Shown here: piece after piece, positions 1 to 32,000 of the stretch
Layout of the letters: each line of letters begins with the position of its first letter
How positions within the stretch are numbered: the stretch's first letter is position 1
Assembly: GCA_001761425.1 (NCBI GenBank)
Contig: CP012986.1
Location: forward strand, 390,001-422,000
Direction: 5' to 3'
Source: Candidatus Saccharimonadota bacterium
Lineage (GTDB): Archaea > Nanohalarchaeota > Nanosalinia > Nanosalinales > Nanosalinaceae
DNA length: 32,000 bases
Program-made: the position numbers and the translations under genes
The notes under the pieces: model-generated
What the model was told of the DNA's origin: nothing
What the model saw: the letters and a program-made list of their open reading frames with translations, nothing else
Databases searched by the model: none

Positions 1-291
1 TGCGGCCAATGTGAAAGTAGATCTTCTGTTTCCTATGCTGCTTCCAGTCCAGTTGTAAGGATAATCGTTTTCTCGTGAGAAAGAAACTGTTTCACTGGTT
101 ATATTGTAGGTTCTGAGCTGTACTTCGCCTTCCTGTTGAAGTCTCTGGAACGATTCTGTGTTTTTTACTGCTTCGAGGCCTTCAGACTCTGAAGCTCCGC
201 CACCAGCTAAAAGGTAGAATCCAAGGCCTCCGATAAGGATTAGTGCTAGAAGTACAGGTATTACAGGGATGGTTAACTCTCCTTTCTCCAT
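1..291 (-). CDS. Hypothetical membrane-anchored protein; only the N-terminal part is in the window (the gene runs off the window start)
   Basis: Hand translation of the minus strand from ATG (complement of 289-291) gives MEKGELTIPVIPVLLALILIGGLGFYLLAGGGASESEGLEAVKNTESFQRLQQEGEV... The frame stays open to position 1 and has one N-terminal hydrophobic helix. It is absent from the ORF track because it is edge-truncated. Confidence 0.5.
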   Translation of the reverse strand, partial: MEKGELTIPVIPVLLALILIGGLGFYLLAGGGASESEGLEAVKNTESFQRLQQEGEVQLRTYNITSETVSFSRENDYPYNWTGSSIGNRRSTFTLAA

Positions 292-439
292 AGATACAGG
301 TTCTGTGAACTCGTTAAAAAACCTGGCGGATTTTCCTGCAGAGGCCTTTTTTTGACCTTGAGGAATGCAATATTTTGTTTTACTGGAACTTTGCTTTTAG
401 TCTGAAATGAGTATTTTTTAGGTAGGAGGTGGAAGAAAG

Positions 440-946
440 ATGACAGAGATAAAAACTGCTCATGACCTGTTTGTCCACAACCTGAAATCTATTTATTACC
501 TTGAACAGAGGCTTCGGGATGAGCTGGATGGTCTGGCAGGTGAGGTCACTAATGATGATCTGGCGGAGGCTCTCCAGGAACACAGGAGGGAAACTGTGGA
601 TCAGGTGGAGAGACTTGAAAAAGTGTTTGAGAAACTGGGTGAGGAGATAGAAGGCCACCGTGCTGCCGATTTCCACGGCCATTTCAGGGAGATAAAACAG
701 CTGAACGAGGATATCTACGAGACAGATATGCTTAACATCGCCTTCCTTGATGCAGCGATAAAAACAGAGCAGATGGAGATAACCACCTACAACAGCCTGA
801 TCAGGATAGTCGATGACCTGGCAGTAGACGACGATATAGAGAATCTTCTGAAAGACAATCTCCGGGAGGAGAAAGAAGCTCTCGAAAAACTCAGGAAACT
901 CGCCGGTGAAACATGGTTCAGCAAGATAGTAAAAAGCCTTACCTAG
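440..946 (+). CDS. Ferritin-like DUF892 (YciE/YciF family) protein
   Basis: 168-aa ORF. The N-terminus LFVHNLKSIYYLEQ, followed by AIKTEQMEITTYNSLI, matches the four-helix-bundle YciE/YciF pattern. A GGAGGTG Shine-Dalgarno-like motif lies about 8 nt upstream. Confidence 0.8.
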   Translation: MTEIKTAHDLFVHNLKSIYYLEQRLRDELDGLAGEVTNDDLAEALQEHRRETVDQVERLEKVFEKLGEEIEGHRAADFHGHFREIKQLNEDIYETDMLNIAFLDAAIKTEQMEITTYNSLIRIVDDLAVDDDIENLLKDNLREEKEALEKLRKLAGETWFSKIVKSLT

Positions 947-1018
947 CAGAAAAACCTGGAGAATCATATCTTGGACTTAAACTCGAAAAAACTTTTTCCG
1001 TTAACCGAGTTGAAAAGT

Positions 1019-1090
1019 TGCGGCGTCGGGGATTTGAACCCCGGTTACGCGCATGGCAAGCACGTGTCTTAGCCACTGGACCAACGCCGC
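1019..1090 (-). tRNA. tRNA-Gly (anticodon GCC), no intron, no encoded CCA
   Basis: The reverse complement reads GCGGCGT-TG-GTCC-AGTGGCTA-AGAC-A-CGTGC-TTGCCAT-GCGCG-TAAC-CGGGG-TTCAAAT-CCCCG-ACGCCGC-A. It folds into a full cloverleaf with a 7-bp acceptor stem, a GTTCAAATC T-loop and a TTGCCAT anticodon loop. Confidence 0.92.
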
Positions 1091-1110
1091 TTAGGATCAC
1101 TCTCTTACTG

Positions 1111-1118
1111 TATAATAA
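1111..1118 (-). promoter_or_regulatory. TATA-like box (TTATTATA on the minus strand) about 24 nt upstream of the tRNA-Gly 5' end
   Basis: A/T-rich octamer at the canonical archaeal -26 region relative to the mature tRNA 5' end at 1090. Confidence 0.45.
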
Positions 1119-1247
1119 GTCAGTCGAAAGTTCCTGGTAACTACATTCACAATGTTTGGTTATTTTCTTAAATAGCTATGATTTCTGTGGAGGCCTTGAA
1201 TTTTTCAGGTTCCACATTTTTGAAGTTTGGAAGATAACGTTTGAGTT

Positions 1248-1709
1248 ATGGAAGATAAAAGTCCGGAGATGGATGATGAGGCACGGAAGGATTTCCTTGT
1301 TGACAGGGCGAAAGAAGCTATCGAACACCAGCTTGAAACCGGAGACGACCCTTTCGAGGAGGAGAGGCCTCAGAGACCTGAATTAAATACAAAGAGGAAC
1401 AGCCTCGATGAGAAAGTCGAGCAGAAGGCCTCAAAGAAGACCTCCGGTGAGTGGAGTATGGAGGAGATCAAGTTTCTGAAGAACAACCGATCCGAGATGA
1501 GCAATGAGGAGATGGAAGAGTTTATGAACAAAGAATCTGAGCTTCACGAGGTTGACTGGGAGCCTTTCTCACGTTCACAGGAGCGTTATCTTATCCAGGC
1601 CTACCAGACCTCTGATCTGGAAGAGCTGGCGGAGCAAATGGATCGCATCGAGAAAGTTCTGGACCTGAAGCTCAGGATGATGGGCCTCGAAGTGCCGGAG
1701 GCAGAATAG
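1248..1709 (+). CDS. Acidic hypothetical protein, in frame with and 3 nt upstream of nop5 (possible split or read-through N-terminal part of Nop5)
   Basis: 153-aa ORF ending in TAG at 1707-1709. Next come GCC and then the nop5 ATG at 1713, in the same reading frame ((1713-1248)/3 = 155). An ATTTTTGA TATA-like element at 1216-1223 lies about 28 nt upstream of the ATG. Confidence 0.6.
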   Translation: MEDKSPEMDDEARKDFLVDRAKEAIEHQLETGDDPFEEERPQRPELNTKRNSLDEKVEQKASKKTSGEWSMEEIKFLKNNRSEMSNEEMEEFMNKESELHEVDWEPFSRSQERYLIQAYQTSDLEELAEQMDRIEKVLDLKLRMMGLEVPEAE

Positions 1710-1712
1710 GCC

Positions 1713-2459
1713 ATGGATAAAGAGAAACTGCGTGAAAAAGCTCTTTCGGACACTAAGGAGGAGCTAAGAAGCGAAGTTGACAGGGACAGGATTCTTGTCA
1801 AGGCGGTCAAACAGCTCGATCAGCTAAATGATAATATAAACACTGAAGTTGAGAGGTTGAGGGACTGGTATTCTCTGCATTTTCCTGAACTGGATGAAGA
1901 GATCAGCGACAACGAACATTTTGTCAAGATACTGTCCAGAGGTATCAACAGAAACGAATTAGAGGCCTTTTCCGATATGGCAGCTGCTTCGACAGGGATG
2001 GAATTGACTGAGGAAGATGAAAAAATGATTGAGGACATGGTAAAGTCCATCTCGGACAGGATGAAGCTCAGAGACCAGATAGAGAACTACGTAAGTAATG
2101 GGGTAAAAGAGGAGATGTCGAATCTCTCTAAACTTCTTGATCCGCTCCTTGCAGCAAGGCTTGTAGGCCTGGCAGGAAGCCTCGATGATCTGGCGAAGAA
2201 GCCCGCTTCGACTGTGCAGATGCTCGGCGCAGAAAAGGCCTTGTTCCGCTATCTACGTGGGAACGGCACGCCTCCAAAACACGGAATCATATTCGAACAC
2301 GAGTTTGTGAACCAGCTTCCTGAAGACAGTAGAGGGAAGATGGCGCGTTTCCTGGCGAACAAGGCCTCGATCGCGGCAAGACTGGATAATTACGGCGACA
2401 AGGAGAAGGGAGAACAGCTCAGAGAGGAATGTCGTGAAAAGTTCCAGACTCTGAAGTAA
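1713..2459 (+). CDS. nop5: Box C/D RNP core protein Nop5 (Nop56/58): coiled-coil, NOSIC and Nop domains only
   Basis: Contains LRDWYSLHFPEL (NOSIC) and LAKKPASTVQMLGAEKALFRYLRGNGTPPKHGIIF (Nop domain signature). At 248 aa it is shorter than the roughly 400 aa typical of archaeal Nop5. It sits immediately upstream of fibrillarin, as in other archaea. Confidence 0.9.
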   Translation: MDKEKLREKALSDTKEELRSEVDRDRILVKAVKQLDQLNDNINTEVERLRDWYSLHFPELDEEISDNEHFVKILSRGINRNELEAFSDMAAASTGMELTEEDEKMIEDMVKSISDRMKLRDQIENYVSNGVKEEMSNLSKLLDPLLAARLVGLAGSLDDLAKKPASTVQMLGAEKALFRYLRGNGTPPKHGIIFEHEFVNQLPEDSRGKMARFLANKASIAARLDNYGDKEKGEQLREECREKFQTLK

Positions 2460-2462
2460 GTG

Positions 2463-3116
2463 ATGAAGATGGAAGAGATACAGCCAGGGATCTACGAACG
2501 TAACGGGAAAATATATACGAGAAACGCTGATCCAGGTAAAAAAGTCTACGGCGAAGGCCTTTTACAGGTCGGAGATGTGGAGTATCGGCGCTGGGAGGCC
2601 TCACGGTCTAAAGCCGGTGCTGCTGTCCGGAAAGGCATGGATCTGGGACTTGAACAGGATGATTTTGTGCTTTACCTGGGTGCTGCTTCAGGTACTACTG
2701 TAAGTCATTTTTCCGATATCCTTGAGGAAGGCTTTGTTCTAGGCGTTGAGTACTCTGATACTGTTATCAGAGGCCTTGTTGAGCTGTCTGAGCGACGGGA
2801 TAATATCGCTCCTTTTCTTGGTGATGCGCGGAAACCAGGGGAGTACAGCGAGTATGTGGATGAGGCTGATATGGTTTTCCAGGATATCTCTCAGAGGGAT
2901 CAGGCAGAGATGTTCCTGAAGAACTGTGAAAAATTCCTGAGAGAAGGTGGTAAAGGCCTTCTGGCTGTCAAGGCTCGTTCTATTTCGTCTTCAAAGGATA
3001 AGAAAGAGATATTTGGTGATGTCCGCGGTAAGGTCTCTGAAGAGTTTGAGATAGTTGATGAGACCGAACTTGATCCTTATGAGAAGGAGCATCTGGTATT
3101 AAAAATTGAAGGATAG
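2463..3116 (+). CDS. flpA: Fibrillarin, rRNA/tRNA 2'-O-methyltransferase
   Basis: Contains VLYLGAASGTTVSHFSDI (SAM-binding motif I) and FQDISQRDQAEM. It is adjacent to nop5. The track starts at GTG 2460; the first ATG is at 2463. Confidence 0.92.
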   Translation: MKMEEIQPGIYERNGKIYTRNADPGKKVYGEGLLQVGDVEYRRWEASRSKAGAAVRKGMDLGLEQDDFVLYLGAASGTTVSHFSDILEEGFVLGVEYSDTVIRGLVELSERRDNIAPFLGDARKPGEYSEYVDEADMVFQDISQRDQAEMFLKNCEKFLREGGKGLLAVKARSISSSKDKKEIFGDVRGKVSEEFEIVDETELDPYEKEHLVLKIEG

Positions 3117-3121
3117 GGATT

Positions 3122-3328
3122 TCATGGAGTTATCCTTGGTATAAAGCTCCAAGGAGATTCTCCCGTGCTCTCAACGTACCCGTGTCCGTCAGTGTATTCA
3201 GGACTGGTACAGCACTCCGCTTTCTGGTTCATTTTGTATGCGCTCCCAAGTACGGCGTGTTTCATCGGTAAAATGTTTTGCTCCACTTTCTCCCCGCAGT
3301 TTTCACATCTAAAAGATACTTCTTTCAT
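3122..3328 (-). CDS. Small hypothetical Cys-containing protein (CxxC ... CC)
   Basis: 68-aa ORF beginning MKEVSFRCENCGEKV. I recognise no family; it is supported only by ORF length and a zinc-ribbon-like N-terminus. Confidence 0.35.
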   Translation of the reverse strand: MKEVSFRCENCGEKVEQNILPMKHAVLGSAYKMNQKAECCTSPEYTDGHGYVESTGESPWSFIPRITP

Positions 3329-3501
3329 CCCTCTTCTCCCCCTGTTCCAATGTTAGTTTCACCGGCCTTATAATCAAATGGCCACTGTGCCACAACTTCC
3401 GGTAGAAAATTTTTCTCCAAACCCGGTTACAAAAAATCCTGAACCGAGGAAGACAGGGGGGCAAAGCTTGAAAGCGCGGTAGTAGAGCGGTGGAAGGTTT
3501 T

Positions 3502-4254
3502 TCAGGCGTTGATTTCTTTAGCCCAGTCGTAGCCTTCGTTCTCCAGTTTTTCCGCTAGTTCTGCTCCGCCTGATTCCACGATCTTTCCATCGACCATGAC
3601 ATGGACTCTGTCAGGTTCGACGTAGTCCAGGATTCTCTGGTAATGTGTTATCATCAGGATTCCCTGATTTTCATCTGCCAGTTCATTGATTCCTTTCGCC
3701 ACCACTTTCAATGCGTCGATGTCGAGGCCTGAATCAATCTCATCCAGGATAGCGTACTTTGGCTGGAGAACAGCCATCTGAAGGATCTCATTTCTCTTTT
3801 TCTCTCCGCCTGAGAATCCTTCGTTCAGGTATCTGCGAGCGTATTCTTCTTCCATGTCAAGAAGCTCAAGTTTTTCCCTGAGAAGTTCGTTGAACTCGCT
3901 CTGAGGCATGGCTTCTTCTCCTTCCTCTTCTCTTCTGGCATCAATTGCTTCCTTCAGGAACTCCGCTACAGTTATACCGGAGATCTCCGCAGGATACTGG
4001 AAACCAAGGAAAAGGCCTTCACGTGCTCTTTCATCAGTTTCCTCGTCTGTAACGTTTTCTCCGTCTACGAGGATTTTTCCTCCGTCGATACTGTATACAG
4101 GGTTGCCCATTAGTGATTTGCAGAGAGTGCTTTTTCCTGAGCCGTTTGGCCCCATAATTGCGTGGATCTCTCCAGGCTCAATCTCCAGGGACACCTCCCT
4201 AACAATTTCTTCATCTTCGACGGAAACCTCCAAGTTTTCAACTTCAAGAGTCAT
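3502..4254 (-). CDS. sufC: Fe-S cluster assembly ATPase SufC
   Basis: Walker A GPNGSGKST, ABC signature FSGGEKKR and Walker B AILDEIDSGLD; the length is typical of SufC. Confidence 0.95.
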   Translation of the reverse strand: MTLEVENLEVSVEDEEIVREVSLEIEPGEIHAIMGPNGSGKSTLCKSLMGNPVYSIDGGKILVDGENVTDEETDERAREGLFLGFQYPAEISGITVAEFLKEAIDARREEEGEEAMPQSEFNELLREKLELLDMEEEYARRYLNEGFSGGEKKRNEILQMAVLQPKYAILDEIDSGLDIDALKVVAKGINELADENQGILMITHYQRILDYVEPDRVHVMVDGKIVESGGAELAEKLENEGYDWAKEINA

Positions 4255-4317
4255 TTGAAGACGCCTCTGTGTTTTCTGCGTATCGATAAACTCTGTTTGA
4301 GTTTGGACTCATACAGT

Positions 4318-4331
4318 TTAGGTGTGCCTAA
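4318..4331. promoter_or_regulatory. Palindrome TTAGG-TGTG-CCTAA (extended TTTAGG-N4-CCTAAA) upstream of sufC
   Basis: Perfect inverted repeat 64-77 nt upstream of the sufC ATG, abutting an A/T-rich stretch. The same arms occur upstream of sufD and sufB. Confidence 0.55.
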
Positions 4332-4358
4332 AATTTCTTAAGGCCGTTGGCTTGGACT

Positions 4359-4988
4359 TTACTTCTCGCCCCGGGTCTCTTCCCTGAAACGCTCAACAAA
4401 CTTCTCCACGTAGTCATGTCTTCCCCCGGCGACCTCAAGGCCTGAATCCGTATACATCCTGTCTTTCAGGTTCAGGATCTTTTTCTGTAAATGGTTGAAA
4501 GAGTTGCTACCGCCCTCTTCTTCGTCTTTTTCAGCCGGCAGGTCTGGATCAGCGATAATTCTTTCATATTCTCCACCGTAGGTAAAAGTTCTTGCGATAC
4601 CTGTTGCACCCAGTGCGTCAAGGTTATCAGCGTCCGATAGAACTTCTGCCTCCAGCGTATCCGGCTCAGGACTCTTTGAGTACCTGTGACTCCTGATGCA
4701 GTGTTTTACGTTTTCTACGAACTCCTGATTATACTCAAGGCCTCCGAGTATCTCTCCTGCTTTCTCCGCACCCCACTCGGAGTGATCATTGATCTTGCCG
4801 TCATCCTCCTTTTCTCTTCCGATGTCATGGAGTAGAACAGAGGCCTTCACCACTTTTTTATCAGCATTTTCTTTCTCTGCCAGTTTTTCCGCCAGGTTTT
4901 CCACTCTTCTGACGTGTTTCCAGTCGTGTGCAGGGTCGACGTTCCCGAAAAATTTTTTGGCCTCCGTTCTGATCTTTTCCATACTCAT
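4359..4988 (-). CDS. HD-domain metal-dependent phosphohydrolase
   Basis: Contains HVRRV...LLHDIGR (the H...HD motif) and a later DADNLDALG. Its ATG overlaps the stop of the upstream Nudix gene (ATGA). Confidence 0.85.
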   Translation of the reverse strand: MSMEKIRTEAKKFFGNVDPAHDWKHVRRVENLAEKLAEKENADKKVVKASVLLHDIGREKEDDGKINDHSEWGAEKAGEILGGLEYNQEFVENVKHCIRSHRYSKSPEPDTLEAEVLSDADNLDALGATGIARTFTYGGEYERIIADPDLPAEKDEEEGGSNSFNHLQKKILNLKDRMYTDSGLEVAGGRHDYVEKFVERFREETRGEK

Positions 4989-5428
4989 CTGTAGTCTTTC
5001 ACCGTTTCCAGGCCTTGTATTTTTCCTTTTTCCGCGTTTTCGATAGCTCTGATTATGAAAGGCGTTCTCAAATCCATATCTTTGATCTCGTGTTTTGAAA
5101 AGAAACCTGTCTTCAGGATTTCTTCCTCATCTTCCGGCTTCAGGATGTAGTCTTCCTTCACTTCTGTGTAGAAGACGATGATGATAACTGTTGCATCCAG
5201 GTAATCGCTTTGGTCGAAGAATACTCCTGCGAGGCCTTCGGGCTTTATTTCAAGGCCTGTTTCTTCAAGTGCTTCTCTTTCAGCAGCTTTCTTTGGATTT
5301 TCTTCTTTTTCTATACTTCCTGCCGGTACGTTCCACTGTCCTCTGACGTGTTCCTTTCCTTCCTGGACTAATGCGTATTCTCCGTCTTTTTCTATCAGGT
5401 TTCCGGCGACAAGGTGGTAATCTGGCAT
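4985..5428 (-). CDS. NUDIX hydrolase
   Basis: The Nudix box GSIEKEENPKKAAEREALEETGL fits GX5EX7REUXEEXGU. Confidence 0.85.
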   Translation of the reverse strand: MPDYHLVAGNLIEKDGEYALVQEGKEHVRGQWNVPAGSIEKEENPKKAAEREALEETGLEIKPEGLAGVFFDQSDYLDATVIIIVFYTEVKEDYILKPEDEEEILKTGFFSKHEIKDMDLRTPFIIRAIENAEKGKIQGLETVKDYR

Positions 5429-5437
5429 TTCAGAAAT

Positions 5438-5803
5438 TTATTCTTTCAGGGCTTCCTGTATGGTTTTGACTGGGAGCATGGCGCATTTGATTCTCATAGG
5501 TGATAGGTCTATTTCGAGTTCGTTCTGTACCCAGTCGCTGTCGAGGCCTTTCACTTCTTCTGTGCTCATGCCTACTAGTCTGTTTGAGAGGATGCTTGTG
5601 GAGGCTGTTGAGATTGCGCATCCGTCTGTTTCGTGTTTGATTTCTTTGATTTCCCCATTTTCTATTTTCAGGTAGATATCGGTTTCGTCTCCGCAGCTGG
5701 GGTTTTTTCCTTCGCTCTCTACACCTTCTTGTTCAAGTTTTCCCTCGTTTCGAGGCCTTTTTGAGTGATCCAGTATTTCTTCTCTATACATGTCTAGACA
5801 CAT
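5438..5803 (-). CDS. sufU: SufU-type Fe-S scaffold / sulfur-transfer protein (IscU/NifU N-terminal-like)
   Basis: Contains NPSCGDE, DGCAISTASTS and RIKCAML, which are the three conserved Cys plus Asp of SufU. It lies directly downstream of sufS. Confidence 0.85.
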   Translation of the reverse strand: MCLDMYREEILDHSKRPRNEGKLEQEGVESEGKNPSCGDETDIYLKIENGEIKEIKHETDGCAISTASTSILSNRLVGMSTEEVKGLDSDWVQNELEIDLSPMRIKCAMLPVKTIQEALKE

Positions 5804-5844
5804 CCGTGTTTCTGTGAATCTGAAATTCTTTGAGTTTCTTCATC

Positions 5845-7041
5845 TTAGAATACCTTTTTGACTTTTTTGACTGCTTGGAGGAATTCTTCAACTTCTTCTT
5901 CTGTGTTGTAGAAGTAAGGTGAGGCCCTGACTGTTCCGGCAAGGTCCAGTTCCTGGTGCTGTGGTTGTGCGCAGTGGTGTCCAGCACGGACTGCTACTGC
6001 CTCGGTGTTAAGCACTTCTGCGACGTCGTGTGGATGTGCTTCTTCCATTGTGAATGAGACTACGGAAGGTATTTCATCTTCCGGTGCGTGAATCTCTACT
6101 CCTGAGATCTCTTTGAGGCCTTCGATCATCATCTTGTTCAGCTTTCGTTCATGCTGGTCGATGTCTGCGAGGCCTATGGACTCCAGGTACTCGGCCGCTT
6201 TCGCAAGGCCTATGGCTCCTGCGATGTTGGGTGTGCCGGCTTCGAACTTGTCGGGTACTTCTCCGTATTTTACTTCGTCTTCTTCCACTGTTTCGATCAT
6301 TCCGCCTCCTACAAGGAGCGGATCCATATCTTCCAGGAGTTCTTTCTTACCGTATACTGCTCCTGTACCTGTTGGTCCACACATTTTGTGACCTGAGAAT
6401 CCGAGGAAATCGATATCCATCTTCTTCACGTCCACCGGTATACGCGGGACGGACTGTGCTCCATCGACAAATATGTATGCACCGTTTTCATGAGCGATCT
6501 CCGCTAGTTCTTCGATCGGGTTGCGACACCCGAACACGTTTGAGATATGGGTTACAGAAACCAGGGCTGTGTCTTCGTCGATTATTTCTCTCGCATCTTC
6601 CATATCCAGCTTGCCCTCGTGCGTCGGAAGGAACTCCAGTTCAAGGCCTTCCTCTTCCGCTTTCCTTCTCCATGGGAGCTGTTCGCTGTGATGAGACATT
6701 TTAGGTACAGCGATCTTGCCGTCAAGGTCAAGGCCTTCCGCAACTATGTTTATTGATTCTGTGGTGTTTCTCGTAAATATTATCTCGTCTTTTTCCGCAC
6801 CGACGAAGTCTGCGACTGTCGCTCTTGCGTTTTCGTAGGCTACTGTGGCTTTGTTGGCGAGCTTGTGAAGGCTTCGACCTTCGTTAGAGTTTTCCTCCCT
6901 GTAGAATTTTTCTATTCTTTCAAGCACCTGTTCTGGTGTATGGGTAGTTGCTGCGTTATCGAAGTAGACTATCTGTTTTCCGTCGCTTTCTTCCTGTAGA
7001 ACAGGAAAGTCTTCCCTGTAGTTTTCGGGGTTGATCGCCAT
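5845..7041 (-). CDS. sufS: Cysteine desulfurase SufS (class V aminotransferase)
   Basis: Contains FSGHKMCGPTGTGAVYG (PLP-lysine region) and RAGHHCAQP (catalytic Cys loop); 398 aa. Confidence 0.9.
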   Translation of the reverse strand: MAINPENYREDFPVLQEESDGKQIVYFDNAATTHTPEQVLERIEKFYREENSNEGRSLHKLANKATVAYENARATVADFVGAEKDEIIFTRNTTESINIVAEGLDLDGKIAVPKMSHHSEQLPWRRKAEEEGLELEFLPTHEGKLDMEDAREIIDEDTALVSVTHISNVFGCRNPIEELAEIAHENGAYIFVDGAQSVPRIPVDVKKMDIDFLGFSGHKMCGPTGTGAVYGKKELLEDMDPLLVGGGMIETVEEDEVKYGEVPDKFEAGTPNIAGAIGLAKAAEYLESIGLADIDQHERKLNKMMIEGLKEISGVEIHAPEDEIPSVVSFTMEEAHPHDVAEVLNTEAVAVRAGHHCAQPQHQELDLAGTVRASPYFYNTEEEVEEFLQAVKKVKKVF

Positions 7042-7175
7042 AAAATATCCTATTCCTCCATCTGGTCATTTGAACCTTTCTGTTAAAAACTTACCTTGAA
7101 CCCTGTATACAATCAGTTTTTTCGTTGTAGGCCTTCAAAGACTCTGCGACAGTTTTTTCAGGCTTTGAGGCCTTT

Positions 7176-8633
7176 TCAGCGGTCTCTGCCTGTGTTTTTT
7201 TCTTTGTCTGTAACTGTCTGTCTCCAGGTTCCTCTCTGGTACCAGAGGTAGGCAATGGTTGCTCCTGCGATGTTTGATATTGCGAATGCGGTCCAGACTC
7301 CTGTCTCTCCGATGTTGATCGAGCCTATATACGCTATTGGAAGCCTGATAAGGCCTAGGGTTGCGATGGAGATTACTGCTGCGGTGACAGTTTTTCCTGC
7401 GCCTCTGAAGCTTCCGTTGTAGCTTCTCAGGATGCCGATGAATCCAAAGCTGAATGCGACGTAGCGGAGGAACTCTGCACCGGTGTTTGCGATCAGTGCG
7501 CTGTTTTCCTGTCCTGATGCAATGAATACGGATGCTATGTCTTCTGCAAAGATGAAGGTTAGTATTCCGAGGAATGTCAGGATCAGGAACGAGTATTTCG
7601 CGCCTTCTCTAGCTGTTTCGCCAGCTCTTTCGAAGTTTCTGGCTCCGAGGTTCTGGCCTGTCATTGATTCGACTCCTCTGCCGACTGCTGAGGCCGGTAG
7701 GAAGATCATAGAGAATATTCTGATTCCTATTCCGAATCCTGCGATGATAGGGCCTGCGAAGGTCCAGCCGACGACTGCTGTCAGTGCGTTGACTGAGATG
7801 GAGCGGCCTGCGCCTTCGACTGTGGCCGGTATCCCGATTGCCATCATTTTCTTGAAGAAGCTGAAGTCAGGTCCCATCTCGCTGAGTGAGATTTCTGGGC
7901 CTCTGAGGCCTTTGAACAGGAGGGTTATTCCTATGCAGAGGGAGAATGTTCTTGCAAGTACTGTGGCGACTGCGGCTCCTTCTACGCCCATCTCAGGGAT
8001 GATCCACCAGCCGAAGATGAACAAGGGATCGATTATGATGTTCAAAATCACTGTTCCCAGCATCAGTAGCATGGGTGTGACTGTGTCTCCGAATCCTCGC
8101 ATCAGTGACTGGAAGACCAGGAATCCGAACATTGAGAAAAGGCCTATCGAGATAATCTGCAGATATCCTGAGGCTGAGGCTGCGACAGCTCCTTTCGCGC
8201 CCAGAAGGCCTACGATGTCGCCGATGAAGAAGTAGCCGAAAATGCCCAGTACAACTGAGGCCAGGGCGGAGAAGGCGATGGTCTGGGACGCTGCATAGTC
8301 TCTTTTTTCTGGTTTGCCTGATCCCTCGAACTGTGCTACGAGAACGCTTCCTGCTACTGCGAGGCCCATTCCCAGCGAGATCAGGAAGAATACGAGTGGG
8401 AAGGCGAATGTTATTGCTGTCAAGGCCTCTCCGCTGTACTGTCCTAGCCAGAAAGTATCTGCCAGGTTGTAGGCTGTCTGTAAGAGGTTGATGACGATGA
8501 CAGGCAGTGACAGGTAGAATAAGTTTTTGCCTACAGGCCCGTTCAGTAGATCCAGCTCTTCTTTGGACTTGAACTGGTTTTTGAACCAGTTTAAGGCGGT
8601 TGCTGGTCTTTCGCTGATTTTACCTAGGTCCAT
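7176..8633 (-). CDS. MATE family efflux transporter
   Basis: 485 aa with about 12 hydrophobic segments. The N-terminal LSLPVIVINLLQTAYNLADTFWLG is typical of MATE/NorM proteins. Confidence 0.88.
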   Translation of the reverse strand: MDLGKISERPATALNWFKNQFKSKEELDLLNGPVGKNLFYLSLPVIVINLLQTAYNLADTFWLGQYSGEALTAITFAFPLVFFLISLGMGLAVAGSVLVAQFEGSGKPEKRDYAASQTIAFSALASVVLGIFGYFFIGDIVGLLGAKGAVAASASGYLQIISIGLFSMFGFLVFQSLMRGFGDTVTPMLLMLGTVILNIIIDPLFIFGWWIIPEMGVEGAAVATVLARTFSLCIGITLLFKGLRGPEISLSEMGPDFSFFKKMMAIGIPATVEGAGRSISVNALTAVVGWTFAGPIIAGFGIGIRIFSMIFLPASAVGRGVESMTGQNLGARNFERAGETAREGAKYSFLILTFLGILTFIFAEDIASVFIASGQENSALIANTGAEFLRYVAFSFGFIGILRSYNGSFRGAGKTVTAAVISIATLGLIRLPIAYIGSINIGETGVWTAFAISNIAGATIAYLWYQRGTWRQTVTDKEKNTGRDR

Positions 8634-8723
8634 GGAAAAAGTCAGGTCTGAAAACTTAAAAGGTATATCGAATCGAAACAGGGTCTCGTACTGAATAAAA
8701 GATTCGGAGAAAAAACTAGGTCT

Positions 8724-9113
8724 ATGGGTAAAAAGATACCAGGCAAGGTCCTGGAATTCCTGGTTCTCCAGGCCTGTGATGAAGGCCCTACGTATGGCTA
8801 TGAAGTGGTCTCACGCATCGAGGAGATCACGGACGGGAACTGGAGTCCTAGCTACGGTACTATCTATCCGCTGATCCAGAGACTGGAAGAACAAGGTCTG
8901 GTTAAGTCTCTCAGTGATGAAGAGGCGGATAGAGAAGGCCTTGAGACCGGAGAAAGAAACTACTACACGATAACATCTGAAGGCGTTGAGAAGCTTGGTG
9001 ATATCTCACGTGAGAAGAAGGAAAAATTCGAGGATCTGGTCGCAGGCTATCTGAAAGTGTATGAGCATGTTCACGGTGAAAAAGAGCTTGGAGAGTTTCT
9101 AGAGAATTTCTGA
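8724..9113 (+). CDS. PadR family transcriptional regulator
   Basis: Contains GPTYGYEVVSRIEEITDGNWSPSYGTIYPLIQRLEEQGLV, a PadR winged-helix signature. It is divergent from the MATE gene, the classic regulator/efflux arrangement. Confidence 0.88.
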   Translation: MGKKIPGKVLEFLVLQACDEGPTYGYEVVSRIEEITDGNWSPSYGTIYPLIQRLEEQGLVKSLSDEEADREGLETGERNYYTITSEGVEKLGDISREKKEKFEDLVAGYLKVYEHVHGEKELGEFLENF

Positions 9114-9314
9114 TCATTTTTCCAGCTGGAAGATTTTCTCTACTTCTGTATTGAAGGCCTCTGCTATCTTCAGTGCTAGTTCCAGGCTTGGATTGTACTT
9201 TCCGTTTTCTATGGAGTTGACTGTCTGTCTTGAGACATCAAGCTCTCTGGAAAGCTGTTCCTGGGTTATCTCCTTTTTTTCTCTGTGTTCTCTGACCTGG
9301 TTTTTGATCTTCAT
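9114..9314 (-). CDS. XRE-family helix-turn-helix regulator (66 aa)
   Basis: Reads [55 protein letters not shown] chose the internal ATG at 9314; the upstream extension to 9473 overlaps the neighbouring gene and is not HTH-like. The palindromic TATA-like AGGTT-TTT-AACCT lies at about 9339-9351. Confidence 0.85.
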
Positions 9315-9409
9315 AGGTTCTGTTCTCGTACCTAGGTTTTTAACCTGATTTAGTTCATTCAGCCTCCATAAAACTCTGTTTAAGCTTGGCGTCTTTTTAC
9401 AGGAGCTTT

Positions 9410-9808
9410 TTAGTGGTTTAGACCTCTGAACCGTTTCCATCCCTCTATCATTAAGGCAAGTAATAGAATACATCCCCAGGTCAGATAGACAGGTCTCAGG
9501 AAGTCAGGATAGCTCATATAGTCGAGGCCCATGCCTATCGAGACCCCGATCATCACAACGCCGAGGAATACACCGCTCCACATCAAGGCCTGATGTGAGG
9601 ATTCTTCTGCAAGACTGATATCGCGTTCGTCAAATATAGGCCTCTCACTGTTTTTCCTGATATAGTACAGAAGAGTCACCGCCAGGATAATTATGCCGGC
9701 TGACAGAAGTTGCATTCCGTAGTTGAAAGCCACGACTGATAGGATCATCCCTGTCAGAAGGACTGAGTAGTATGCTTTTTTCCCTTCAGATAATCTATCG
9801 AGCACCAT
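9410..9808 (-). CDS. Small integral membrane protein, DUF2178-like (usual partner of the short XRE regulator)
   Basis: 132 aa with 4 hydrophobic helices and a FDERD motif after helix 2. The gene order, membrane protein followed by a short HTH, recurs in many prokaryotes. Confidence 0.7.
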
Positions 9809-9822
9809 GAAAAATCACATTA

Positions 9823-9866
9823 TGTAAAGCGTCCTTTACACTTAAAAATGTAAAGGAGACTTTACG
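9823..9866. promoter_or_regulatory. Two palindromes, TGTAAAG-CGTC-CTTTACA (9823-9840) and TGTAAAG-GAGA-CTTTAC (9849-9865), bracketing a TTTTTAAG TATA-like box
   Basis: Read directly from the sequence. The pair lies 15-58 nt upstream of the ATG at 9808, with a centre-to-centre spacing of about 26 bp. Confidence 0.6.
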
Positions 9867-9892
9867 TCAGGATGATGAATTGAAAGAAAAAT

Positions 9893-10969
9893 TTAGGATG
9901 ACAGTTTTTTCTCAACTTCTTTCCTGATACTCTGTTTAAGGCCTGGAAGGGAGATTTCTTCGATAACTGGTTCGAAGTAGCCTTTGACGATAAGTTTTCG
10001 TGCCTGTTCTTCGGAGAGGCCTCGAGAGTTCAGGTAGTGAACTTCTTTCTCCGGCAGGTTTCCGGCGGAAGCTGCGTGTGAGGCCTCGACGTTTGGGTCA
10101 TGGATCATAAGTTTTGGAGAGGCATCGACTTCTGCCTTGTCGGAGAGCATCAGAACTTCTTCATCCTGGAAGCTTTGTGTCTCATCTGCTCTATCGCCAA
10201 CGTGCTGGAGGCCTTCATATACTGAACGTGCTTTGTCGTCGACTACTGCCCGGGAGTCCATCTGGCATCTTGTGTTTTCTCCGTAATGGTATGCATGCAT
10301 TGCGATGTCGTTGTGCTGTTCGCCTGTCGGGTACCAGACCGCTAGTTTTTCAGTCTCCGAGTTATCTCCTTTCAGAGAGGTCTCTATCTTCGTACGCTTA
10401 AGATCTCCGTGGAACTGTGAGTTCAGCCAGTTCATCGTCCCGTAATCCGACACAACAGCCTTCCTCCTGGAGTAGGTCAGTTCGGAGTTCGAGGCCTCTA
10501 CCGCACCGTAGTTCACCGTTGCGTTTTCTCCGACATAGATCTCGTTGATGGAGGTCAAAAGGCCTTTATTCCTGAACTCTTCGGTTAACTCAAGCTCGGA
10601 GTTCTTTTCAGCGTCCACTACAACATGTGCAAAAGTATCAGCCTCTTCTTTGTATTCTATGTTAACTGAGGCCTGGCCTGAGGCCCTGATATAGATTACA
10701 GAGTTAAGGTTGGCTGTGTGTACTGCTGTCAGCTTGTCCTCGTCGAATTTTACTGCATCGAAAAGTTTTTCTCCCGCTTCTTTTACTGCTTTCTCTCCTG
10801 TGAGAACTTCTGCATCTCCCTCTACCTCAGTTTCAGGCCTCGCTTCTTCGGAATCCGCCTCTACCTCTGGGTAGCGGGTCCATGTCCTTCCCGGAGTTCT
10901 GATGGATTCCGGGTTTTCAAGTTCTTCGATCCTCTTGGAGGCCTTTTCCCTGATTGTTTCGATTGTCAT
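9893..10969 (-). CDS. sufD: Fe-S cluster assembly protein SufD
   Basis: The C-terminus EASHAASAGNLPEKEVHYLNSRGLSEEQARKLIVKGYF is the SufB/SufD family signature. I chose the ATG at 10969; the alternative ATG at 11020 lies inside the operator palindrome. Confidence 0.85.
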   Translation of the reverse strand: MTIETIREKASKRIEELENPESIRTPGRTWTRYPEVEADSEEARPETEVEGDAEVLTGEKAVKEAGEKLFDAVKFDEDKLTAVHTANLNSVIYIRASGQASVNIEYKEEADTFAHVVVDAEKNSELELTEEFRNKGLLTSINEIYVGENATVNYGAVEASNSELTYSRRKAVVSDYGTMNWLNSQFHGDLKRTKIETSLKGDNSETEKLAVWYPTGEQHNDIAMHAYHYGENTRCQMDSRAVVDDKARSVYEGLQHVGDRADETQSFQDEEVLMLSDKAEVDASPKLMIHDPNVEASHAASAGNLPEKEVHYLNSRGLSEEQARKLIVKGYFEPVIEEISLPGLKQSIRKEVEKKLSS

Positions 10970-11012
10970 ATCTGCTTTTTGGTCGGTAAACTGTAAAAAA
11001 GGATGCCGAAAG

Positions 11013-11026
11013 TTAGGCATGCCTAA
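11013..11026. promoter_or_regulatory. Palindrome TTAGG-CATG-CCTAA upstream of sufD
   Basis: Perfect 14-bp palindrome 44-57 nt upstream of ATG 10969. It lies immediately downstream (in the direction of transcription) of the T-rich element CTTTTTTATG at about 11031-11040. Confidence 0.55.
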
Positions 11027-11172
11027 TCCACATAAAAAAGAAAGGGAGTGGGGGGAGAAGTTTTTTTACTCGCCTAGCAGGCCTTGGAGACTTGAAAGAA
11101 GGTATCAAGGAAGCTGTATCTGTTTTTATTGATGGAGAGTCCTGTATCTAGGTTTTTTATCTGAGACACCTC

Positions 11173-11189
11173 GAAACCCTACGGGTTTC
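11173..11189 (-). other. Perfect 7-bp stem hairpin GAAACCC-tac-GGGTTTC just downstream of the sufB stop
   Basis: Seen in the sequence, 18 nt past the sufB stop codon. No clear oligo-T tract follows on the minus strand, so a terminator role is uncertain. Confidence 0.3.
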
Positions 11190-11206
11190 TGCGAAGTTTA
11201 GAATTT

Positions 11207-12607
11207 TCATCCTAAACTGCCCTCCATCTCAAGTTCTATCAGTCTGTTAAGCTCTACTGCGTATTCGAGAGGTAGTTCTTTTGCGATCGGTTCGATGAAT
11301 CCTCTTACGATCATTTCTTTGGCTTCTTCCTCTTCTATGCCTCTGGACATCATGTAATGGATTTCTTCGTCGCCGATTTTTCCAACTGTTGCTTCATGTG
11401 CTACTTCTACGTCGTCTTCCTTGAGTTCGATGTAAGGCTCTGTATCAGAGGTGGCTTCTTCGTCGAACATCAGTGCATCGCATTCAATGCTGGTTTTCGA
11501 GCCTGAGGCTCCTTCAGAGACTCTTATAAGGCCTCTGTAGTTTGTTCTTCCGCTTCCCTGGGAGATCGATTTGGATTCGATCGTTGATTTTGTGTTTTCT
11601 GCGTTGTGGATGACTTTTGCTCCTGTGTCGATGTCCTGGCCGTCTCCTGCGTATGAGATTGTGATATGGTTGGCTTTTGCGCCTTTACCGTTCAGATGCG
11701 AGGACGGATAGAGCATCGTGACTTTTGATCCCATGGATCCTGAGACCCATTCCATCGTGCCGTTCTCTTCGACTTTTGCACGTTTAGTATTCAGATTGTA
11801 CGTATTCTTTGACCAGTTCTGGACGGTCGAGTACTGGACATGCGCATCCTCTTTTACGAATACTTCGACGCAGCCGGAGTGAAGGTTGTTTCTCGTGTAC
11901 TGTGGCGCGGAACATCCTTCAATGTAGTGGACGGTCGAGTTTTTCTCCGCAATTATCAAAGTGTGTTCGAACTGACCCATTCCCTTCGAGTTCATCCTGA
12001 AGTAGGCCTGAACAGGTATCTCGACCTCTACCCCTTCTGGAACGTAGACAAAGCTTCCGCCTGACCACACTGCGCCGTGTAGGGCTGCGAACTTGTTGTC
12101 CTGAGGCGGGACGCACTTGTTCATGAAGTATTCTTTGACCAGCTCTTCGTGCTCCTGTACTGCCTTATCCATATCGCAGAAGATAACTCCTTTCTCTTCC
12201 CATTCCTCTTTCATGTTCTGGTAGACCACTTCTGATTCGTACTGCGCTCCTACGCCGGATAGAGCTTCTTTCTCGGCTTCAGGGATCCCAAGCTTGTCAA
12301 AAGTATCTTTAATTTCTTCAGGGACTTCTTCCCAGGAATCGCTCTGTTCTCCCTCTGCAACCATGAAAGGAGTAATCTCTGAGAAATCAAGATCTGAAAG
12401 GTCCGGACCCCAGTCTGGCATAGGCCTTCTCTTGAAGTGATTGTAGGCCTGAAGGCGTTTTTTCAGCATCCATTCCGGTTCGTCTTTTTCTTCGGAGATT
12501 TTTCTTACGACTTCTTCTGATAGGCCTTTTCCGGAGTCGTACTCGATTTCTGCATCCGTTACGTGTTCAAATTTTTCCTGGTTCTTCTGGATTTCTTCAT
12601 TGCTCAT
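11207..12607 (-). CDS. sufB: Fe-S cluster assembly scaffold SufB
   Basis: 466 aa with FVYVPEGVEVEIPVQAYFRMN and a C-terminal HEATVGKIGDEEIHYMMSRGIEEEEAKEMIVRGF typical of SufB. Confidence 0.95.
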   Translation of the reverse strand: MSNEEIQKNQEKFEHVTDAEIEYDSGKGLSEEVVRKISEEKDEPEWMLKKRLQAYNHFKRRPMPDWGPDLSDLDFSEITPFMVAEGEQSDSWEEVPEEIKDTFDKLGIPEAEKEALSGVGAQYESEVVYQNMKEEWEEKGVIFCDMDKAVQEHEELVKEYFMNKCVPPQDNKFAALHGAVWSGGSFVYVPEGVEVEIPVQAYFRMNSKGMGQFEHTLIIAEKNSTVHYIEGCSAPQYTRNNLHSGCVEVFVKEDAHVQYSTVQNWSKNTYNLNTKRAKVEENGTMEWVSGSMGSKVTMLYPSSHLNGKGAKANHITISYAGDGQDIDTGAKVIHNAENTKSTIESKSISQGSGRTNYRGLIRVSEGASGSKTSIECDALMFDEEATSDTEPYIELKEDDVEVAHEATVGKIGDEEIHYMMSRGIEEEEAKEMIVRGFIEPIAKELPLEYAVELNRLIELEMEGSLG

Positions 12608-12614
12608 AACATTT

Positions 12615-12628
12615 TTAGGTAGGCCTAA
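12615..12628. promoter_or_regulatory. Palindrome TTAGG-TAGG-CCTAA (extended TTTAGG-N4-CCTAAA) upstream of sufB
   Basis: Perfect inverted repeat 8-21 nt upstream of the sufB ATG. It is directly flanked by TTTAAA (12633-12638), about 28 nt from the ATG, which is consistent with a leaderless transcript and an operator between TATA and TSS. Confidence 0.6.
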
Positions 12629-12662
12629 ATCTTTAAATCCTGAGTAGGCCGAGTTTCTGGTT

Positions 12663-14144
12663 TTATACTTTGAGGCCTAGGTAGTTGTTTTTTGGAGGGT
12701 TTTCTCCTTTGGAGACCTGTTTTTGTTCTTTTTCTGCTTTTCTTCTTTTTTCGTCTATCTCCTGTTTTAGGGCCTTGATGTTGGGGAGTTTGGTAGCTTC
12801 TTTGGCCAGTCTTCTTTCTATTTTCTGTTCCAGTCTTCTCTCTTTTTCGTACTGGTCTTCTTCCCATTCTTCTCTTTTGATTTTTTGTTTTTCCTCTTTT
12901 CTGATTTCTTCTATCTCTTCTTCTATGATCTGTGCTGTGTCAAGGTATGTATCCAGGTTTCTGAACAGTTCTCTGATATTTGAAATGTTTTTCTCGTTGA
13001 AGCGTGTTTCAAGATCCTGTTTGTATCCTTTGCTCCATTTAGAGTTGTCTCTGCTTGAGAAATACTTTGTCTGCTGTTCAAGGAGTTCGTATAACTGTTT
13101 TCTGACTTCGGGATAGCCGGGGCCTTTCATATCCTGACCTGTTAGTGATTTCTCCGCTGTTCTGAGGAACTGTACTGTCTCTTTGAGCTCGGATTTTCTC
13201 GGTGCTCTGTATCTTCTCCAGTTATCATCGTATTCCTCACGGATTTTTTCTGTCAAGTCTTTCACGTTGTGGGCCTGTCTGTCCATCTGCTTCAAATAGT
13301 ATTTCAGTTTCTCTATCCTGTACTCCATCTCCTTCAGGAACTGCATCTCTTCCTCTATGTCGTCGTGAGCTTTCACAGAAATCGAGAACCGATCCATTTC
13401 CCAGACGCACTCTTTTTTCAGCCATCTGACATATTCCATGATCGATACAAGGCCTTCGGAGCAGTCCTTATCCTCTACACCTCTAACATACTTCAGATCC
13501 AGGTCTGCAGTAGCATACTGGAGTTGCTCGTTATTTCTTAACTGTGTGGCAATCCTGCACTGCTCCCTGAACTCTTCTTTCGTATAATTTCTTTCCATAA
13601 GCTCCAGGCTGTCACAGCGTATGTTATCTCTGTTCTTCAACCTGTTGACAACAGTTACAAGATCTGTAGGTATATGGACTTTCAGGAGAATGCTCTCTGA
13701 GGCCTGAGGCCTGTAATAACCCTTTTCTTCGACAACGTTCCTTGGCGCAAAGAAATTTCCAGGTTCTCTCGTATCCATTTTTTCATCGTACATCGGGTCA
13801 CGGTTCTCTTTTCCTGCTTCAAGAAACTCTTTCCATACTCTATGCGCCTCCTCGTCTGTGAGGCCTTCTTCTTGTTTTATCTTGTTCATGTACCATTCTT
13901 TCCAGGCCTCAAAAGAATTTTGACCTGTGTTGCCATTGTTGTTCGTAGGTATCAGGTAACGAGTGTTCAGGACTGATGCCAGCTTCTTGTCCTGTCCTCC
14001 AGGGTAGTTTTTCATGCTGGAGCTGTGTTCGCGTGGAAAAAAGATTTCACGTGAAGTACCCCGGTAGGCAAGGATGTAGTCATGCTCAAAAGGCCAGGTA
14101 TCTATCTCTCCCTCTGCAAACTTCTCTGCACTCCATACGCTCAT
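12663..14144 (-). CDS. Orphan protein of about 493 aa with a W/Y/K/R-rich globular part and a K/E-rich C-terminal tail
   Basis: Long open frame. I prefer the ATG at 14144 (MSVWSAEKFAEGE...) because the track extension to 14387 is S/P/R-rich and overlaps the plus-strand ORF at 14291. I recognise no family. Confidence 0.6.
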   Translation of the reverse strand: MSVWSAEKFAEGEIDTWPFEHDYILAYRGTSREIFFPREHSSSMKNYPGGQDKKLASVLNTRYLIPTNNNGNTGQNSFEAWKEWYMNKIKQEEGLTDEEAHRVWKEFLEAGKENRDPMYDEKMDTREPGNFFAPRNVVEEKGYYRPQASESILLKVHIPTDLVTVVNRLKNRDNIRCDSLELMERNYTKEEFREQCRIATQLRNNEQLQYATADLDLKYVRGVEDKDCSEGLVSIMEYVRWLKKECVWEMDRFSISVKAHDDIEEEMQFLKEMEYRIEKLKYYLKQMDRQAHNVKDLTEKIREEYDDNWRRYRAPRKSELKETVQFLRTAEKSLTGQDMKGPGYPEVRKQLYELLEQQTKYFSSRDNSKWSKGYKQDLETRFNEKNISNIRELFRNLDTYLDTAQIIEEEIEEIRKEEKQKIKREEWEEDQYEKERRLEQKIERRLAKEATKLPNIKALKQEIDEKRRKAEKEQKQVSKGENPPKNNYLGLKV

Positions 14145-14290
14145 GTAAAGGCTTTCCAGATGCTTCCTGTTAAAATTTTCCGGAGGGAATAAGGCCTGAT
14201 TATTTATAGAGAATTTTCTGAGGGATGTGGCTGAGGTATTGGATCCTGATATTTTAAATACGGCCTTCTTCACGTGTATAACTGCTGAAA

Positions 14291-14641
14291 ATGTCAGTAG
14301 AGGGGAATAATTACGGCCAGATGCTGGAGAACTCTCATCTGGAGGGTAGCGAAGATTTCTGGATAAAGGAAGTTCTTGAAGAAGCAACTGGCATCTACGG
14401 AGAAAGAAAAGGCCTTGACACCGGTCTTCATGAGGCTGAGTCGCTTTCTGAAGGATATACGGGTTATGTGCTTGAGAACCGGGGTCTTGATCGGAAAATA
14501 CTGGGTTTTGAGGTTGCTCCTGTGATTTCAGAAGAACATGGTACGGGTTTTGCTGTGAGGCCTGAGGAAGACAGTGAAGAATACGGTGATTTCAAGGATG
14601 CTATCTTTAAGGCCATTTATCGTGACGTTGAAGGCTTCTAG
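14291..14641 (+). CDS. Acidic hypothetical protein (116 aa)
   Basis: The ORF has proteome-typical acidic composition and is divergent from the orphan gene. Its stop overlaps the ribL stop (CTAG). Confidence 0.45.
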   Translation: MSVEGNNYGQMLENSHLEGSEDFWIKEVLEEATGIYGERKGLDTGLHEAESLSEGYTGYVLENRGLDRKILGFEVAPVISEEHGTGFAVRPEEDSEEYGDFKDAIFKAIYRDVEGF

Positions 14642-15033
14642 CTGCTTCTGATGTTGCTGGAGGAGTAATCTTCAAGGCCTGAGATTCTTTCGACATTTAC
14701 TTCGTGGTCTGTGGCTTTCTTTGCCATTTTCTTTACTTTTTCTTCGTCGTGATTCTGGTCGTAGCCCAGAGTTATGATTTCAGGATCGATCTCTCTGACG
14801 GTTGAGTATATGTCGCCTTTGCTTCCAAGAACTGCTTCGTCTACAGGGTCCAGGGCCTCAACCATTTTTTTTCTCTCTTCCTCATCGAAGTACGGGCCTT
14901 TCTTTTCCTTTACTCTGGAGTCCCGGGCGATTACCACTACGAGTTCGTCTCCCAGCTCCTTTGATTTTTTCAGGTAGTGCAGATGGCCGGGATGCAGGAT
15001 GTCGAACGTTCCCTGCGCCATGACTTTGACCAT
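14638..15033 (-). CDS. ribL: Archaeal FAD synthetase RibL (cytidylyltransferase-fold nucleotidyltransferase)
   Basis: Contains AQGTFDILHPGHLHYLKKSKELGDELVVVIARDSRV, i.e. an HxGH motif and close overall similarity to the Methanocaldococcus RibL pattern; 131 aa. Confidence 0.8.
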   Translation of the reverse strand: MVKVMAQGTFDILHPGHLHYLKKSKELGDELVVVIARDSRVKEKKGPYFDEEERKKMVEALDPVDEAVLGSKGDIYSTVREIDPEIITLGYDQNHDEEKVKKMAKKATDHEVNVERISGLEDYSSSNIRSS

Positions 15034-15281
15034 GTAGATGTTTCTGTGGTGAACAGTTAAGTTTTCAGGCCTTCAGTAGGTGGCTCTCGCAGCTACCTGT
15101 CAACTTTTTCGGAACAGAAAGGTCTGGAGGTCAAAGTCAGGGATTTAACCACGGCTTTAGAGGAAGGCCTCGAGCTTGACTGGGGGAAAATGAATAGTAA
15201 GACATGTTATGTACCGCAGGGACGGAGAAACAGGTAGTTGGGGCTTCAGGTTTTAGATAAAAGGTGTTGAGGCCTTCTAAT

Positions 15282-17117
15282 CTATGTTTGGTCGAAAAAT
15301 TCTTGTATTTCCTTCCACGGTGCCCTGCTTTTTTTCAGATTTGTCTCGGGAGGAAAGACTTTCCGGTAGTTGCTCCATGAGTATCTTTTATCCATGTAGA
15401 TTATTACGCCTTCGTCTTCTTTTGAGCGAATGCAGCGTCCTGCGGCCTGTACTGCTCGGTTCATTGCGGGATAGCTGTATCCGTAGTCCCAGCCTTTGCC
15501 GAATTTTTTGTCCAGGAAATCGATTAGGCCTTTGGTCTCTAGGTCAGGTCTTTGGAGGGGGAGGCCTACGATGAATACGCCTTTGAGTTTTTCTCCTGGG
15601 TAGTCTATTCCTTCTCCGAAGGAGCCTGCGGCGACTCCGAGTAAGACGGAGTCTCCTTCGCTTGCTGTGGCTGCGAAGTTGTCGAGGACTTCCTGTTTGC
15701 CTTCTTTGTCGAGGCTGCGGTCTTCAGTGAATATTTTTCTGTCTGTGTGGTTCTGTAGTTCTTCTTTTATTTTGTACATGAAGCTGTAGCTCGGGAAGAA
15801 TACTGCGCAGTTTCCTTCGACGGCTTCGAAGCTTTTGGAGAGGTACCAGGCGTATTTCTGTCGCATGGATTCGTCTCTTTCCTCATATTTGGTTGTCAGC
15901 GTTGGAATTACTAGTTCTAGCTTGTTCTCTTCCGGGAAGGGTGATCCGAATTCGACTGACTCGTTTTTTTCCTCGTCTATGCCGAGAAGGTCGACGTACA
16001 TGGAGGGAGGTGTCAGGGTCCCGGACATCAGGACTGAGGCCTTTGATCCGTTCAGTGGTTTTTCTGTGGAGATCTGTGGGTTGAGACAGGAGTAGTTGAT
16101 CTGGATGCGTCTGTCTCCTCCATCGCCTATTACTCGTTTTATGGAGCGTACGAATCCTTTGTCTTTGCCTTTCCAGGCCTCCAGGAACTCTGCGATACCT
16201 GCACAGTAACTTTTTTCTTTTTCCTCATGTACTTCTTCAGCGGCTGCTTCAAGGTCCACTATCAGTTCCTCGTAGCTGTGGAAGTTATCGACAGGATCTT
16301 TCAGATCTTTTTTCTTTACAGTGTCTTCGTGTTCCTGCTGTCCAAGTTTTTCACGGCCGAGTCTGAGGACTTCGTTCTTTAACTGCTCGAGGTTCTCCTG
16401 TTCAGGGTAGTAACCGAACTTTTCCGCTTCAGTGATCGCCCTGTCTATGTTAGGTACGGAGAGGTTGTTGGAGAACAGGCTTCTCGTCCTCGAAGGCAGA
16501 TTATGGGCTTCATCAACCACTATGATAGTATCGCTCAGATCTATCTCCGCTTTCTCAAGTACGATATCCCGCACCGCAGGATGAAATATGTGGAAATAGT
16601 CAGCGACAATAAGATCTGCCTTCTGGGTCATATAAAGCGAGATCTGGTAGGCACATACGTCCTTACATCTTTTCTTAACCTCTTCAGCTGTCAAGGCCTC
16701 GTTCTGTAATTCCTTGATCTTTTTCTTGGCCTTATCCGTTAATTCGTGGCTATCAGTAAAAGTGTTGTCGTGGCGGGGACAGTCAGGGCCTTCGCCTGTC
16801 CTCGATATGGAGTCTGCTTCACATAGATGGTCTTTTCCGATTAAATCTACAGTTTTGACGTTTGCATCCTGTCTTTCGTTTATTTTTTTCGCTGTCTCAA
16901 GTGCGATCTGGTGCTGGCTGTTCCTGGGTGTCAGGAAGAGAACTTTTTCGTCTCCCTGAAGAGCTTTCTCCAGGCCTGGTGTCAGTGATGCTGCGGTCTT
17001 CCCAAGGCCTGTTGGCGCATGTGATACAACTGTTCCCTCCCTGTCTATCGCTGAACGGACTTTCTCCATCATCTTTTCCTGTTTTTCCCTTTTCTCGTTG
17101 AATGGGAATAGATTCAT
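15282..17117 (-). CDS. xpd: XPD/Rad3 (DinG-family) Fe-S DNA helicase
   Basis: Walker A APTGLGKT, DEAH box VVDEAHNL, four Cys in the Fe-S domain (DHLCE...GPDCP...KRCKDVCAY) and C-terminal QAAGRCIR. ATG 17117 is preferred because a TTAAAT element sits about 27 nt upstream. Confidence 0.85.
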   Translation of the reverse strand: MNLFPFNEKREKQEKMMEKVRSAIDREGTVVSHAPTGLGKTAASLTPGLEKALQGDEKVLFLTPRNSQHQIALETAKKINERQDANVKTVDLIGKDHLCEADSISRTGEGPDCPRHDNTFTDSHELTDKAKKKIKELQNEALTAEEVKKRCKDVCAYQISLYMTQKADLIVADYFHIFHPAVRDIVLEKAEIDLSDTIIVVDEAHNLPSRTRSLFSNNLSVPNIDRAITEAEKFGYYPEQENLEQLKNEVLRLGREKLGQQEHEDTVKKKDLKDPVDNFHSYEELIVDLEAAAEEVHEEKEKSYCAGIAEFLEAWKGKDKGFVRSIKRVIGDGGDRRIQINYSCLNPQISTEKPLNGSKASVLMSGTLTPPSMYVDLLGIDEEKNESVEFGSPFPEENKLELVIPTLTTKYEERDESMRQKYAWYLSKSFEAVEGNCAVFFPSYSFMYKIKEELQNHTDRKIFTEDRSLDKEGKQEVLDNFAATASEGDSVLLGVAAGSFGEGIDYPGEKLKGVFIVGLPLQRPDLETKGLIDFLDKKFGKGWDYGYSYPAMNRAVQAAGRCIRSKEDEGVIIYMDKRYSWSNYRKVFPPETNLKKSRAPWKEIQEFFDQT

Positions 17118-17140
17118 GTAAGGTGACTCGGCGTGAAGTG

Positions 17141-17147
17141 ATTTAAG
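17141..17147 (-). promoter_or_regulatory. TATA-like element (CTTAAAT on the minus strand) about 27 nt upstream of xpd ATG 17117
   Basis: Its position relative to the ATG suggests a leaderless mRNA. Confidence 0.35.
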
Positions 17148-17182
17148 GCCTCTGAATTCTCCTGGTTGGAAGGGAAAATCAC

Positions 17183-17190
17183 TATAAAAT
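17183..17190 (+). promoter_or_regulatory. TATA box TATAAAAT about 26 nt upstream of ATG 17212
   Basis: Canonical archaeal TATA spacing, which suggests a leaderless mRNA for the membrane protein gene. Confidence 0.45.
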
Positions 17191-17211
17191 CCGGGTGACA
17201 ATTTGATTAAT

Positions 17212-18159
17212 ATGTCTCTTTACGCTCTTGAAAACTTGGATGAGGCGATGGAGGAGACCAAAGATCTTCTGCTTCCTTTTGACCTCATGGCCTGGACTAA
17301 AATAGCTATAATCGCATTACTGGCTAGCGGAGTAAGCCTCCCGAACCTCCCGACAATGGGTGCTCCTGGCGGAGAAGGAGACCAGGTATATACACCGGAT
17401 ACTGATTTTGAGAACACGCCTGATGTCTCTGCAGGTCTTGGAGACATACCTGTGACGGGTATGGCCACTGGGACGGTGACAGACACAGTTGCTGTTGCAG
17501 TACTTGCCTTTGCAGTGCTTTTAGCAGGATTTTTCATGTATATCTCCAGTGTATTCCAGTTCATCTTTTACCGGACTGTACTGGATAAAAAACCTGTCAT
17601 AGTAGAAAACGTTAGAAAAAATGCCTACAGAGGCCTCAGATACTTTGGATTCCAGATAGTGATCTTATTACTTGCGCTTGCAGGTCTTTTAGTACCTGCA
17701 GCTCTGATGTCTGTAGGAAATCTGGTGGCTCTTGCAGCTTTGATAGTGTTCTGGATACCTTATGTGATTGTCCTAAGTGTCTTGATGAGTCTGGTACACG
17801 ATATAGCACTTCTCAGGATGATGGAGGAAAAAGAAGGCCTTATTGAGGCCTGGAGAAATGTCTGGCCTGAGATAAAGAAGCAGTGGAGGCAGGTCTTAGC
17901 GTTCCTGTTTGTCAAGTTCTTCATTAATGCAGCGATAGGAGTAGCACTGCTTATGATAACGCTTGCGATCATTATAGGCCTGATTATTCCGTTCGGCATC
18001 CTGGGTATCCTGGCTGGTGTGGTTCATCCTGTGCTTGCGTTCCTGGTACTTGTCGCAGGGATCATCACGTTCACAGTCATCATTATCTACGTGAGGATGC
18101 CGTTCTCGGTCTATGTTTACACCTACGTCATACAGTTCTACCACGATCTCACGTCGTGA
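17212..18159 (+). CDS. Polytopic membrane protein (conserved archaeal type, function unknown)
   Basis: About 6-7 hydrophobic helices. The N-terminus MSLYALENLDEAMEETKDLLLPFDLMAWTKIAIIALL resembles a motif I recall from haloarchaeal membrane proteins of unknown function. Confidence 0.7.
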   Translation: MSLYALENLDEAMEETKDLLLPFDLMAWTKIAIIALLASGVSLPNLPTMGAPGGEGDQVYTPDTDFENTPDVSAGLGDIPVTGMATGTVTDTVAVAVLAFAVLLAGFFMYISSVFQFIFYRTVLDKKPVIVENVRKNAYRGLRYFGFQIVILLLALAGLLVPAALMSVGNLVALAALIVFWIPYVIVLSVLMSLVHDIALLRMMEEKEGLIEAWRNVWPEIKKQWRQVLAFLFVKFFINAAIGVALLMITLAIIIGLIIPFGILGILAGVVHPVLAFLVLVAGIITFTVIIIYVRMPFSVYVYTYVIQFYHDLTS

Positions 18160-18171
18160 AGGGAAAATTTT

Positions 18172-18208
18172 TGGAGGTGAGGCCTCCAGCCTTTCTCTCC
18201 ACTTTTTT
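18172..18208 (+). terminator. Hairpin TGGAGG-tgagg-CCTCCA followed by a T6 run
   Basis: Lies 13 nt after the stop of the 17212-18159 gene. The oligo-T at 18203-18208 is the usual archaeal termination signal. Confidence 0.4.
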
Positions 18209-18255
18209 GGGAAAAAGAAAAAATGAAGGGGGGGGAGGGGGGAATATAATTTCTT

Positions 18256-18399
18256 TTACAGCTCTGCTCCGTACTCTCGAAGCAGTAATCTGATAGATTC
18301 GTGGAAGGCATCGGTCTTGTCCTTGAAGACGCCTCTCTCGACCATTTCTTCGACCTCGTTGTTCAATCTATCTGAGAGCCTTACTGAGACCATAGCCAT
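18256..18399 (-). CDS. Ribbon-helix-helix (CopG/Arc/MetJ-like) DNA-binding protein, 47 aa; not in the ORF track
   Basis: Codon-by-codon hand translation gives MAMVSVRLSDRLNNEVEEMVERGVFKDKTDAFHESIRLLLREYGAEL*. The pattern is a beta-strand (VSVRLSD) followed by two helices, which is typical of RHH proteins. Confidence 0.7.
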   Translation of the reverse strand: MAMVSVRLSDRLNNEVEEMVERGVFKDKTDAFHESIRLLLREYGAEL

Positions 18400-18405
18400 C
18401 CAACT

Positions 18406-18459
18406 ATGTAATACATTTGCAGAACTCTATTATAAAGGTAAGGCCTTTCTGTATTACAG
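18406..18459. promoter_or_regulatory. Palindromes ATGTA-A-TACAT (18406-18416) and CTGTA-T-TACAG (18449-18459) flanking a TTTATAAT box (18430-18437, minus strand)
   Basis: Read directly. The proximal site lies between the TATA-like box and the RHH ATG (18399), and both sites share a TGTA-N-TACA core. Confidence 0.5.
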
Positions 18460-18511
18460 AGGTTTTTCGTATGGGAAAAGTCTTTTCTGTGGTTTTTCTT
18501 TGTTTAAGTGT

Positions 18512-19750
18512 TTAGAAATCGGTTATTGAGGCCTGGCGGGAGCCTATTATCTTGGATTTTTGTTTGAGTCTGTGGTACAGGAATTTGAATTCGGTTCCTA
18601 TGGTCTGTTTGACTTCTTTGAAGGTGTTGAGTTCTTTTTTCTCGTTGAATGCGTTTCTCATTGTTTCTCTGATGACCCAGACTCCGAGAGGTGCCCAGTA
18701 TTCTGGGCTTACGTCGCGGAGTATCAGGGCTTTTGCCTGTCTTTTTCTGTTTCTCAGGTGTTCCAGTGTTCCCAGTCTTGCTGCGTAGAATGCTCCTGCT
18801 GTCTGTTCTGCGTAGGAGGTTCTGCCGCTGTAAGGTTCGTAGTTCTGTGCTATATAGGTGTTTTCTGCTGTGTTCGGAGGCTTTCCGGTGGAAAGGCTTC
18901 CTTGAGTATCCGACTTTGAAGAGGTCGATGCGTTCCATACGGAGCCAGGCCTTTTCATTTCGATAAGCTCGTATTCCCAGCGTCCGGGGATGAGGAATAT
19001 GTGGAAGTCGTTGCCGACGTATTCATTGTTGTAGTATTCGATCTGGCCGAGTTGCTGGAAGTCTTTCACCTGTCTTCTCAGTTTTTTCGAGATCATGTCG
19101 TCGGTTGCCGTAATGCTCCATCTTGTGGGTACGAGTTCCCTGTTTTCGTCTTCTCCTAGCATACCGGCTGTAAAAGACTGCTGTATCTGGTACTTGTCCA
19201 CTCCTTTATCATGTAACTCGTCTATAGCAGTCTCAGCTTTTGCATCTCTGTCATAGAACATGTCTTCGATCTTTCTCTCTACAGAAGGATTTTCTCCCAG
19301 GTTGAAGGCCTCAACGTCGCCTGAGGCAGAGACAGGTTTTGCTCTTCCGCCTGAGATGCTTTGTCCAGGCCTTTTCTCAAGTTCTACTTCTATGTTTACA
19401 GGTTTTTTCGCCATTGCGATCTCTCTTGTGTTTTTGGCGAAGTTTCCTGGCTTTTTTACCTTCTGTCTTTCTTTGGAGTTGACCAGGGAGGTCCTGAGTG
19501 ATGCTATTTTCTCTATGCTGTAGTTTTTTCTGTACCAGTTTTTTGGTGAGTCCATGAGGCCTGAGCTTCCTAGCGGTTGCTGAGGTGATAGGACTCCGGT
19601 GTTGACTTCGGGATAGTTGTGGCTTCCGATGAAAATGCTTGGTGAGGTTCCTTGGAAACTCTTTTTTCTTTCCTGTGAGGGCATTACTTTCTCGAGTTTT
19701 CTTCTGGCTTCCTCTTCAGAAATACCTTTTGCGAGTTTGCCGTATCCCAT
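18512..19750 (-). CDS. nreA: NreA-like DNA repair protein (archaeal Nre N- and C-terminal domains)
   Basis: Contains SPSIFIGSHNYPEVNTGVLSP, the characteristic Nre N-terminal motif. The length is 412 aa, and the C-terminal RQASITDF resembles a terminal PCNA-interaction (PIP-like) peptide. Confidence 0.7.
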   Translation of the reverse strand: MGYGKLAKGISEEEARRKLEKVMPSQERKKSFQGTSPSIFIGSHNYPEVNTGVLSPQQPLGSSGLMDSPKNWYRKNYSIEKIASLRTSLVNSKERQKVKKPGNFAKNTREIAMAKKPVNIEVELEKRPGQSISGGRAKPVSASGDVEAFNLGENPSVERKIEDMFYDRDAKAETAIDELHDKGVDKYQIQQSFTAGMLGEDENRELVPTRWSITATDDMISKKLRRQVKDFQQLGQIEYYNNEYVGNDFHIFLIPGRWEYELIEMKRPGSVWNASTSSKSDTQGSLSTGKPPNTAENTYIAQNYEPYSGRTSYAEQTAGAFYAARLGTLEHLRNRKRQAKALILRDVSPEYWAPLGVWVIRETMRNAFNEKKELNTFKEVKQTIGTEFKFLYHRLKQKSKIIGSRQASITDF

Positions 19751-19783
19751 GATTGATTATTGGGTAGAAATTCTTGTAACTGT

Positions 19784-21535
19784 TTACAGTTTCCAGTGAG
19801 GGTCTTTCGAATCTTTGATATCCACGGTTTCGTCCAGGATGTCTTTTTCTCCTGCTGTGAGAAGATCGCTAAGCTCTTTCAGTTGCTTGTATTCTTTGCC
19901 TGAGATGTTGACGTAGAGAACGTCTCCTTCTTCGAAGTCTCTGCCTACTGTCGCATTTGAGATAGATACTGCGACCTGAGAGCCTTTCTCCGCTTTCTCA
20001 ACTTTTTCGTTCTGTTCCTGGATGCTCTTCACGTTCCCGATGGATACTCCTTCCTTGTTCATAACTCCTCCGCCGTTTAAAACTCCGTCAAGGATCTTGA
20101 CGCCTACGACAGCAGGATCTGAGGAACGGAAGACATGGTCATGTAAAACTTCGATCTTTGCAGGCCTCGAAACTGCTTTTAAGGCCTTCTGCCTTTTTTT
20201 CCTCTGTAGTTGTTCTTTCCAGGCCTGGTAGTCCTCTATTATTTCGTATACGACTTCGCTCTGAAAGATCTTGATGTCTCTGTCTCTTGCTGCTTTTTTC
20301 CCCTGTTCTGTGGTGCCTGTGTTGAATGCGATGATCGCTCTCTCCTCTGGATTCTCGTTTTGAACCTCTGCTATATTGGATTTCTTTACAGGTCCTACTT
20401 CGGCTTTCTGAACATTGATATCTAGGTCCTTGACTTCTCTCATGACTGCTTCAAGACTGCCGAGAGAGTCTGCCTTGACCACGATTCCCTGGTTCTGGGT
20501 TTCGAACTGGCCGAGTTCAAGTTCCTCTTCGACTTCTTTCCTTGCTTTTTCAAGTTCTTCATCGCTCGCAGTCCTGACTGGTGCACCGGAGATAACGTCT
20601 TCCAGGTCTTTACCGGAGATCTTGACTCCTGATGCAGGATGAACTTCGTCTACCTCGTCGTATTGTTTGTCTAGACGGATTTCCTGGAGAGGCCTTGGCT
20701 CCAGGAGTGCACGGATCTCTGTTACTTTTGCTCCGTCCGCTGTTCCGTAGACAAGGTTATTTTTTTTCTTCATGATGCCGTCGTAGTGGATTACGTCGAT
20801 TGTTGTTCCCAGGCCTTTTTCCTGTGAGACTTCCAGTACTGTTCCGCGTCCGATTTCTTTGTTTATCTCCAGTTTGTCGGCGAGGTAGTTCTGGCTGAGG
20901 CCTGTTACTACCATCAGTAGTTCTGGGATTCCTACTCCGCTCATGGCGGAGATTGGTACGAGTGCTGCTTTTTTCTGGAAGTCGTCGACTCTGTCGAATC
21001 TGTCTGTCATTATGTCGTATTCGTCCAGTTCTCCCATCAGTTTGTAGATTTCTTCGTCAATTTTTTTCTGGACTCTCTGTGGTTGTTCCTGGATGGCCTG
21101 TGTGAACATTTTTCCTGTTTCTTTCCAGCCTGAAAGCTTGTCTATCTTGTTTAATGCGATGACGAACGGTGTTCCGCTTTCTTTGAGTATTTTTATGGCT
21201 TCTTCTGTCTGTGGCTGGACGCCTTCCTCTATGTCTACTATGAGGATTGCGATGTCGGATATGCTTCCTCCTCTTTTCCTCAGGCTTGAGAATGCTGCGT
21301 GCCCTGGTGTGTCAATGAACATGAGGCCTGGTGTCTCGAGGTCGGTCTCTAACTGGTCAAGGAGAGGCCCACACACGTCTTCGACAGTGCTGAGCGGTAC
21401 TTCTGTGGCCCCTATCATCTGTGTGATGCCGCCTGATTCTCCTTCTACTATCTTTGATTCACGGATATTGTCGAGAAGAGTAGTTTTTCCTGAGTCTACA
21501 TGTCCCAGGACTGAAAGTATTGGTTGGCGCGGCAT
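19784..21535 (-). CDS. infB: Translation initiation factor aIF5B (IF-2)
   Basis: GTPase motifs are present: G1 GHVDSGKTTLLD, DTPGH and NKID. The length is 583 aa with the typical four-domain size. Confidence 0.95.
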   Translation of the reverse strand: MPRQPILSVLGHVDSGKTTLLDNIRESKIVEGESGGITQMIGATEVPLSTVEDVCGPLLDQLETDLETPGLMFIDTPGHAAFSSLRKRGGSISDIAILIVDIEEGVQPQTEEAIKILKESGTPFVIALNKIDKLSGWKETGKMFTQAIQEQPQRVQKKIDEEIYKLMGELDEYDIMTDRFDRVDDFQKKAALVPISAMSGVGIPELLMVVTGLSQNYLADKLEINKEIGRGTVLEVSQEKGLGTTIDVIHYDGIMKKKNNLVYGTADGAKVTEIRALLEPRPLQEIRLDKQYDEVDEVHPASGVKISGKDLEDVISGAPVRTASDEELEKARKEVEEELELGQFETQNQGIVVKADSLGSLEAVMREVKDLDINVQKAEVGPVKKSNIAEVQNENPEERAIIAFNTGTTEQGKKAARDRDIKIFQSEVVYEIIEDYQAWKEQLQRKKRQKALKAVSRPAKIEVLHDHVFRSSDPAVVGVKILDGVLNGGGVMNKEGVSIGNVKSIQEQNEKVEKAEKGSQVAVSISNATVGRDFEEGDVLYVNISGKEYKQLKELSDLLTAGEKDILDETVDIKDSKDPHWKL

Positions 21536-21665
21536 CTGGCTTCACCTTTAATCGAACATTCGATAGAAATCTTAAAAACACGTACGGCACATAGAGTCGA
21601 GGAGAAATCTGTGGGAAAATTAAGGAGAAAAGCGATGTGTGGAAGAAAGGGCTTTCGGAAGGCCT

Positions 21666-21818
21666 TTACTCTTCTTTTCTGTGGCTGTGGTTCCTGTTGT
21701 TTTGCCAGTCTTTTTCGCATTTGGCGGAGCAGAAACGTTTTCTTTCTCCGCTTGTGAGGACTAGCATCTTTCCTTCTGTTTTCCGTACTTCTTCGCCGCA
21801 GTAGTCACATTCTGTCAT
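21666..21818 (-). CDS. rpl24e: 50S ribosomal protein L24e (eL24), 50 aa; not in the ORF track
   Basis: Hand translation gives MTECDYCGEEVRKTEGKMLVLTSGERKRFCSAKCEKDWQNNRNHSHRKEE*, with the CxxC...FCSxKC zinc-ribbon pattern of eL24. It lies 4 nt downstream of rps28e. Confidence 0.85.
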   Translation of the reverse strand: MTECDYCGEEVRKTEGKMLVLTSGERKRFCSAKCEKDWQNNRNHSHRKEE

Positions 21819-21822
21819 TTTT

Positions 21823-21999
21823 CTATCCCTCCATTTCTGTTTCTTTGATGTGTACTACGTCGTCTTCACGGATAGGGCCTCTGACGTTTCTTACGAGGAT
21901 TTTTCCTTCTTCAGGCCCTTCGATTACTCTGCATCGGATCTTGCGGACGCTTCTGTGGCCTTGTTCTCCGATGACTTCGATTACTTTTGCTGTTACCAT
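21823..21999 (-). CDS. rps28e: 30S ribosomal protein S28e (eS28), 58 aa; not in the ORF track
   Basis: Hand translation gives MVTAKVIEVIGEQGHRSVRKIRCRVIEGPEEGKILVRNVRGPIREDDVVHIKETEMEG*. It fits the conserved rpl7ae-rps28e-rpl24e order. Confidence 0.9.
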   Translation of the reverse strand: MVTAKVIEVIGEQGHRSVRKIRCRVIEGPEEGKILVRNVRGPIREDDVVHIKETEMEG

Positions 22000-22024
22000 G
22001 ATTTTTCACTTTGTGAAGGGAATT

Positions 22025-22402
22025 TTATTCCTCTTCTTCTTTGTCAAGTAGTTCAGCTGCTTTTTCAGCTACTTCTTCTACGTCGTCTTCCGCGTTGCCG
22101 GTGTTTGTAACTGCGATGGCTGCGGACTGTACCTGGATGCCTGCTGCAAGGCCTAGTTCTTCTTTGTCAGGTACGAACGTGTAGGGAATATCTCTTTCCT
22201 CTGCAAGGCTTGGAAGATGCATAACGATCTCTTCTGGAGAAACATTGCCTGCTATTACAACTAGGTCGGCTTCGTTTCTCTCGATTGCCTTTGTAACTTC
22301 GTTAGTACCGATTACAACTTTGCCGGTATCTTCAGATTTTTCTACTGCGTCATACGTCTGTTCAGCGAGTGATTCGCTTGGTTCAAACTTCTCATAGCTC
22401 AT
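22025..22402 (-). CDS. rpl7ae: 50S ribosomal protein L7Ae (K-turn binding; C/D and H/ACA RNP component)
   Basis: Contains GTNEVTKAIERNEADLVVIAGNVSPEEIVMHLPSLAEERDIPYTFV. I chose the ATG at 22402 (the track uses GTG 22414); an AGGUG Shine-Dalgarno-like motif lies about 8 nt upstream. Confidence 0.9.
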   Translation of the reverse strand: MSYEKFEPSESLAEQTYDAVEKSEDTGKVVIGTNEVTKAIERNEADLVVIAGNVSPEEIVMHLPSLAEERDIPYTFVPDKEELGLAAGIQVQSAAIAVTNTGNAEDDVEEVAEKAAELLDKEEEE

Positions 22403-22500
22403 TTTTTGGTACACCTTTCACAACCTTGGGTCATCAAGGCTTACAACGAAGAATTAGTTGAAACTTTTTTATACCATATCCGAACAACAGGCCTTGTCCT

Positions 22501-22728
22501 TTACTCGTGTTCGGGATCGAACTCTGCTAGTTTCTCGCTTTCGATCCAGTCAAGCTCCTCTTCCAAATCTCTTATCAGCATGTTGAGATCGTGCTCCTGC
22601 CGTGATGTAGAGATGTCCATCTGCTCTATCTCACTGATCAGCTCCTCTTTCAAGGCCTGGACCAGTTTCTGTCTGGACCTAGAATCTCTGTATTCGCTCA
22701 GGTGCTCTCTGAGTTCTTCCTTTTCCAT
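22501..22728 (-). CDS. Small acidic helical hypothetical protein (75 aa)
   Basis: ORF only. It has proteome-like composition and is co-directional between the 250-aa acidic ORF and rpl7ae. Confidence 0.45.
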   Translation of the reverse strand: MEKEELREHLSEYRDSRSRQKLVQALKEELISEIEQMDISTSRQEHDLNMLIRDLEEELDWIESEKLAEFDPEHE

Positions 22729-22755
22729 AGAGAATTATGCGGTTGTAAATGTTTT

Positions 22756-23508
22756 TTACTTTTCGTCCGAGACTGCTCTCTCAAGCTCGTCTCTTCTCTC
22801 CTCGAATTCGTTCAGAAGACTTTGAGCCTCTTCCTCTGTATCACCGGCTTCGTCGCTCCTTCTATCAAGATCATCCATCACAGCATCCATCTCATGAGAG
22901 ATATTCCTCATTTCATGGACAAGATTTTTCACCTTCTCGAACTTGTTGACCTCGAGAAAAAGAGAGTTACCTTCAGCACTCATCTGGGAAAGTTCCTGAG
23001 TAGCAGTTGATTCATCCACATCCGACTCTTCGTACTCAACTTCTCCAGTATCCTCGATATTCTCCAGTTGATTCTCCTTCTCCCTCATCTGATGCTGGAT
23101 CTCTTCCTTCAGGCCTCTCAGACTCTCATCAAGTCCCTGATCCGAGGCCTGGCCCTGGGATTCTTTCTGAACGTGTTCTTGGACCTGCTGTTCAACATTG
23201 GAAACATCTGAATTATTTTCCTGAGGCCTCCATTCCTGCGGATCTGCGGAATCCTGCTGAGCGTTAGAATTCTCCTGGACGTCTTTTTCCTTTAAATTCT
23301 CGGGATTCTGTTCCTGGAGATTCTTCTGTTTGTCGGTGGTTTGCTGGTTCTGGGGCATGTTCTGTCCGTGGCCGAGGCCTCCGCTCTGTTTACTGGTGTT
23401 CTCGTTGTTTGAGGCCTGTTCCTGGTTGTTTTCTTTGCTTACTAGGTTCTTGATTTCTTCCATATTTTTCTCTAGCTTCTCTTTGTCACCGTTTCCTAGG
23501 TTGAACAT
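22756..23508 (-). CDS. Q/N/E-rich low-complexity acidic protein with a structured C-terminal helical region
   Basis: 250-aa ORF. The N-terminal two-thirds are compositionally biased (NQEQASNNENTSKQ...). The C-terminal part, SLFLEVNKFEKVKNLVHEMRNISHEMDAVMDDL, looks helical. Confidence 0.55.
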   Translation of the reverse strand: MFNLGNGDKEKLEKNMEEIKNLVSKENNQEQASNNENTSKQSGGLGHGQNMPQNQQTTDKQKNLQEQNPENLKEKDVQENSNAQQDSADPQEWRPQENNSDVSNVEQQVQEHVQKESQGQASDQGLDESLRGLKEEIQHQMREKENQLENIEDTGEVEYEESDVDESTATQELSQMSAEGNSLFLEVNKFEKVKNLVHEMRNISHEMDAVMDDLDRRSDEAGDTEEEAQSLLNEFEERRDELERAVSDEK

Positions 23509-23674
23509 TGTCCTATTTGACCCATTATTTACGCTCCTGTTTAAATATACTGGTTTGTTCTGGAAAGTAGAAGTTTAAGGCCTCTGGTCCAGGTTAGAAT
23601 CTTGGGTTTGAAGGCCTTTCGCTGGGATGGAGAGGTTGTGGAAAAAGGTGGGGGATATGTGGATGTGTTAAAAG

Positions 23675-24298
23675 TTATTCTTCTGTTTCTTCGTCGTCTT
23701 CGACTCTTTCGATTTCTGGCTGGAAGTCTTCTAGTTCTTGGTCGATTTCTTCTCCTCTTTCTTTTTTGGTTTCCTGTGCGAGGAGGTAGAATACTGTTCC
23801 CAGTGCGTTGTTTCCTTTGTTGTTTGCAGGGATGACGAGGTCGATGTCTTCAAGACTGTTTTCTGAGTCTGCTACTGCGATTACAGGGACTTTTGTGTCG
23901 CGTGCTTCCTGTACTGCTTGAGCGTCTGTTTCGGGGTCTGTGACGAGGACTATCTCTGGTTCTGCAAAGTTTTCGGACTGTGGGTTTGTAAGGGTTCCGG
24001 GCATGAATCGGCCGTCGACCTTTTTTGTATCCAGTGCTTTGGAGAACATACGGACAGGGAGCTGTGCTTCTTCTTTTCTCCCTACAACTAGTATATTTTC
24101 AGGTTCGTAGTCTGCTAGAAGGCTTGCCGCCTTTCTGATTCTTTTATCTGTGTCTTCCAGGTTTAGAACTGCCAGCTGGTTTTTCTTGACGTGGAAAATG
24201 TATTTTTCCATGTCCTTGTGCTGGGCCTTTGTCCCTATGTGTACACCGTTAGCGAGGTATTCATCGCGATCTATAAGTAGGTCTTCTTCATCGCTCAT
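23675..24298 (-). CDS. rps2: 30S ribosomal protein S2 (uS2)
   Basis: Contains YLANGVHIGTKAQHKDMEKYIF and VPVIAVADSENSLEDIDLVIPANNKG. An AGGUGAU Shine-Dalgarno-like motif lies 7 nt upstream of the ATG. Confidence 0.92.
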   Translation of the reverse strand: MSDEEDLLIDRDEYLANGVHIGTKAQHKDMEKYIFHVKKNQLAVLNLEDTDKRIRKAASLLADYEPENILVVGRKEEAQLPVRMFSKALDTKKVDGRFMPGTLTNPQSENFAEPEIVLVTDPETDAQAVQEARDTKVPVIAVADSENSLEDIDLVIPANNKGNNALGTVFYLLAQETKKERGEEIDQELEDFQPEIERVEDDEETEE

Positions 24299-24358
24299 CC
24301 GAAAATCACCTGATGATTTTCTGTGAGACCAGAAACTGTTCTAGTTTCGTTCATAACT

Positions 24359-24387
24359 CGGTATTTAAAGACAAATATTAAATACCG
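24359..24387. repeat. Perfect 10-bp inverted repeat CGGTATTTAA-N9-TTAAATACCG
   Basis: Read directly. It lies 61-89 nt upstream of the rps2 ATG, and each arm contains a TATA-like TATTTAA. Confidence 0.7.
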
Positions 24388-24436
24388 CTCGCCTATCGTG
24401 TTAAAAGACAGAGACCTGGGGAGGCCTTTCCGGGGC

Positions 24437-24661
24437 CTACTCCTGTTTCCCTAACTCGCTGAAATTGATATTGGCTTCCTGCTTTAACCTGTAGAAGATT
24501 ATTGCTCCGGTTATTAAGCCGGTGAGAATGGGCATGGAAAATCTTAAGGCCTCTCCGAAACCGTTTTCAGGTGCCAGAAGATCTGTTGTAAGAGCGATTG
24601 CCAGGACAGAGGCCGAGCCAAGTACTGTGTAGGTTAAGGCCTTTTTGTTGAGTTTTTTCAT
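24437..24661 (-). CDS. Small two-helix membrane protein (74 aa)
   Basis: Begins MKKLNKKALTYTVLGSASVLAIALTT.... Its ATG overlaps the enolase TGA (ATGA), implying translational coupling. The track extension to 24769 is the enolase 3' end read in another frame. Confidence 0.55.
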   Translation of the reverse strand: MKKLNKKALTYTVLGSASVLAIALTTDLLAPENGFGEALRFSMPILTGLITGAIIFYRLKQEANINFSELGKQE

Positions 24662-25779
24662 CGCTGGTTTATTTCCGGTTCGTCTGTCTGGTCCCAGAGC
24701 CTGATCAGTCTGTTCAGTTTTGCGATTCTGATGTCTGCTATCCCTGCTTTGATGATAGGTGTTTCCCATTCAAGTGCCAGGTCGGATATGGTTGAGTCGC
24801 AGGTTTCTCCGCTTCTGTGGCTTATTACAGGTGTGTAGTCCTGTGATTTTGCCAGTTCGACTGTTTTTTTTGCGTCTGTTACTGTACCGATCTGGTTGGG
24901 CTTTACTATCAAGGAGTTGCATGCACCGTTTTCGATGCCTTCTTGAAGCCTTTCTTTGTCCGTTGTGAAAAGATCGTCGCCGCAGATCATTACTTCAGGG
25001 TTTTTCTTCGTTAATTTTGCGTGCATTCGGAAATCGTTCTGGTCGAAAGGGTCTTCAACGTATACAAGTTCGAAGCGATCGATCAGTTTCTGGATGAAGT
25101 CAAGCATGTCTTCAGGTGAAAGATTTTCTCTTATTGAGGATACTTTGTATTTTCCGTCTTCGTAGAACTCTGAGGCTGCAACGTCAAGGCCTATTCTTGC
25201 GTCGTGTTTGTCGGCGATTTTTTTCAGGGCCTTCAGTGTCTGTTCATCGTTCATTGTTGTGATGAGGGCGCCTTCGTCGTTCATTCCCTGGATTTTCCGT
25301 GGGTACTTTTCTTTCAGTTCCTGGTAGATTGCAGTGTTTGTTTTCAGGGCTTCTGGGAAGCTCTGTGCGTTTACAGGGAGTACTAGGAACTCCTGGATGC
25401 TGGTGTTGCCTCCGTGTTCTCCTCCGCCTATTACGTTGGATAGTGGTAGCGGGAATTTTTTGCTGTGTTTTAGGCCGGAGGCCTGTTTGAAGGCGAAGCT
25501 GGATGCTATTCCGGCTGCTCCGATTCTTGAGAAGTCTTCTGTGTCGTCTAGCTGTTTGATCTGTTTGTCGAATTCTTCCTGTGTCAGATCTTTTCCTTCC
25601 AGGTTTTTTATCAGGTCTTCAGTGTCTTTCAGGTTTTCTGGTACGAAGCATTTTGCCTCGTGTTCTCCTGTGGAGGCTCCGGAAGGTGCTTTACCGTAAC
25701 TTCCGTTTATTTCAGCTTCTACAGTGTTTTTTGTTCTTGAGTCAATTATCTCTCTGAGTTCTAGAGAATCTATCTTCAT
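24658..25779 (-). CDS. eno: Enolase (phosphopyruvate hydratase), compact 373-aa form
   Basis: Contains SGASTGEHEA, DVAASEFY, YVEDPF, GDDLF, KPNQIGT and SHRSGETCDSTISDLAL, so the catalytic and metal-binding positions of enolase are present. Confidence 0.88.
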   Translation of the reverse strand: MKIDSLELREIIDSRTKNTVEAEINGSYGKAPSGASTGEHEAKCFVPENLKDTEDLIKNLEGKDLTQEEFDKQIKQLDDTEDFSRIGAAGIASSFAFKQASGLKHSKKFPLPLSNVIGGGEHGGNTSIQEFLVLPVNAQSFPEALKTNTAIYQELKEKYPRKIQGMNDEGALITTMNDEQTLKALKKIADKHDARIGLDVAASEFYEDGKYKVSSIRENLSPEDMLDFIQKLIDRFELVYVEDPFDQNDFRMHAKLTKKNPEVMICGDDLFTTDKERLQEGIENGACNSLIVKPNQIGTVTDAKKTVELAKSQDYTPVISHRSGETCDSTISDLALEWETPIIKAGIADIRIAKLNRLIRLWDQTDEPEINQR

Positions 25780-25817
25780 ACAACTTTTTTCTATTTCGGT
25801 GGATTAAAGCCTTTCCT

Positions 25818-26144
25818 CTACCTGATGAACAGGAAGTAGATCAGGGCTGCGACTAGTAAGGTGATTATAATTCCTGTGTTGATCAGTGAGATCAGAAGCT
25901 TGTTGTTTTCCTTCCAGATAATGGCTCTGTGCCTGGTCTCCTTAATTTTTCCAGGTAGTTCGTTTTTCTTCTTTACAAGTTCTTCCTTCCAGATATCGAT
26001 CCTTGTCGGAGGCTCCGGTATCTCTCTTACAGAATCCTGGTAGCAACGGGTACACTGTTCCGGAACCTTGCCGTCCTCGGCAAACTGTTCAGAATACCAC
26101 TGGTAACCGCATCTTTTACACTCTACGTTTCTGTACTCCTTCAT
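25818..26144 (-). CDS. Tail-anchored zinc-ribbon membrane protein (108 aa)
   Basis: Has an N-terminal CKRCGY...CTRC motif (CxxC-N17-CxxC) and a C-terminal hydrophobic helix LLISLINTGIIITLLVAALIYFLFI. Its start overlaps the preceding gene by 29 nt. Confidence 0.6.
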   Translation of the reverse strand: MKEYRNVECKRCGYQWYSEQFAEDGKVPEQCTRCYQDSVREIPEPPTRIDIWKEELVKKKNELPGKIKETRHRAIIWKENNKLLISLINTGIIITLLVAALIYFLFIR

Positions 26145-28341
26145 CAGTTACTCCTTTTTCCTCTCTTGCCAGCTCAAGAACAAGCTCGGAAAGCTGTTCA
26201 ACCTTGTGCATTAACTCTTTTTTCTCCTTGCTTTCCTCCTCAAGCTGGTTAATACGTTTTTCCAGTTCCTTACCGCTGTTTACATCTTTCTCAAGAGAAT
26301 TCAGGCGTTTCTCAAGTTCAGAGGCCTTTTCCTGTACACTTTTTTGATCGGATTTTTCATCTTCTTTCAGTTCCTGGAGTCCTTTCTTCAGTTCCTCAAA
26401 TTTTTTCTCGTTCTCACTGATTCTGTCCTGGATTTCTTCTGTCTCAGTGTTTCTTTCCTTTTTCGCTTTTTTGAAGTCTTCACGGAGTATTTCAAGTTTC
26501 TTGCTGTTCTGCCCTACATCGTCTCCCAGGGATTGTTCGATCTCATCCAGGTTTTCCTCAAGGCCTTTTACTTCTTCTTCAATGGAGTTGATCTTTTTGT
26601 CGTCTTCTGCTTCTTTCTGAGCTTTTTCTATCAGGTCTTCGAGTCTTTCTATGTCTTTTTCAGTAGCTGATTCGTTTTTTACCTCTTCGATCAGGTTTTC
26701 CAGTTTTTCGGTTTCTTCTAGGGTGGCTGTTTCCTCCTGGAACTTTTCGAGGCCTTGTTCTAACTCTTCAAGCTCTTTTCTCTTGGCTGCAGTGTTTTTT
26801 AGTTCTGAGAAGGCTTTTTTGTCGGCTGTGTGGTGTCCGAGTTCTCTTATTTTTTGTTCGAGGTCTTTCAGTTCTTCTTTGTCTCCTGCTTCTTCTTTGA
26901 CTTTCTCTATTTCTTCACGTAGTTCCTCGTCTTCTTTTTCGTCTTCCAGGTTTTCTATTTTTTCCTGGATTTCGCTGATCTGTTTCTGGAGTTTGCTGCT
27001 TTTGGCTTCCTGATATGTTTTTACTATGCTTTTGATGTTTTCCCGGTCTTTGATCTGGTCTTCAAGGCCTTCGATCCTTTCTTTAAGTTTCTCGGTTTTT
27101 TCCAGGAGTTCGCTGTCTTCTTCCTCTGATTTGTTTTCTACATTCTGGACTCTGTCTTTCAGGCTCTGTATCTTTTTTTCGTTTTCCGGTACAGTGTCGA
27201 TTTCTTCTTCTCTGGAGTTTACCTCGGTTTTGAGGCCTTCTACGGTTTCTTCCAGTTCTTTGACATCCGCGAGTTCTTCCCTTATTTTTTCGTCGAATTT
27301 TTCGCCTGTGATGAGGCCTTCTATATTTTTTTCTTCGTCGTCTATTACCTCTTCGAGTTTGCTGTCTATGTTGTTTTCGTCCAGTTTGTCGTCTATGTCC
27401 AGTTTTACCTGGTCTATGTCTTTTATCTGGTCTTCAAGCATTTCTTCGTGTTGCTCGGTTTTCTGTTTGACAGAGTCGAGTTCTGGGAGTCTTTCCTCCA
27501 GTTCGCCGAACATTGATTCGACTTTTGATTCTTTTTCGTTTACTTCGCGTTTTAGTTGTTCGACGCGGTCCATTTTTTCCTGGAGGGATTTGTGCATCTC
27601 CGCCAGGTTGTCGAAGTCGTCTATCTGCTGGAGATCGTCCTCCATGTCGTCTACGGTGTCCTGTAGGTTGTCAAGAAGTTCCTTGTTCTGTTCTGACTGG
27701 CCTTTTATCTGGTCTACGTTGCCTTTGATTTTTTCAAAGCGTTTGTTGATTTTTTCAGGTTCCATGTCCTCGTAGATGTCTTCTATCTTCTTGTAGCCCT
27801 GTTTGATGTTATCTACTTCTTTTTCCTGTTCTAGAACCATGGAACGGACTTCGCCGATTTTTTCAGAAAGATTGCTCAGGCGTTGGTTAACCTGGTCTTT
27901 GAAACTGTCGACAGATTCGAAACGGCCTTCCAGTTTCTCTGTTTTCTGCATGAGGTCCTGGAGGTTGATCTCGTCTTCTTTTTCCTCTTCGTCCTGATGT
28001 TCTTCTGGATCATAATCTATGTTTTGGTCTTCACGGGCGATCGCGCCGACTGTTTCAGGTTCGTCGTCTTCACTTTCTTCCTCACTGTTTTCTTCTGAGG
28101 CCTCTGCTGCTTGTTCTTCCTTTTTCTCTTTCTCGTCTTTGTTTTCCTCCTGTTTCTCAGGTTTTTCTTGGTTGTCTTCAGTGTTTTCTTCAGGTTCTTC
28201 CTCTTTTGAGGCCTTTTCTTCTTCCTCTTCAGTATTTTCGTTTTCTTGCGACTGTTCTTTCAGTTCTTCTACCTGCTGGTTTACTTCTTCTTCCACATCC
28301 TGGTCTTCTTCGTCGCCTTTGATTTTGTCGAGGACTCCCAT
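26116..28341 (-). CDS. 741-aa hyper-acidic E/K/D-rich coiled-coil protein
   Basis: Uninterrupted ORF. It has a low-complexity acidic N-terminus of about 120 aa, then about 600 aa of heptad-like E/K/L/I repeats, with no hydrophobic segment. Confidence 0.75.
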   Translation of the reverse strand: MGVLDKIKGDEEDQDVEEEVNQQVEELKEQSQENENTEEEEEKASKEEEPEENTEDNQEKPEKQEENKDEKEKKEEQAAEASEENSEEESEDDEPETVGAIAREDQNIDYDPEEHQDEEEKEDEINLQDLMQKTEKLEGRFESVDSFKDQVNQRLSNLSEKIGEVRSMVLEQEKEVDNIKQGYKKIEDIYEDMEPEKINKRFEKIKGNVDQIKGQSEQNKELLDNLQDTVDDMEDDLQQIDDFDNLAEMHKSLQEKMDRVEQLKREVNEKESKVESMFGELEERLPELDSVKQKTEQHEEMLEDQIKDIDQVKLDIDDKLDENNIDSKLEEVIDDEEKNIEGLITGEKFDEKIREELADVKELEETVEGLKTEVNSREEEIDTVPENEKKIQSLKDRVQNVENKSEEEDSELLEKTEKLKERIEGLEDQIKDRENIKSIVKTYQEAKSSKLQKQISEIQEKIENLEDEKEDEELREEIEKVKEEAGDKEELKDLEQKIRELGHHTADKKAFSELKNTAAKRKELEELEQGLEKFQEETATLEETEKLENLIEEVKNESATEKDIERLEDLIEKAQKEAEDDKKINSIEEEVKGLEENLDEIEQSLGDDVGQNSKKLEILREDFKKAKKERNTETEEIQDRISENEKKFEELKKGLQELKEDEKSDQKSVQEKASELEKRLNSLEKDVNSGKELEKRINQLEEESKEKKELMHKVEQLSELVLELAREEKGVTDEGVQKRRV

Positions 28342-28375
28342 TGGTTATACACTGTTTATTTGACTTTGCCGGTAT

Positions 28376-29460
28376 TTAAGACATGTCCATCTCGTCTTTG
28401 AGGCTGTCGATGTACATGTTTGCCATTTTGAATCTTCCTTCTTTGAGTTTGTCGGATGCGAGCTGTAGTTCCAGTTTTTTGTCACGGACTTCCTGGCCTT
28501 CTTCGTCTCTTCTGTCAAGCTCTTCTCTGATTTTGTCGAGTTTTTTTGATAGCCTGTGGTATTTTTCCATTTCTTGGTCTGGTATTTTGTGTGGGTTGTG
28601 GTATGTTGGTCTGAAGTCTACGAACCATGGTTCACCTTCGTTGTAGTTTGAGTTCTGGATCATTCCTGTTCCGATGTCTTCGCTTGAGATTCTTTTTGCG
28701 AACTGTTCGCCGTATTTTTTCTCGATTCTTTCGATATCTTCCATGGATTTGGTTTGCATCTGTATTTCTGTCATGATGTTTCCGGAGATTGCTTGTTTGA
28801 AGTCTGCTGTGACTTGGGAGCACATCATTAAGCCGATACCCCATTTACGGAACTCGCGGGCGCCTCTTTCGAGAGCGTGGTATCCTCCTTGTCCTCCGTA
28901 TTTTTCCAGGAGTCTGTGGACTTCGTCGAATATTACGAGCATTTCAAGTGTGCCGCTTTCCTCCCACTCAATTTCGAAGATCTGGTCGATGATCTCTCTG
29001 ACTGCCTCGTCGAACTGTTCCGTGGTCAACTGGTTCAGTGTGAATACTGTGATTTCTCCAGGCTGTTTCAACTGCTGGAAGTCAATGTCAGGGTTCTCAG
29101 AGCTGACCTCTTTGATAATACCTGGGTAAGGATGCTCCTCTGTCTCCGGGTCCATGTCAAACCTGTCATAATGCTCTTCCAGGTTTTCATCCTTCAGCTC
29201 CTTCACGAATCCGGTCCACTGGGCAGTAGGGTCGAACACAACAACAGGTATGTCATTCTCCAGGGCCTCTTCAGCCACTACATTCGCGGTCACAGATTTA
29301 CCTGATCCTGTTGAACCGGCCACAATAGCATGTGTGGTCAGATCCTTGGGGTCTATGAAGGCCTCTTTCTCTGTCTCTGCGATTTTTCCAACCTCGAAGA
29401 ACCTGTTGTCGTCTCCGCCGGGAAGCTTGCTGTAGTCTACAGGGAATACATACCGTGATT
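28376..29460 (-). repeat. Copy 1 of a direct repeat of about 1.08 kb (the ATPase-encoding 3' portion of paralog A)
   Basis: Shares long identical runs with 30250-31330, for example TTCCATGGATTTGGTTTGCATCTGTATTTCTGTCATGATGTTTCCGGAGATTGCTTGTTTGAAGTCTGCTGTGACTTG, which is present in both copies. Confidence 0.85.
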
Positions 29461-30253
29461 CTTCTTGTTTGTGCTCCTGGTACCATCTTTGAGTGTAGAA
29501 ACCTCCTCCGATTATGATAGCTCCTACTATGGAGAATAATGCTACTTTGATCCTTCTTGCGTTCCAGAAAGGATTTGTAGCTCTGAAAGTGTCCGTAGCT
29601 GTCAGTGTACGGTTGTTCACAGTTAACTGTCCCTGGATGTAATACTCTCCGAGGGGAAGTTCTTCTAGAGGATCTATGTCATAGGTGAAAGATCCAAAAT
29701 TCGAGAAAGAGATATTTCTGGTTGTCTTGTATATTCTGTTGCCGGAGACAGCATCACGGACACCGTAGATTATTTCACCGGTCCTGTTCCTGGTTTCACT
29801 TGATGAAACGACGGTTAAAGTGCTCATAACTCCTTTAGGCCTCATTGTGTCGGCGGTTGTCTGGATGTCAAGTCTTAGATCTGATTGGCTTCTCCTCACA
29901 ACTCTCAGGCCTGCTGGTATGCTTTTTTCCTGGCCTCCGCCGCTGACAATTATGTTTCCGACTTTGAGGCCTTCGCTTATTTCTGTGGCGTTGATTGTGA
30001 TCCTGGCTTCTCCTGATTCTTTCGGTTCGACTGTGATTTCTTCCTGTACGTCTATGATAGATTGGAGGTCTTCATCGGGCTGTATTGTGTAGGTGGTGGT
30101 CTGGTTGCCTGTGTTTCTGATATCGGCAGTGTATATCTGGGTATCTCCTTTGAAGATCACGCTCAGTGATGGTATGTCGCTGTTGACGCTGAGGCCTGCA
30201 CCTGAGCTTGCAAGCAGTAGTAAGAGGCCTGTGATCACTATTTTCTTTTTCAT
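28376..30253 (-). CDS. Bitopic membrane protein: signal peptide, beta-rich ectodomain, TM helix, cytoplasmic HerA/FtsK-superfamily (DUF87-like) P-loop ATPase and C-terminal coiled coil (paralog A)
   Basis: N-terminus MKKKIVITGLLLLLASSGAGLSV; TM helix VALFSIVGAIIIGGGFY; Walker A AGSTGSGKSVT; Walker B LVIFDEVHRLL; and REFRKWGIGLMMCSQVTADF, which resembles the HerA R-K-x-G-hydrophobic-SQ motif. Confidence 0.8.
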   Translation of the reverse strand: MKKKIVITGLLLLLASSGAGLSVNSDIPSLSVIFKGDTQIYTADIRNTGNQTTTYTIQPDEDLQSIIDVQEEITVEPKESGEARITINATEISEGLKVGNIIVSGGGQEKSIPAGLRVVRRSQSDLRLDIQTTADTMRPKGVMSTLTVVSSSETRNRTGEIIYGVRDAVSGNRIYKTTRNISFSNFGSFTYDIDPLEELPLGEYYIQGQLTVNNRTLTATDTFRATNPFWNARRIKVALFSIVGAIIIGGGFYTQRWYQEHKQEESRYVFPVDYSKLPGGDDNRFFEVGKIAETEKEAFIDPKDLTTHAIVAGSTGSGKSVTANVVAEEALENDIPVVVFDPTAQWTGFVKELKDENLEEHYDRFDMDPETEEHPYPGIIKEVSSENPDIDFQQLKQPGEITVFTLNQLTTEQFDEAVREIIDQIFEIEWEESGTLEMLVIFDEVHRLLEKYGGQGGYHALERGAREFRKWGIGLMMCSQVTADFKQAISGNIMTEIQMQTKSMEDIERIEKKYGEQFAKRISSEDIGTGMIQNSNYNEGEPWFVDFRPTYHNPHKIPDQEMEKYHRLSKKLDKIREELDRRDEEGQEVRDKKLELQLASDKLKEGRFKMANMYIDSLKDEMDMS

Positions 30254-31330
30254 TTTATATCCATCTCGTCTTTGAGGCTGTCGATGTACATGTTTGCCAT
30301 TTTGAATCTTCCTTCCTTGAGTTTGTTCTCCGCGAGCTGAAGTTCTAGGTCTTTGTCCCTTGTGTCCTGTCCCTGTTCTTCTCTTCTCTTGAGTTCCTGT
30401 TTGAGTTTGTCAACTTCTTCTGAGAGGTTGTGGTATTTTTCCATTTCTTCGTCTGGTATTTTGTGTGGGTTGTGGTATGTAGGCCTGAAATCTACGAACC
30501 ATGGCTCTCCGTCGTTGTAGTTTGAGTTCTGGATCATTCCTGTTCCTACGTCTTCGCTTGAGATTCTCTTGGCGAATTCCTGGCCGTATTTTTTCTCTAC
30601 ACGGTTTATGTCTTCCATGGATTTGGTTTGCATCTGTATTTCTGTCATGATGTTTCCGGAGATTGCTTGTTTGAAGTCTGCTGTGACTTGTGATGCCATC
30701 ATTAGGCCTATGCCCCATTTTCTGAATTCTCTTGCTCCTTTTTCGAGTGCTTCGTATCCTCCTTGTCCTCCGTATTCTTCTAGGAGTCTGTGGACTTCGT
30801 CGAATACGATTAGCATCTCTAGGTCTGGGCTTTCTTCCCATTCTTTGTCGAAGATTTGATCGATTATGTTTCTTACTGCTCCGTCGAATTCTTCTGTCGT
30901 TAACTGGTTTAGTGTGAATACTGTGATTTCTCCGTCGTTCTGAAGGTCTTCGAAGTTGATTTCAGGGTTTTCTGAGCTGATTTCCTTGATGACGCCTCTG
31001 TATGGATGTGCGTCTTCCTGTGCGTCCATTTCGAACCTGTCGTAGTGTTTCTCCAGGTCATCGTCCTTGAGTTCTTTCACGAATCCTGTCCACTGTGCTG
31101 TTGGGTCGAAGACGATGACCGGTACATCATTTTCTAGAGCTTCCTCTGCGATGACGTTGGCTGTTACAGATTTACCTGATCCTGTGGATCCTGACACGAT
31201 TGCGTGTGTTGTGAGGTCGCTTGGATCGATGAATGCATCTTTCTCTGTCTCTGCGATCTTTCCGACCCAGTAGTTGTCTTCTTCCTCCGGTGGAAGCCTG
31301 TCGTAGTCCACTGGGAAGACATAGCGTGCC
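30250..31330 (-). repeat. Copy 2 of the direct repeat of about 1.08 kb (the ATPase-encoding 3' portion of paralog B)
   Basis: See copy 1. Similarity stops near the codons for RYVFPVDY, just inside the TM helix. Confidence 0.85.
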
Positions 31331-32000
31331 TCTTCCTCCTTCCTGATCCAGTAGTACTGGTAGCCTTTCCAGCCGACGATACTGATCAGGATTACAGCAA
31401 GTATCAGGATCGTTGCCCTGGTCTTGAACGGGGTCCAGAACCTTTCCTCGATTACTACCGTTGCCGAATCAACTACTGTCTGGTTCTTAGCGTCCGCCAC
31501 CGTTTGAATGTAATAGCTGCCTGAAGGGATCTCCTGTGTTGAAAGCTCTCTCTGCATGGAAGTGGCTTCTTCTATACTGACAGAATCATTCAGTTCTCTT
31601 ATCACCTTGTCAGTATCGCTCTCCCTGAAGTAATGTGTGAAGTTTATCTCTACAGGAGTTTCCATAGTGATCTGGCTCACACGGGTTTCAAAGCTGAAGT
31701 TAGAGCCAGGCTCTACATTCTTCGTAAGTGACTTCACGTTTAGATCGAAGCCATCTATACCTTCTCTAGCCACAAGGATCGACTGCGAACTGTTCACGGT
31801 GGTATTGCCGTACTCGGCTACAATCTGGCCTGAATACGTCTTGATCTCTGCATCTTCAGGGATAACAGCCCTTAACTGGGTTATAACTGTCGAGTTAGCC
31901 GACACATTGATTTCAGTGTTATCAGGTCCAAGGAGCTCACTTATCTCGCCTTGGATCGACATATCAAGTTCTATACTTTCCTCCCTGTTGTTATCTATCT
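30250..32000 (-). CDS. Paralog B of the membrane-anchored HerA/FtsK-like ATPase; the frame is open to the window end, so the N-terminus probably lies beyond 32000
   Basis: Same architecture: TM helix ATILILAVILISIVGW, then GSTGSGKSVT, then IVFDEVHRLL. There is no stop between the ATG at 31962 and position 32000. Its TGA overlaps the paralog A ATG (ATGA). Confidence 0.8.
   Translation of the reverse strand, partial: IDNNREESIELDMSIQGEISELLGPDNTEINVSANSTVITQLRAVIPEDAEIKTYSGQIVAEYGNTTVNSSQSILVAREGIDGFDLNVKSLTKNVEPGSNFSFETRVSQITMETPVEINFTHYFRESDTDKVIRELNDSVSIEEATSMQRELSTQEIPSGSYYIQTVADAKNQTVVDSATVVIEERFWTPFKTRATILILAVILISIVGWKGYQYYWIRKEEEARYVFPVDYDRLPPEEEDNYWVGKIAETEKDAFIDPSDLTTHAIVSGSTGSGKSVTANVIAEEALENDVPVIVFDPTAQWTGFVKELKDDDLEKHYDRFEMDAQEDAHPYRGVIKEISSENPEINFEDLQNDGEITVFTLNQLTTEEFDGAVRNIIDQIFDKEWEESPDLEMLIVFDEVHRLLEEYGGQGGYEALEKGAREFRKWGIGLMMASQVTADFKQAISGNIMTEIQMQTKSMEDINRVEKKYGQEFAKRISSEDVGTGMIQNSNYNDGEPWFVDFRPTYHNPHKIPDEEMEKYHNLSEEVDKLKQELKRREEQGQDTRDKDLELQLAENKLKEGRFKMANMYIDSLKDEMDIK

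Follow-up and report, generated by a model that had tools for sequence, protein, structure and literature searches.

The analysed window (32,000 nt of a 1.13-Mb nanohaloarchaeal contig) carries genes for Nop5, fibrillarin, a cysteine desulfurase, MatE, XPD, a cytidylyltransferase, aIF5B and VirB4/HerA-type ATPases, together with the 3' end of a gene that encodes a surface protein of 8,573 aa. The palindrome AGGCCT recurs throughout its genes and spacers, at about one copy per 250 bases and approximately 20 to 50 times in excess of chance (Table 1). By exact machine count the window holds 129 sites (4.03 per kb), within the 125-130 estimated by eye in the earlier note, while 100 dinucleotide-preserving shuffles of the window yielded 7.15 ± 2.76 (maximum 14); across 49 kb of the same contig 202 sites were recovered. 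Our sequence base comprised ~49 kb of the 1.13-Mb genome and ~20 kb per relative. AGGCCT ranks second by frequency among all hexamers of the window, and the runner-up among the palindromic ones (AGATCT) reaches 19 copies. As noticed earlier, GGCC resides mostly within AGGCCT, the proportion being 65% (129 of 198) rather than three-quarters, and the remaining 69 copies approximate what base composition predicts for all GGCC (68). Markov expectations of orders 1 to 4 amounted to 7.2, 22.7, 64.9 and 118.8; we stress that the maximal-order value, a check proposed in the earlier note, refutes nothing, since the copies of AGGCC (147) and GGCCT (160) come almost wholly from the hexamer itself. Nothing is conserved beyond ±1 around the sites and no longer repeat family carrying them was found. 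The previously described R-AGGCCT-Y bias is real and only moderate: 71% of the symmetrised sites have a purine at -1, and comparison with other NAGG contexts gives 1.6x for A and 0.5x for C. The non-coding sites proposed at 7129, 7168, 12621 and within 15034-15281 (15067, 15165 and 15270) were recovered, as was the tandem at 13700 and 13707, while the one placed at 12668 really lies at 12673.

Table 1. AGGCCT sites of the 32,000-nt window and example loci
Feature	Position(s)	Strand	Context or source
AGGCCT starts	176, 224, 342, 1191, 1365, 1426, 1597, 1963, 2165, 2236, 2362, 2555, 2596, 2771, 2954, 3725, 4013, 4438, 4738, 4841	.	
AGGCCT starts	5010, 5232, 5253, 5544, 5753, 6116, 6170, 6206, 6644, 6731, 7129, 7168, 7351, 7906, 8140, 8206, 8423, 8770, 8936, 9155, 9586, 9638, 9939	.	
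AGGCCT starts	10017, 10081, 10209, 10492, 10560, 10669, 10835, 10939, 11079, 11529, 12004, 12422, 12445, 12522, 12621, 12673, 13450, 13700, 13707, 13861, 13904, 14192, 14410, 14558, 14675	.	
AGGCCT starts	15067, 15165, 15270, 15526, 15562, 16037, 16175, 16694, 16972, 17005, 17146, 17631, 17835, 17846, 17976, 18180, 18441, 18529, 18947, 19306, 19367, 19557	.	
AGGCCT starts	20162, 20182, 20221, 20690, 20811, 20898, 21324, 21660, 22149, 22489, 22653, 23111, 23145, 23224, 23375, 23412, 23578, 23612, 24422, 24547, 24637	.	
AGGCCT starts	25187, 25479, 26322, 26561, 26750, 27065, 27233, 27314, 28098, 28209, 29359, 29837, 29907, 29967, 30192, 30225, 30481, 30704	.	
Phase 0 example, AGG CCT = Arg-Pro	1365..1370	+	153-aa gene 1248-1709
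Phase 1 example, GAG GCC TTT	1963..1968	+	Nop5 (1713-2459)
Phase 2 example, GAA GGC CTT (from 2553)	2555..2560	+	fibrillarin
Two sites, 134-nt spacer, cysteine desulfurase / MatE genes	7129..7173	.	non-coding site list
Tandem pair AGGCCTNAGGCCT	13700..13712	.	within lineage-specific 574-aa ORF
Three sites, 248-nt spacer, XPD / cytidylyltransferase gene	15067..15275	.	non-coding site list and alignment
Two non-coding sites, 18180 and 18441, either side of a small conserved 47-aa ORF	18180..18446	.	alignment
Three sites within 65 nt, aIF5B gene	20162..20226	-	site list
Two non-coding sites upstream of 250-aa gene	23578..23617	.	alignment

The pressure that maintains AGGCCT acts on DNA and not on peptides. 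All three codon phases are used, as the examples singled out in the earlier note (1365, 1963 and 2553, the last with its site at 2555) bear out. The genes contain 108 sites, against 18.8 ± 3.9 (maximum 30) when synonymous codons were shuffled per gene and 8.8 when whole codons were permuted. They occupy 108 of the 141 positions permitted by the proteins (111 of 142, ~78%, with refined annotation), and saturation spans 67-85% by codon phase (13 of 18 Arg-Pro dipeptides in phase 0, 37 of 55 permitting contexts in phase 1 and 58 of 68 in phase 2), with the pair of motif positions at wobble changing from phase to phase. Thirty-eight of the 45 permitting contexts are filled in the giant gene, and seven of seven in the aIF5B gene (7 sites). 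Non-coding DNA is denser in sites than coding DNA (5.9 vs 4.0 per kb), with 20 copies vs 0.39 expected (~50-fold), and the pressure is uniform over both compartments, site being favoured over non-site by log-odds of roughly 3 to 4 in each. All six motif positions, the outer A/T included, are driven, and synonymous-codon choice is overridden. Strand independence and a DNA-level pressure, both advanced in the earlier note, are thus upheld by the shuffles and the non-coding tests. An origin as a side effect of base composition, codon usage or dipeptide content, or through the spread of a small mobile repeat, has next to no probability: the codons GGC, GCC and CCT are indeed fairly common here, but the shuffles (19 and 9 sites vs 108) and the ~50-fold non-coding excess refute such an origin, as do the absence of conserved flanks and longer repeats, and the orthologues of sister lineages, which lack the motif despite similar GC content and amino-acid usage.

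Near-matches inform on the process behind the excess. In non-coding DNA, variants one substitution away from AGGCCT are 2.3-fold enriched rather than depleted (21 vs 9.05 expected), while those two away are close to expectation (70 vs 79), a pattern more in keeping with graded recognition, or with decay from sites, than with neighbours being rapidly converted. In classical very-short-patch repair, the route raised in the earlier note, an m5C methylase and a Vsr-type T:G endonuclease would revert deaminated neighbours to AGGCCT and over-produce sites. The motif does have two cytosines methylated by known AGGCCT or GGCC enzymes, and 9 of the 21 one-off variants are C>T or G>A at inner positions; however, neither of the transition neighbours AGGTCT (23 vs 15.7 expected) and AGGCTT (16 vs 12.1) is depleted, the drive on the outer A/T and on the transversion neighbours matches that on the cytosines in strength, and a REBASE survey gives zero Vsr genes for its one Nanohalobia genome. 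We therefore regard this route as very improbable.

Among nanohaloarchaea the density of AGGCCT is bimodal (either 2-4 per kb, O/E 11-19, or 0-0.5 per kb), the enriched lineages including Ga0136257_100001 and NZ_CP180230.1. The trait is all-or-none and restricted to two separate clades, each with 100% bootstrap support, one of them nested among six non-enriched genomes (100% bootstrap), while monophyly of all enriched genomes receives 0% support; hence, the trait was gained at least twice or lost at least twice.

Existing sites are preserved over a divergence that randomises other synonymous positions: where amino-acid contexts are identical between relatives, AGGCCT is nucleotide-identical in 91%, 83% and 71% of the cases, vs 33-37% for other hexamers. 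Moreover, the proteins themselves are pushed towards Gly-Leu, (Lys/Glu/Gln)-Ala-(Phe/Leu/Ser/Tyr/Cys/Trp) and Arg-Pro contexts, with 258 site-permitting contexts vs 158 in the orthologues of non-enriched lineages, a 1.63-fold excess that tops all 64 palindromic hexamers (median ratio 0.98, sd 0.21). A pressure felt at every motif position, whatever the frame and also in spacers, together with reshaped proteins, would suit a self-recognition or uptake tag, by which AGGCCT would mark the cell's own DNA for import or exchange, preferential uptake and recombination acting as a molecular drive; the same effects have been described for the uptake sequences of Haemophilus and Neisseria. The VirB4/HerA-type ATPases of the window (one such domain lies in the 8,573-aa surface protein) have the DNA-translocating CedD as best NCBIfam match, and recent preprints tie HIP1, a highly iterated palindrome (HIP) of cyanobacteria (GCGATCGC), to transformation and type IV secretion. 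Yet, the CedD match scores 44 bits vs a cut-off of 600 and the ATPase matches span little beyond the P-loop region, there is no demonstration of an ATPase gene cluster near the locus in the second enriched clade, and the sequence read revealed no receptor for competence or uptake. Known uptake sequences are, furthermore, 9-12 bp long, non-palindromic and spaced at ~1 per kb, and a 6-mer discriminates little, which leaves the tag an unlikely explanation.

Intergenic sites change position between relatives while their density holds. In the XPD / cytidylyltransferase spacer the relatives carry AGGCCT at other positions, and the sites at 18180 and 18441 are both retained in relative L144 despite a diverged surrounding spacer. 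Those at 23578 and 23612 are missing in L144 and L001, and L002 has two sites in this spacer, one aligned with 23612 and one elsewhere, which indicates partial site turnover. Maintained density despite turnover, a spacing slightly more even than random (mean 238 nt, CV 0.88) and a mild one-off enrichment, as graded binding energy predicts, would all agree with binding sites of an abundant nucleoid or chromosome-organising protein, where selection would bear on how densely the sites lie and not on a modification enzyme; Xu et al. 2018 (PMC5861425) prefer a chromosome-structure role for HIP1. Against it, there is no known candidate protein, such a protein would have to be gained or retargeted twice to give the all-or-none presence in two separate clades, and per-site selection would have to outweigh amino-acid constraint at >4,000 sites of a symbiont with a reduced genome. 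We consider this alternative, too, to be unlikely.

We reason that AGGCCT is a HIP-type highly iterated palindrome, a bare 6-bp site with a mild A/G...C/T flank preference in this clade, kept near saturation throughout the genome by the DNA-level pressure. The best reading, to which we give about an even chance, is that a HIP-like pressure is exerted through a DNA-recognising enzyme of StuI-type (AGGCCT) specificity, probably an orphan methyltransferase coupled to repair. AGGCCT corresponds exactly to a recognition sequence of Type II restriction-modification, and the agent would be a dimeric, sequence-specific DNA enzyme, most likely a solitary methyltransferase whose mark would bias mismatch or recombinational repair; repair biased in this manner would keep new sites and restore damaged ones, as Elhai's ratchet model proposes for HIPs. 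The enzyme gene may be mobile, which would account for the patchy phylogeny, and the sites may also have a function such as self-marking. The orphan methyltransferase for AGGCCT or GGCC envisaged in the earlier note did not come to light, as neither the 49 kb of this genome nor the related loci read contain a methyltransferase gene, and the ~49 kb and the ~20 kb per relative yielded no AGGCCT-specific methyltransferase, endonuclease or repair gene. For its single Nanohalobia genome (outside our motif check), the REBASE survey lists one m5C methyltransferase of Type II but no endonuclease of that type, a gene content compatible with an orphan methyltransferase, the AGGCCT specificity of this enzyme being putative. 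A single nanohaloarchaeal methylome has been published (Nanohalococcus; PacBio with calling of m6A and m4C), and it found GDGCHC but not AGGCCT. For the HIP1 prototype, whose mechanism is itself unsettled, Xu et al. (PMC5861425) favour functional selection and not biased repair. The excess of one-off variants in non-coding DNA also counts against the enzyme reading.

Several known systems invite comparison. Methylase-linked repair effects in E. coli lie far below 20-fold, a point against the reading of a methyltransferase coupled to repair. As in the Dcm/Vsr pair of enterobacteria (CCWGG), a repair process at a methylase site can raise site frequency; its effect is small, confined to correcting T to C at the cytosine that is methylated, and the T neighbour is depleted, neither signature being seen at AGGCCT. 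StuI-type systems share the identical recognition sequence, the active one of Alcanivorax borkumensis SK2 methylating AGGCmCT (PMC12128166), hence enzymes that read exactly AGGCCT exist. However, where a cognate endonuclease is active, a genome usually avoids its site or stays near expectation (the Alcanivorax genome has 1,674 AGGCCT sites; PMC12128166), whereas here AGGCCT is hyperabundant and no StuI-type system was identified in the nanohaloarchaeal sequence read. With the Haemophilus USS and Neisseria DUS our motif shares a genome-wide, lineage-specific excess in coding and non-coding DNA, a drive at every motif position and an effect on the encoded proteins; unlike it, USS/DUS are longer, asymmetric, found at ~1 per kb and tied to a known competence receptor. 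The analogy with HIP1 drawn in the earlier note is supported by the HIP literature, in which alternate palindromes, namely GGCGCC (Calothrix PCC 7103), RCCGGY (Oscillatoria PCC 10802) and GCSGC (Cyanothece PCC 7822), are documented (Elhai 2015, PMC4390886), and hexamers such as GGCGCC reach O/E >= 15.5 in single cyanobacterial lineages with a cognate methyltransferase (PMC4390886). Like these, AGGCCT is a short GC-rich perfect palindrome, at least 15-fold over-represented, located in all frames and in spacers outside any longer repeat, conserved between genomes beyond its codons, present in some lineages and missing from their relatives, and identical to a Type II methylase or restriction site. 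Unlike the HIPs that are linked to a cognate methyltransferase, it has none in the sequence read; it also differs in sequence, in its ~4 copies per kb, in filling ~78% of synonymous opportunities with a measurable shift in protein sequence, and in its host, a DPANN archaeon and not a cyanobacterium. No earlier report of an AGGCCT-like hyperabundant palindrome in archaea was found in the searchable literature, in line with the earlier note. The closest known parallel is with the unexplained HIP palindromes of cyanobacteria, here encountered in a tiny, salt-loving symbiotic archaeon.

A machine count gives exactly 129 copies of the hexamer AGGCCT in the window of 32,000 bases, whereas dinucleotide-preserving shuffles of the window yielded 7.15 ± 2.76 copies and never more than 14 (observed/expected, O/E = 18); the abundance counted by eye in an earlier note is thus borne out. 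It ranks second in count among all 4,096 hexamers, and the runner-up palindromic hexamer reaches 19 copies. Beyond the window, 37 further copies lie upstream (8.75 kb) and 38 in a 10-kb stretch of the giant gene whose 3' end forms the last window ORF, and 202 are present across 49,006 bp of the contig (4.12 per kb). The maximal-order Markov expectation (118.8 vs. 129) was discarded as a test of enrichment, since AGGCC and GGCCT occur almost solely within AGGCCT and these sub-words carry the signal themselves. As the earlier note had stated, most of the GGCC tetramers are embedded in the hexamer (129 of 198), although the proportion is 65% rather than three-quarters; the other 69 are close to the ~68 expected from composition for GGCC as a whole, so that enrichment concerns the full hexamer and not its GGCC core. 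The example sites that it listed all hold, with two slips in coordinates (12673 instead of 12668, while 2553 marks where the codon of the 2555 site begins).

The flank profile carries information at ±1 only and none at -2 or further out; the proposed R-AGGCCT-Y bias was recovered, with a purine before or a pyrimidine after the hexamer in 71% of the symmetrised cases. Spacing is approximately exponential (mean 238 nt, CV 0.88). A repeat search of the window found no longer repeat carrying AGGCCT, and the families it gave were all at chance level and anchored on the hexamer itself. Miniature mobile repeats (MITE/REP-like) were rejected as a source, given that the copies have no common extended flanks and that the profile is flat beyond ±1.

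The coding tests made use of 30 ORF-based genes of the window, afterwards refined with JGI gene calls. Codon-preserving randomization left the enrichment standing: against the 108 sites observed in genes, shuffling synonymous codons within each gene gave 18.8 ± 3.9 (maximum 30) and permuting whole codons gave 8.8. The independence from reading frame claimed from the sequence was confirmed, as all three codon phases are used (13, 37 and 58 sites in phases 0, 1 and 2, respectively), and because each phase places another pair of motif positions at wobble, all six positions are driven. Where the amino-acid context permits AGGCCT through synonymous codons, the site is filled at 108 of 141 positions (111 of 142 with the refined annotation) and, in the neighbouring giant gene, at 38 of 45. 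With regard to the annotation itself, ORF 380-967 (-) is probably spurious, as the JGI call and Pfam (DUF892) back a + strand gene at 440-946, while a 189-aa gene runs off the left window edge (to 291), so that sites 176 and 224 are coding and not intergenic.

Intergenic DNA, taken separately, is also enriched: the non-coding part of the 49-kb region (3,389 nt) holds 20 sites against 0.39 expected, a density of 5.9 per kb compared with 4.0 per kb in genes. One-mismatch variants are mildly enriched there (21 vs. 9.05 ± 2.8) and two-mismatch variants are not (70 vs. 79). In a simple-equilibrium treatment, the odds for the 'site' state are ~e^3.9 for spacers compared with ~e^3.2 where synonymous choice allows the motif, and from this similarity we infer one pressure everywhere; the values point to a single force of similar strength acting on spacers and synonymous sites alike. 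The shuffles, the non-coding excess, the flat flanks and the repeat search together exclude a codon, dipeptide, compositional or mobile-element origin of the excess. Very-short-patch repair of the classical Vsr type, a route raised in the earlier note, does not fit these data either: the deamination (transition) neighbours AGGTCT (23 vs. 15.7 expected) and AGGCTT (16 vs. 12.1) are not depleted, the drive on the outer A and T is as strong as that on the cytosines (the six positions being saturated via the three phases), and a REBASE survey lists zero Vsr (V = 0) for its single Nanohalobia genome.

The genes of the window belong to the archaeal housekeeping repertoire (Nop5, fibrillarin, SufBCD, IscS/IscU, XPD, NreA, aIF5B, L7Ae, S2, enolase), and the closest genomes are Candidatus Nanohalobium MAGs (aIF5B identity 77-89%). 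By exact-protein look-up, the window lies at about 388,963-420,962 of the 1,125,078-bp contig Ga0136257_100001 (JGI record 3300010222). Syntenic regions around aIF5B, drawn from GTDB species genomes and metagenomes, showed a bimodal distribution of AGGCCT density. Enriched loci (2.0-4.1 per kb) comprise five from a Nanohalobium-like clade (L001, L002, L144, L145 and L156) and two that group together, L004 and L010 (the latter being the complete 'Ca. Nanosalina sp. VS9-1' genome); O/E values were 11-19 in eight related loci. The remaining nanohaloarchaea, Nanosalina J07AB43 and the NAR1 contig among them, are non-enriched (0-0.5 per kb), as is every other archaeon sampled, and no alternate hyperabundant palindrome was found in the non-enriched nanohaloarchaea (top O/E ~4, on small counts). 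In a neighbour-joining tree of five concatenated proteins (300 bootstraps), each of the two enriched clades received 100% support; L004 and L010 clustered with six non-enriched genomes (100%) and monophyly of all enriched genomes received 0%, which implies either two or more gains or a single gain with two or more complete losses. Additionally, the Nanohalobium-like clade favours A at -1 (1.6-2.3x the background), a preference that the clade of L004/L010 does not show. This hints that recognition is somewhat different between the clades, and fits separate origins or a diverged recognition.

Within the Nanohalobium-like clade, L145 (Ga0102935_1001494) and L156 (Ga0102942_1006831), at 86-88% aIF5B identity, are poorer in GC (41-42%) and carry AGGCCT at roughly half the density (2.0-2.6 per kb) but with a similar O/E (11-14.5), with the window's sites conserved at only 50-56%. 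A weaker or younger pressure, or a plain composition effect, may account for this pattern.

In orthologous genes, 60-78% of the permitting contexts are filled in enriched genomes vs. 4-26% in non-enriched ones. Where amino acids are identical to those of the window, AGGCCT is also identical in nucleotides at 91% (L144), 83% (L001) and 71% (L002) of the sites, compared with 33-37% for other hexamers used as a control. Sharing of sites is uninformative as evidence for common descent of the two enriched clades: of the 16 window sites whose context is permitting in L004 as well, 14 are shared, and two independently saturated genomes would share as many. In spacers, sites 18180 and 18441 are retained within otherwise diverged sequence, and those at 23578/23612 and 15067-15270 show partial or complete turnover between relatives. 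Such turnover, as well as the mild enrichment of one-off variants, is compatible with a binding site for a nucleoid protein, selected for its density; this explanation, however, lacks a candidate protein and would require two independent origins.

The pressure has also left a mark on protein sequences. Window proteins offer 258 permitting contexts against 158 (summed over eight non-enriched orthologue sets), a ratio of 1.63 that no other palindromic hexamer reaches (over all 64, the median is 0.98 and the sd 0.21); compared with the other enriched clade the figures are 84 to 76. Considering that the eight orthologue comparisons are non-independent, we take this as a strong indication, and not as a formal test, that proteins have shifted toward AGGCCT-permitting residues. 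Taken together, the results show a sustained, genome-wide and lineage-specific pressure at the DNA level for the exact palindrome, one that overrides codon choice and some amino-acid constraints.

As to the agent, AGGCCT is a perfect 6-bp palindrome identical to the Type II recognition sequence of StuI, and the REBASE survey lists one Type II m5C methylase and zero Type II endonucleases for its Nanohalobia genome. PacBio calling of m6A and m4C detects m5C poorly. The sole published nanohaloarchaeal methylome was obtained by such calling, and one of its two Dcm-like methylases is left without a motif. In Alcanivorax, an active system has been documented that methylates AGGCmCT (PMC12128166). 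In cyanobacteria, lineage-specific hexameric highly iterated palindromes (HIPs) accompany methyltransferases of matching specificity, and a methylation-dependent repair ratchet has been proposed to make and keep them (Elhai 2015, PMC4390886). The StuI-type palindrome, the cyanobacterial link, the REBASE survey and the methylome gap lead us to favour a HIP-like mechanism, to which we would give an even chance: a putative solitary methyltransferase recognising AGGCCT, coupled to repair, would create and maintain the sites as in a HIP-type ratchet, and its gene would be transferable between lineages. The search for such a gene in this genome covered 49 kb of the 1.13-Mb contig. Neither m5C (PCQ...ENV) nor N4/N6 ((D/N/S)PP(Y/F/W/H)) methylase motifs occurred in six-frame ORFs of any nanohaloarchaeal locus read, and scanning those window proteins that had no annotation against NCBIfam and PADLOC returned no methylase, endonuclease or Vsr, the sole matches being weak P-loop similarities (CedD, HerA, mad8) and coiled-coil matches. 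An M.HaeIII seed sequence (verified against PDB 3UBT/1DCT) was searched against a set of 5.8 billion proteins, and all 120 among the matches listed were close bacterial homologues.

It is also possible that AGGCCT serves as an uptake or self-recognition tag that labels the organism's own DNA. The drive on every position and the protein footprint resemble those of uptake sequences, and VirB4/HerA-type ATPases are encoded in the window beside a giant surface-protein gene; the hexamer is, on the other hand, short and symmetric, and the similarity of the ATPases to CedD is far under threshold (44 bits vs. a cut-off of 600). In its fullest form, which we consider rather improbable, two lineages would independently have come under a strong molecular drive linked to the recognition of AGGCCT, with ~4,500 marks per genome acting as a 'self' label in DNA traffic among symbiont, kin and haloarchaeal host. 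Such a drive would have rewritten synonymous sites, spacers and amino-acid sequences genome-wide, and discrimination could occur, for example, at import via a VirB4-type or giant-protein apparatus.

Several features of the window are of interest in their own right (see table below). The gene cluster at 25818-31962 may form a putative DNA or protein translocation apparatus; its ATPases have CedD, a DNA-translocating ATPase, as best NCBIfam match and mad8 as best PADLOC match. The C-terminal HerA/VirB4-like ATPase domain of the giant gene and the 625-aa gene next to it (28376-30253) are paralogous, with direct repeats at 28383-29377 and 30257-31251 (nucleotide identity 75-85%), and these features match the giant 'SPEARE'-type proteins known from nanohaloarchaea. 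The 574-aa ORF is missing at the syntenic position in L144 and L002, where the SufB and cytidylyltransferase genes are about 1 kb apart and adjacent, respectively; as its AGGCCT density is nevertheless the full one (7 sites, with 7 of 8 contexts filled), the ORF must have been inserted long ago or stem from an equally enriched donor. The AGGCCT sites on both sides of the 47-aa ORF, which by its sequence looks like a putative ribbon-helix-helix-type regulator, are conserved in L144 only. No link was found between AGGCCT and the two DNA-repair genes of the window (NreA and the XPD/DinG-type helicase). The + strand is strongly asymmetric (T 34%, A 20%); the genes are almost all encoded on the - strand, and their coding strands are purine-rich (A-rich).

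Location of selected features (window coordinates)
Feature	Coordinates	Strand	Description
Giant gene, 3' end	30250-32000, on to about 40253 in the source contig (giant-gene stretch L187:1-10004)		8,573 aa (JGI gene call); last window ORF
Gene cluster	25818-31962		108-aa protein; 741-aa coiled-coil (SMC/Rad50-like) protein; two HerA/VirB4-type ATPases with N-terminal Ig-like domains
574-aa ORF	12663-14387	-	Lys/Glu-rich, no family match
47-aa ORF	18256-18399	-	Within apparent spacer; well conserved in L144 and L001
NreA	18512-19750		DNA repair; NCBIfam NF041387, 367 bits (below the 700-bit curated cut-off), E = 1e-109
XPD/DinG-type helicase	15282-17201		DNA repair

A scan for viral contigs carrying three copies of AGGCCT in a stretch of about 80 nt retrieved, among the matches listed, mostly tandem repeats or non-halophilic contigs with (D+E)/(K+R) near 1. 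Dispersed AGGCCT (1.7-3.6 per kb) was seen in three unrelated viral contigs, L110 (IMGVR_UViG_3300031867_007516, 10.8 kb), L025 and L112, whose proteins are non-acidic (non-halophile); these may be other, independent cases of enrichment.

The earlier note knew of no archaeal equivalent, and likewise, in the full-text literature searched (a coverage outside which many subscription papers fall), we found neither AGGCCT enrichment nor any HIP-like element described for archaea. If AGGCCT is indeed a 'self' label, archaea would have in it their first system of the HIP or uptake-sequence kind, one with cultivable relatives. Hyperabundant palindromes have been a problem in cyanobacteria for three decades, a question of biased repair vs. 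selection; the archaeal case provides an independent natural comparison toward the responsible gene (a different sequence, a ~1 Mb genome and apparently two origins), and its on/off distribution among close relatives should make that gene findable. Saturation and the protein footprint illustrate how strongly the reduced genome of a symbiont can be shaped by pressure at the DNA level, and AGGCCT may be used as a sharp binning and host-assignment signature for the enriched lineages in hypersaline metagenomes.

Among known systems, an active StuI-type restriction-modification system would have its site avoided or near expectation, whereas AGGCCT is 18- to 50-fold enriched here, and MITE/REP-like repeats differ by the extended flanks that their copies share. 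Uptake sequences (USS/DUS) are asymmetric, 9-12 bp long and read by a competence receptor, unlike this 6-bp palindrome with a weak ±1 preference, and Dcm/Vsr enrichment entails depleted deamination neighbours and a drive at the methylated cytosine only, neither of which was seen. The likeness is with HIPs: AGGCCT is a short perfect palindrome above the ~15-fold excess that marks them (O/E = 18 in the window), it occurs in all frames and in non-coding DNA beyond what codon usage explains, and its sites are more conserved between relatives than control hexamers. It differs from the cyanobacterial HIPs by its sequence, by its occurrence in a DPANN archaeon, by its very high density and saturation, by the footprint left on the proteome and by its on/off distribution in the phylogeny.

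What the first reader, a model, noticed from the sequence alone, without database searches (positions are those of the whole stretch)
4318..12628. Shared operator-like palindrome TTTAGG-N4-CCTAAA in front of sufC, sufD and sufB only
Three perfect copies of TTAGG-N4-CCTAA occur in the window:

| Site | Sequence | Upstream of |
|---|---|---|
| 4318-4331 | TTTAGG TGTG CCTAAA | sufC |
| 11013-11026 | GTTAGG CATG CCTAAT | sufD |
| 12615-12628 | TTTAGG TAGG CCTAAA | sufB |

I found no other full copy when scanning every TTAGG and CCTAA in the window. A 10-position specified motif is expected far less than once in 32 kb, so three hits all lying 5' of Fe-S assembly genes are very unlikely to be chance.

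In each case the palindrome abuts or directly follows an A/T-rich TATA-like element: TTTAAA at 12633-12638, the T-run at about 11031-11040, and AAATTTTA overlapping 4328-4336. This is the position between TATA and TSS from which archaeal repressors typically act.

A half-site with the same 12-nt context (TTTTTAGGTAGG) lies just before the ferritin-like DUF892 gene at about 415-426. The sufS-sufU promoter region lacks the motif and instead has TGTATACA at 7104-7111.

Together these sites suggest a previously undefined Fe-S or iron/oxidative-stress regulon operator. The cognate regulator is not identifiable here.
Basis: seen in the sequence. Interest (0 to 1): 0.7.

Follow-up and report, generated by a model that had tools for sequence, protein, structure and literature searches.

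The report
DtxR-type operator before suf genes
Three copies of a 14-bp palindrome sit just after the TATA boxes of the iron-sulfur assembly genes sufB, sufD and sufC of a nanohaloarchaeon. The palindrome is the already published binding motif of the haloarchaeal iron regulator TroR, so this is a real operator of a known kind in a new lineage.

Summary
TTAGG-N4-CCTAA occurs exactly three times in the window (expected 0.01), in front of sufC, sufD and sufB.

It is not a "previously undefined" operator. Read on the gene strand, all three sites are TTAGGC-N3-CCTAA. That is the ChIP-seq and reporter-validated motif of the DtxR-family iron regulator TroR of Haloferax volcanii (TTTAGGC-NNN-CCTAAA).

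- **Haloarchaea:** the same box overlaps the predicted start site of the sufC promoter in 21 of 61 loci. It also stands in tandem before siderophore genes. troR itself lies in the sufCBD cluster.
- **Nanohaloarchaea:** in 289 kb of DNA, all 6 perfect and both 1-mismatch boxes lie in suf promoters.
- **Source genome:** the window comes from the 1.1-Mb genome of Nanohaloarchaea archaeon SG9.
- **Candidate regulator:** SG9 encodes a 114-aa DtxR-family protein (AQV86_00240, annotated hypothetical) about 340 kb away. Its recognition helix resembles TroR's.

Most likely mechanism: a metal-loaded DtxR dimer binds between TATA and the start site and blocks RNA polymerase. Binding, the effector and the sign of regulation are all inferred.

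Verdict: new member of a known kind, of moderate interest.

The parts
12615..12628 (-). Operator box at the sufB promoter. On the gene strand it reads aTTTAGGC-cta-CCTAAAA and ends 7 nt before the sufB ATG (12607).
   Evidence: It is a perfect match to the published TroR motif. The same position carries the box in L011 and L012 (perfect) and in L013 and L084 (1 mismatch).
12632..12638 (-). TATA box TTTAAAG of the sufB promoter. Its first T lies 9 nt before TTAGG and about 30 nt before the ATG, which predicts a leaderless or nearly leaderless sufB mRNA.
   Evidence: This is the most conserved block of the alignment of 10 nanohaloarchaeal sufB upstream regions (A2). The start site position is inferred from standard archaeal TATA-to-start-site spacing.
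11013..11026 (-). Operator box before sufD. It reads aTTAGGC-atg-CCTAAc, a perfect 14-bp palindrome, and ends 43 nt before the sufD ATG (10969).
10997..11033 (-). A 37-nt stretch present in the window but absent from the otherwise alignable sufD leader of relative L002. It carries the box and part of a T-rich TATA-like element (TTTATG, 11031-11036; the full T-run extends to 11039, just outside this span).
   Evidence: Alignment A1. In most relatives sufD abuts or overlaps sufB and has no promoter of its own.
4318..4331 (-). Operator box before sufC. It reads tTTTAGGC-aca-CCTAAAc, lies 63 nt before the sufC ATG (4254) and 27 nt after the stop codon of the HD-domain gene.
   Evidence: A perfect box with conserved flanks lies 58 nt before sufC in L083/L084.
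4309..4342 (-). Conserved promoter block CTTAAGAAATT-box-C.GTATGA. TTAAGAAA (4334-4341) is the TATA-like element, 10 nt before TTAGG. The predicted start site is near 4311.
   Evidence: The block is conserved between the window and L084 while the surrounding sequence has diverged. Assigning it as TATA and start site is inferred.
11207..12607 (-). sufB, a regulated gene.
   Evidence: Pfam SUFBD_core and SufBD_N.
9893..10969 (-). sufD, a regulated gene.
   Evidence: Pfam SUFBD_core. The gene call is 358 aa.
3502..4254 (-). sufC (ABC ATPase), a regulated gene.
   Evidence: Pfam ABC_tran. It is 95% identical to the SufC of L084 and about 50% identical to haloarchaeal SufC.

Best explanation
The three palindromes are operators of the DtxR/TroR type, the 'iron box' of halophilic archaea. 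Each lies 9-10 nt downstream of the start of a TATA-like element. It therefore covers roughly -20 to -7 of three separate promoters that drive sufB, sufD and sufC in Nanohaloarchaea archaeon SG9.

A dimeric DtxR-family regulator is proposed to bind the box in its metal-loaded form. The best candidate is the 114-aa protein AQV86_00240, encoded about 340 kb away on the same chromosome. Once bound, it would block recruitment of RNA polymerase to the TBP/TFB-bound promoter. Fe-S assembly genes would then be turned down when metal is sufficient and released when it is scarce.

- **Shown here:** the sites, their excess over chance, their identity to the published TroR motif, their conservation and suf-specificity in relatives, and the presence of a DtxR-family gene in the genome.
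- **Inferred:** that this protein binds the box, that iron is the effector, the start site positions, and that the effect is repression.
For: 1. **Excess over chance.** There are 3 perfect sites against 0.01 expected.
2. **Match to the TroR motif.** On the gene strand all three read TTAGGC-N3-CCTAA, the TroR ChIP-seq motif TTTAGGC-NNN-CCTAAAANAN. That motif mediates iron-dependent repression in reporter assays (PMC10783522).
3. **Haloarchaeal sufC promoters.** In 21 of 61 loci a box with at most 1 mismatch ends 1-10 nt before the sufC ATG, 22-32 nt after the BRE/TATA, overlapping the predicted start site.
4. **Siderophore genes.** Two boxes 36 bp apart precede the dat-bdb siderophore genes in L018. 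This matches the published TroR-controlled tandem arrangement.
5. **Synteny of troR with suf.** troR (HVO_0863 type) is the fifth gene of the polB-sufC-sufB-sufD-163aa-troR cluster in Haloferax. It lies just after sufD in about 55 haloarchaeal loci.
6. **Suf-specificity in nanohaloarchaea.** In 289 kb of DNA, all 6 perfect boxes (expected 0.3) and both 1-mismatch boxes lie in sufB, sufC or sufD promoters. This covers five species (window, L011, L012, L013, L084).
7. **Constant geometry.** The TATA start lies 9-10 nt before TTAGG at all three window promoters. The sufB TATA (TTTAAAG) is conserved in 10 nanohaloarchaeal species.
8. **A DtxR-family gene in the genome.**
   - The window contig is Ga0136257_100001, 1,125,078 bp. 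It encodes P0314, 'hypothetical protein AQV86_00240 [Nanohaloarchaea archaeon SG9]'.
   - P0314's closest solved relatives are MntR and DtxR.
   - Its 53%-identical L084 orthologue passes both Pfam DtxR gathering scores and lies 1.8 kb upstream of a box-bearing sufB.
9. **Recognition helix.** The nanohaloarchaeal helix (S.ASaSEAVQKLE) shares A-S-A..E with TroR (SPASANEMIGKLE). Idr-, MntR- and DtxR-type proteins have P-[ST]-V-[ST] at those positions.
Against: - No binding, expression or start-site data exist for any nanohaloarchaeon.
- The nanohaloarchaeal DtxR proteins are short (114-122 aa). They lack TroR's C-terminal CPxCFD..C motif.
- SG9's copy has S and K where its own family has D and H, at positions aligning with DtxR metal ligands C102 and H106. 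Iron sensing is therefore unproven.
- No box lies within 10 kb of the dtxR gene in SG9, VS9-1 or a Nanosalina MAG.
- That gene always sits in a CBS / Na-H exchanger cluster, which could be its real target.
- Nine of 14 nanohaloarchaeal species sampled have no box at sufB.
- Haloferax itself has no box at suf. suf is not named in the main-text description of the published TroR regulon; its Table S3 is not held.
- TroR can also activate (dpsA), so the sign of regulation is not certain.
Confidence: 0.72

Rival explanations
1. The box is a real operator but is read by a regulator of another family. Candidates are the PadR (8724-9113) or XRE (about 9114-9440) proteins encoded between the suf genes, or an unidentified ArsR/SufR-like Fe-S sensor.
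For: PadR and XRE genes lie inside the scattered suf cluster. The nanohaloarchaeal DtxR lacks clear metal ligands and has no box near its own gene.
Against: - The motif is base-for-base the box bound by a DtxR-family protein in vivo.
- PadR is divergent from a MATE efflux gene, and XRE is paired with DUF2178; both are typical self-contained pairs.
- In L084 the box-bearing sufBD and sufC promoters are accompanied by a DtxR gene.
- In L002 the MATE gene has moved while sufB has no box.
Confidence: 0.15
2. The box is bound by the DtxR-type protein but works as an activator site, or as a roadblock inside longer transcripts, rather than as a promoter-occluding repressor site.
For: TroR activates dpsA in Haloferax. 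Sites 1 and 2 lie downstream of co-oriented genes (HD, sufB) and could sit inside read-through transcripts.
Against: All three boxes lie directly downstream of a TATA-like element with constant 9-10 nt spacing. In haloarchaea the box overlaps the predicted sufC start site. By established knowledge (A. fulgidus MDR1, Bell et al. 1999), this is the position of archaeal repressors.
Confidence: 0.1
3. The palindromes act as RNA or DNA hairpins (terminator, 5'-UTR stability or translation element), not as protein-binding sites.
For: Each site can form a 5-6 bp stem with a 4-nt loop. Site 1 follows a stop codon by 27 nt, with a short T run just before it.
Against: - Folding is no better than for shuffled sequence (z = -0.4, -1.0 and -2.1).
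- No terminator-like site is found at site 1.
- The stem is conserved as sequence, not as pairing. All ten 1-mismatch haloarchaeal variants (TTCGG..CCTAA, TTAGG..CCGAA) break the pair without compensation.
- At sufB the box is upstream of the predicted start site.
Confidence: 0.03
4. The copies are chance matches, or remnants of a small repeated or mobile element or of a horizontally acquired haloarchaeal promoter, with no current function.
For: The sufD copy sits in a 37-nt lineage-specific insertion flanked by T runs. Nanohaloarchaeal SufB is 70-74% identical to haloarchaeal SufB.
Against: - There is no similarity between the three regions beyond the 14-bp box.
- Chance expectation is 0.01.
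- The boxes are conserved at sufB in five species and at sufC in two.
- Haloarchaea place the box before sufC in a sufCBD operon, so gene order and promoters differ and were not simply copied.
Confidence: 0.02

Closest known systems
TroR (HVO_0863, DtxR family) operator of Haloferax volcanii, TTTAGGC-NNN-CCTAAAANAN (Martinez-Pastor et al., NAR 2023/24, PMC10783522)
   Same: The half-sites, the 4-nt spacer and the C after TTAGG are identical. The setting is also shared: promoters of iron-related genes in halophilic archaea, with a DtxR-family regulator in the genome.
   Different: - The published regulon is described as siderophore and iron uptake genes, idr and dpsA; suf is not named in its main text, and sites are described as about 100 nt upstream of start codons.
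- Here the targets are sufB, sufD and sufC only, and the sites lie 7-63 nt from the ATG, directly after TATA.
- The candidate regulator is a 114-aa protein only about 30% identical to TroR and lacking its C-terminal Cys motif.
Classical DtxR/IdeR iron box of Actinobacteria (19-bp TTAGGTTAGCCTAACCTAA; from general knowledge)
   Same: The outer pentamers are the same (TTAGG ... CCTAA), the regulator family is the same, and the logic is metal-dependent repression.
   Different: The pentamers are 9 bp apart in the classical box and 4 bp apart here. The classical box is bound by two dimers of 226-230-aa proteins that carry an SH3-like domain.
MDR1 of Archaeoglobus fulgidus (archaeal DtxR homologue; Bell et al. 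1999, from general knowledge; its GTT-N8,9-AAC motif is cited in PMC3074139)
   Same: It is an archaeal DtxR-family repressor that binds downstream of TATA and blocks RNA polymerase recruitment. This is the mechanism proposed here.
   Different: The DNA motif is different, and the target is its own metal-transporter operon.
Fur repression of sufABCDSE in E. coli and SufR repression of suf in cyanobacteria (general knowledge)
   Same: suf transcription is tied to iron or Fe-S status through a promoter-occluding repressor.
   Different: The regulator families (Fur; ArsR-type Fe-S protein) and the operators are unrelated, and the promoters are bacterial.

Membership tests
TroR/DtxR-type operator of halophilic archaea | Sequence matches the experimentally derived motif TTTAGGC-NNN-CCTAAA | tested here: met
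   All three sites read TTAGGC-N3-CCTAA on the gene strand, and site 3 matches every specified position.
TroR/DtxR-type operator of halophilic archaea | Located in promoter regions of iron-related genes, and conserved at orthologous promoters | tested here: met
   Each box follows a TATA-like element by 9-10 nt. The box recurs at sufB in 5 nanohaloarchaeal species, at sufC in 2, and at sufC in 21 of 61 haloarchaeal loci.
TroR/DtxR-type operator of halophilic archaea | A DtxR-family regulator is encoded in the same genome | tested here: met
   P0314 (AQV86_00240) lies on the same 1,125,078-bp contig as the window. Its best PDB hit is MntR at 1.6e-9. Its L084 orthologue passes Pfam PF01325 and PF02742.
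TroR/DtxR-type operator of halophilic archaea | The regulator binds the site, and binding depends on metal | not testable with these tools
   This needs EMSA, footprinting or ChIP. The only indirect evidence is recognition-helix similarity (A-S-A..E shared with TroR).
TroR orthologue (for the candidate regulator) | Orthology to HVO_0863: high identity, the C-terminal CPxCFD..C motif, and synteny with sufCBD | tested here: not met
   Identity is about 30%, the protein has 114 aa against 150, and the Cys motif is absent. In SG9 the gene sits in a CBS / Na-H exchanger cluster 340 kb from suf; only in L084 is it 1.8 kb from sufB. It is a DtxR-family member, not a demonstrated TroR orthologue.
DtxR family metal sensor (for the candidate regulator) | Canonical metal ligands (DtxR H79, E83, H98, C102, E105, H106) | tested here: inconclusive
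   The nanohaloarchaeal family consensus keeps D/E/H at the positions aligning with C102/E105/H106. SG9's protein has S/E/K there. H79 is kept in SG9 but not in L084.
RNA hairpin / intrinsic terminator | A stable stem with compensatory changes, followed by a T tract | tested here: not met
   z-scores are -0.4 to -2.1, no terminator-like site is found, and mismatched variants are never compensated.

The most novel reading that the evidence does not exclude
Nanohaloarchaeota are obligate symbionts of haloarchaea. They use the same operator 'code' as their hosts' master iron regulator, but for a tiny regulon made only of Fe-S assembly genes. That regulon would be read by a minimal 114-aa DtxR whose metal ligands are eroded in SG9.

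The most novel reading not excluded is that symbiont suf expression is set by something other than the symbiont's own iron sensing. One option is host-derived signals, or even host TroR reaching the symbiont through the cytoplasmic bridges reported for such pairs. Another is Fe-S status sensed through the invariant wing cysteine (LVCRA).
Probability: 0.05. Interest if true: 0.85.

Novelty: new member of a known kind. Interest (0 to 1): 0.4.

Why it matters
- **A first concrete regulon for a DPANN archaeon.** It gives three mapped operators, a named candidate regulator currently annotated as hypothetical, and precise start-site predictions. Transcriptional regulation in this group is essentially uncharted.
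- **A wider role for the TroR box.** The box is older and more widespread than Haloferax. It links iron sensing to Fe-S cluster assembly: the box sits on sufC promoters in a third of haloarchaeal loci sampled, and troR sits inside the sufCBD cluster. The published Haloferax work, as far as its text is held here, does not describe this link.
- **An example of regulon maintenance.** The locus shows how a regulon can be kept together while an operon breaks up, with each fragment carrying its own TATA plus operator.
- **No new mechanism.** The finding does not reveal a new kind of regulatory mechanism.

Tried and rejected
- **Regulator inside the window.** Pfam on 30 window ORFs found PadR and XRE but no DtxR. 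tblastn with Haloferax TroR found nothing in the window or in nanohaloarchaeal loci L001-L013.
- **Reaching a nanohaloarchaeal regulator from TroR.** The homologue search listed only haloarchaeal proteins among its best 120. In the 50%-representative search, none of the best 150 had a nanohaloarchaeal (acidic, K-rich) composition. The regulator was found only after the metagenome scan with SufD returned L084.
- **Autoregulation.** No box lies within 10 kb of dtxR in SG9, VS9-1 or a Nanosalina MAG.
- **Repeat or mobile-element origin.** The three intergenic regions share nothing beyond the box.
- **RNA structure.** Rfam finds only a tRNA, and folds are not significant.
- **DUF892 half-site.** It is a Shine-Dalgarno sequence, not a site. 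There is also no box before the FeS_assembly_P gene 2 kb upstream of the window.
- **sufS TGTATACA.** It is not conserved.
- **Literature.**
  - Leyn & Rodionov 2015 (DtxR regulons in Archaea) is not held, so I could not check whether suf was already listed there.
  - The Idr1/Idr2 papers report different motifs.
  - No paper in the library links Nanohaloarchaea to DtxR.
- **Extending the far end of the window.** The HerA-like protein is not on record.


Full report
**Observation**

The pattern TTAGG-N4-CCTAA occurs at 4318-4331, 11013-11026 and 12615-12628 and nowhere else in the 32-kb window. Dinucleotide-preserving shuffles give 0.01 matches on average, and none of 100 reaches three. Relaxing to two mismatches adds only two hits, both with two mismatches and both inside coding sequence. 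That makes 5 hits against 10.6 expected, so degenerate copies are not enriched.

All relevant genes are on the minus strand (Pfam; gene calls):

| Gene | Coordinates |
|---|---|
| sufC | 3502-4254 |
| HD-domain gene | 4359-4988 |
| NUDIX | 4985-5428 |
| sufU | 5438-5803 |
| sufS | 5845-7041 |
| MATE | 7176-8633 |
| PadR (plus strand) | 8724-9113 |
| XRE and DUF2178 | about 9114-9808 |
| sufD | 9893-10969 |
| sufB | 11207-12607 |

The sufD start is 10969, not the ATG inside the palindrome. The gene caller uses it, and homologues align from residue 1. The boxes therefore end 7, 43 and 63 nt before the sufB, sufD and sufC start codons.

**Source organism**

Acidic proteins, Nop5/fibrillarin and 46% G+C point to a halophilic archaeon. 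SufB-based retrieval gives Nanohaloarchaea as the closest relatives, with strain M3_22 at 95%. Exact-protein look-ups place the window on JGI contig Ga0136257_100001 of 1,125,078 bp. The same contig carries a protein that NCBI names as from 'Nanohaloarchaea archaeon SG9'. This is the 1.1-Mb, 46.4% G+C genome described as Candidatus Nanopetramus SG9 (bioRxiv 10.1101/029934).

**What the motif is**

Read on the gene strand, the three sites are:
- aTTTAGGCctaCCTAAAA (sufB)
- aTTAGGCatgCCTAAc (sufD)
- tTTTAGGCacaCCTAAAc (sufC)

[quoted passage not shown] In that study the motif was found in all 32 intergenic ChIP-seq peaks used for motif discovery (36 peaks in all). It was also shown by promoter-reporter mutagenesis to mediate iron-dependent repression (PMC10783522). 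The operator is therefore not 'previously undefined'.

**Conservation in haloarchaea**

- Among the haloarchaeal loci retrieved with SufB, 11 carry a perfect box and 10 a one-mismatch box ending 1-10 nt before the sufC start codon. That is 21 of 61 loci with a resolved sufC start.
- The box begins 22-32 nt after the conserved BRE/TATA (cgaaa..ttat). It therefore overlaps the predicted transcription start.
- Haloferax and Halorubrum lack the box. This fits the fact that suf is not named in the main text's description of the published Haloferax regulon; its Table S3 is not held.
- In L018 two boxes 36 bp apart precede the dat-bdb siderophore genes. This is the arrangement published for the TroR-repressed siderophore promoter.
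- A 150-aa DtxR gene lies shortly after sufD in about 55 haloarchaeal loci.
- In Haloferax the order is polB-sufC-sufB-sufD-163aa-DtxR. The protein is identical to the H. volcanii DS2 entry. With polB as HVO_0858 (my recollection), this gene is HVO_0863, which the paper names TroR.

**Conservation in nanohaloarchaea**

- The sufB promoter has a nearly invariant TATA box TTTAAAG about 30 nt before the ATG in ten species, which implies leaderless mRNAs.
- The box follows that TATA in the window, L011 and L012 (perfect) and in L013 and L084 (one mismatch). It is absent in nine other species.
- The sufC box recurs perfectly in L083/L084, 58 nt before sufC, inside a conserved block CTTAAGAAATT-box-C.GTATGA.
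- The sufD box is specific to SG9. In most relatives sufD abuts or overlaps sufB. In SG9 a 237-nt spacer separates them, and the box lies in a 37-nt stretch missing from the otherwise alignable sufD leader of L002.
- The three SG9 regions share nothing beyond the box.

**Candidate regulator**

The window has no DtxR gene. The metagenome scan with SufD returned L084. There, a 115-aa ORF 1.8 kb upstream of sufB passes both Pfam DtxR domain thresholds.

Searching with that ORF gave 55 short (114-122 aa) proteins. Every organism name attached to them is nanohaloarchaeal, and one is P0314 = AQV86_00240 of SG9, annotated hypothetical. This gene lies at about 37 kb on the same contig, roughly 340 kb from the window. 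It sits in a conserved cluster CBS / Na-H exchanger / ~320-aa acidic protein / DtxR. Its closest solved relatives are MntR and DtxR.

The recognition helix of the nanohaloarchaeal family (S.ASaSEAVQKLE) shares A-S-A..E with TroR (SPASANEMIGKLE). Idr-, MntR- and DtxR-type proteins have P-[ST]-V-[ST] at those positions.

Points against this protein being the regulator, or an iron sensor:
- It is only about 30% identical to TroR.
- It lacks TroR's C-terminal CPxCFD..C motif.
- In SG9 it has S and K where its own family has D and H, at positions aligning with DtxR ligands C102 and H106.
- No box lies near its gene.

**Mechanism**

At all three SG9 promoters the first T of a TTWA-type element lies 9-10 nt before TTAGG (TTTAAAgat, TTTATGtgga, TTAAGAAAtt). 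The box thus spans about -20 to -7.

The most likely mechanism is occlusion of RNA polymerase recruitment by a metal-loaded DtxR dimer. This was established for the archaeal DtxR homologue MDR1 (general knowledge) and is consistent with TroR-mediated repression in iron-replete cells. Suf would then rise when iron is scarce, as with Fur control of suf in E. coli (general knowledge).

Binding, the effector, the start sites and the sign of regulation are all inferred.

**Rivals**

- **RNA hairpins.** Folding energies are not unusual (z = -0.4 to -2.1). No terminator-like site is present at site 1. Mismatched haloarchaeal variants are never compensated.
- **A PadR or XRE regulator.** This is possible but less likely. 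Both form typical pairs with their neighbours, and the motif is that of a DtxR protein.
- **Chance or a mobile repeat.** These are excluded.

- The DUF892 'half-site' is TTAGG next to a Shine-Dalgarno GGAGGTG.
- TGTATACA before sufS is not conserved.

**Verdict**

This is a real, conserved operator. It is a new instance, in a new phylum-level lineage with new targets, of a known operator type. The genome-encoded regulator candidate is plausible but untested.

Noticed in passing
L095-L098 (e.g. L098 1796-6453); L014-L081 about 13200-16500: In haloarchaea the TroR-type DtxR gene is part of the suf cluster (polB-sufC-sufB-sufD-163-aa protein-troR in Haloferax). It lies 0.6-5 kb after sufD in about 55 loci. 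The TroR paper's main text does not mention this link.
   Followed up: partly
Proteins P0001, P0121, P0123, P0125, P0129, P0133, P0138, P0140: TroR-type proteins, including non-halophile relatives, share a C-terminal CPxC[FY]D...C cysteine motif that canonical DtxR/MntR lack. It could be a metal or Fe-S sensing site. The nanohaloarchaeal short DtxR proteins lack it.
   Followed up: no
L091 7350-10345; L093 7430-10348; L094 7432-10354; L084 4184-6763: The nanohaloarchaeal short DtxR gene always follows an Na_H_Exchanger gene and a ~310-330-aa acidic coiled-coil protein of no known family; a CBS-domain gene leads the cluster in L091, L093 and L094 (L084 was not checked that far). This could be its primary target operon.
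   Followed up: partly
window 4244-4312 (minus strand); L084 17074-17130: A conserved GTATGA at the predicted sufC start site begins a short ORF (22 and 18 codons; the peptides are not conserved). It ends on or just past the sufC ATG. This could be a leaderless uORF giving translational coupling.
   Followed up: no
L013 about 11129-12208: sufB of this nanohaloarchaeal MAG is interrupted by an in-frame insertion of about 1.08 kb at residue 376, probably an intein.
   Followed up: no
L002 (JBLGBK010000003.1): This contig is labelled as a Colwellia polaris MAG but carries nanohaloarchaeal suf genes (SufB 88%, SufC 84%), so it is probably mis-binned. In it a MATE gene sits between sufB and sufD.
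   Followed up: no
window 10970-11206: SG9 has an unusual 237-nt spacer between sufB and sufD, whereas most relatives have them adjacent or overlapping. The suf genes of nanohaloarchaea are being shuffled, with MATE, PadR, XRE, NUDIX and HD genes interspersed.
   Followed up: partly
window 4092-4099 and 7104-7111: TGTATACA occurs twice (expected 0.12). One copy is inside sufC and one is before sufS. It is not conserved before sufS in relatives.
   Followed up: yes
window 12663-14387 (minus strand): There is a large ORF directly upstream of sufB, 536 aa by the gene call. It is highly charged, has no Pfam match, and its stop lies about 35 nt before the sufB box.
   Followed up: no
L018 15532-15581: Two TroR boxes 36 bp apart lie upstream of the diaminobutyrate transaminase and decarboxylase (siderophore) genes in Haloparvum, about 0.9 kb after its troR gene.
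   Followed up: partly
window 1019-1090 (minus strand): A tRNA gene, the only Rfam match in the window.
   Followed up: no

Follow-up and report, generated by a model that had tools for sequence, protein, structure and literature searches.

Tandem HerA-clade ATPases and a conserved helical partner at the 3' end of the nanohaloarchaeal SG9 SPEARE operon

Gene content and protein architecture

The right-hand part of the window (the whole stretch of DNA analysed, 32,000 nucleotides) belongs to the SPEARE operon of Nanohaloarchaea archaeon SG9 and covers its 3' end. This identification follows from the 100% match of the short ATPase (here called A) to AQV86_02330 of that genome, from the gene upstream of A in the SG9 contig, which spans 8,573 codons and terminates in an ATGA overlap, and from the agreement with published descriptions. 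The SPEARE locus itself was already known; what has gained definition is the list of its components. There are four genes, all minus-strand, in the order giant, short ATPase A, helical acidic protein and zinc-ribbon protein (Table 1), with the overlaps and gap that had been predicted: the stop of the giant gene overlaps the start of A (ATGA, 30250-30253), a 34-nt gap (28342-28375) separates A from the helical gene, and the helical and zinc-ribbon genes overlap by 29 nt (26116-26144). The neighbours of the locus are housekeeping genes (enolase, ribosomal proteins, IF-2).

What the original prediction described as "paralog B", with a signal peptide and, as in its tandem partner, an ectodomain of about 230 aa, is not a protein of about 600 aa but a giant one cut by the window: its gene runs ~24 kb further past the edge, and its ectodomain comprises ~8,200 aa. 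The accession next to AOV94739.1 (AQV86_02330) is AOV94740.1, listed by Hamm et al. 2019 (PMC6642349) as an SG9 SPEARE protein with 8,553 aa. The giant (8,573 aa) and the short A (625 aa) are paralogs and type I membrane proteins, each with an extracellular adhesin-like domain, one transmembrane (TM) helix, a cytoplasmic HerA-clade P-loop ATPase and a conserved helical tail.

For A, the predicted layout fits both the hydropathy scan and the AlphaFold2 model (mean pLDDT, 86.5). A hydrophobic N-terminal segment (residues 4-24) precedes a modelled succession of two beta-sandwich domains (21-119 and 126-225), the TM helix, the P-loop domain (286-555) and three C-terminal helices (559-621). Foldseek relates the ectodomain to Ig/FnIII-like adhesion domains (WxLIP, RbmA, and HYDIN-type), Pfam adds weak matches to FixG_C and HYDIN Ig, and no HAS-barrel is present between the TM helix and the P-loop in the model. 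The catalytic motifs and C-terminal tail proposed to be common to both paralogs were found in A and B: Walker A (GSTGSGKS), Walker B (FDEVH), the REFRKWGIGLMM(C/A)SQ motif and the KLKEGRFKMANMYIDSL tail; arginine-finger-type motifs are also intact in both.

The 108-aa zinc-ribbon protein has the expected ribbon (CxxC at residues 9-12 and 31-34) and C-terminal membrane anchor (TM at 81-108). The helical partner had been described as essentially one long coiled coil. Its acidic head (residues 1-124) and charged helical composition (57% E/K/D/R/Q, 4% G/P, net charge -125) stand, but the continuous coiled coil is only partly borne out, as the core gives an all-helical model of low confidence (pLDDT 54) and the global heptad periodicity is only ~2 SD over shuffles. 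The protein is soluble, with neither a signal peptide nor a TM helix.

Table 1. Features of the SPEARE operon 3' end, in window coordinates
Feature	Position	Strand	Evidence
Tail-anchored zinc-ribbon protein, 108 aa, pI 8.9	25818-26144	-	
Zinc-ribbon protein, C-terminal TM	25821-25904	-	hydropathy scan
Zinc-ribbon protein, ribbon	26040-26120	-	
Helical acidic partner, 741 aa	26116-28341	-	
Helical partner, conserved core	27322-27969	-	
Helical partner, signature SEKIGEVRS	27841-27867	-	
Helical partner, acidic head	27970-28341	-	
A (AQV86_02330), 625 aa, membrane-anchored HerA-clade ATPase	28376-30253	-	
A, C-terminal three-helix tail	28379-28588	-	AlphaFold2 model; family-wide motif
A tail, family-wide KLKEG.F.M...YI..L motif	28400-28450	-	
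A, P-loop ATPase domain	28589-29398	-	Pfam, PDB profile, AlphaFold2
A, REFRKWG..SQ	28814-28858	-	
A, Walker B	28916-28930	-	
A, Walker A	29294-29317	-	
A, TM helix, residues 232-265	29459-29560	-	hydropathy scan; AlphaFold2 model
A, ectodomain, two Ig-like beta-sandwich domains	29570-30181	-	AlphaFold2; Foldseek; weak Pfam
A, signal-like N-terminal segment	30182-30253	-	
Giant SPEARE gene 3' end, last 583 codons	30250-32000	-	open frame to window edge; SG9 contig
Giant protein, ATPase catalytic motifs	30688-31191	-	motif positions; DUF87 1.4e-11
Giant protein, REFRKWG..SQ	30688-30732	-	
Giant protein, Walker B	30790-30804	-	
Giant protein, Walker A	31168-31191	-	
Giant protein, single TM helix between ectodomain and cytoplasmic ATPase	31351-31431	-	hydropathy scan

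Conservation of the module and divergence of the paralogs

The order giant, short ATPase, helical protein and zinc-ribbon protein is kept in four nanohaloarchaeal genera with different flanking genes, in keeping with the co-occurrence expected for related genomes, and the module is kept, again with differing flanks, in five nanohaloarchaeal genomes. Relatives are encoded at at least 566 loci in GTDB genomes; a Woesearchaeota locus runs from a 15,808-aa giant through a 699-aa ATPase to the helical partner. The helical family adjoins the ATPase in 76 of 85 DPANN loci (74 co-directional). The zinc-ribbon gene comes after the helical gene in all nine nanohaloarchaeal loci where the latter was found, and a look-alike takes this place in one Parvarchaeota locus. 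The ATPase and its helical partner form a unit conserved across DPANN archaea; the zinc-ribbon protein and the pairing of a long with a short ATPase have been added in particular lineages.

Judged by its sequence, the helical partner belongs to a genuine protein family, marked by a conserved core and the signature SE-x-IGE-x-RS. Every match to the family has the same core, and all 40 carriers of the signature are family members, as against none of ~3,900 other open reading frames. The main text of PMC10266531 does not contain the tags of the helical and zinc-ribbon proteins (SVXNc_0297/0298, BNXNv_0295/0296), and neither protein is mentioned in the passages of PMC6642349 consulted. As far as these sources extend, no one has reported the constant helical partner of the ATPase.

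The position of this gene also raises the possibility of an exported protein that would build or line an intercellular bridge. In type VII secretion, the membrane-anchored FtsK-like ATPases EssC/EccC act as exporters of helical proteins from adjacent genes, and several traits of the helical partner would suit a substrate of this kind: its adjacency to the ATPase, the absence of both signal peptide and TM helix, a conserved core near the N-terminus as a possible docking signal, and a length that varies from 230 to 1,122 aa across loci. However, the analogy is purely architectural: searches by sequence and by fold showed no resemblance to WXG100/T7SS substrates or EssC, and we consider this role quite improbable.

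A variable ectodomain on a conserved motor had been proposed, and the A orthologues agree with it: ectodomain identity drops from 56% to 21%, a rapid divergence from genus to genus, whereas the cytoplasmic domain stays at 87-75%. The cytoplasmic domains of the paralogs are 78-90% identical within one genome versus ~55% between lineages, and their C-terminal tails are up to 97% identical within one genome. At the sequence level, the tandem long and short paralogs thus combine near-identical cytoplasmic domains with diverging ectodomains.

Motor class and possible function

The assignment of the ATPase to the FtsK-HerA superfamily was borne out and can be narrowed: profile and fold comparisons both place the motor in the HerA clade. 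A matched DUF87 (3e-12) and HerA_C (2e-7) in Pfam, and its best NCBIfam models were CedD (9e-12) and HerA. The eight best PDB profile matches were all HerA or HerA-like (4d2i at 1e-9, then 8wiv, 9c1m and 9x1l); weaker ones included VirD4-like IcmO (0.003), FtsK (0.05) and TrwB-type proteins (0.3). The best fold matches of the ATPase in Foldseek were likewise all HerA (4d2i at 1.9e-12, plus SIR2/HerA and HerA-NurA complexes), its best viral fold match was a HerA-like protein, and its best PADLOC models were HerA, with 54 bits for the HerA and mad8 models. The published labels of VirB4/TraG and of type III restriction enzyme are both unsupported by profile or fold.

A domain for restriction or DNA degradation (Hamm et al. 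2019), or else an anti-virus defence built on HerA, is already disfavoured and seems hardly probable at all. Many HerA proteins do have defence roles, the PADLOC scores fit such a role, and Pfam ResIII exceeds its gathering score (27-34 bits versus 22.5). Nevertheless, the ResIII match is confined to the segment between Walker A and Walker B and falls far short of the DUF87 match, the four proteins contain no nuclease, Sir2 or other effector domain and none recurs in the neighbourhoods, the surrounding genes are housekeeping, and fusion to an exported adhesin occurs in no PADLOC defence system.

Reva et al. 2023 (PMC10266531) proposed a type IV secretion-like "straw", in which the ATPases would be secretion ATPases of the VirB4/TraG family and the giant a channel for injecting protein effectors from the symbiont into the host. 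Weak Pfam matches (TrwB_AAD_bind at E 4e-4 to 2e-5, AAA_10, T4SS-DNA_transf), the cytoplasmic bridges that cryo-ET revealed in the Nanohalococcus consortium (PMC11001535) and the adjacent second ATPase gene, loosely resembling a VirB4 plus VirD4 pair, speak for it. However, PF03135, the VirB4 N-terminal domain cited as proof, is absent from SVXNc_0299, BNXNv_0297 and A at E<=1, and the N-terminus of A is instead modelled as an exported Ig-like domain. No VirB4 chain occurs among the PDB profile matches at E<=1 or the top 50 fold matches, equivalents of VirB2, VirB3, VirB6 and VirB8 do not recur in the 85 loci, and the two ATPases are close paralogs, unlike VirB4 and VirD4. The proposal appears unlikely for this locus.

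The joint explanation that we favour, at a probability of roughly 55%, is that the 3' end of the SG9 SPEARE operon encodes a hexameric translocase for a polymer, docked to the membrane where symbiont and host meet. The ATPase domains would probably form a hexameric ring under the membrane, docked by the N-terminal TM helices, because every membrane-anchored FtsK-HerA member known to us (FtsK/SpoIIIE, TraB, VirD4/TrwB, CedB/CedD, EssC) is such a ring. By analogy, the ring at the contact site would use ATP to thread a polymer through its central channel. The HerA/Ced affinity and the basic zinc-ribbon protein make DNA the likeliest candidate for this polymer. Binding to the host surface would fall to the ectodomains, and the helical and zinc-ribbon proteins may act as a cytoplasmic scaffold or adaptor. 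The ATGA translational coupling and the near-identical cytoplasmic domains and tails suggest that the short paralog co-assembles with the giant, probably leaving few giant stalks per ring. Strict conservation of the catalytic motifs among 58 diverse homologues speaks for a genuine motor cycle. As a pore wide enough for DNA is unlikely to arise from six single TM helices, the machine would need a further channel component, encoded outside the operon; the operon has no polytopic channel-type membrane protein (no CedA, VirB6 or FtsK-N equivalent). The absence of the HAS-barrel means that the DNA-entry geometry of HerA need not hold.

The missing channel protein and the single TM helix per subunit would suit an adhesin with a mechanical or assembly motor, in which the ring anchors, tensions, retracts, clusters or turns over the giant ectodomain with no transport across the membrane. 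The helical protein, long and non-enzymatic, would then be a cytoskeleton-like tether beneath the membrane and the zinc-ribbon protein its membrane anchor, as a basic tail-anchored protein could bind so acidic a partner. HerA-clade rings can be pure scaffolds or effector activators, as in the Sir2-HerA and DUF4297-HerA structures found among the profile and fold matches of the ATPase, which makes a non-translocating role possible. We know of no FtsK-HerA member that works as a tether or winch, however, and with the conserved catalytic motifs this makes a mechanical role rather unlikely. For the favoured translocase, CedB and CedD offer a parallel, as TM-anchored HerA-clade ATPases genetically required for DNA import (PMC11868833, PMC11823120). 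A machine for cell contact, uptake or exchange has already been put forward as a hypothesis (PMC10266531, PMC6642349), and the Nanohaloarchaeum antarcticus SPEARE protein has been detected by proteomics (PMC6642349).

Comparison with known systems

The locus is the same thing as SPEARE, a group of giant surface proteins from Nanohaloarchaeota, B being the C-terminus of the SG9 giant and A the adjacent short ATPase. The original prediction knew of no characterised member with this architecture, but the layout has been published: SPEARE proteins were described from the SG9 genome (Hamm et al. 2019, PMC6642349), and the arrangement of ectodomain, TM helix, ATPase and coiled-coil tail, as well as the second ATPase directly downstream of the giant gene, is described in the re-annotation by Reva et al. 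2023 (PMC10266531). Signal peptide, adhesion domains, TM helix, conserved cytoplasmic ATPase and helical tail all agree, whereas the domain labels (restriction endonuclease; VirB4/TraG with PF03135) were not reproduced for this locus.

HerA (Sulfolobus HerA 4d2i; HerA-NurA, Sir2-HerA) is the best profile and fold match of the ATPase core, and its AREGRKFGVGL..SQ aligns with AREFRKWGIGL..SQ here. It has an N-terminal HAS-barrel where this ATPase has an exported ectodomain and a TM helix. The partner here is the acidic helical protein, and a NurA, Sir2 or other nuclease partner is lacking.

CedB/CedD (and TedD) of the crenarchaeal Ced system are likewise archaeal TM-anchored HerA-clade ATPases, and CedB and CedD are paralogs that cooperate in cell-to-cell DNA transfer (PMC11868833, PMC11823120). 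Orthology to CedD, the best NCBIfam model, was rejected at 44 bits against a cut-off of 600. Unlike in Ced, the region from the TM helix to the ATPase is not a VirB4-like N-terminal domain, homologues of CedA, CedA1 and CedA2 are absent from this neighbourhood, and the Ced proteins lack the large ectodomain found here.

FtsK/SpoIIIE, Streptomyces TraB, VirD4/TrwB and EssC/EccC belong to the same superfamily, and in all of them a ring-forming P-loop motor comes after a membrane anchor at the N-terminus. Their sequence links to this ATPase are weak (see the FtsK, TrwB-type and IcmO values above), they have two to five TM helices per subunit versus one here, and none of them carries a large extracellular adhesin. 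These membrane-anchored FtsK-HerA pumps are the precedent for polymer translocation at the membrane.

The SPEARE locus in the window

The ORF listing places the four co-directional genes of the original prediction on the minus strand (see table), and their junctions check out on the sequence: an ATGA overlap at 30250-30253 between B and A, a 34-nt gap between A, the short membrane-anchored ATPase, and the gene for the acidic helical protein, and a 29-nt overlap between the latter and the Zn-ribbon gene. The remaining window is housekeeping (enolase, ribosomal proteins S2, L7Ae, S28e and L24e, IF-2, Nre) and also encodes an XPD-like helicase, SufBD, a cysteine desulfurase and a MatE transporter. 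A gene for a DUF7544 protein (window 17203-18159, plus) lies on the opposite strand and abuts the XPD-like helicase gene, two minus-strand ORFs (12663-14387, 574 aa, and 22756-23508, 250 aa) lack any Pfam match at E<=1e-5, and a tRNA-Gly(GCC) is found at 1019-1090.

Genes of the module in the window and structural parts of A
Feature	Coordinates	Strand	Length	Source
A	window 28376-30253	-	625 aa	ORF listing
Helical gene	window 26116-28341	-	741 aa	ORF listing
Zn-ribbon gene	window 25818-26144	-	108 aa	ORF listing
B frame	ends at window 30250, open to window edge	-		ORF listing
A, beta-sandwich domains	residues 21-119 and 126-225			AlphaFold2 model
A, long TM helix	residues 232-265			AlphaFold2 model
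A, P-loop domain	residues 286-555			AlphaFold2 model
A, three C-terminal helices	residues 559-621			AlphaFold2 model

B had been read as a paralog of about 600 aa with an ectodomain of about 230 aa. However, its frame has no stop codon between the first ATG and the window edge, so that the gene is cut by the window. The SG9 contig around A shows its full extent, 8,573 codons up to the same ATGA overlap with A, which makes B the C-terminal 583 residues of a giant protein. A window edge can make a giant gene look like an ordinary paralog.

The locus is one already described for the SPEARE proteins, the giant surface proteins of Nanohaloarchaeota. A is 100% identical to the hypothetical protein AQV86_02330 of Nanohaloarchaea archaeon SG9, and is 63-64% identical to the ATPases adjoining SVXNc_0300 and BNXNv_0298, while the cytoplasmic part of B shows 80-89% identity to the C-terminal ends of other giants; by identity or homology the locus groups with the proteins to which the name SPEARE was given in SG9, N. 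antarcticus, Nanohalococcus and Nanohalovita. Within the final 3,333 aa of the giant protein, the only TM helix lies 367 aa from the C-terminus and is followed by DUF87, in keeping with the SPEARE layout: a very long extracytoplasmic adhesion region, a TM helix close to the C-terminus, then a conserved cytoplasmic domain. Hamm 2019 (PMC6642349) names AQV86_02330 in its SPEARE figure legend, cites the neighboring accession AOV94740.1, and gives SG9 "SPEARE" versions of 8,553, 4,057, 3,315 and 655 aa. The architecture described by Reva 2023 (PMC10266531) comprises a signal peptide, about 75 Ig-like domains, a TM helix, a "VirB4/TraG-like" ATPase and a terminal coiled coil, and in their words "the gene immediately downstream ... 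encodes another ATPase". The claim that this architecture is novel fails because the locus is the known SPEARE locus, and the core of the original prediction is a rediscovery, its observation being real and right on superfamily and co-occurrence, with B misread.

In the legend of its Fig. 7, Hamm 2019 is inconsistent in matching locus tags to accessions and lengths: AQV86_02330 is given as 3,315 aa (the database protein has 625 aa), and the 8,553-aa protein is labelled AQV86_04780 but carries accession AOV94740.1, adjacent to AOV94739.1. The supplement gives AOV95205.1 for AQV86_04780.

Conserved partners of the ATPase

The genes co-occur in the same order in further nanohaloarchaeal genera. 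The giant, ATPase, helical and Zn-ribbon proteins have 9,409, 623, 512 and 108 aa in Nanohalococcus occultus, 8,880, 628, 518 and 115 aa in Nanohalovita, and 8,305, 625, 756 and 109 aa in a Nanohalobium MAG, and the genes beyond the module differ among the three. In a fifth nanohaloarchaeon (contig Ga0136447_1000001; L005:16511-17869), the trio of short ATPase, helical and Zn-ribbon genes is not immediately preceded by a giant gene; instead, 6.6 kb downstream of these three is the start of a gene of 9,544 codons. On a Woesearchaeota contig (L006:1-8004), a 15,808-codon gene ending in the ATPase domain is followed by a 699-aa ATPase and a 696-aa helical protein.

A survey of one genome per GTDB species gave at least 566 loci encoding relatives, the best 80 of which are mostly from Aenigmatarchaeota, with others from Nanohaloarchaeota, Woesearchaeota, Parvarchaeota, Hydrothermarchaeum and other bins. 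Neighborhoods were counted in 85 non-redundant loci drawn from this set, in which the ATPase is usually the C-terminus of an ORF of 1,100 to >3,300 aa. Of the 85, 76 have a gene of the helical family, in 74 cases on the ATPase strand. The start of this gene is usually no more than a few tens of bases from the stop codon of the ATPase gene (offsets of about -29 to +320), and in four loci one small gene lies in between. In most of the nine loci without a helical gene, the contig breaks off shortly past the ATPase.

The matches all span the same HMM core (positions ~125-340), BLAST clustering under SEG filtering and corrected for composition recovers the family, and the signature [ST][ED]x[ILVM]G[ED][ILVM]R[STA] occurs in 40 ORFs, every one of the helical family, and in none of about 3,900 other ORFs, which together show that the likeness is not compositional. 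The SG9 version of the signature is SEKIGEVRS (residues 159-167), and other highly charged helical ORFs of the same loci miss the HMM (e.g., a 730-aa ORF in L071). The helical protein is thus a real, DPANN-wide family, new from this analysis: the tags SVXNc_0297/0298 and BNXNv_0295/0296 appear nowhere in the main text of Reva 2023 (PMC10266531), and the passages of Hamm 2019 (PMC6642349) that were consulted do not mention the protein.

Relatives with the helical partner also appear in bins labelled as non-DPANN, namely a Heimdallarchaeota MAG (L045), Methanosarcinales MAGs (L021, L044, L049) and a Methanobacteriota MAG (L077), which could be mis-binned DPANN contigs or true presence. One "Methanosarcinales" MAG, CAYYOI01, has three complete module copies on three contigs. 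Ten loci have, on the ATPase strand, an ORF of a family of about 73 aa (MYLFGINIPILELLVILCVVVVVYLIV...) with one TM helix and a charged helical tail, which may be another small membrane component; in L073:366-587 it immediately precedes the large gene. In some lineages (L023, L040, L042; L049, L060, L067; L007) additional large exported proteins that have a C-terminal TM helix are encoded 3' of the helical gene, one downstream pattern being a protein of ~1,070 aa plus a multi-TM protein of ~380 aa, and another a protein of 1,820-1,920 aa.

The Zn-ribbon protein consists of a CxxC-x18-CxxC motif, a conserved EIPEPPT segment, an amphipathic stretch and a TM helix that ends the protein, an arrangement that makes it a tail-anchored protein with a cytoplasmic ribbon, as had been proposed. 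Its pI of 8.9 is basic, against 4.8 for A and 4.4 for the helical protein, which has a net charge of -125. Wherever the helical gene was found in nanohaloarchaea (nine loci), the Zn-ribbon gene follows it, and at the same position a Parvarchaeota MAG has a non-homologous look-alike of 102 aa (CxxC-x11-CxxC plus a C-terminal TM helix), a layout found in only 11 of 2,461 small ORFs. The family is narrow, with just 20 clusters retrieved when 1.84 billion representatives were searched exhaustively with HMMER. This accessory protein of the SPEARE locus is new from this analysis. Several homologues (P0124, P0130, P0131) are named "NAD-dependent SIR2 family protein deacetylase" at JGI. Sir2 enzymes are far longer than 108 aa, and since Pfam detects no Sir2 domain in the Zn-ribbon protein, the label probably stems from the Zn ribbon alone and is most likely an annotation artefact, though a curious one given the known Sir2-HerA pairings.

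The HerA-clade motor and its paralogs

The AlphaFold2 model of A (input alignment of 58 sequences; mean pLDDT 86.5) starts with a hydrophobic, signal-like helix (MKKK, a hydrophobic run, SSGAG). By fold, the beta-sandwich domains resemble Ig/FnIII-type adhesion modules (WxLIP host-binding domain, RbmA, HYDIN-type Ig), and in Pfam the ectodomain has weak matches to FixG_C and HYDIN Ig-like domains. Invariant in 58 diverse homologues are Walker A G313, T315, G316, G318, K319 and S320, Walker B D443 and E444, the block R466-E-F-R-K-W-G472 ... S479-Q480, and L603, K604, G606 and Y614 of the tail. The prediction of catalytic motifs in both paralogs holds, and because A and B carry every invariant motor residue, both look catalytically competent from their sequences.

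Profile, fold and motif evidence agree on the predicted FtsK-HerA superfamily and, within it, on the HerA clade. Pfam finds DUF87 (the HerA central domain; 3e-12) and HerA_C (2e-7) in A, which has the Walker A, the Walker B hhhhDE and the R-K-x-G ... SQ block of that clade together with its best similarity to HerA. When the family profile was compared with all PDB sequences, the first eight were HerA or HerA-like (4d2i at 1e-9, Sir2-HerA 8wiv, 9c1m, HerA-NurA 9x1l and YjgR among the ranking), with the VirD4-like IcmO (0.003) and FtsK (0.05) behind them. Among ATPase matches of Foldseek against PDB, HerA 4d2i (1.9e-12) and HerA complexes lead; a viral fold library gave a HerA-like phage protein and the packaging ATPase of haloarchaeal virus PH1, and the best PADLOC models are HerA. 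A is not a canonical HerA: the HAS-barrel (the HerA N-terminal domain) was not found in it, and there is no room for one between the TM helix, which ends at 265, and the P-loop domain, whose DUF87 match runs from 286, the intervening stretch having two short strands only in the model.

The published VirB4/TraG label does not agree with these results. Reva 2023 (PMC10266531) held that PF03135 (the VirB4 N-terminal domain) in the short ATPase leaves "little doubt", but current Pfam finds no PF03135 (CagE_TrbE_VirB) at E<=1 in A, SVXNc_0299 or BNXNv_0297, and the domain at the N-terminus would be topologically impossible because that end is exported. The TraC model reaches 27 bits (cut-off 567) and VirB4 models 20 bits (cut-offs 325-590); no VirB4 chain is present among the family-profile matches at E<=1 or the top 50 fold matches in PDB. 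The families recurring in the 85 loci are only the ATPase, the helical partner, some large secreted proteins, one small TM ORF family and, in nanohaloarchaea, the Zn-ribbon protein, with no equivalent of the T4SS parts VirB2, VirB3, VirB6 or VirB8 among them.

The other published label, a restriction endonuclease, was rejected as well. The subunit Res of type III enzymes is an SF2 helicase with two RecA-like domains and an endonuclease domain, whereas the ResIII match in A covers the Walker A to Walker B stretch only (residues 306-450), Pfam finds no Helicase_C or nuclease domain, and the fold is HerA-like. The top NCBIfam models, CedD (9e-12) and Thermoproteota HerA (1e-9), are both far under their cut-offs; Ced membership was rejected (44 bits against 600 for NF053655), and the 85 neighborhoods contain no polytopic CedA-like protein. 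Anti-phage HerA systems (Sir2-HerA, DUF4297-HerA) were also discarded, with 18-28 bits for the HerA_antiphage models against cut-offs of 800-850 and no effector domain (Sir2, DUF4297 nuclease, etc.) detected in the partner proteins by Pfam or PADLOC. All evidence points to a motor of the HerA clade, against both published labels, and this assignment is new here.

A variable ectodomain on a conserved motor had been proposed, and the identities among nanohaloarchaeal A orthologues bear it out (56% to 21% for the ectodomain, 87-75% for the cytoplasmic domain). Within one genome, the long and short paralogs have 78-90% identity across their final 375 aa, compared with ~55% between lineages (window 28376-32000 and the loci L002, L003, L004, L006 and L007), and their tails have common lineage-specific substitutions, reaching 97% identity in the Nanohalobium MAG, while their membrane-proximal ectodomains are 16-22% identical. 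Such alignments suggest gene conversion, or selection for co-assembly or for a shared partner. The co-evolving paralog pair is a new result of this analysis.

A possible translocation machine

DPANN archaea have tiny genomes without nucleotide or lipid synthesis, and SPEARE proteins are the most cited candidate for their uptake of host material. The locus itself was already known, and three results sharpen the question of how this material is taken, one of them the disguise of a giant gene by the window edge. A HerA-clade motor changes which experiments are sensible (DNA-stimulated ATPase activity, threading, comparison with Ced), and the ATPase, helical partner and Zn-ribbon protein offer a defined three- or four-protein complex for reconstitution or for recognition in tomograms.

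The locus combines an exported adhesin-like domain, one TM helix, an intact HerA-clade motor, a conserved soluble helical partner, a basic tail-anchored Zn-ribbon protein and a tightly coupled operon. In FtsK/SpoIIIE, TraB, VirD4/TrwB, CedB/CedD and EssC, an N-terminal membrane anchor docks a hexameric polymer-pumping ring. By analogy with these, the ATPase domains would probably form a ring under the symbiont membrane that translocates a polymer at the contact site with the host; the giant ectodomain would attach to the host, with the short paralog filling the ring and the helical and Zn-ribbon proteins serving as scaffold or adaptors. To our knowledge, CedB and CedD are the only genetically studied TM-anchored HerA-clade proteins. 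As both are required for DNA import (PMC11868833, PMC11823120), DNA would be the favored polymer, and the basic Zn-ribbon protein is suggestive of the same. However, a translocating ring would have only six TM helices and lacks the HAS-barrel, and the operon encodes no channel-forming membrane protein; the ATPase ring may instead have a scaffold or mechanical role, or the helical protein may itself be what is exported.

We tentatively propose, with a probability of roughly 0.3, that the membrane-anchored, ectodomain-bearing motor and its helical partner (plus the Zn-ribbon protein in nanohaloarchaea) could be the core of a DPANN-wide surface translocation machine that would drive nucleic-acid or protein exchange through DPANN-host cytoplasmic bridges, with mixed giant/short rings setting the number of adhesin stalks per motor, and that would be unlike the T4SS, Ced and T7SS.
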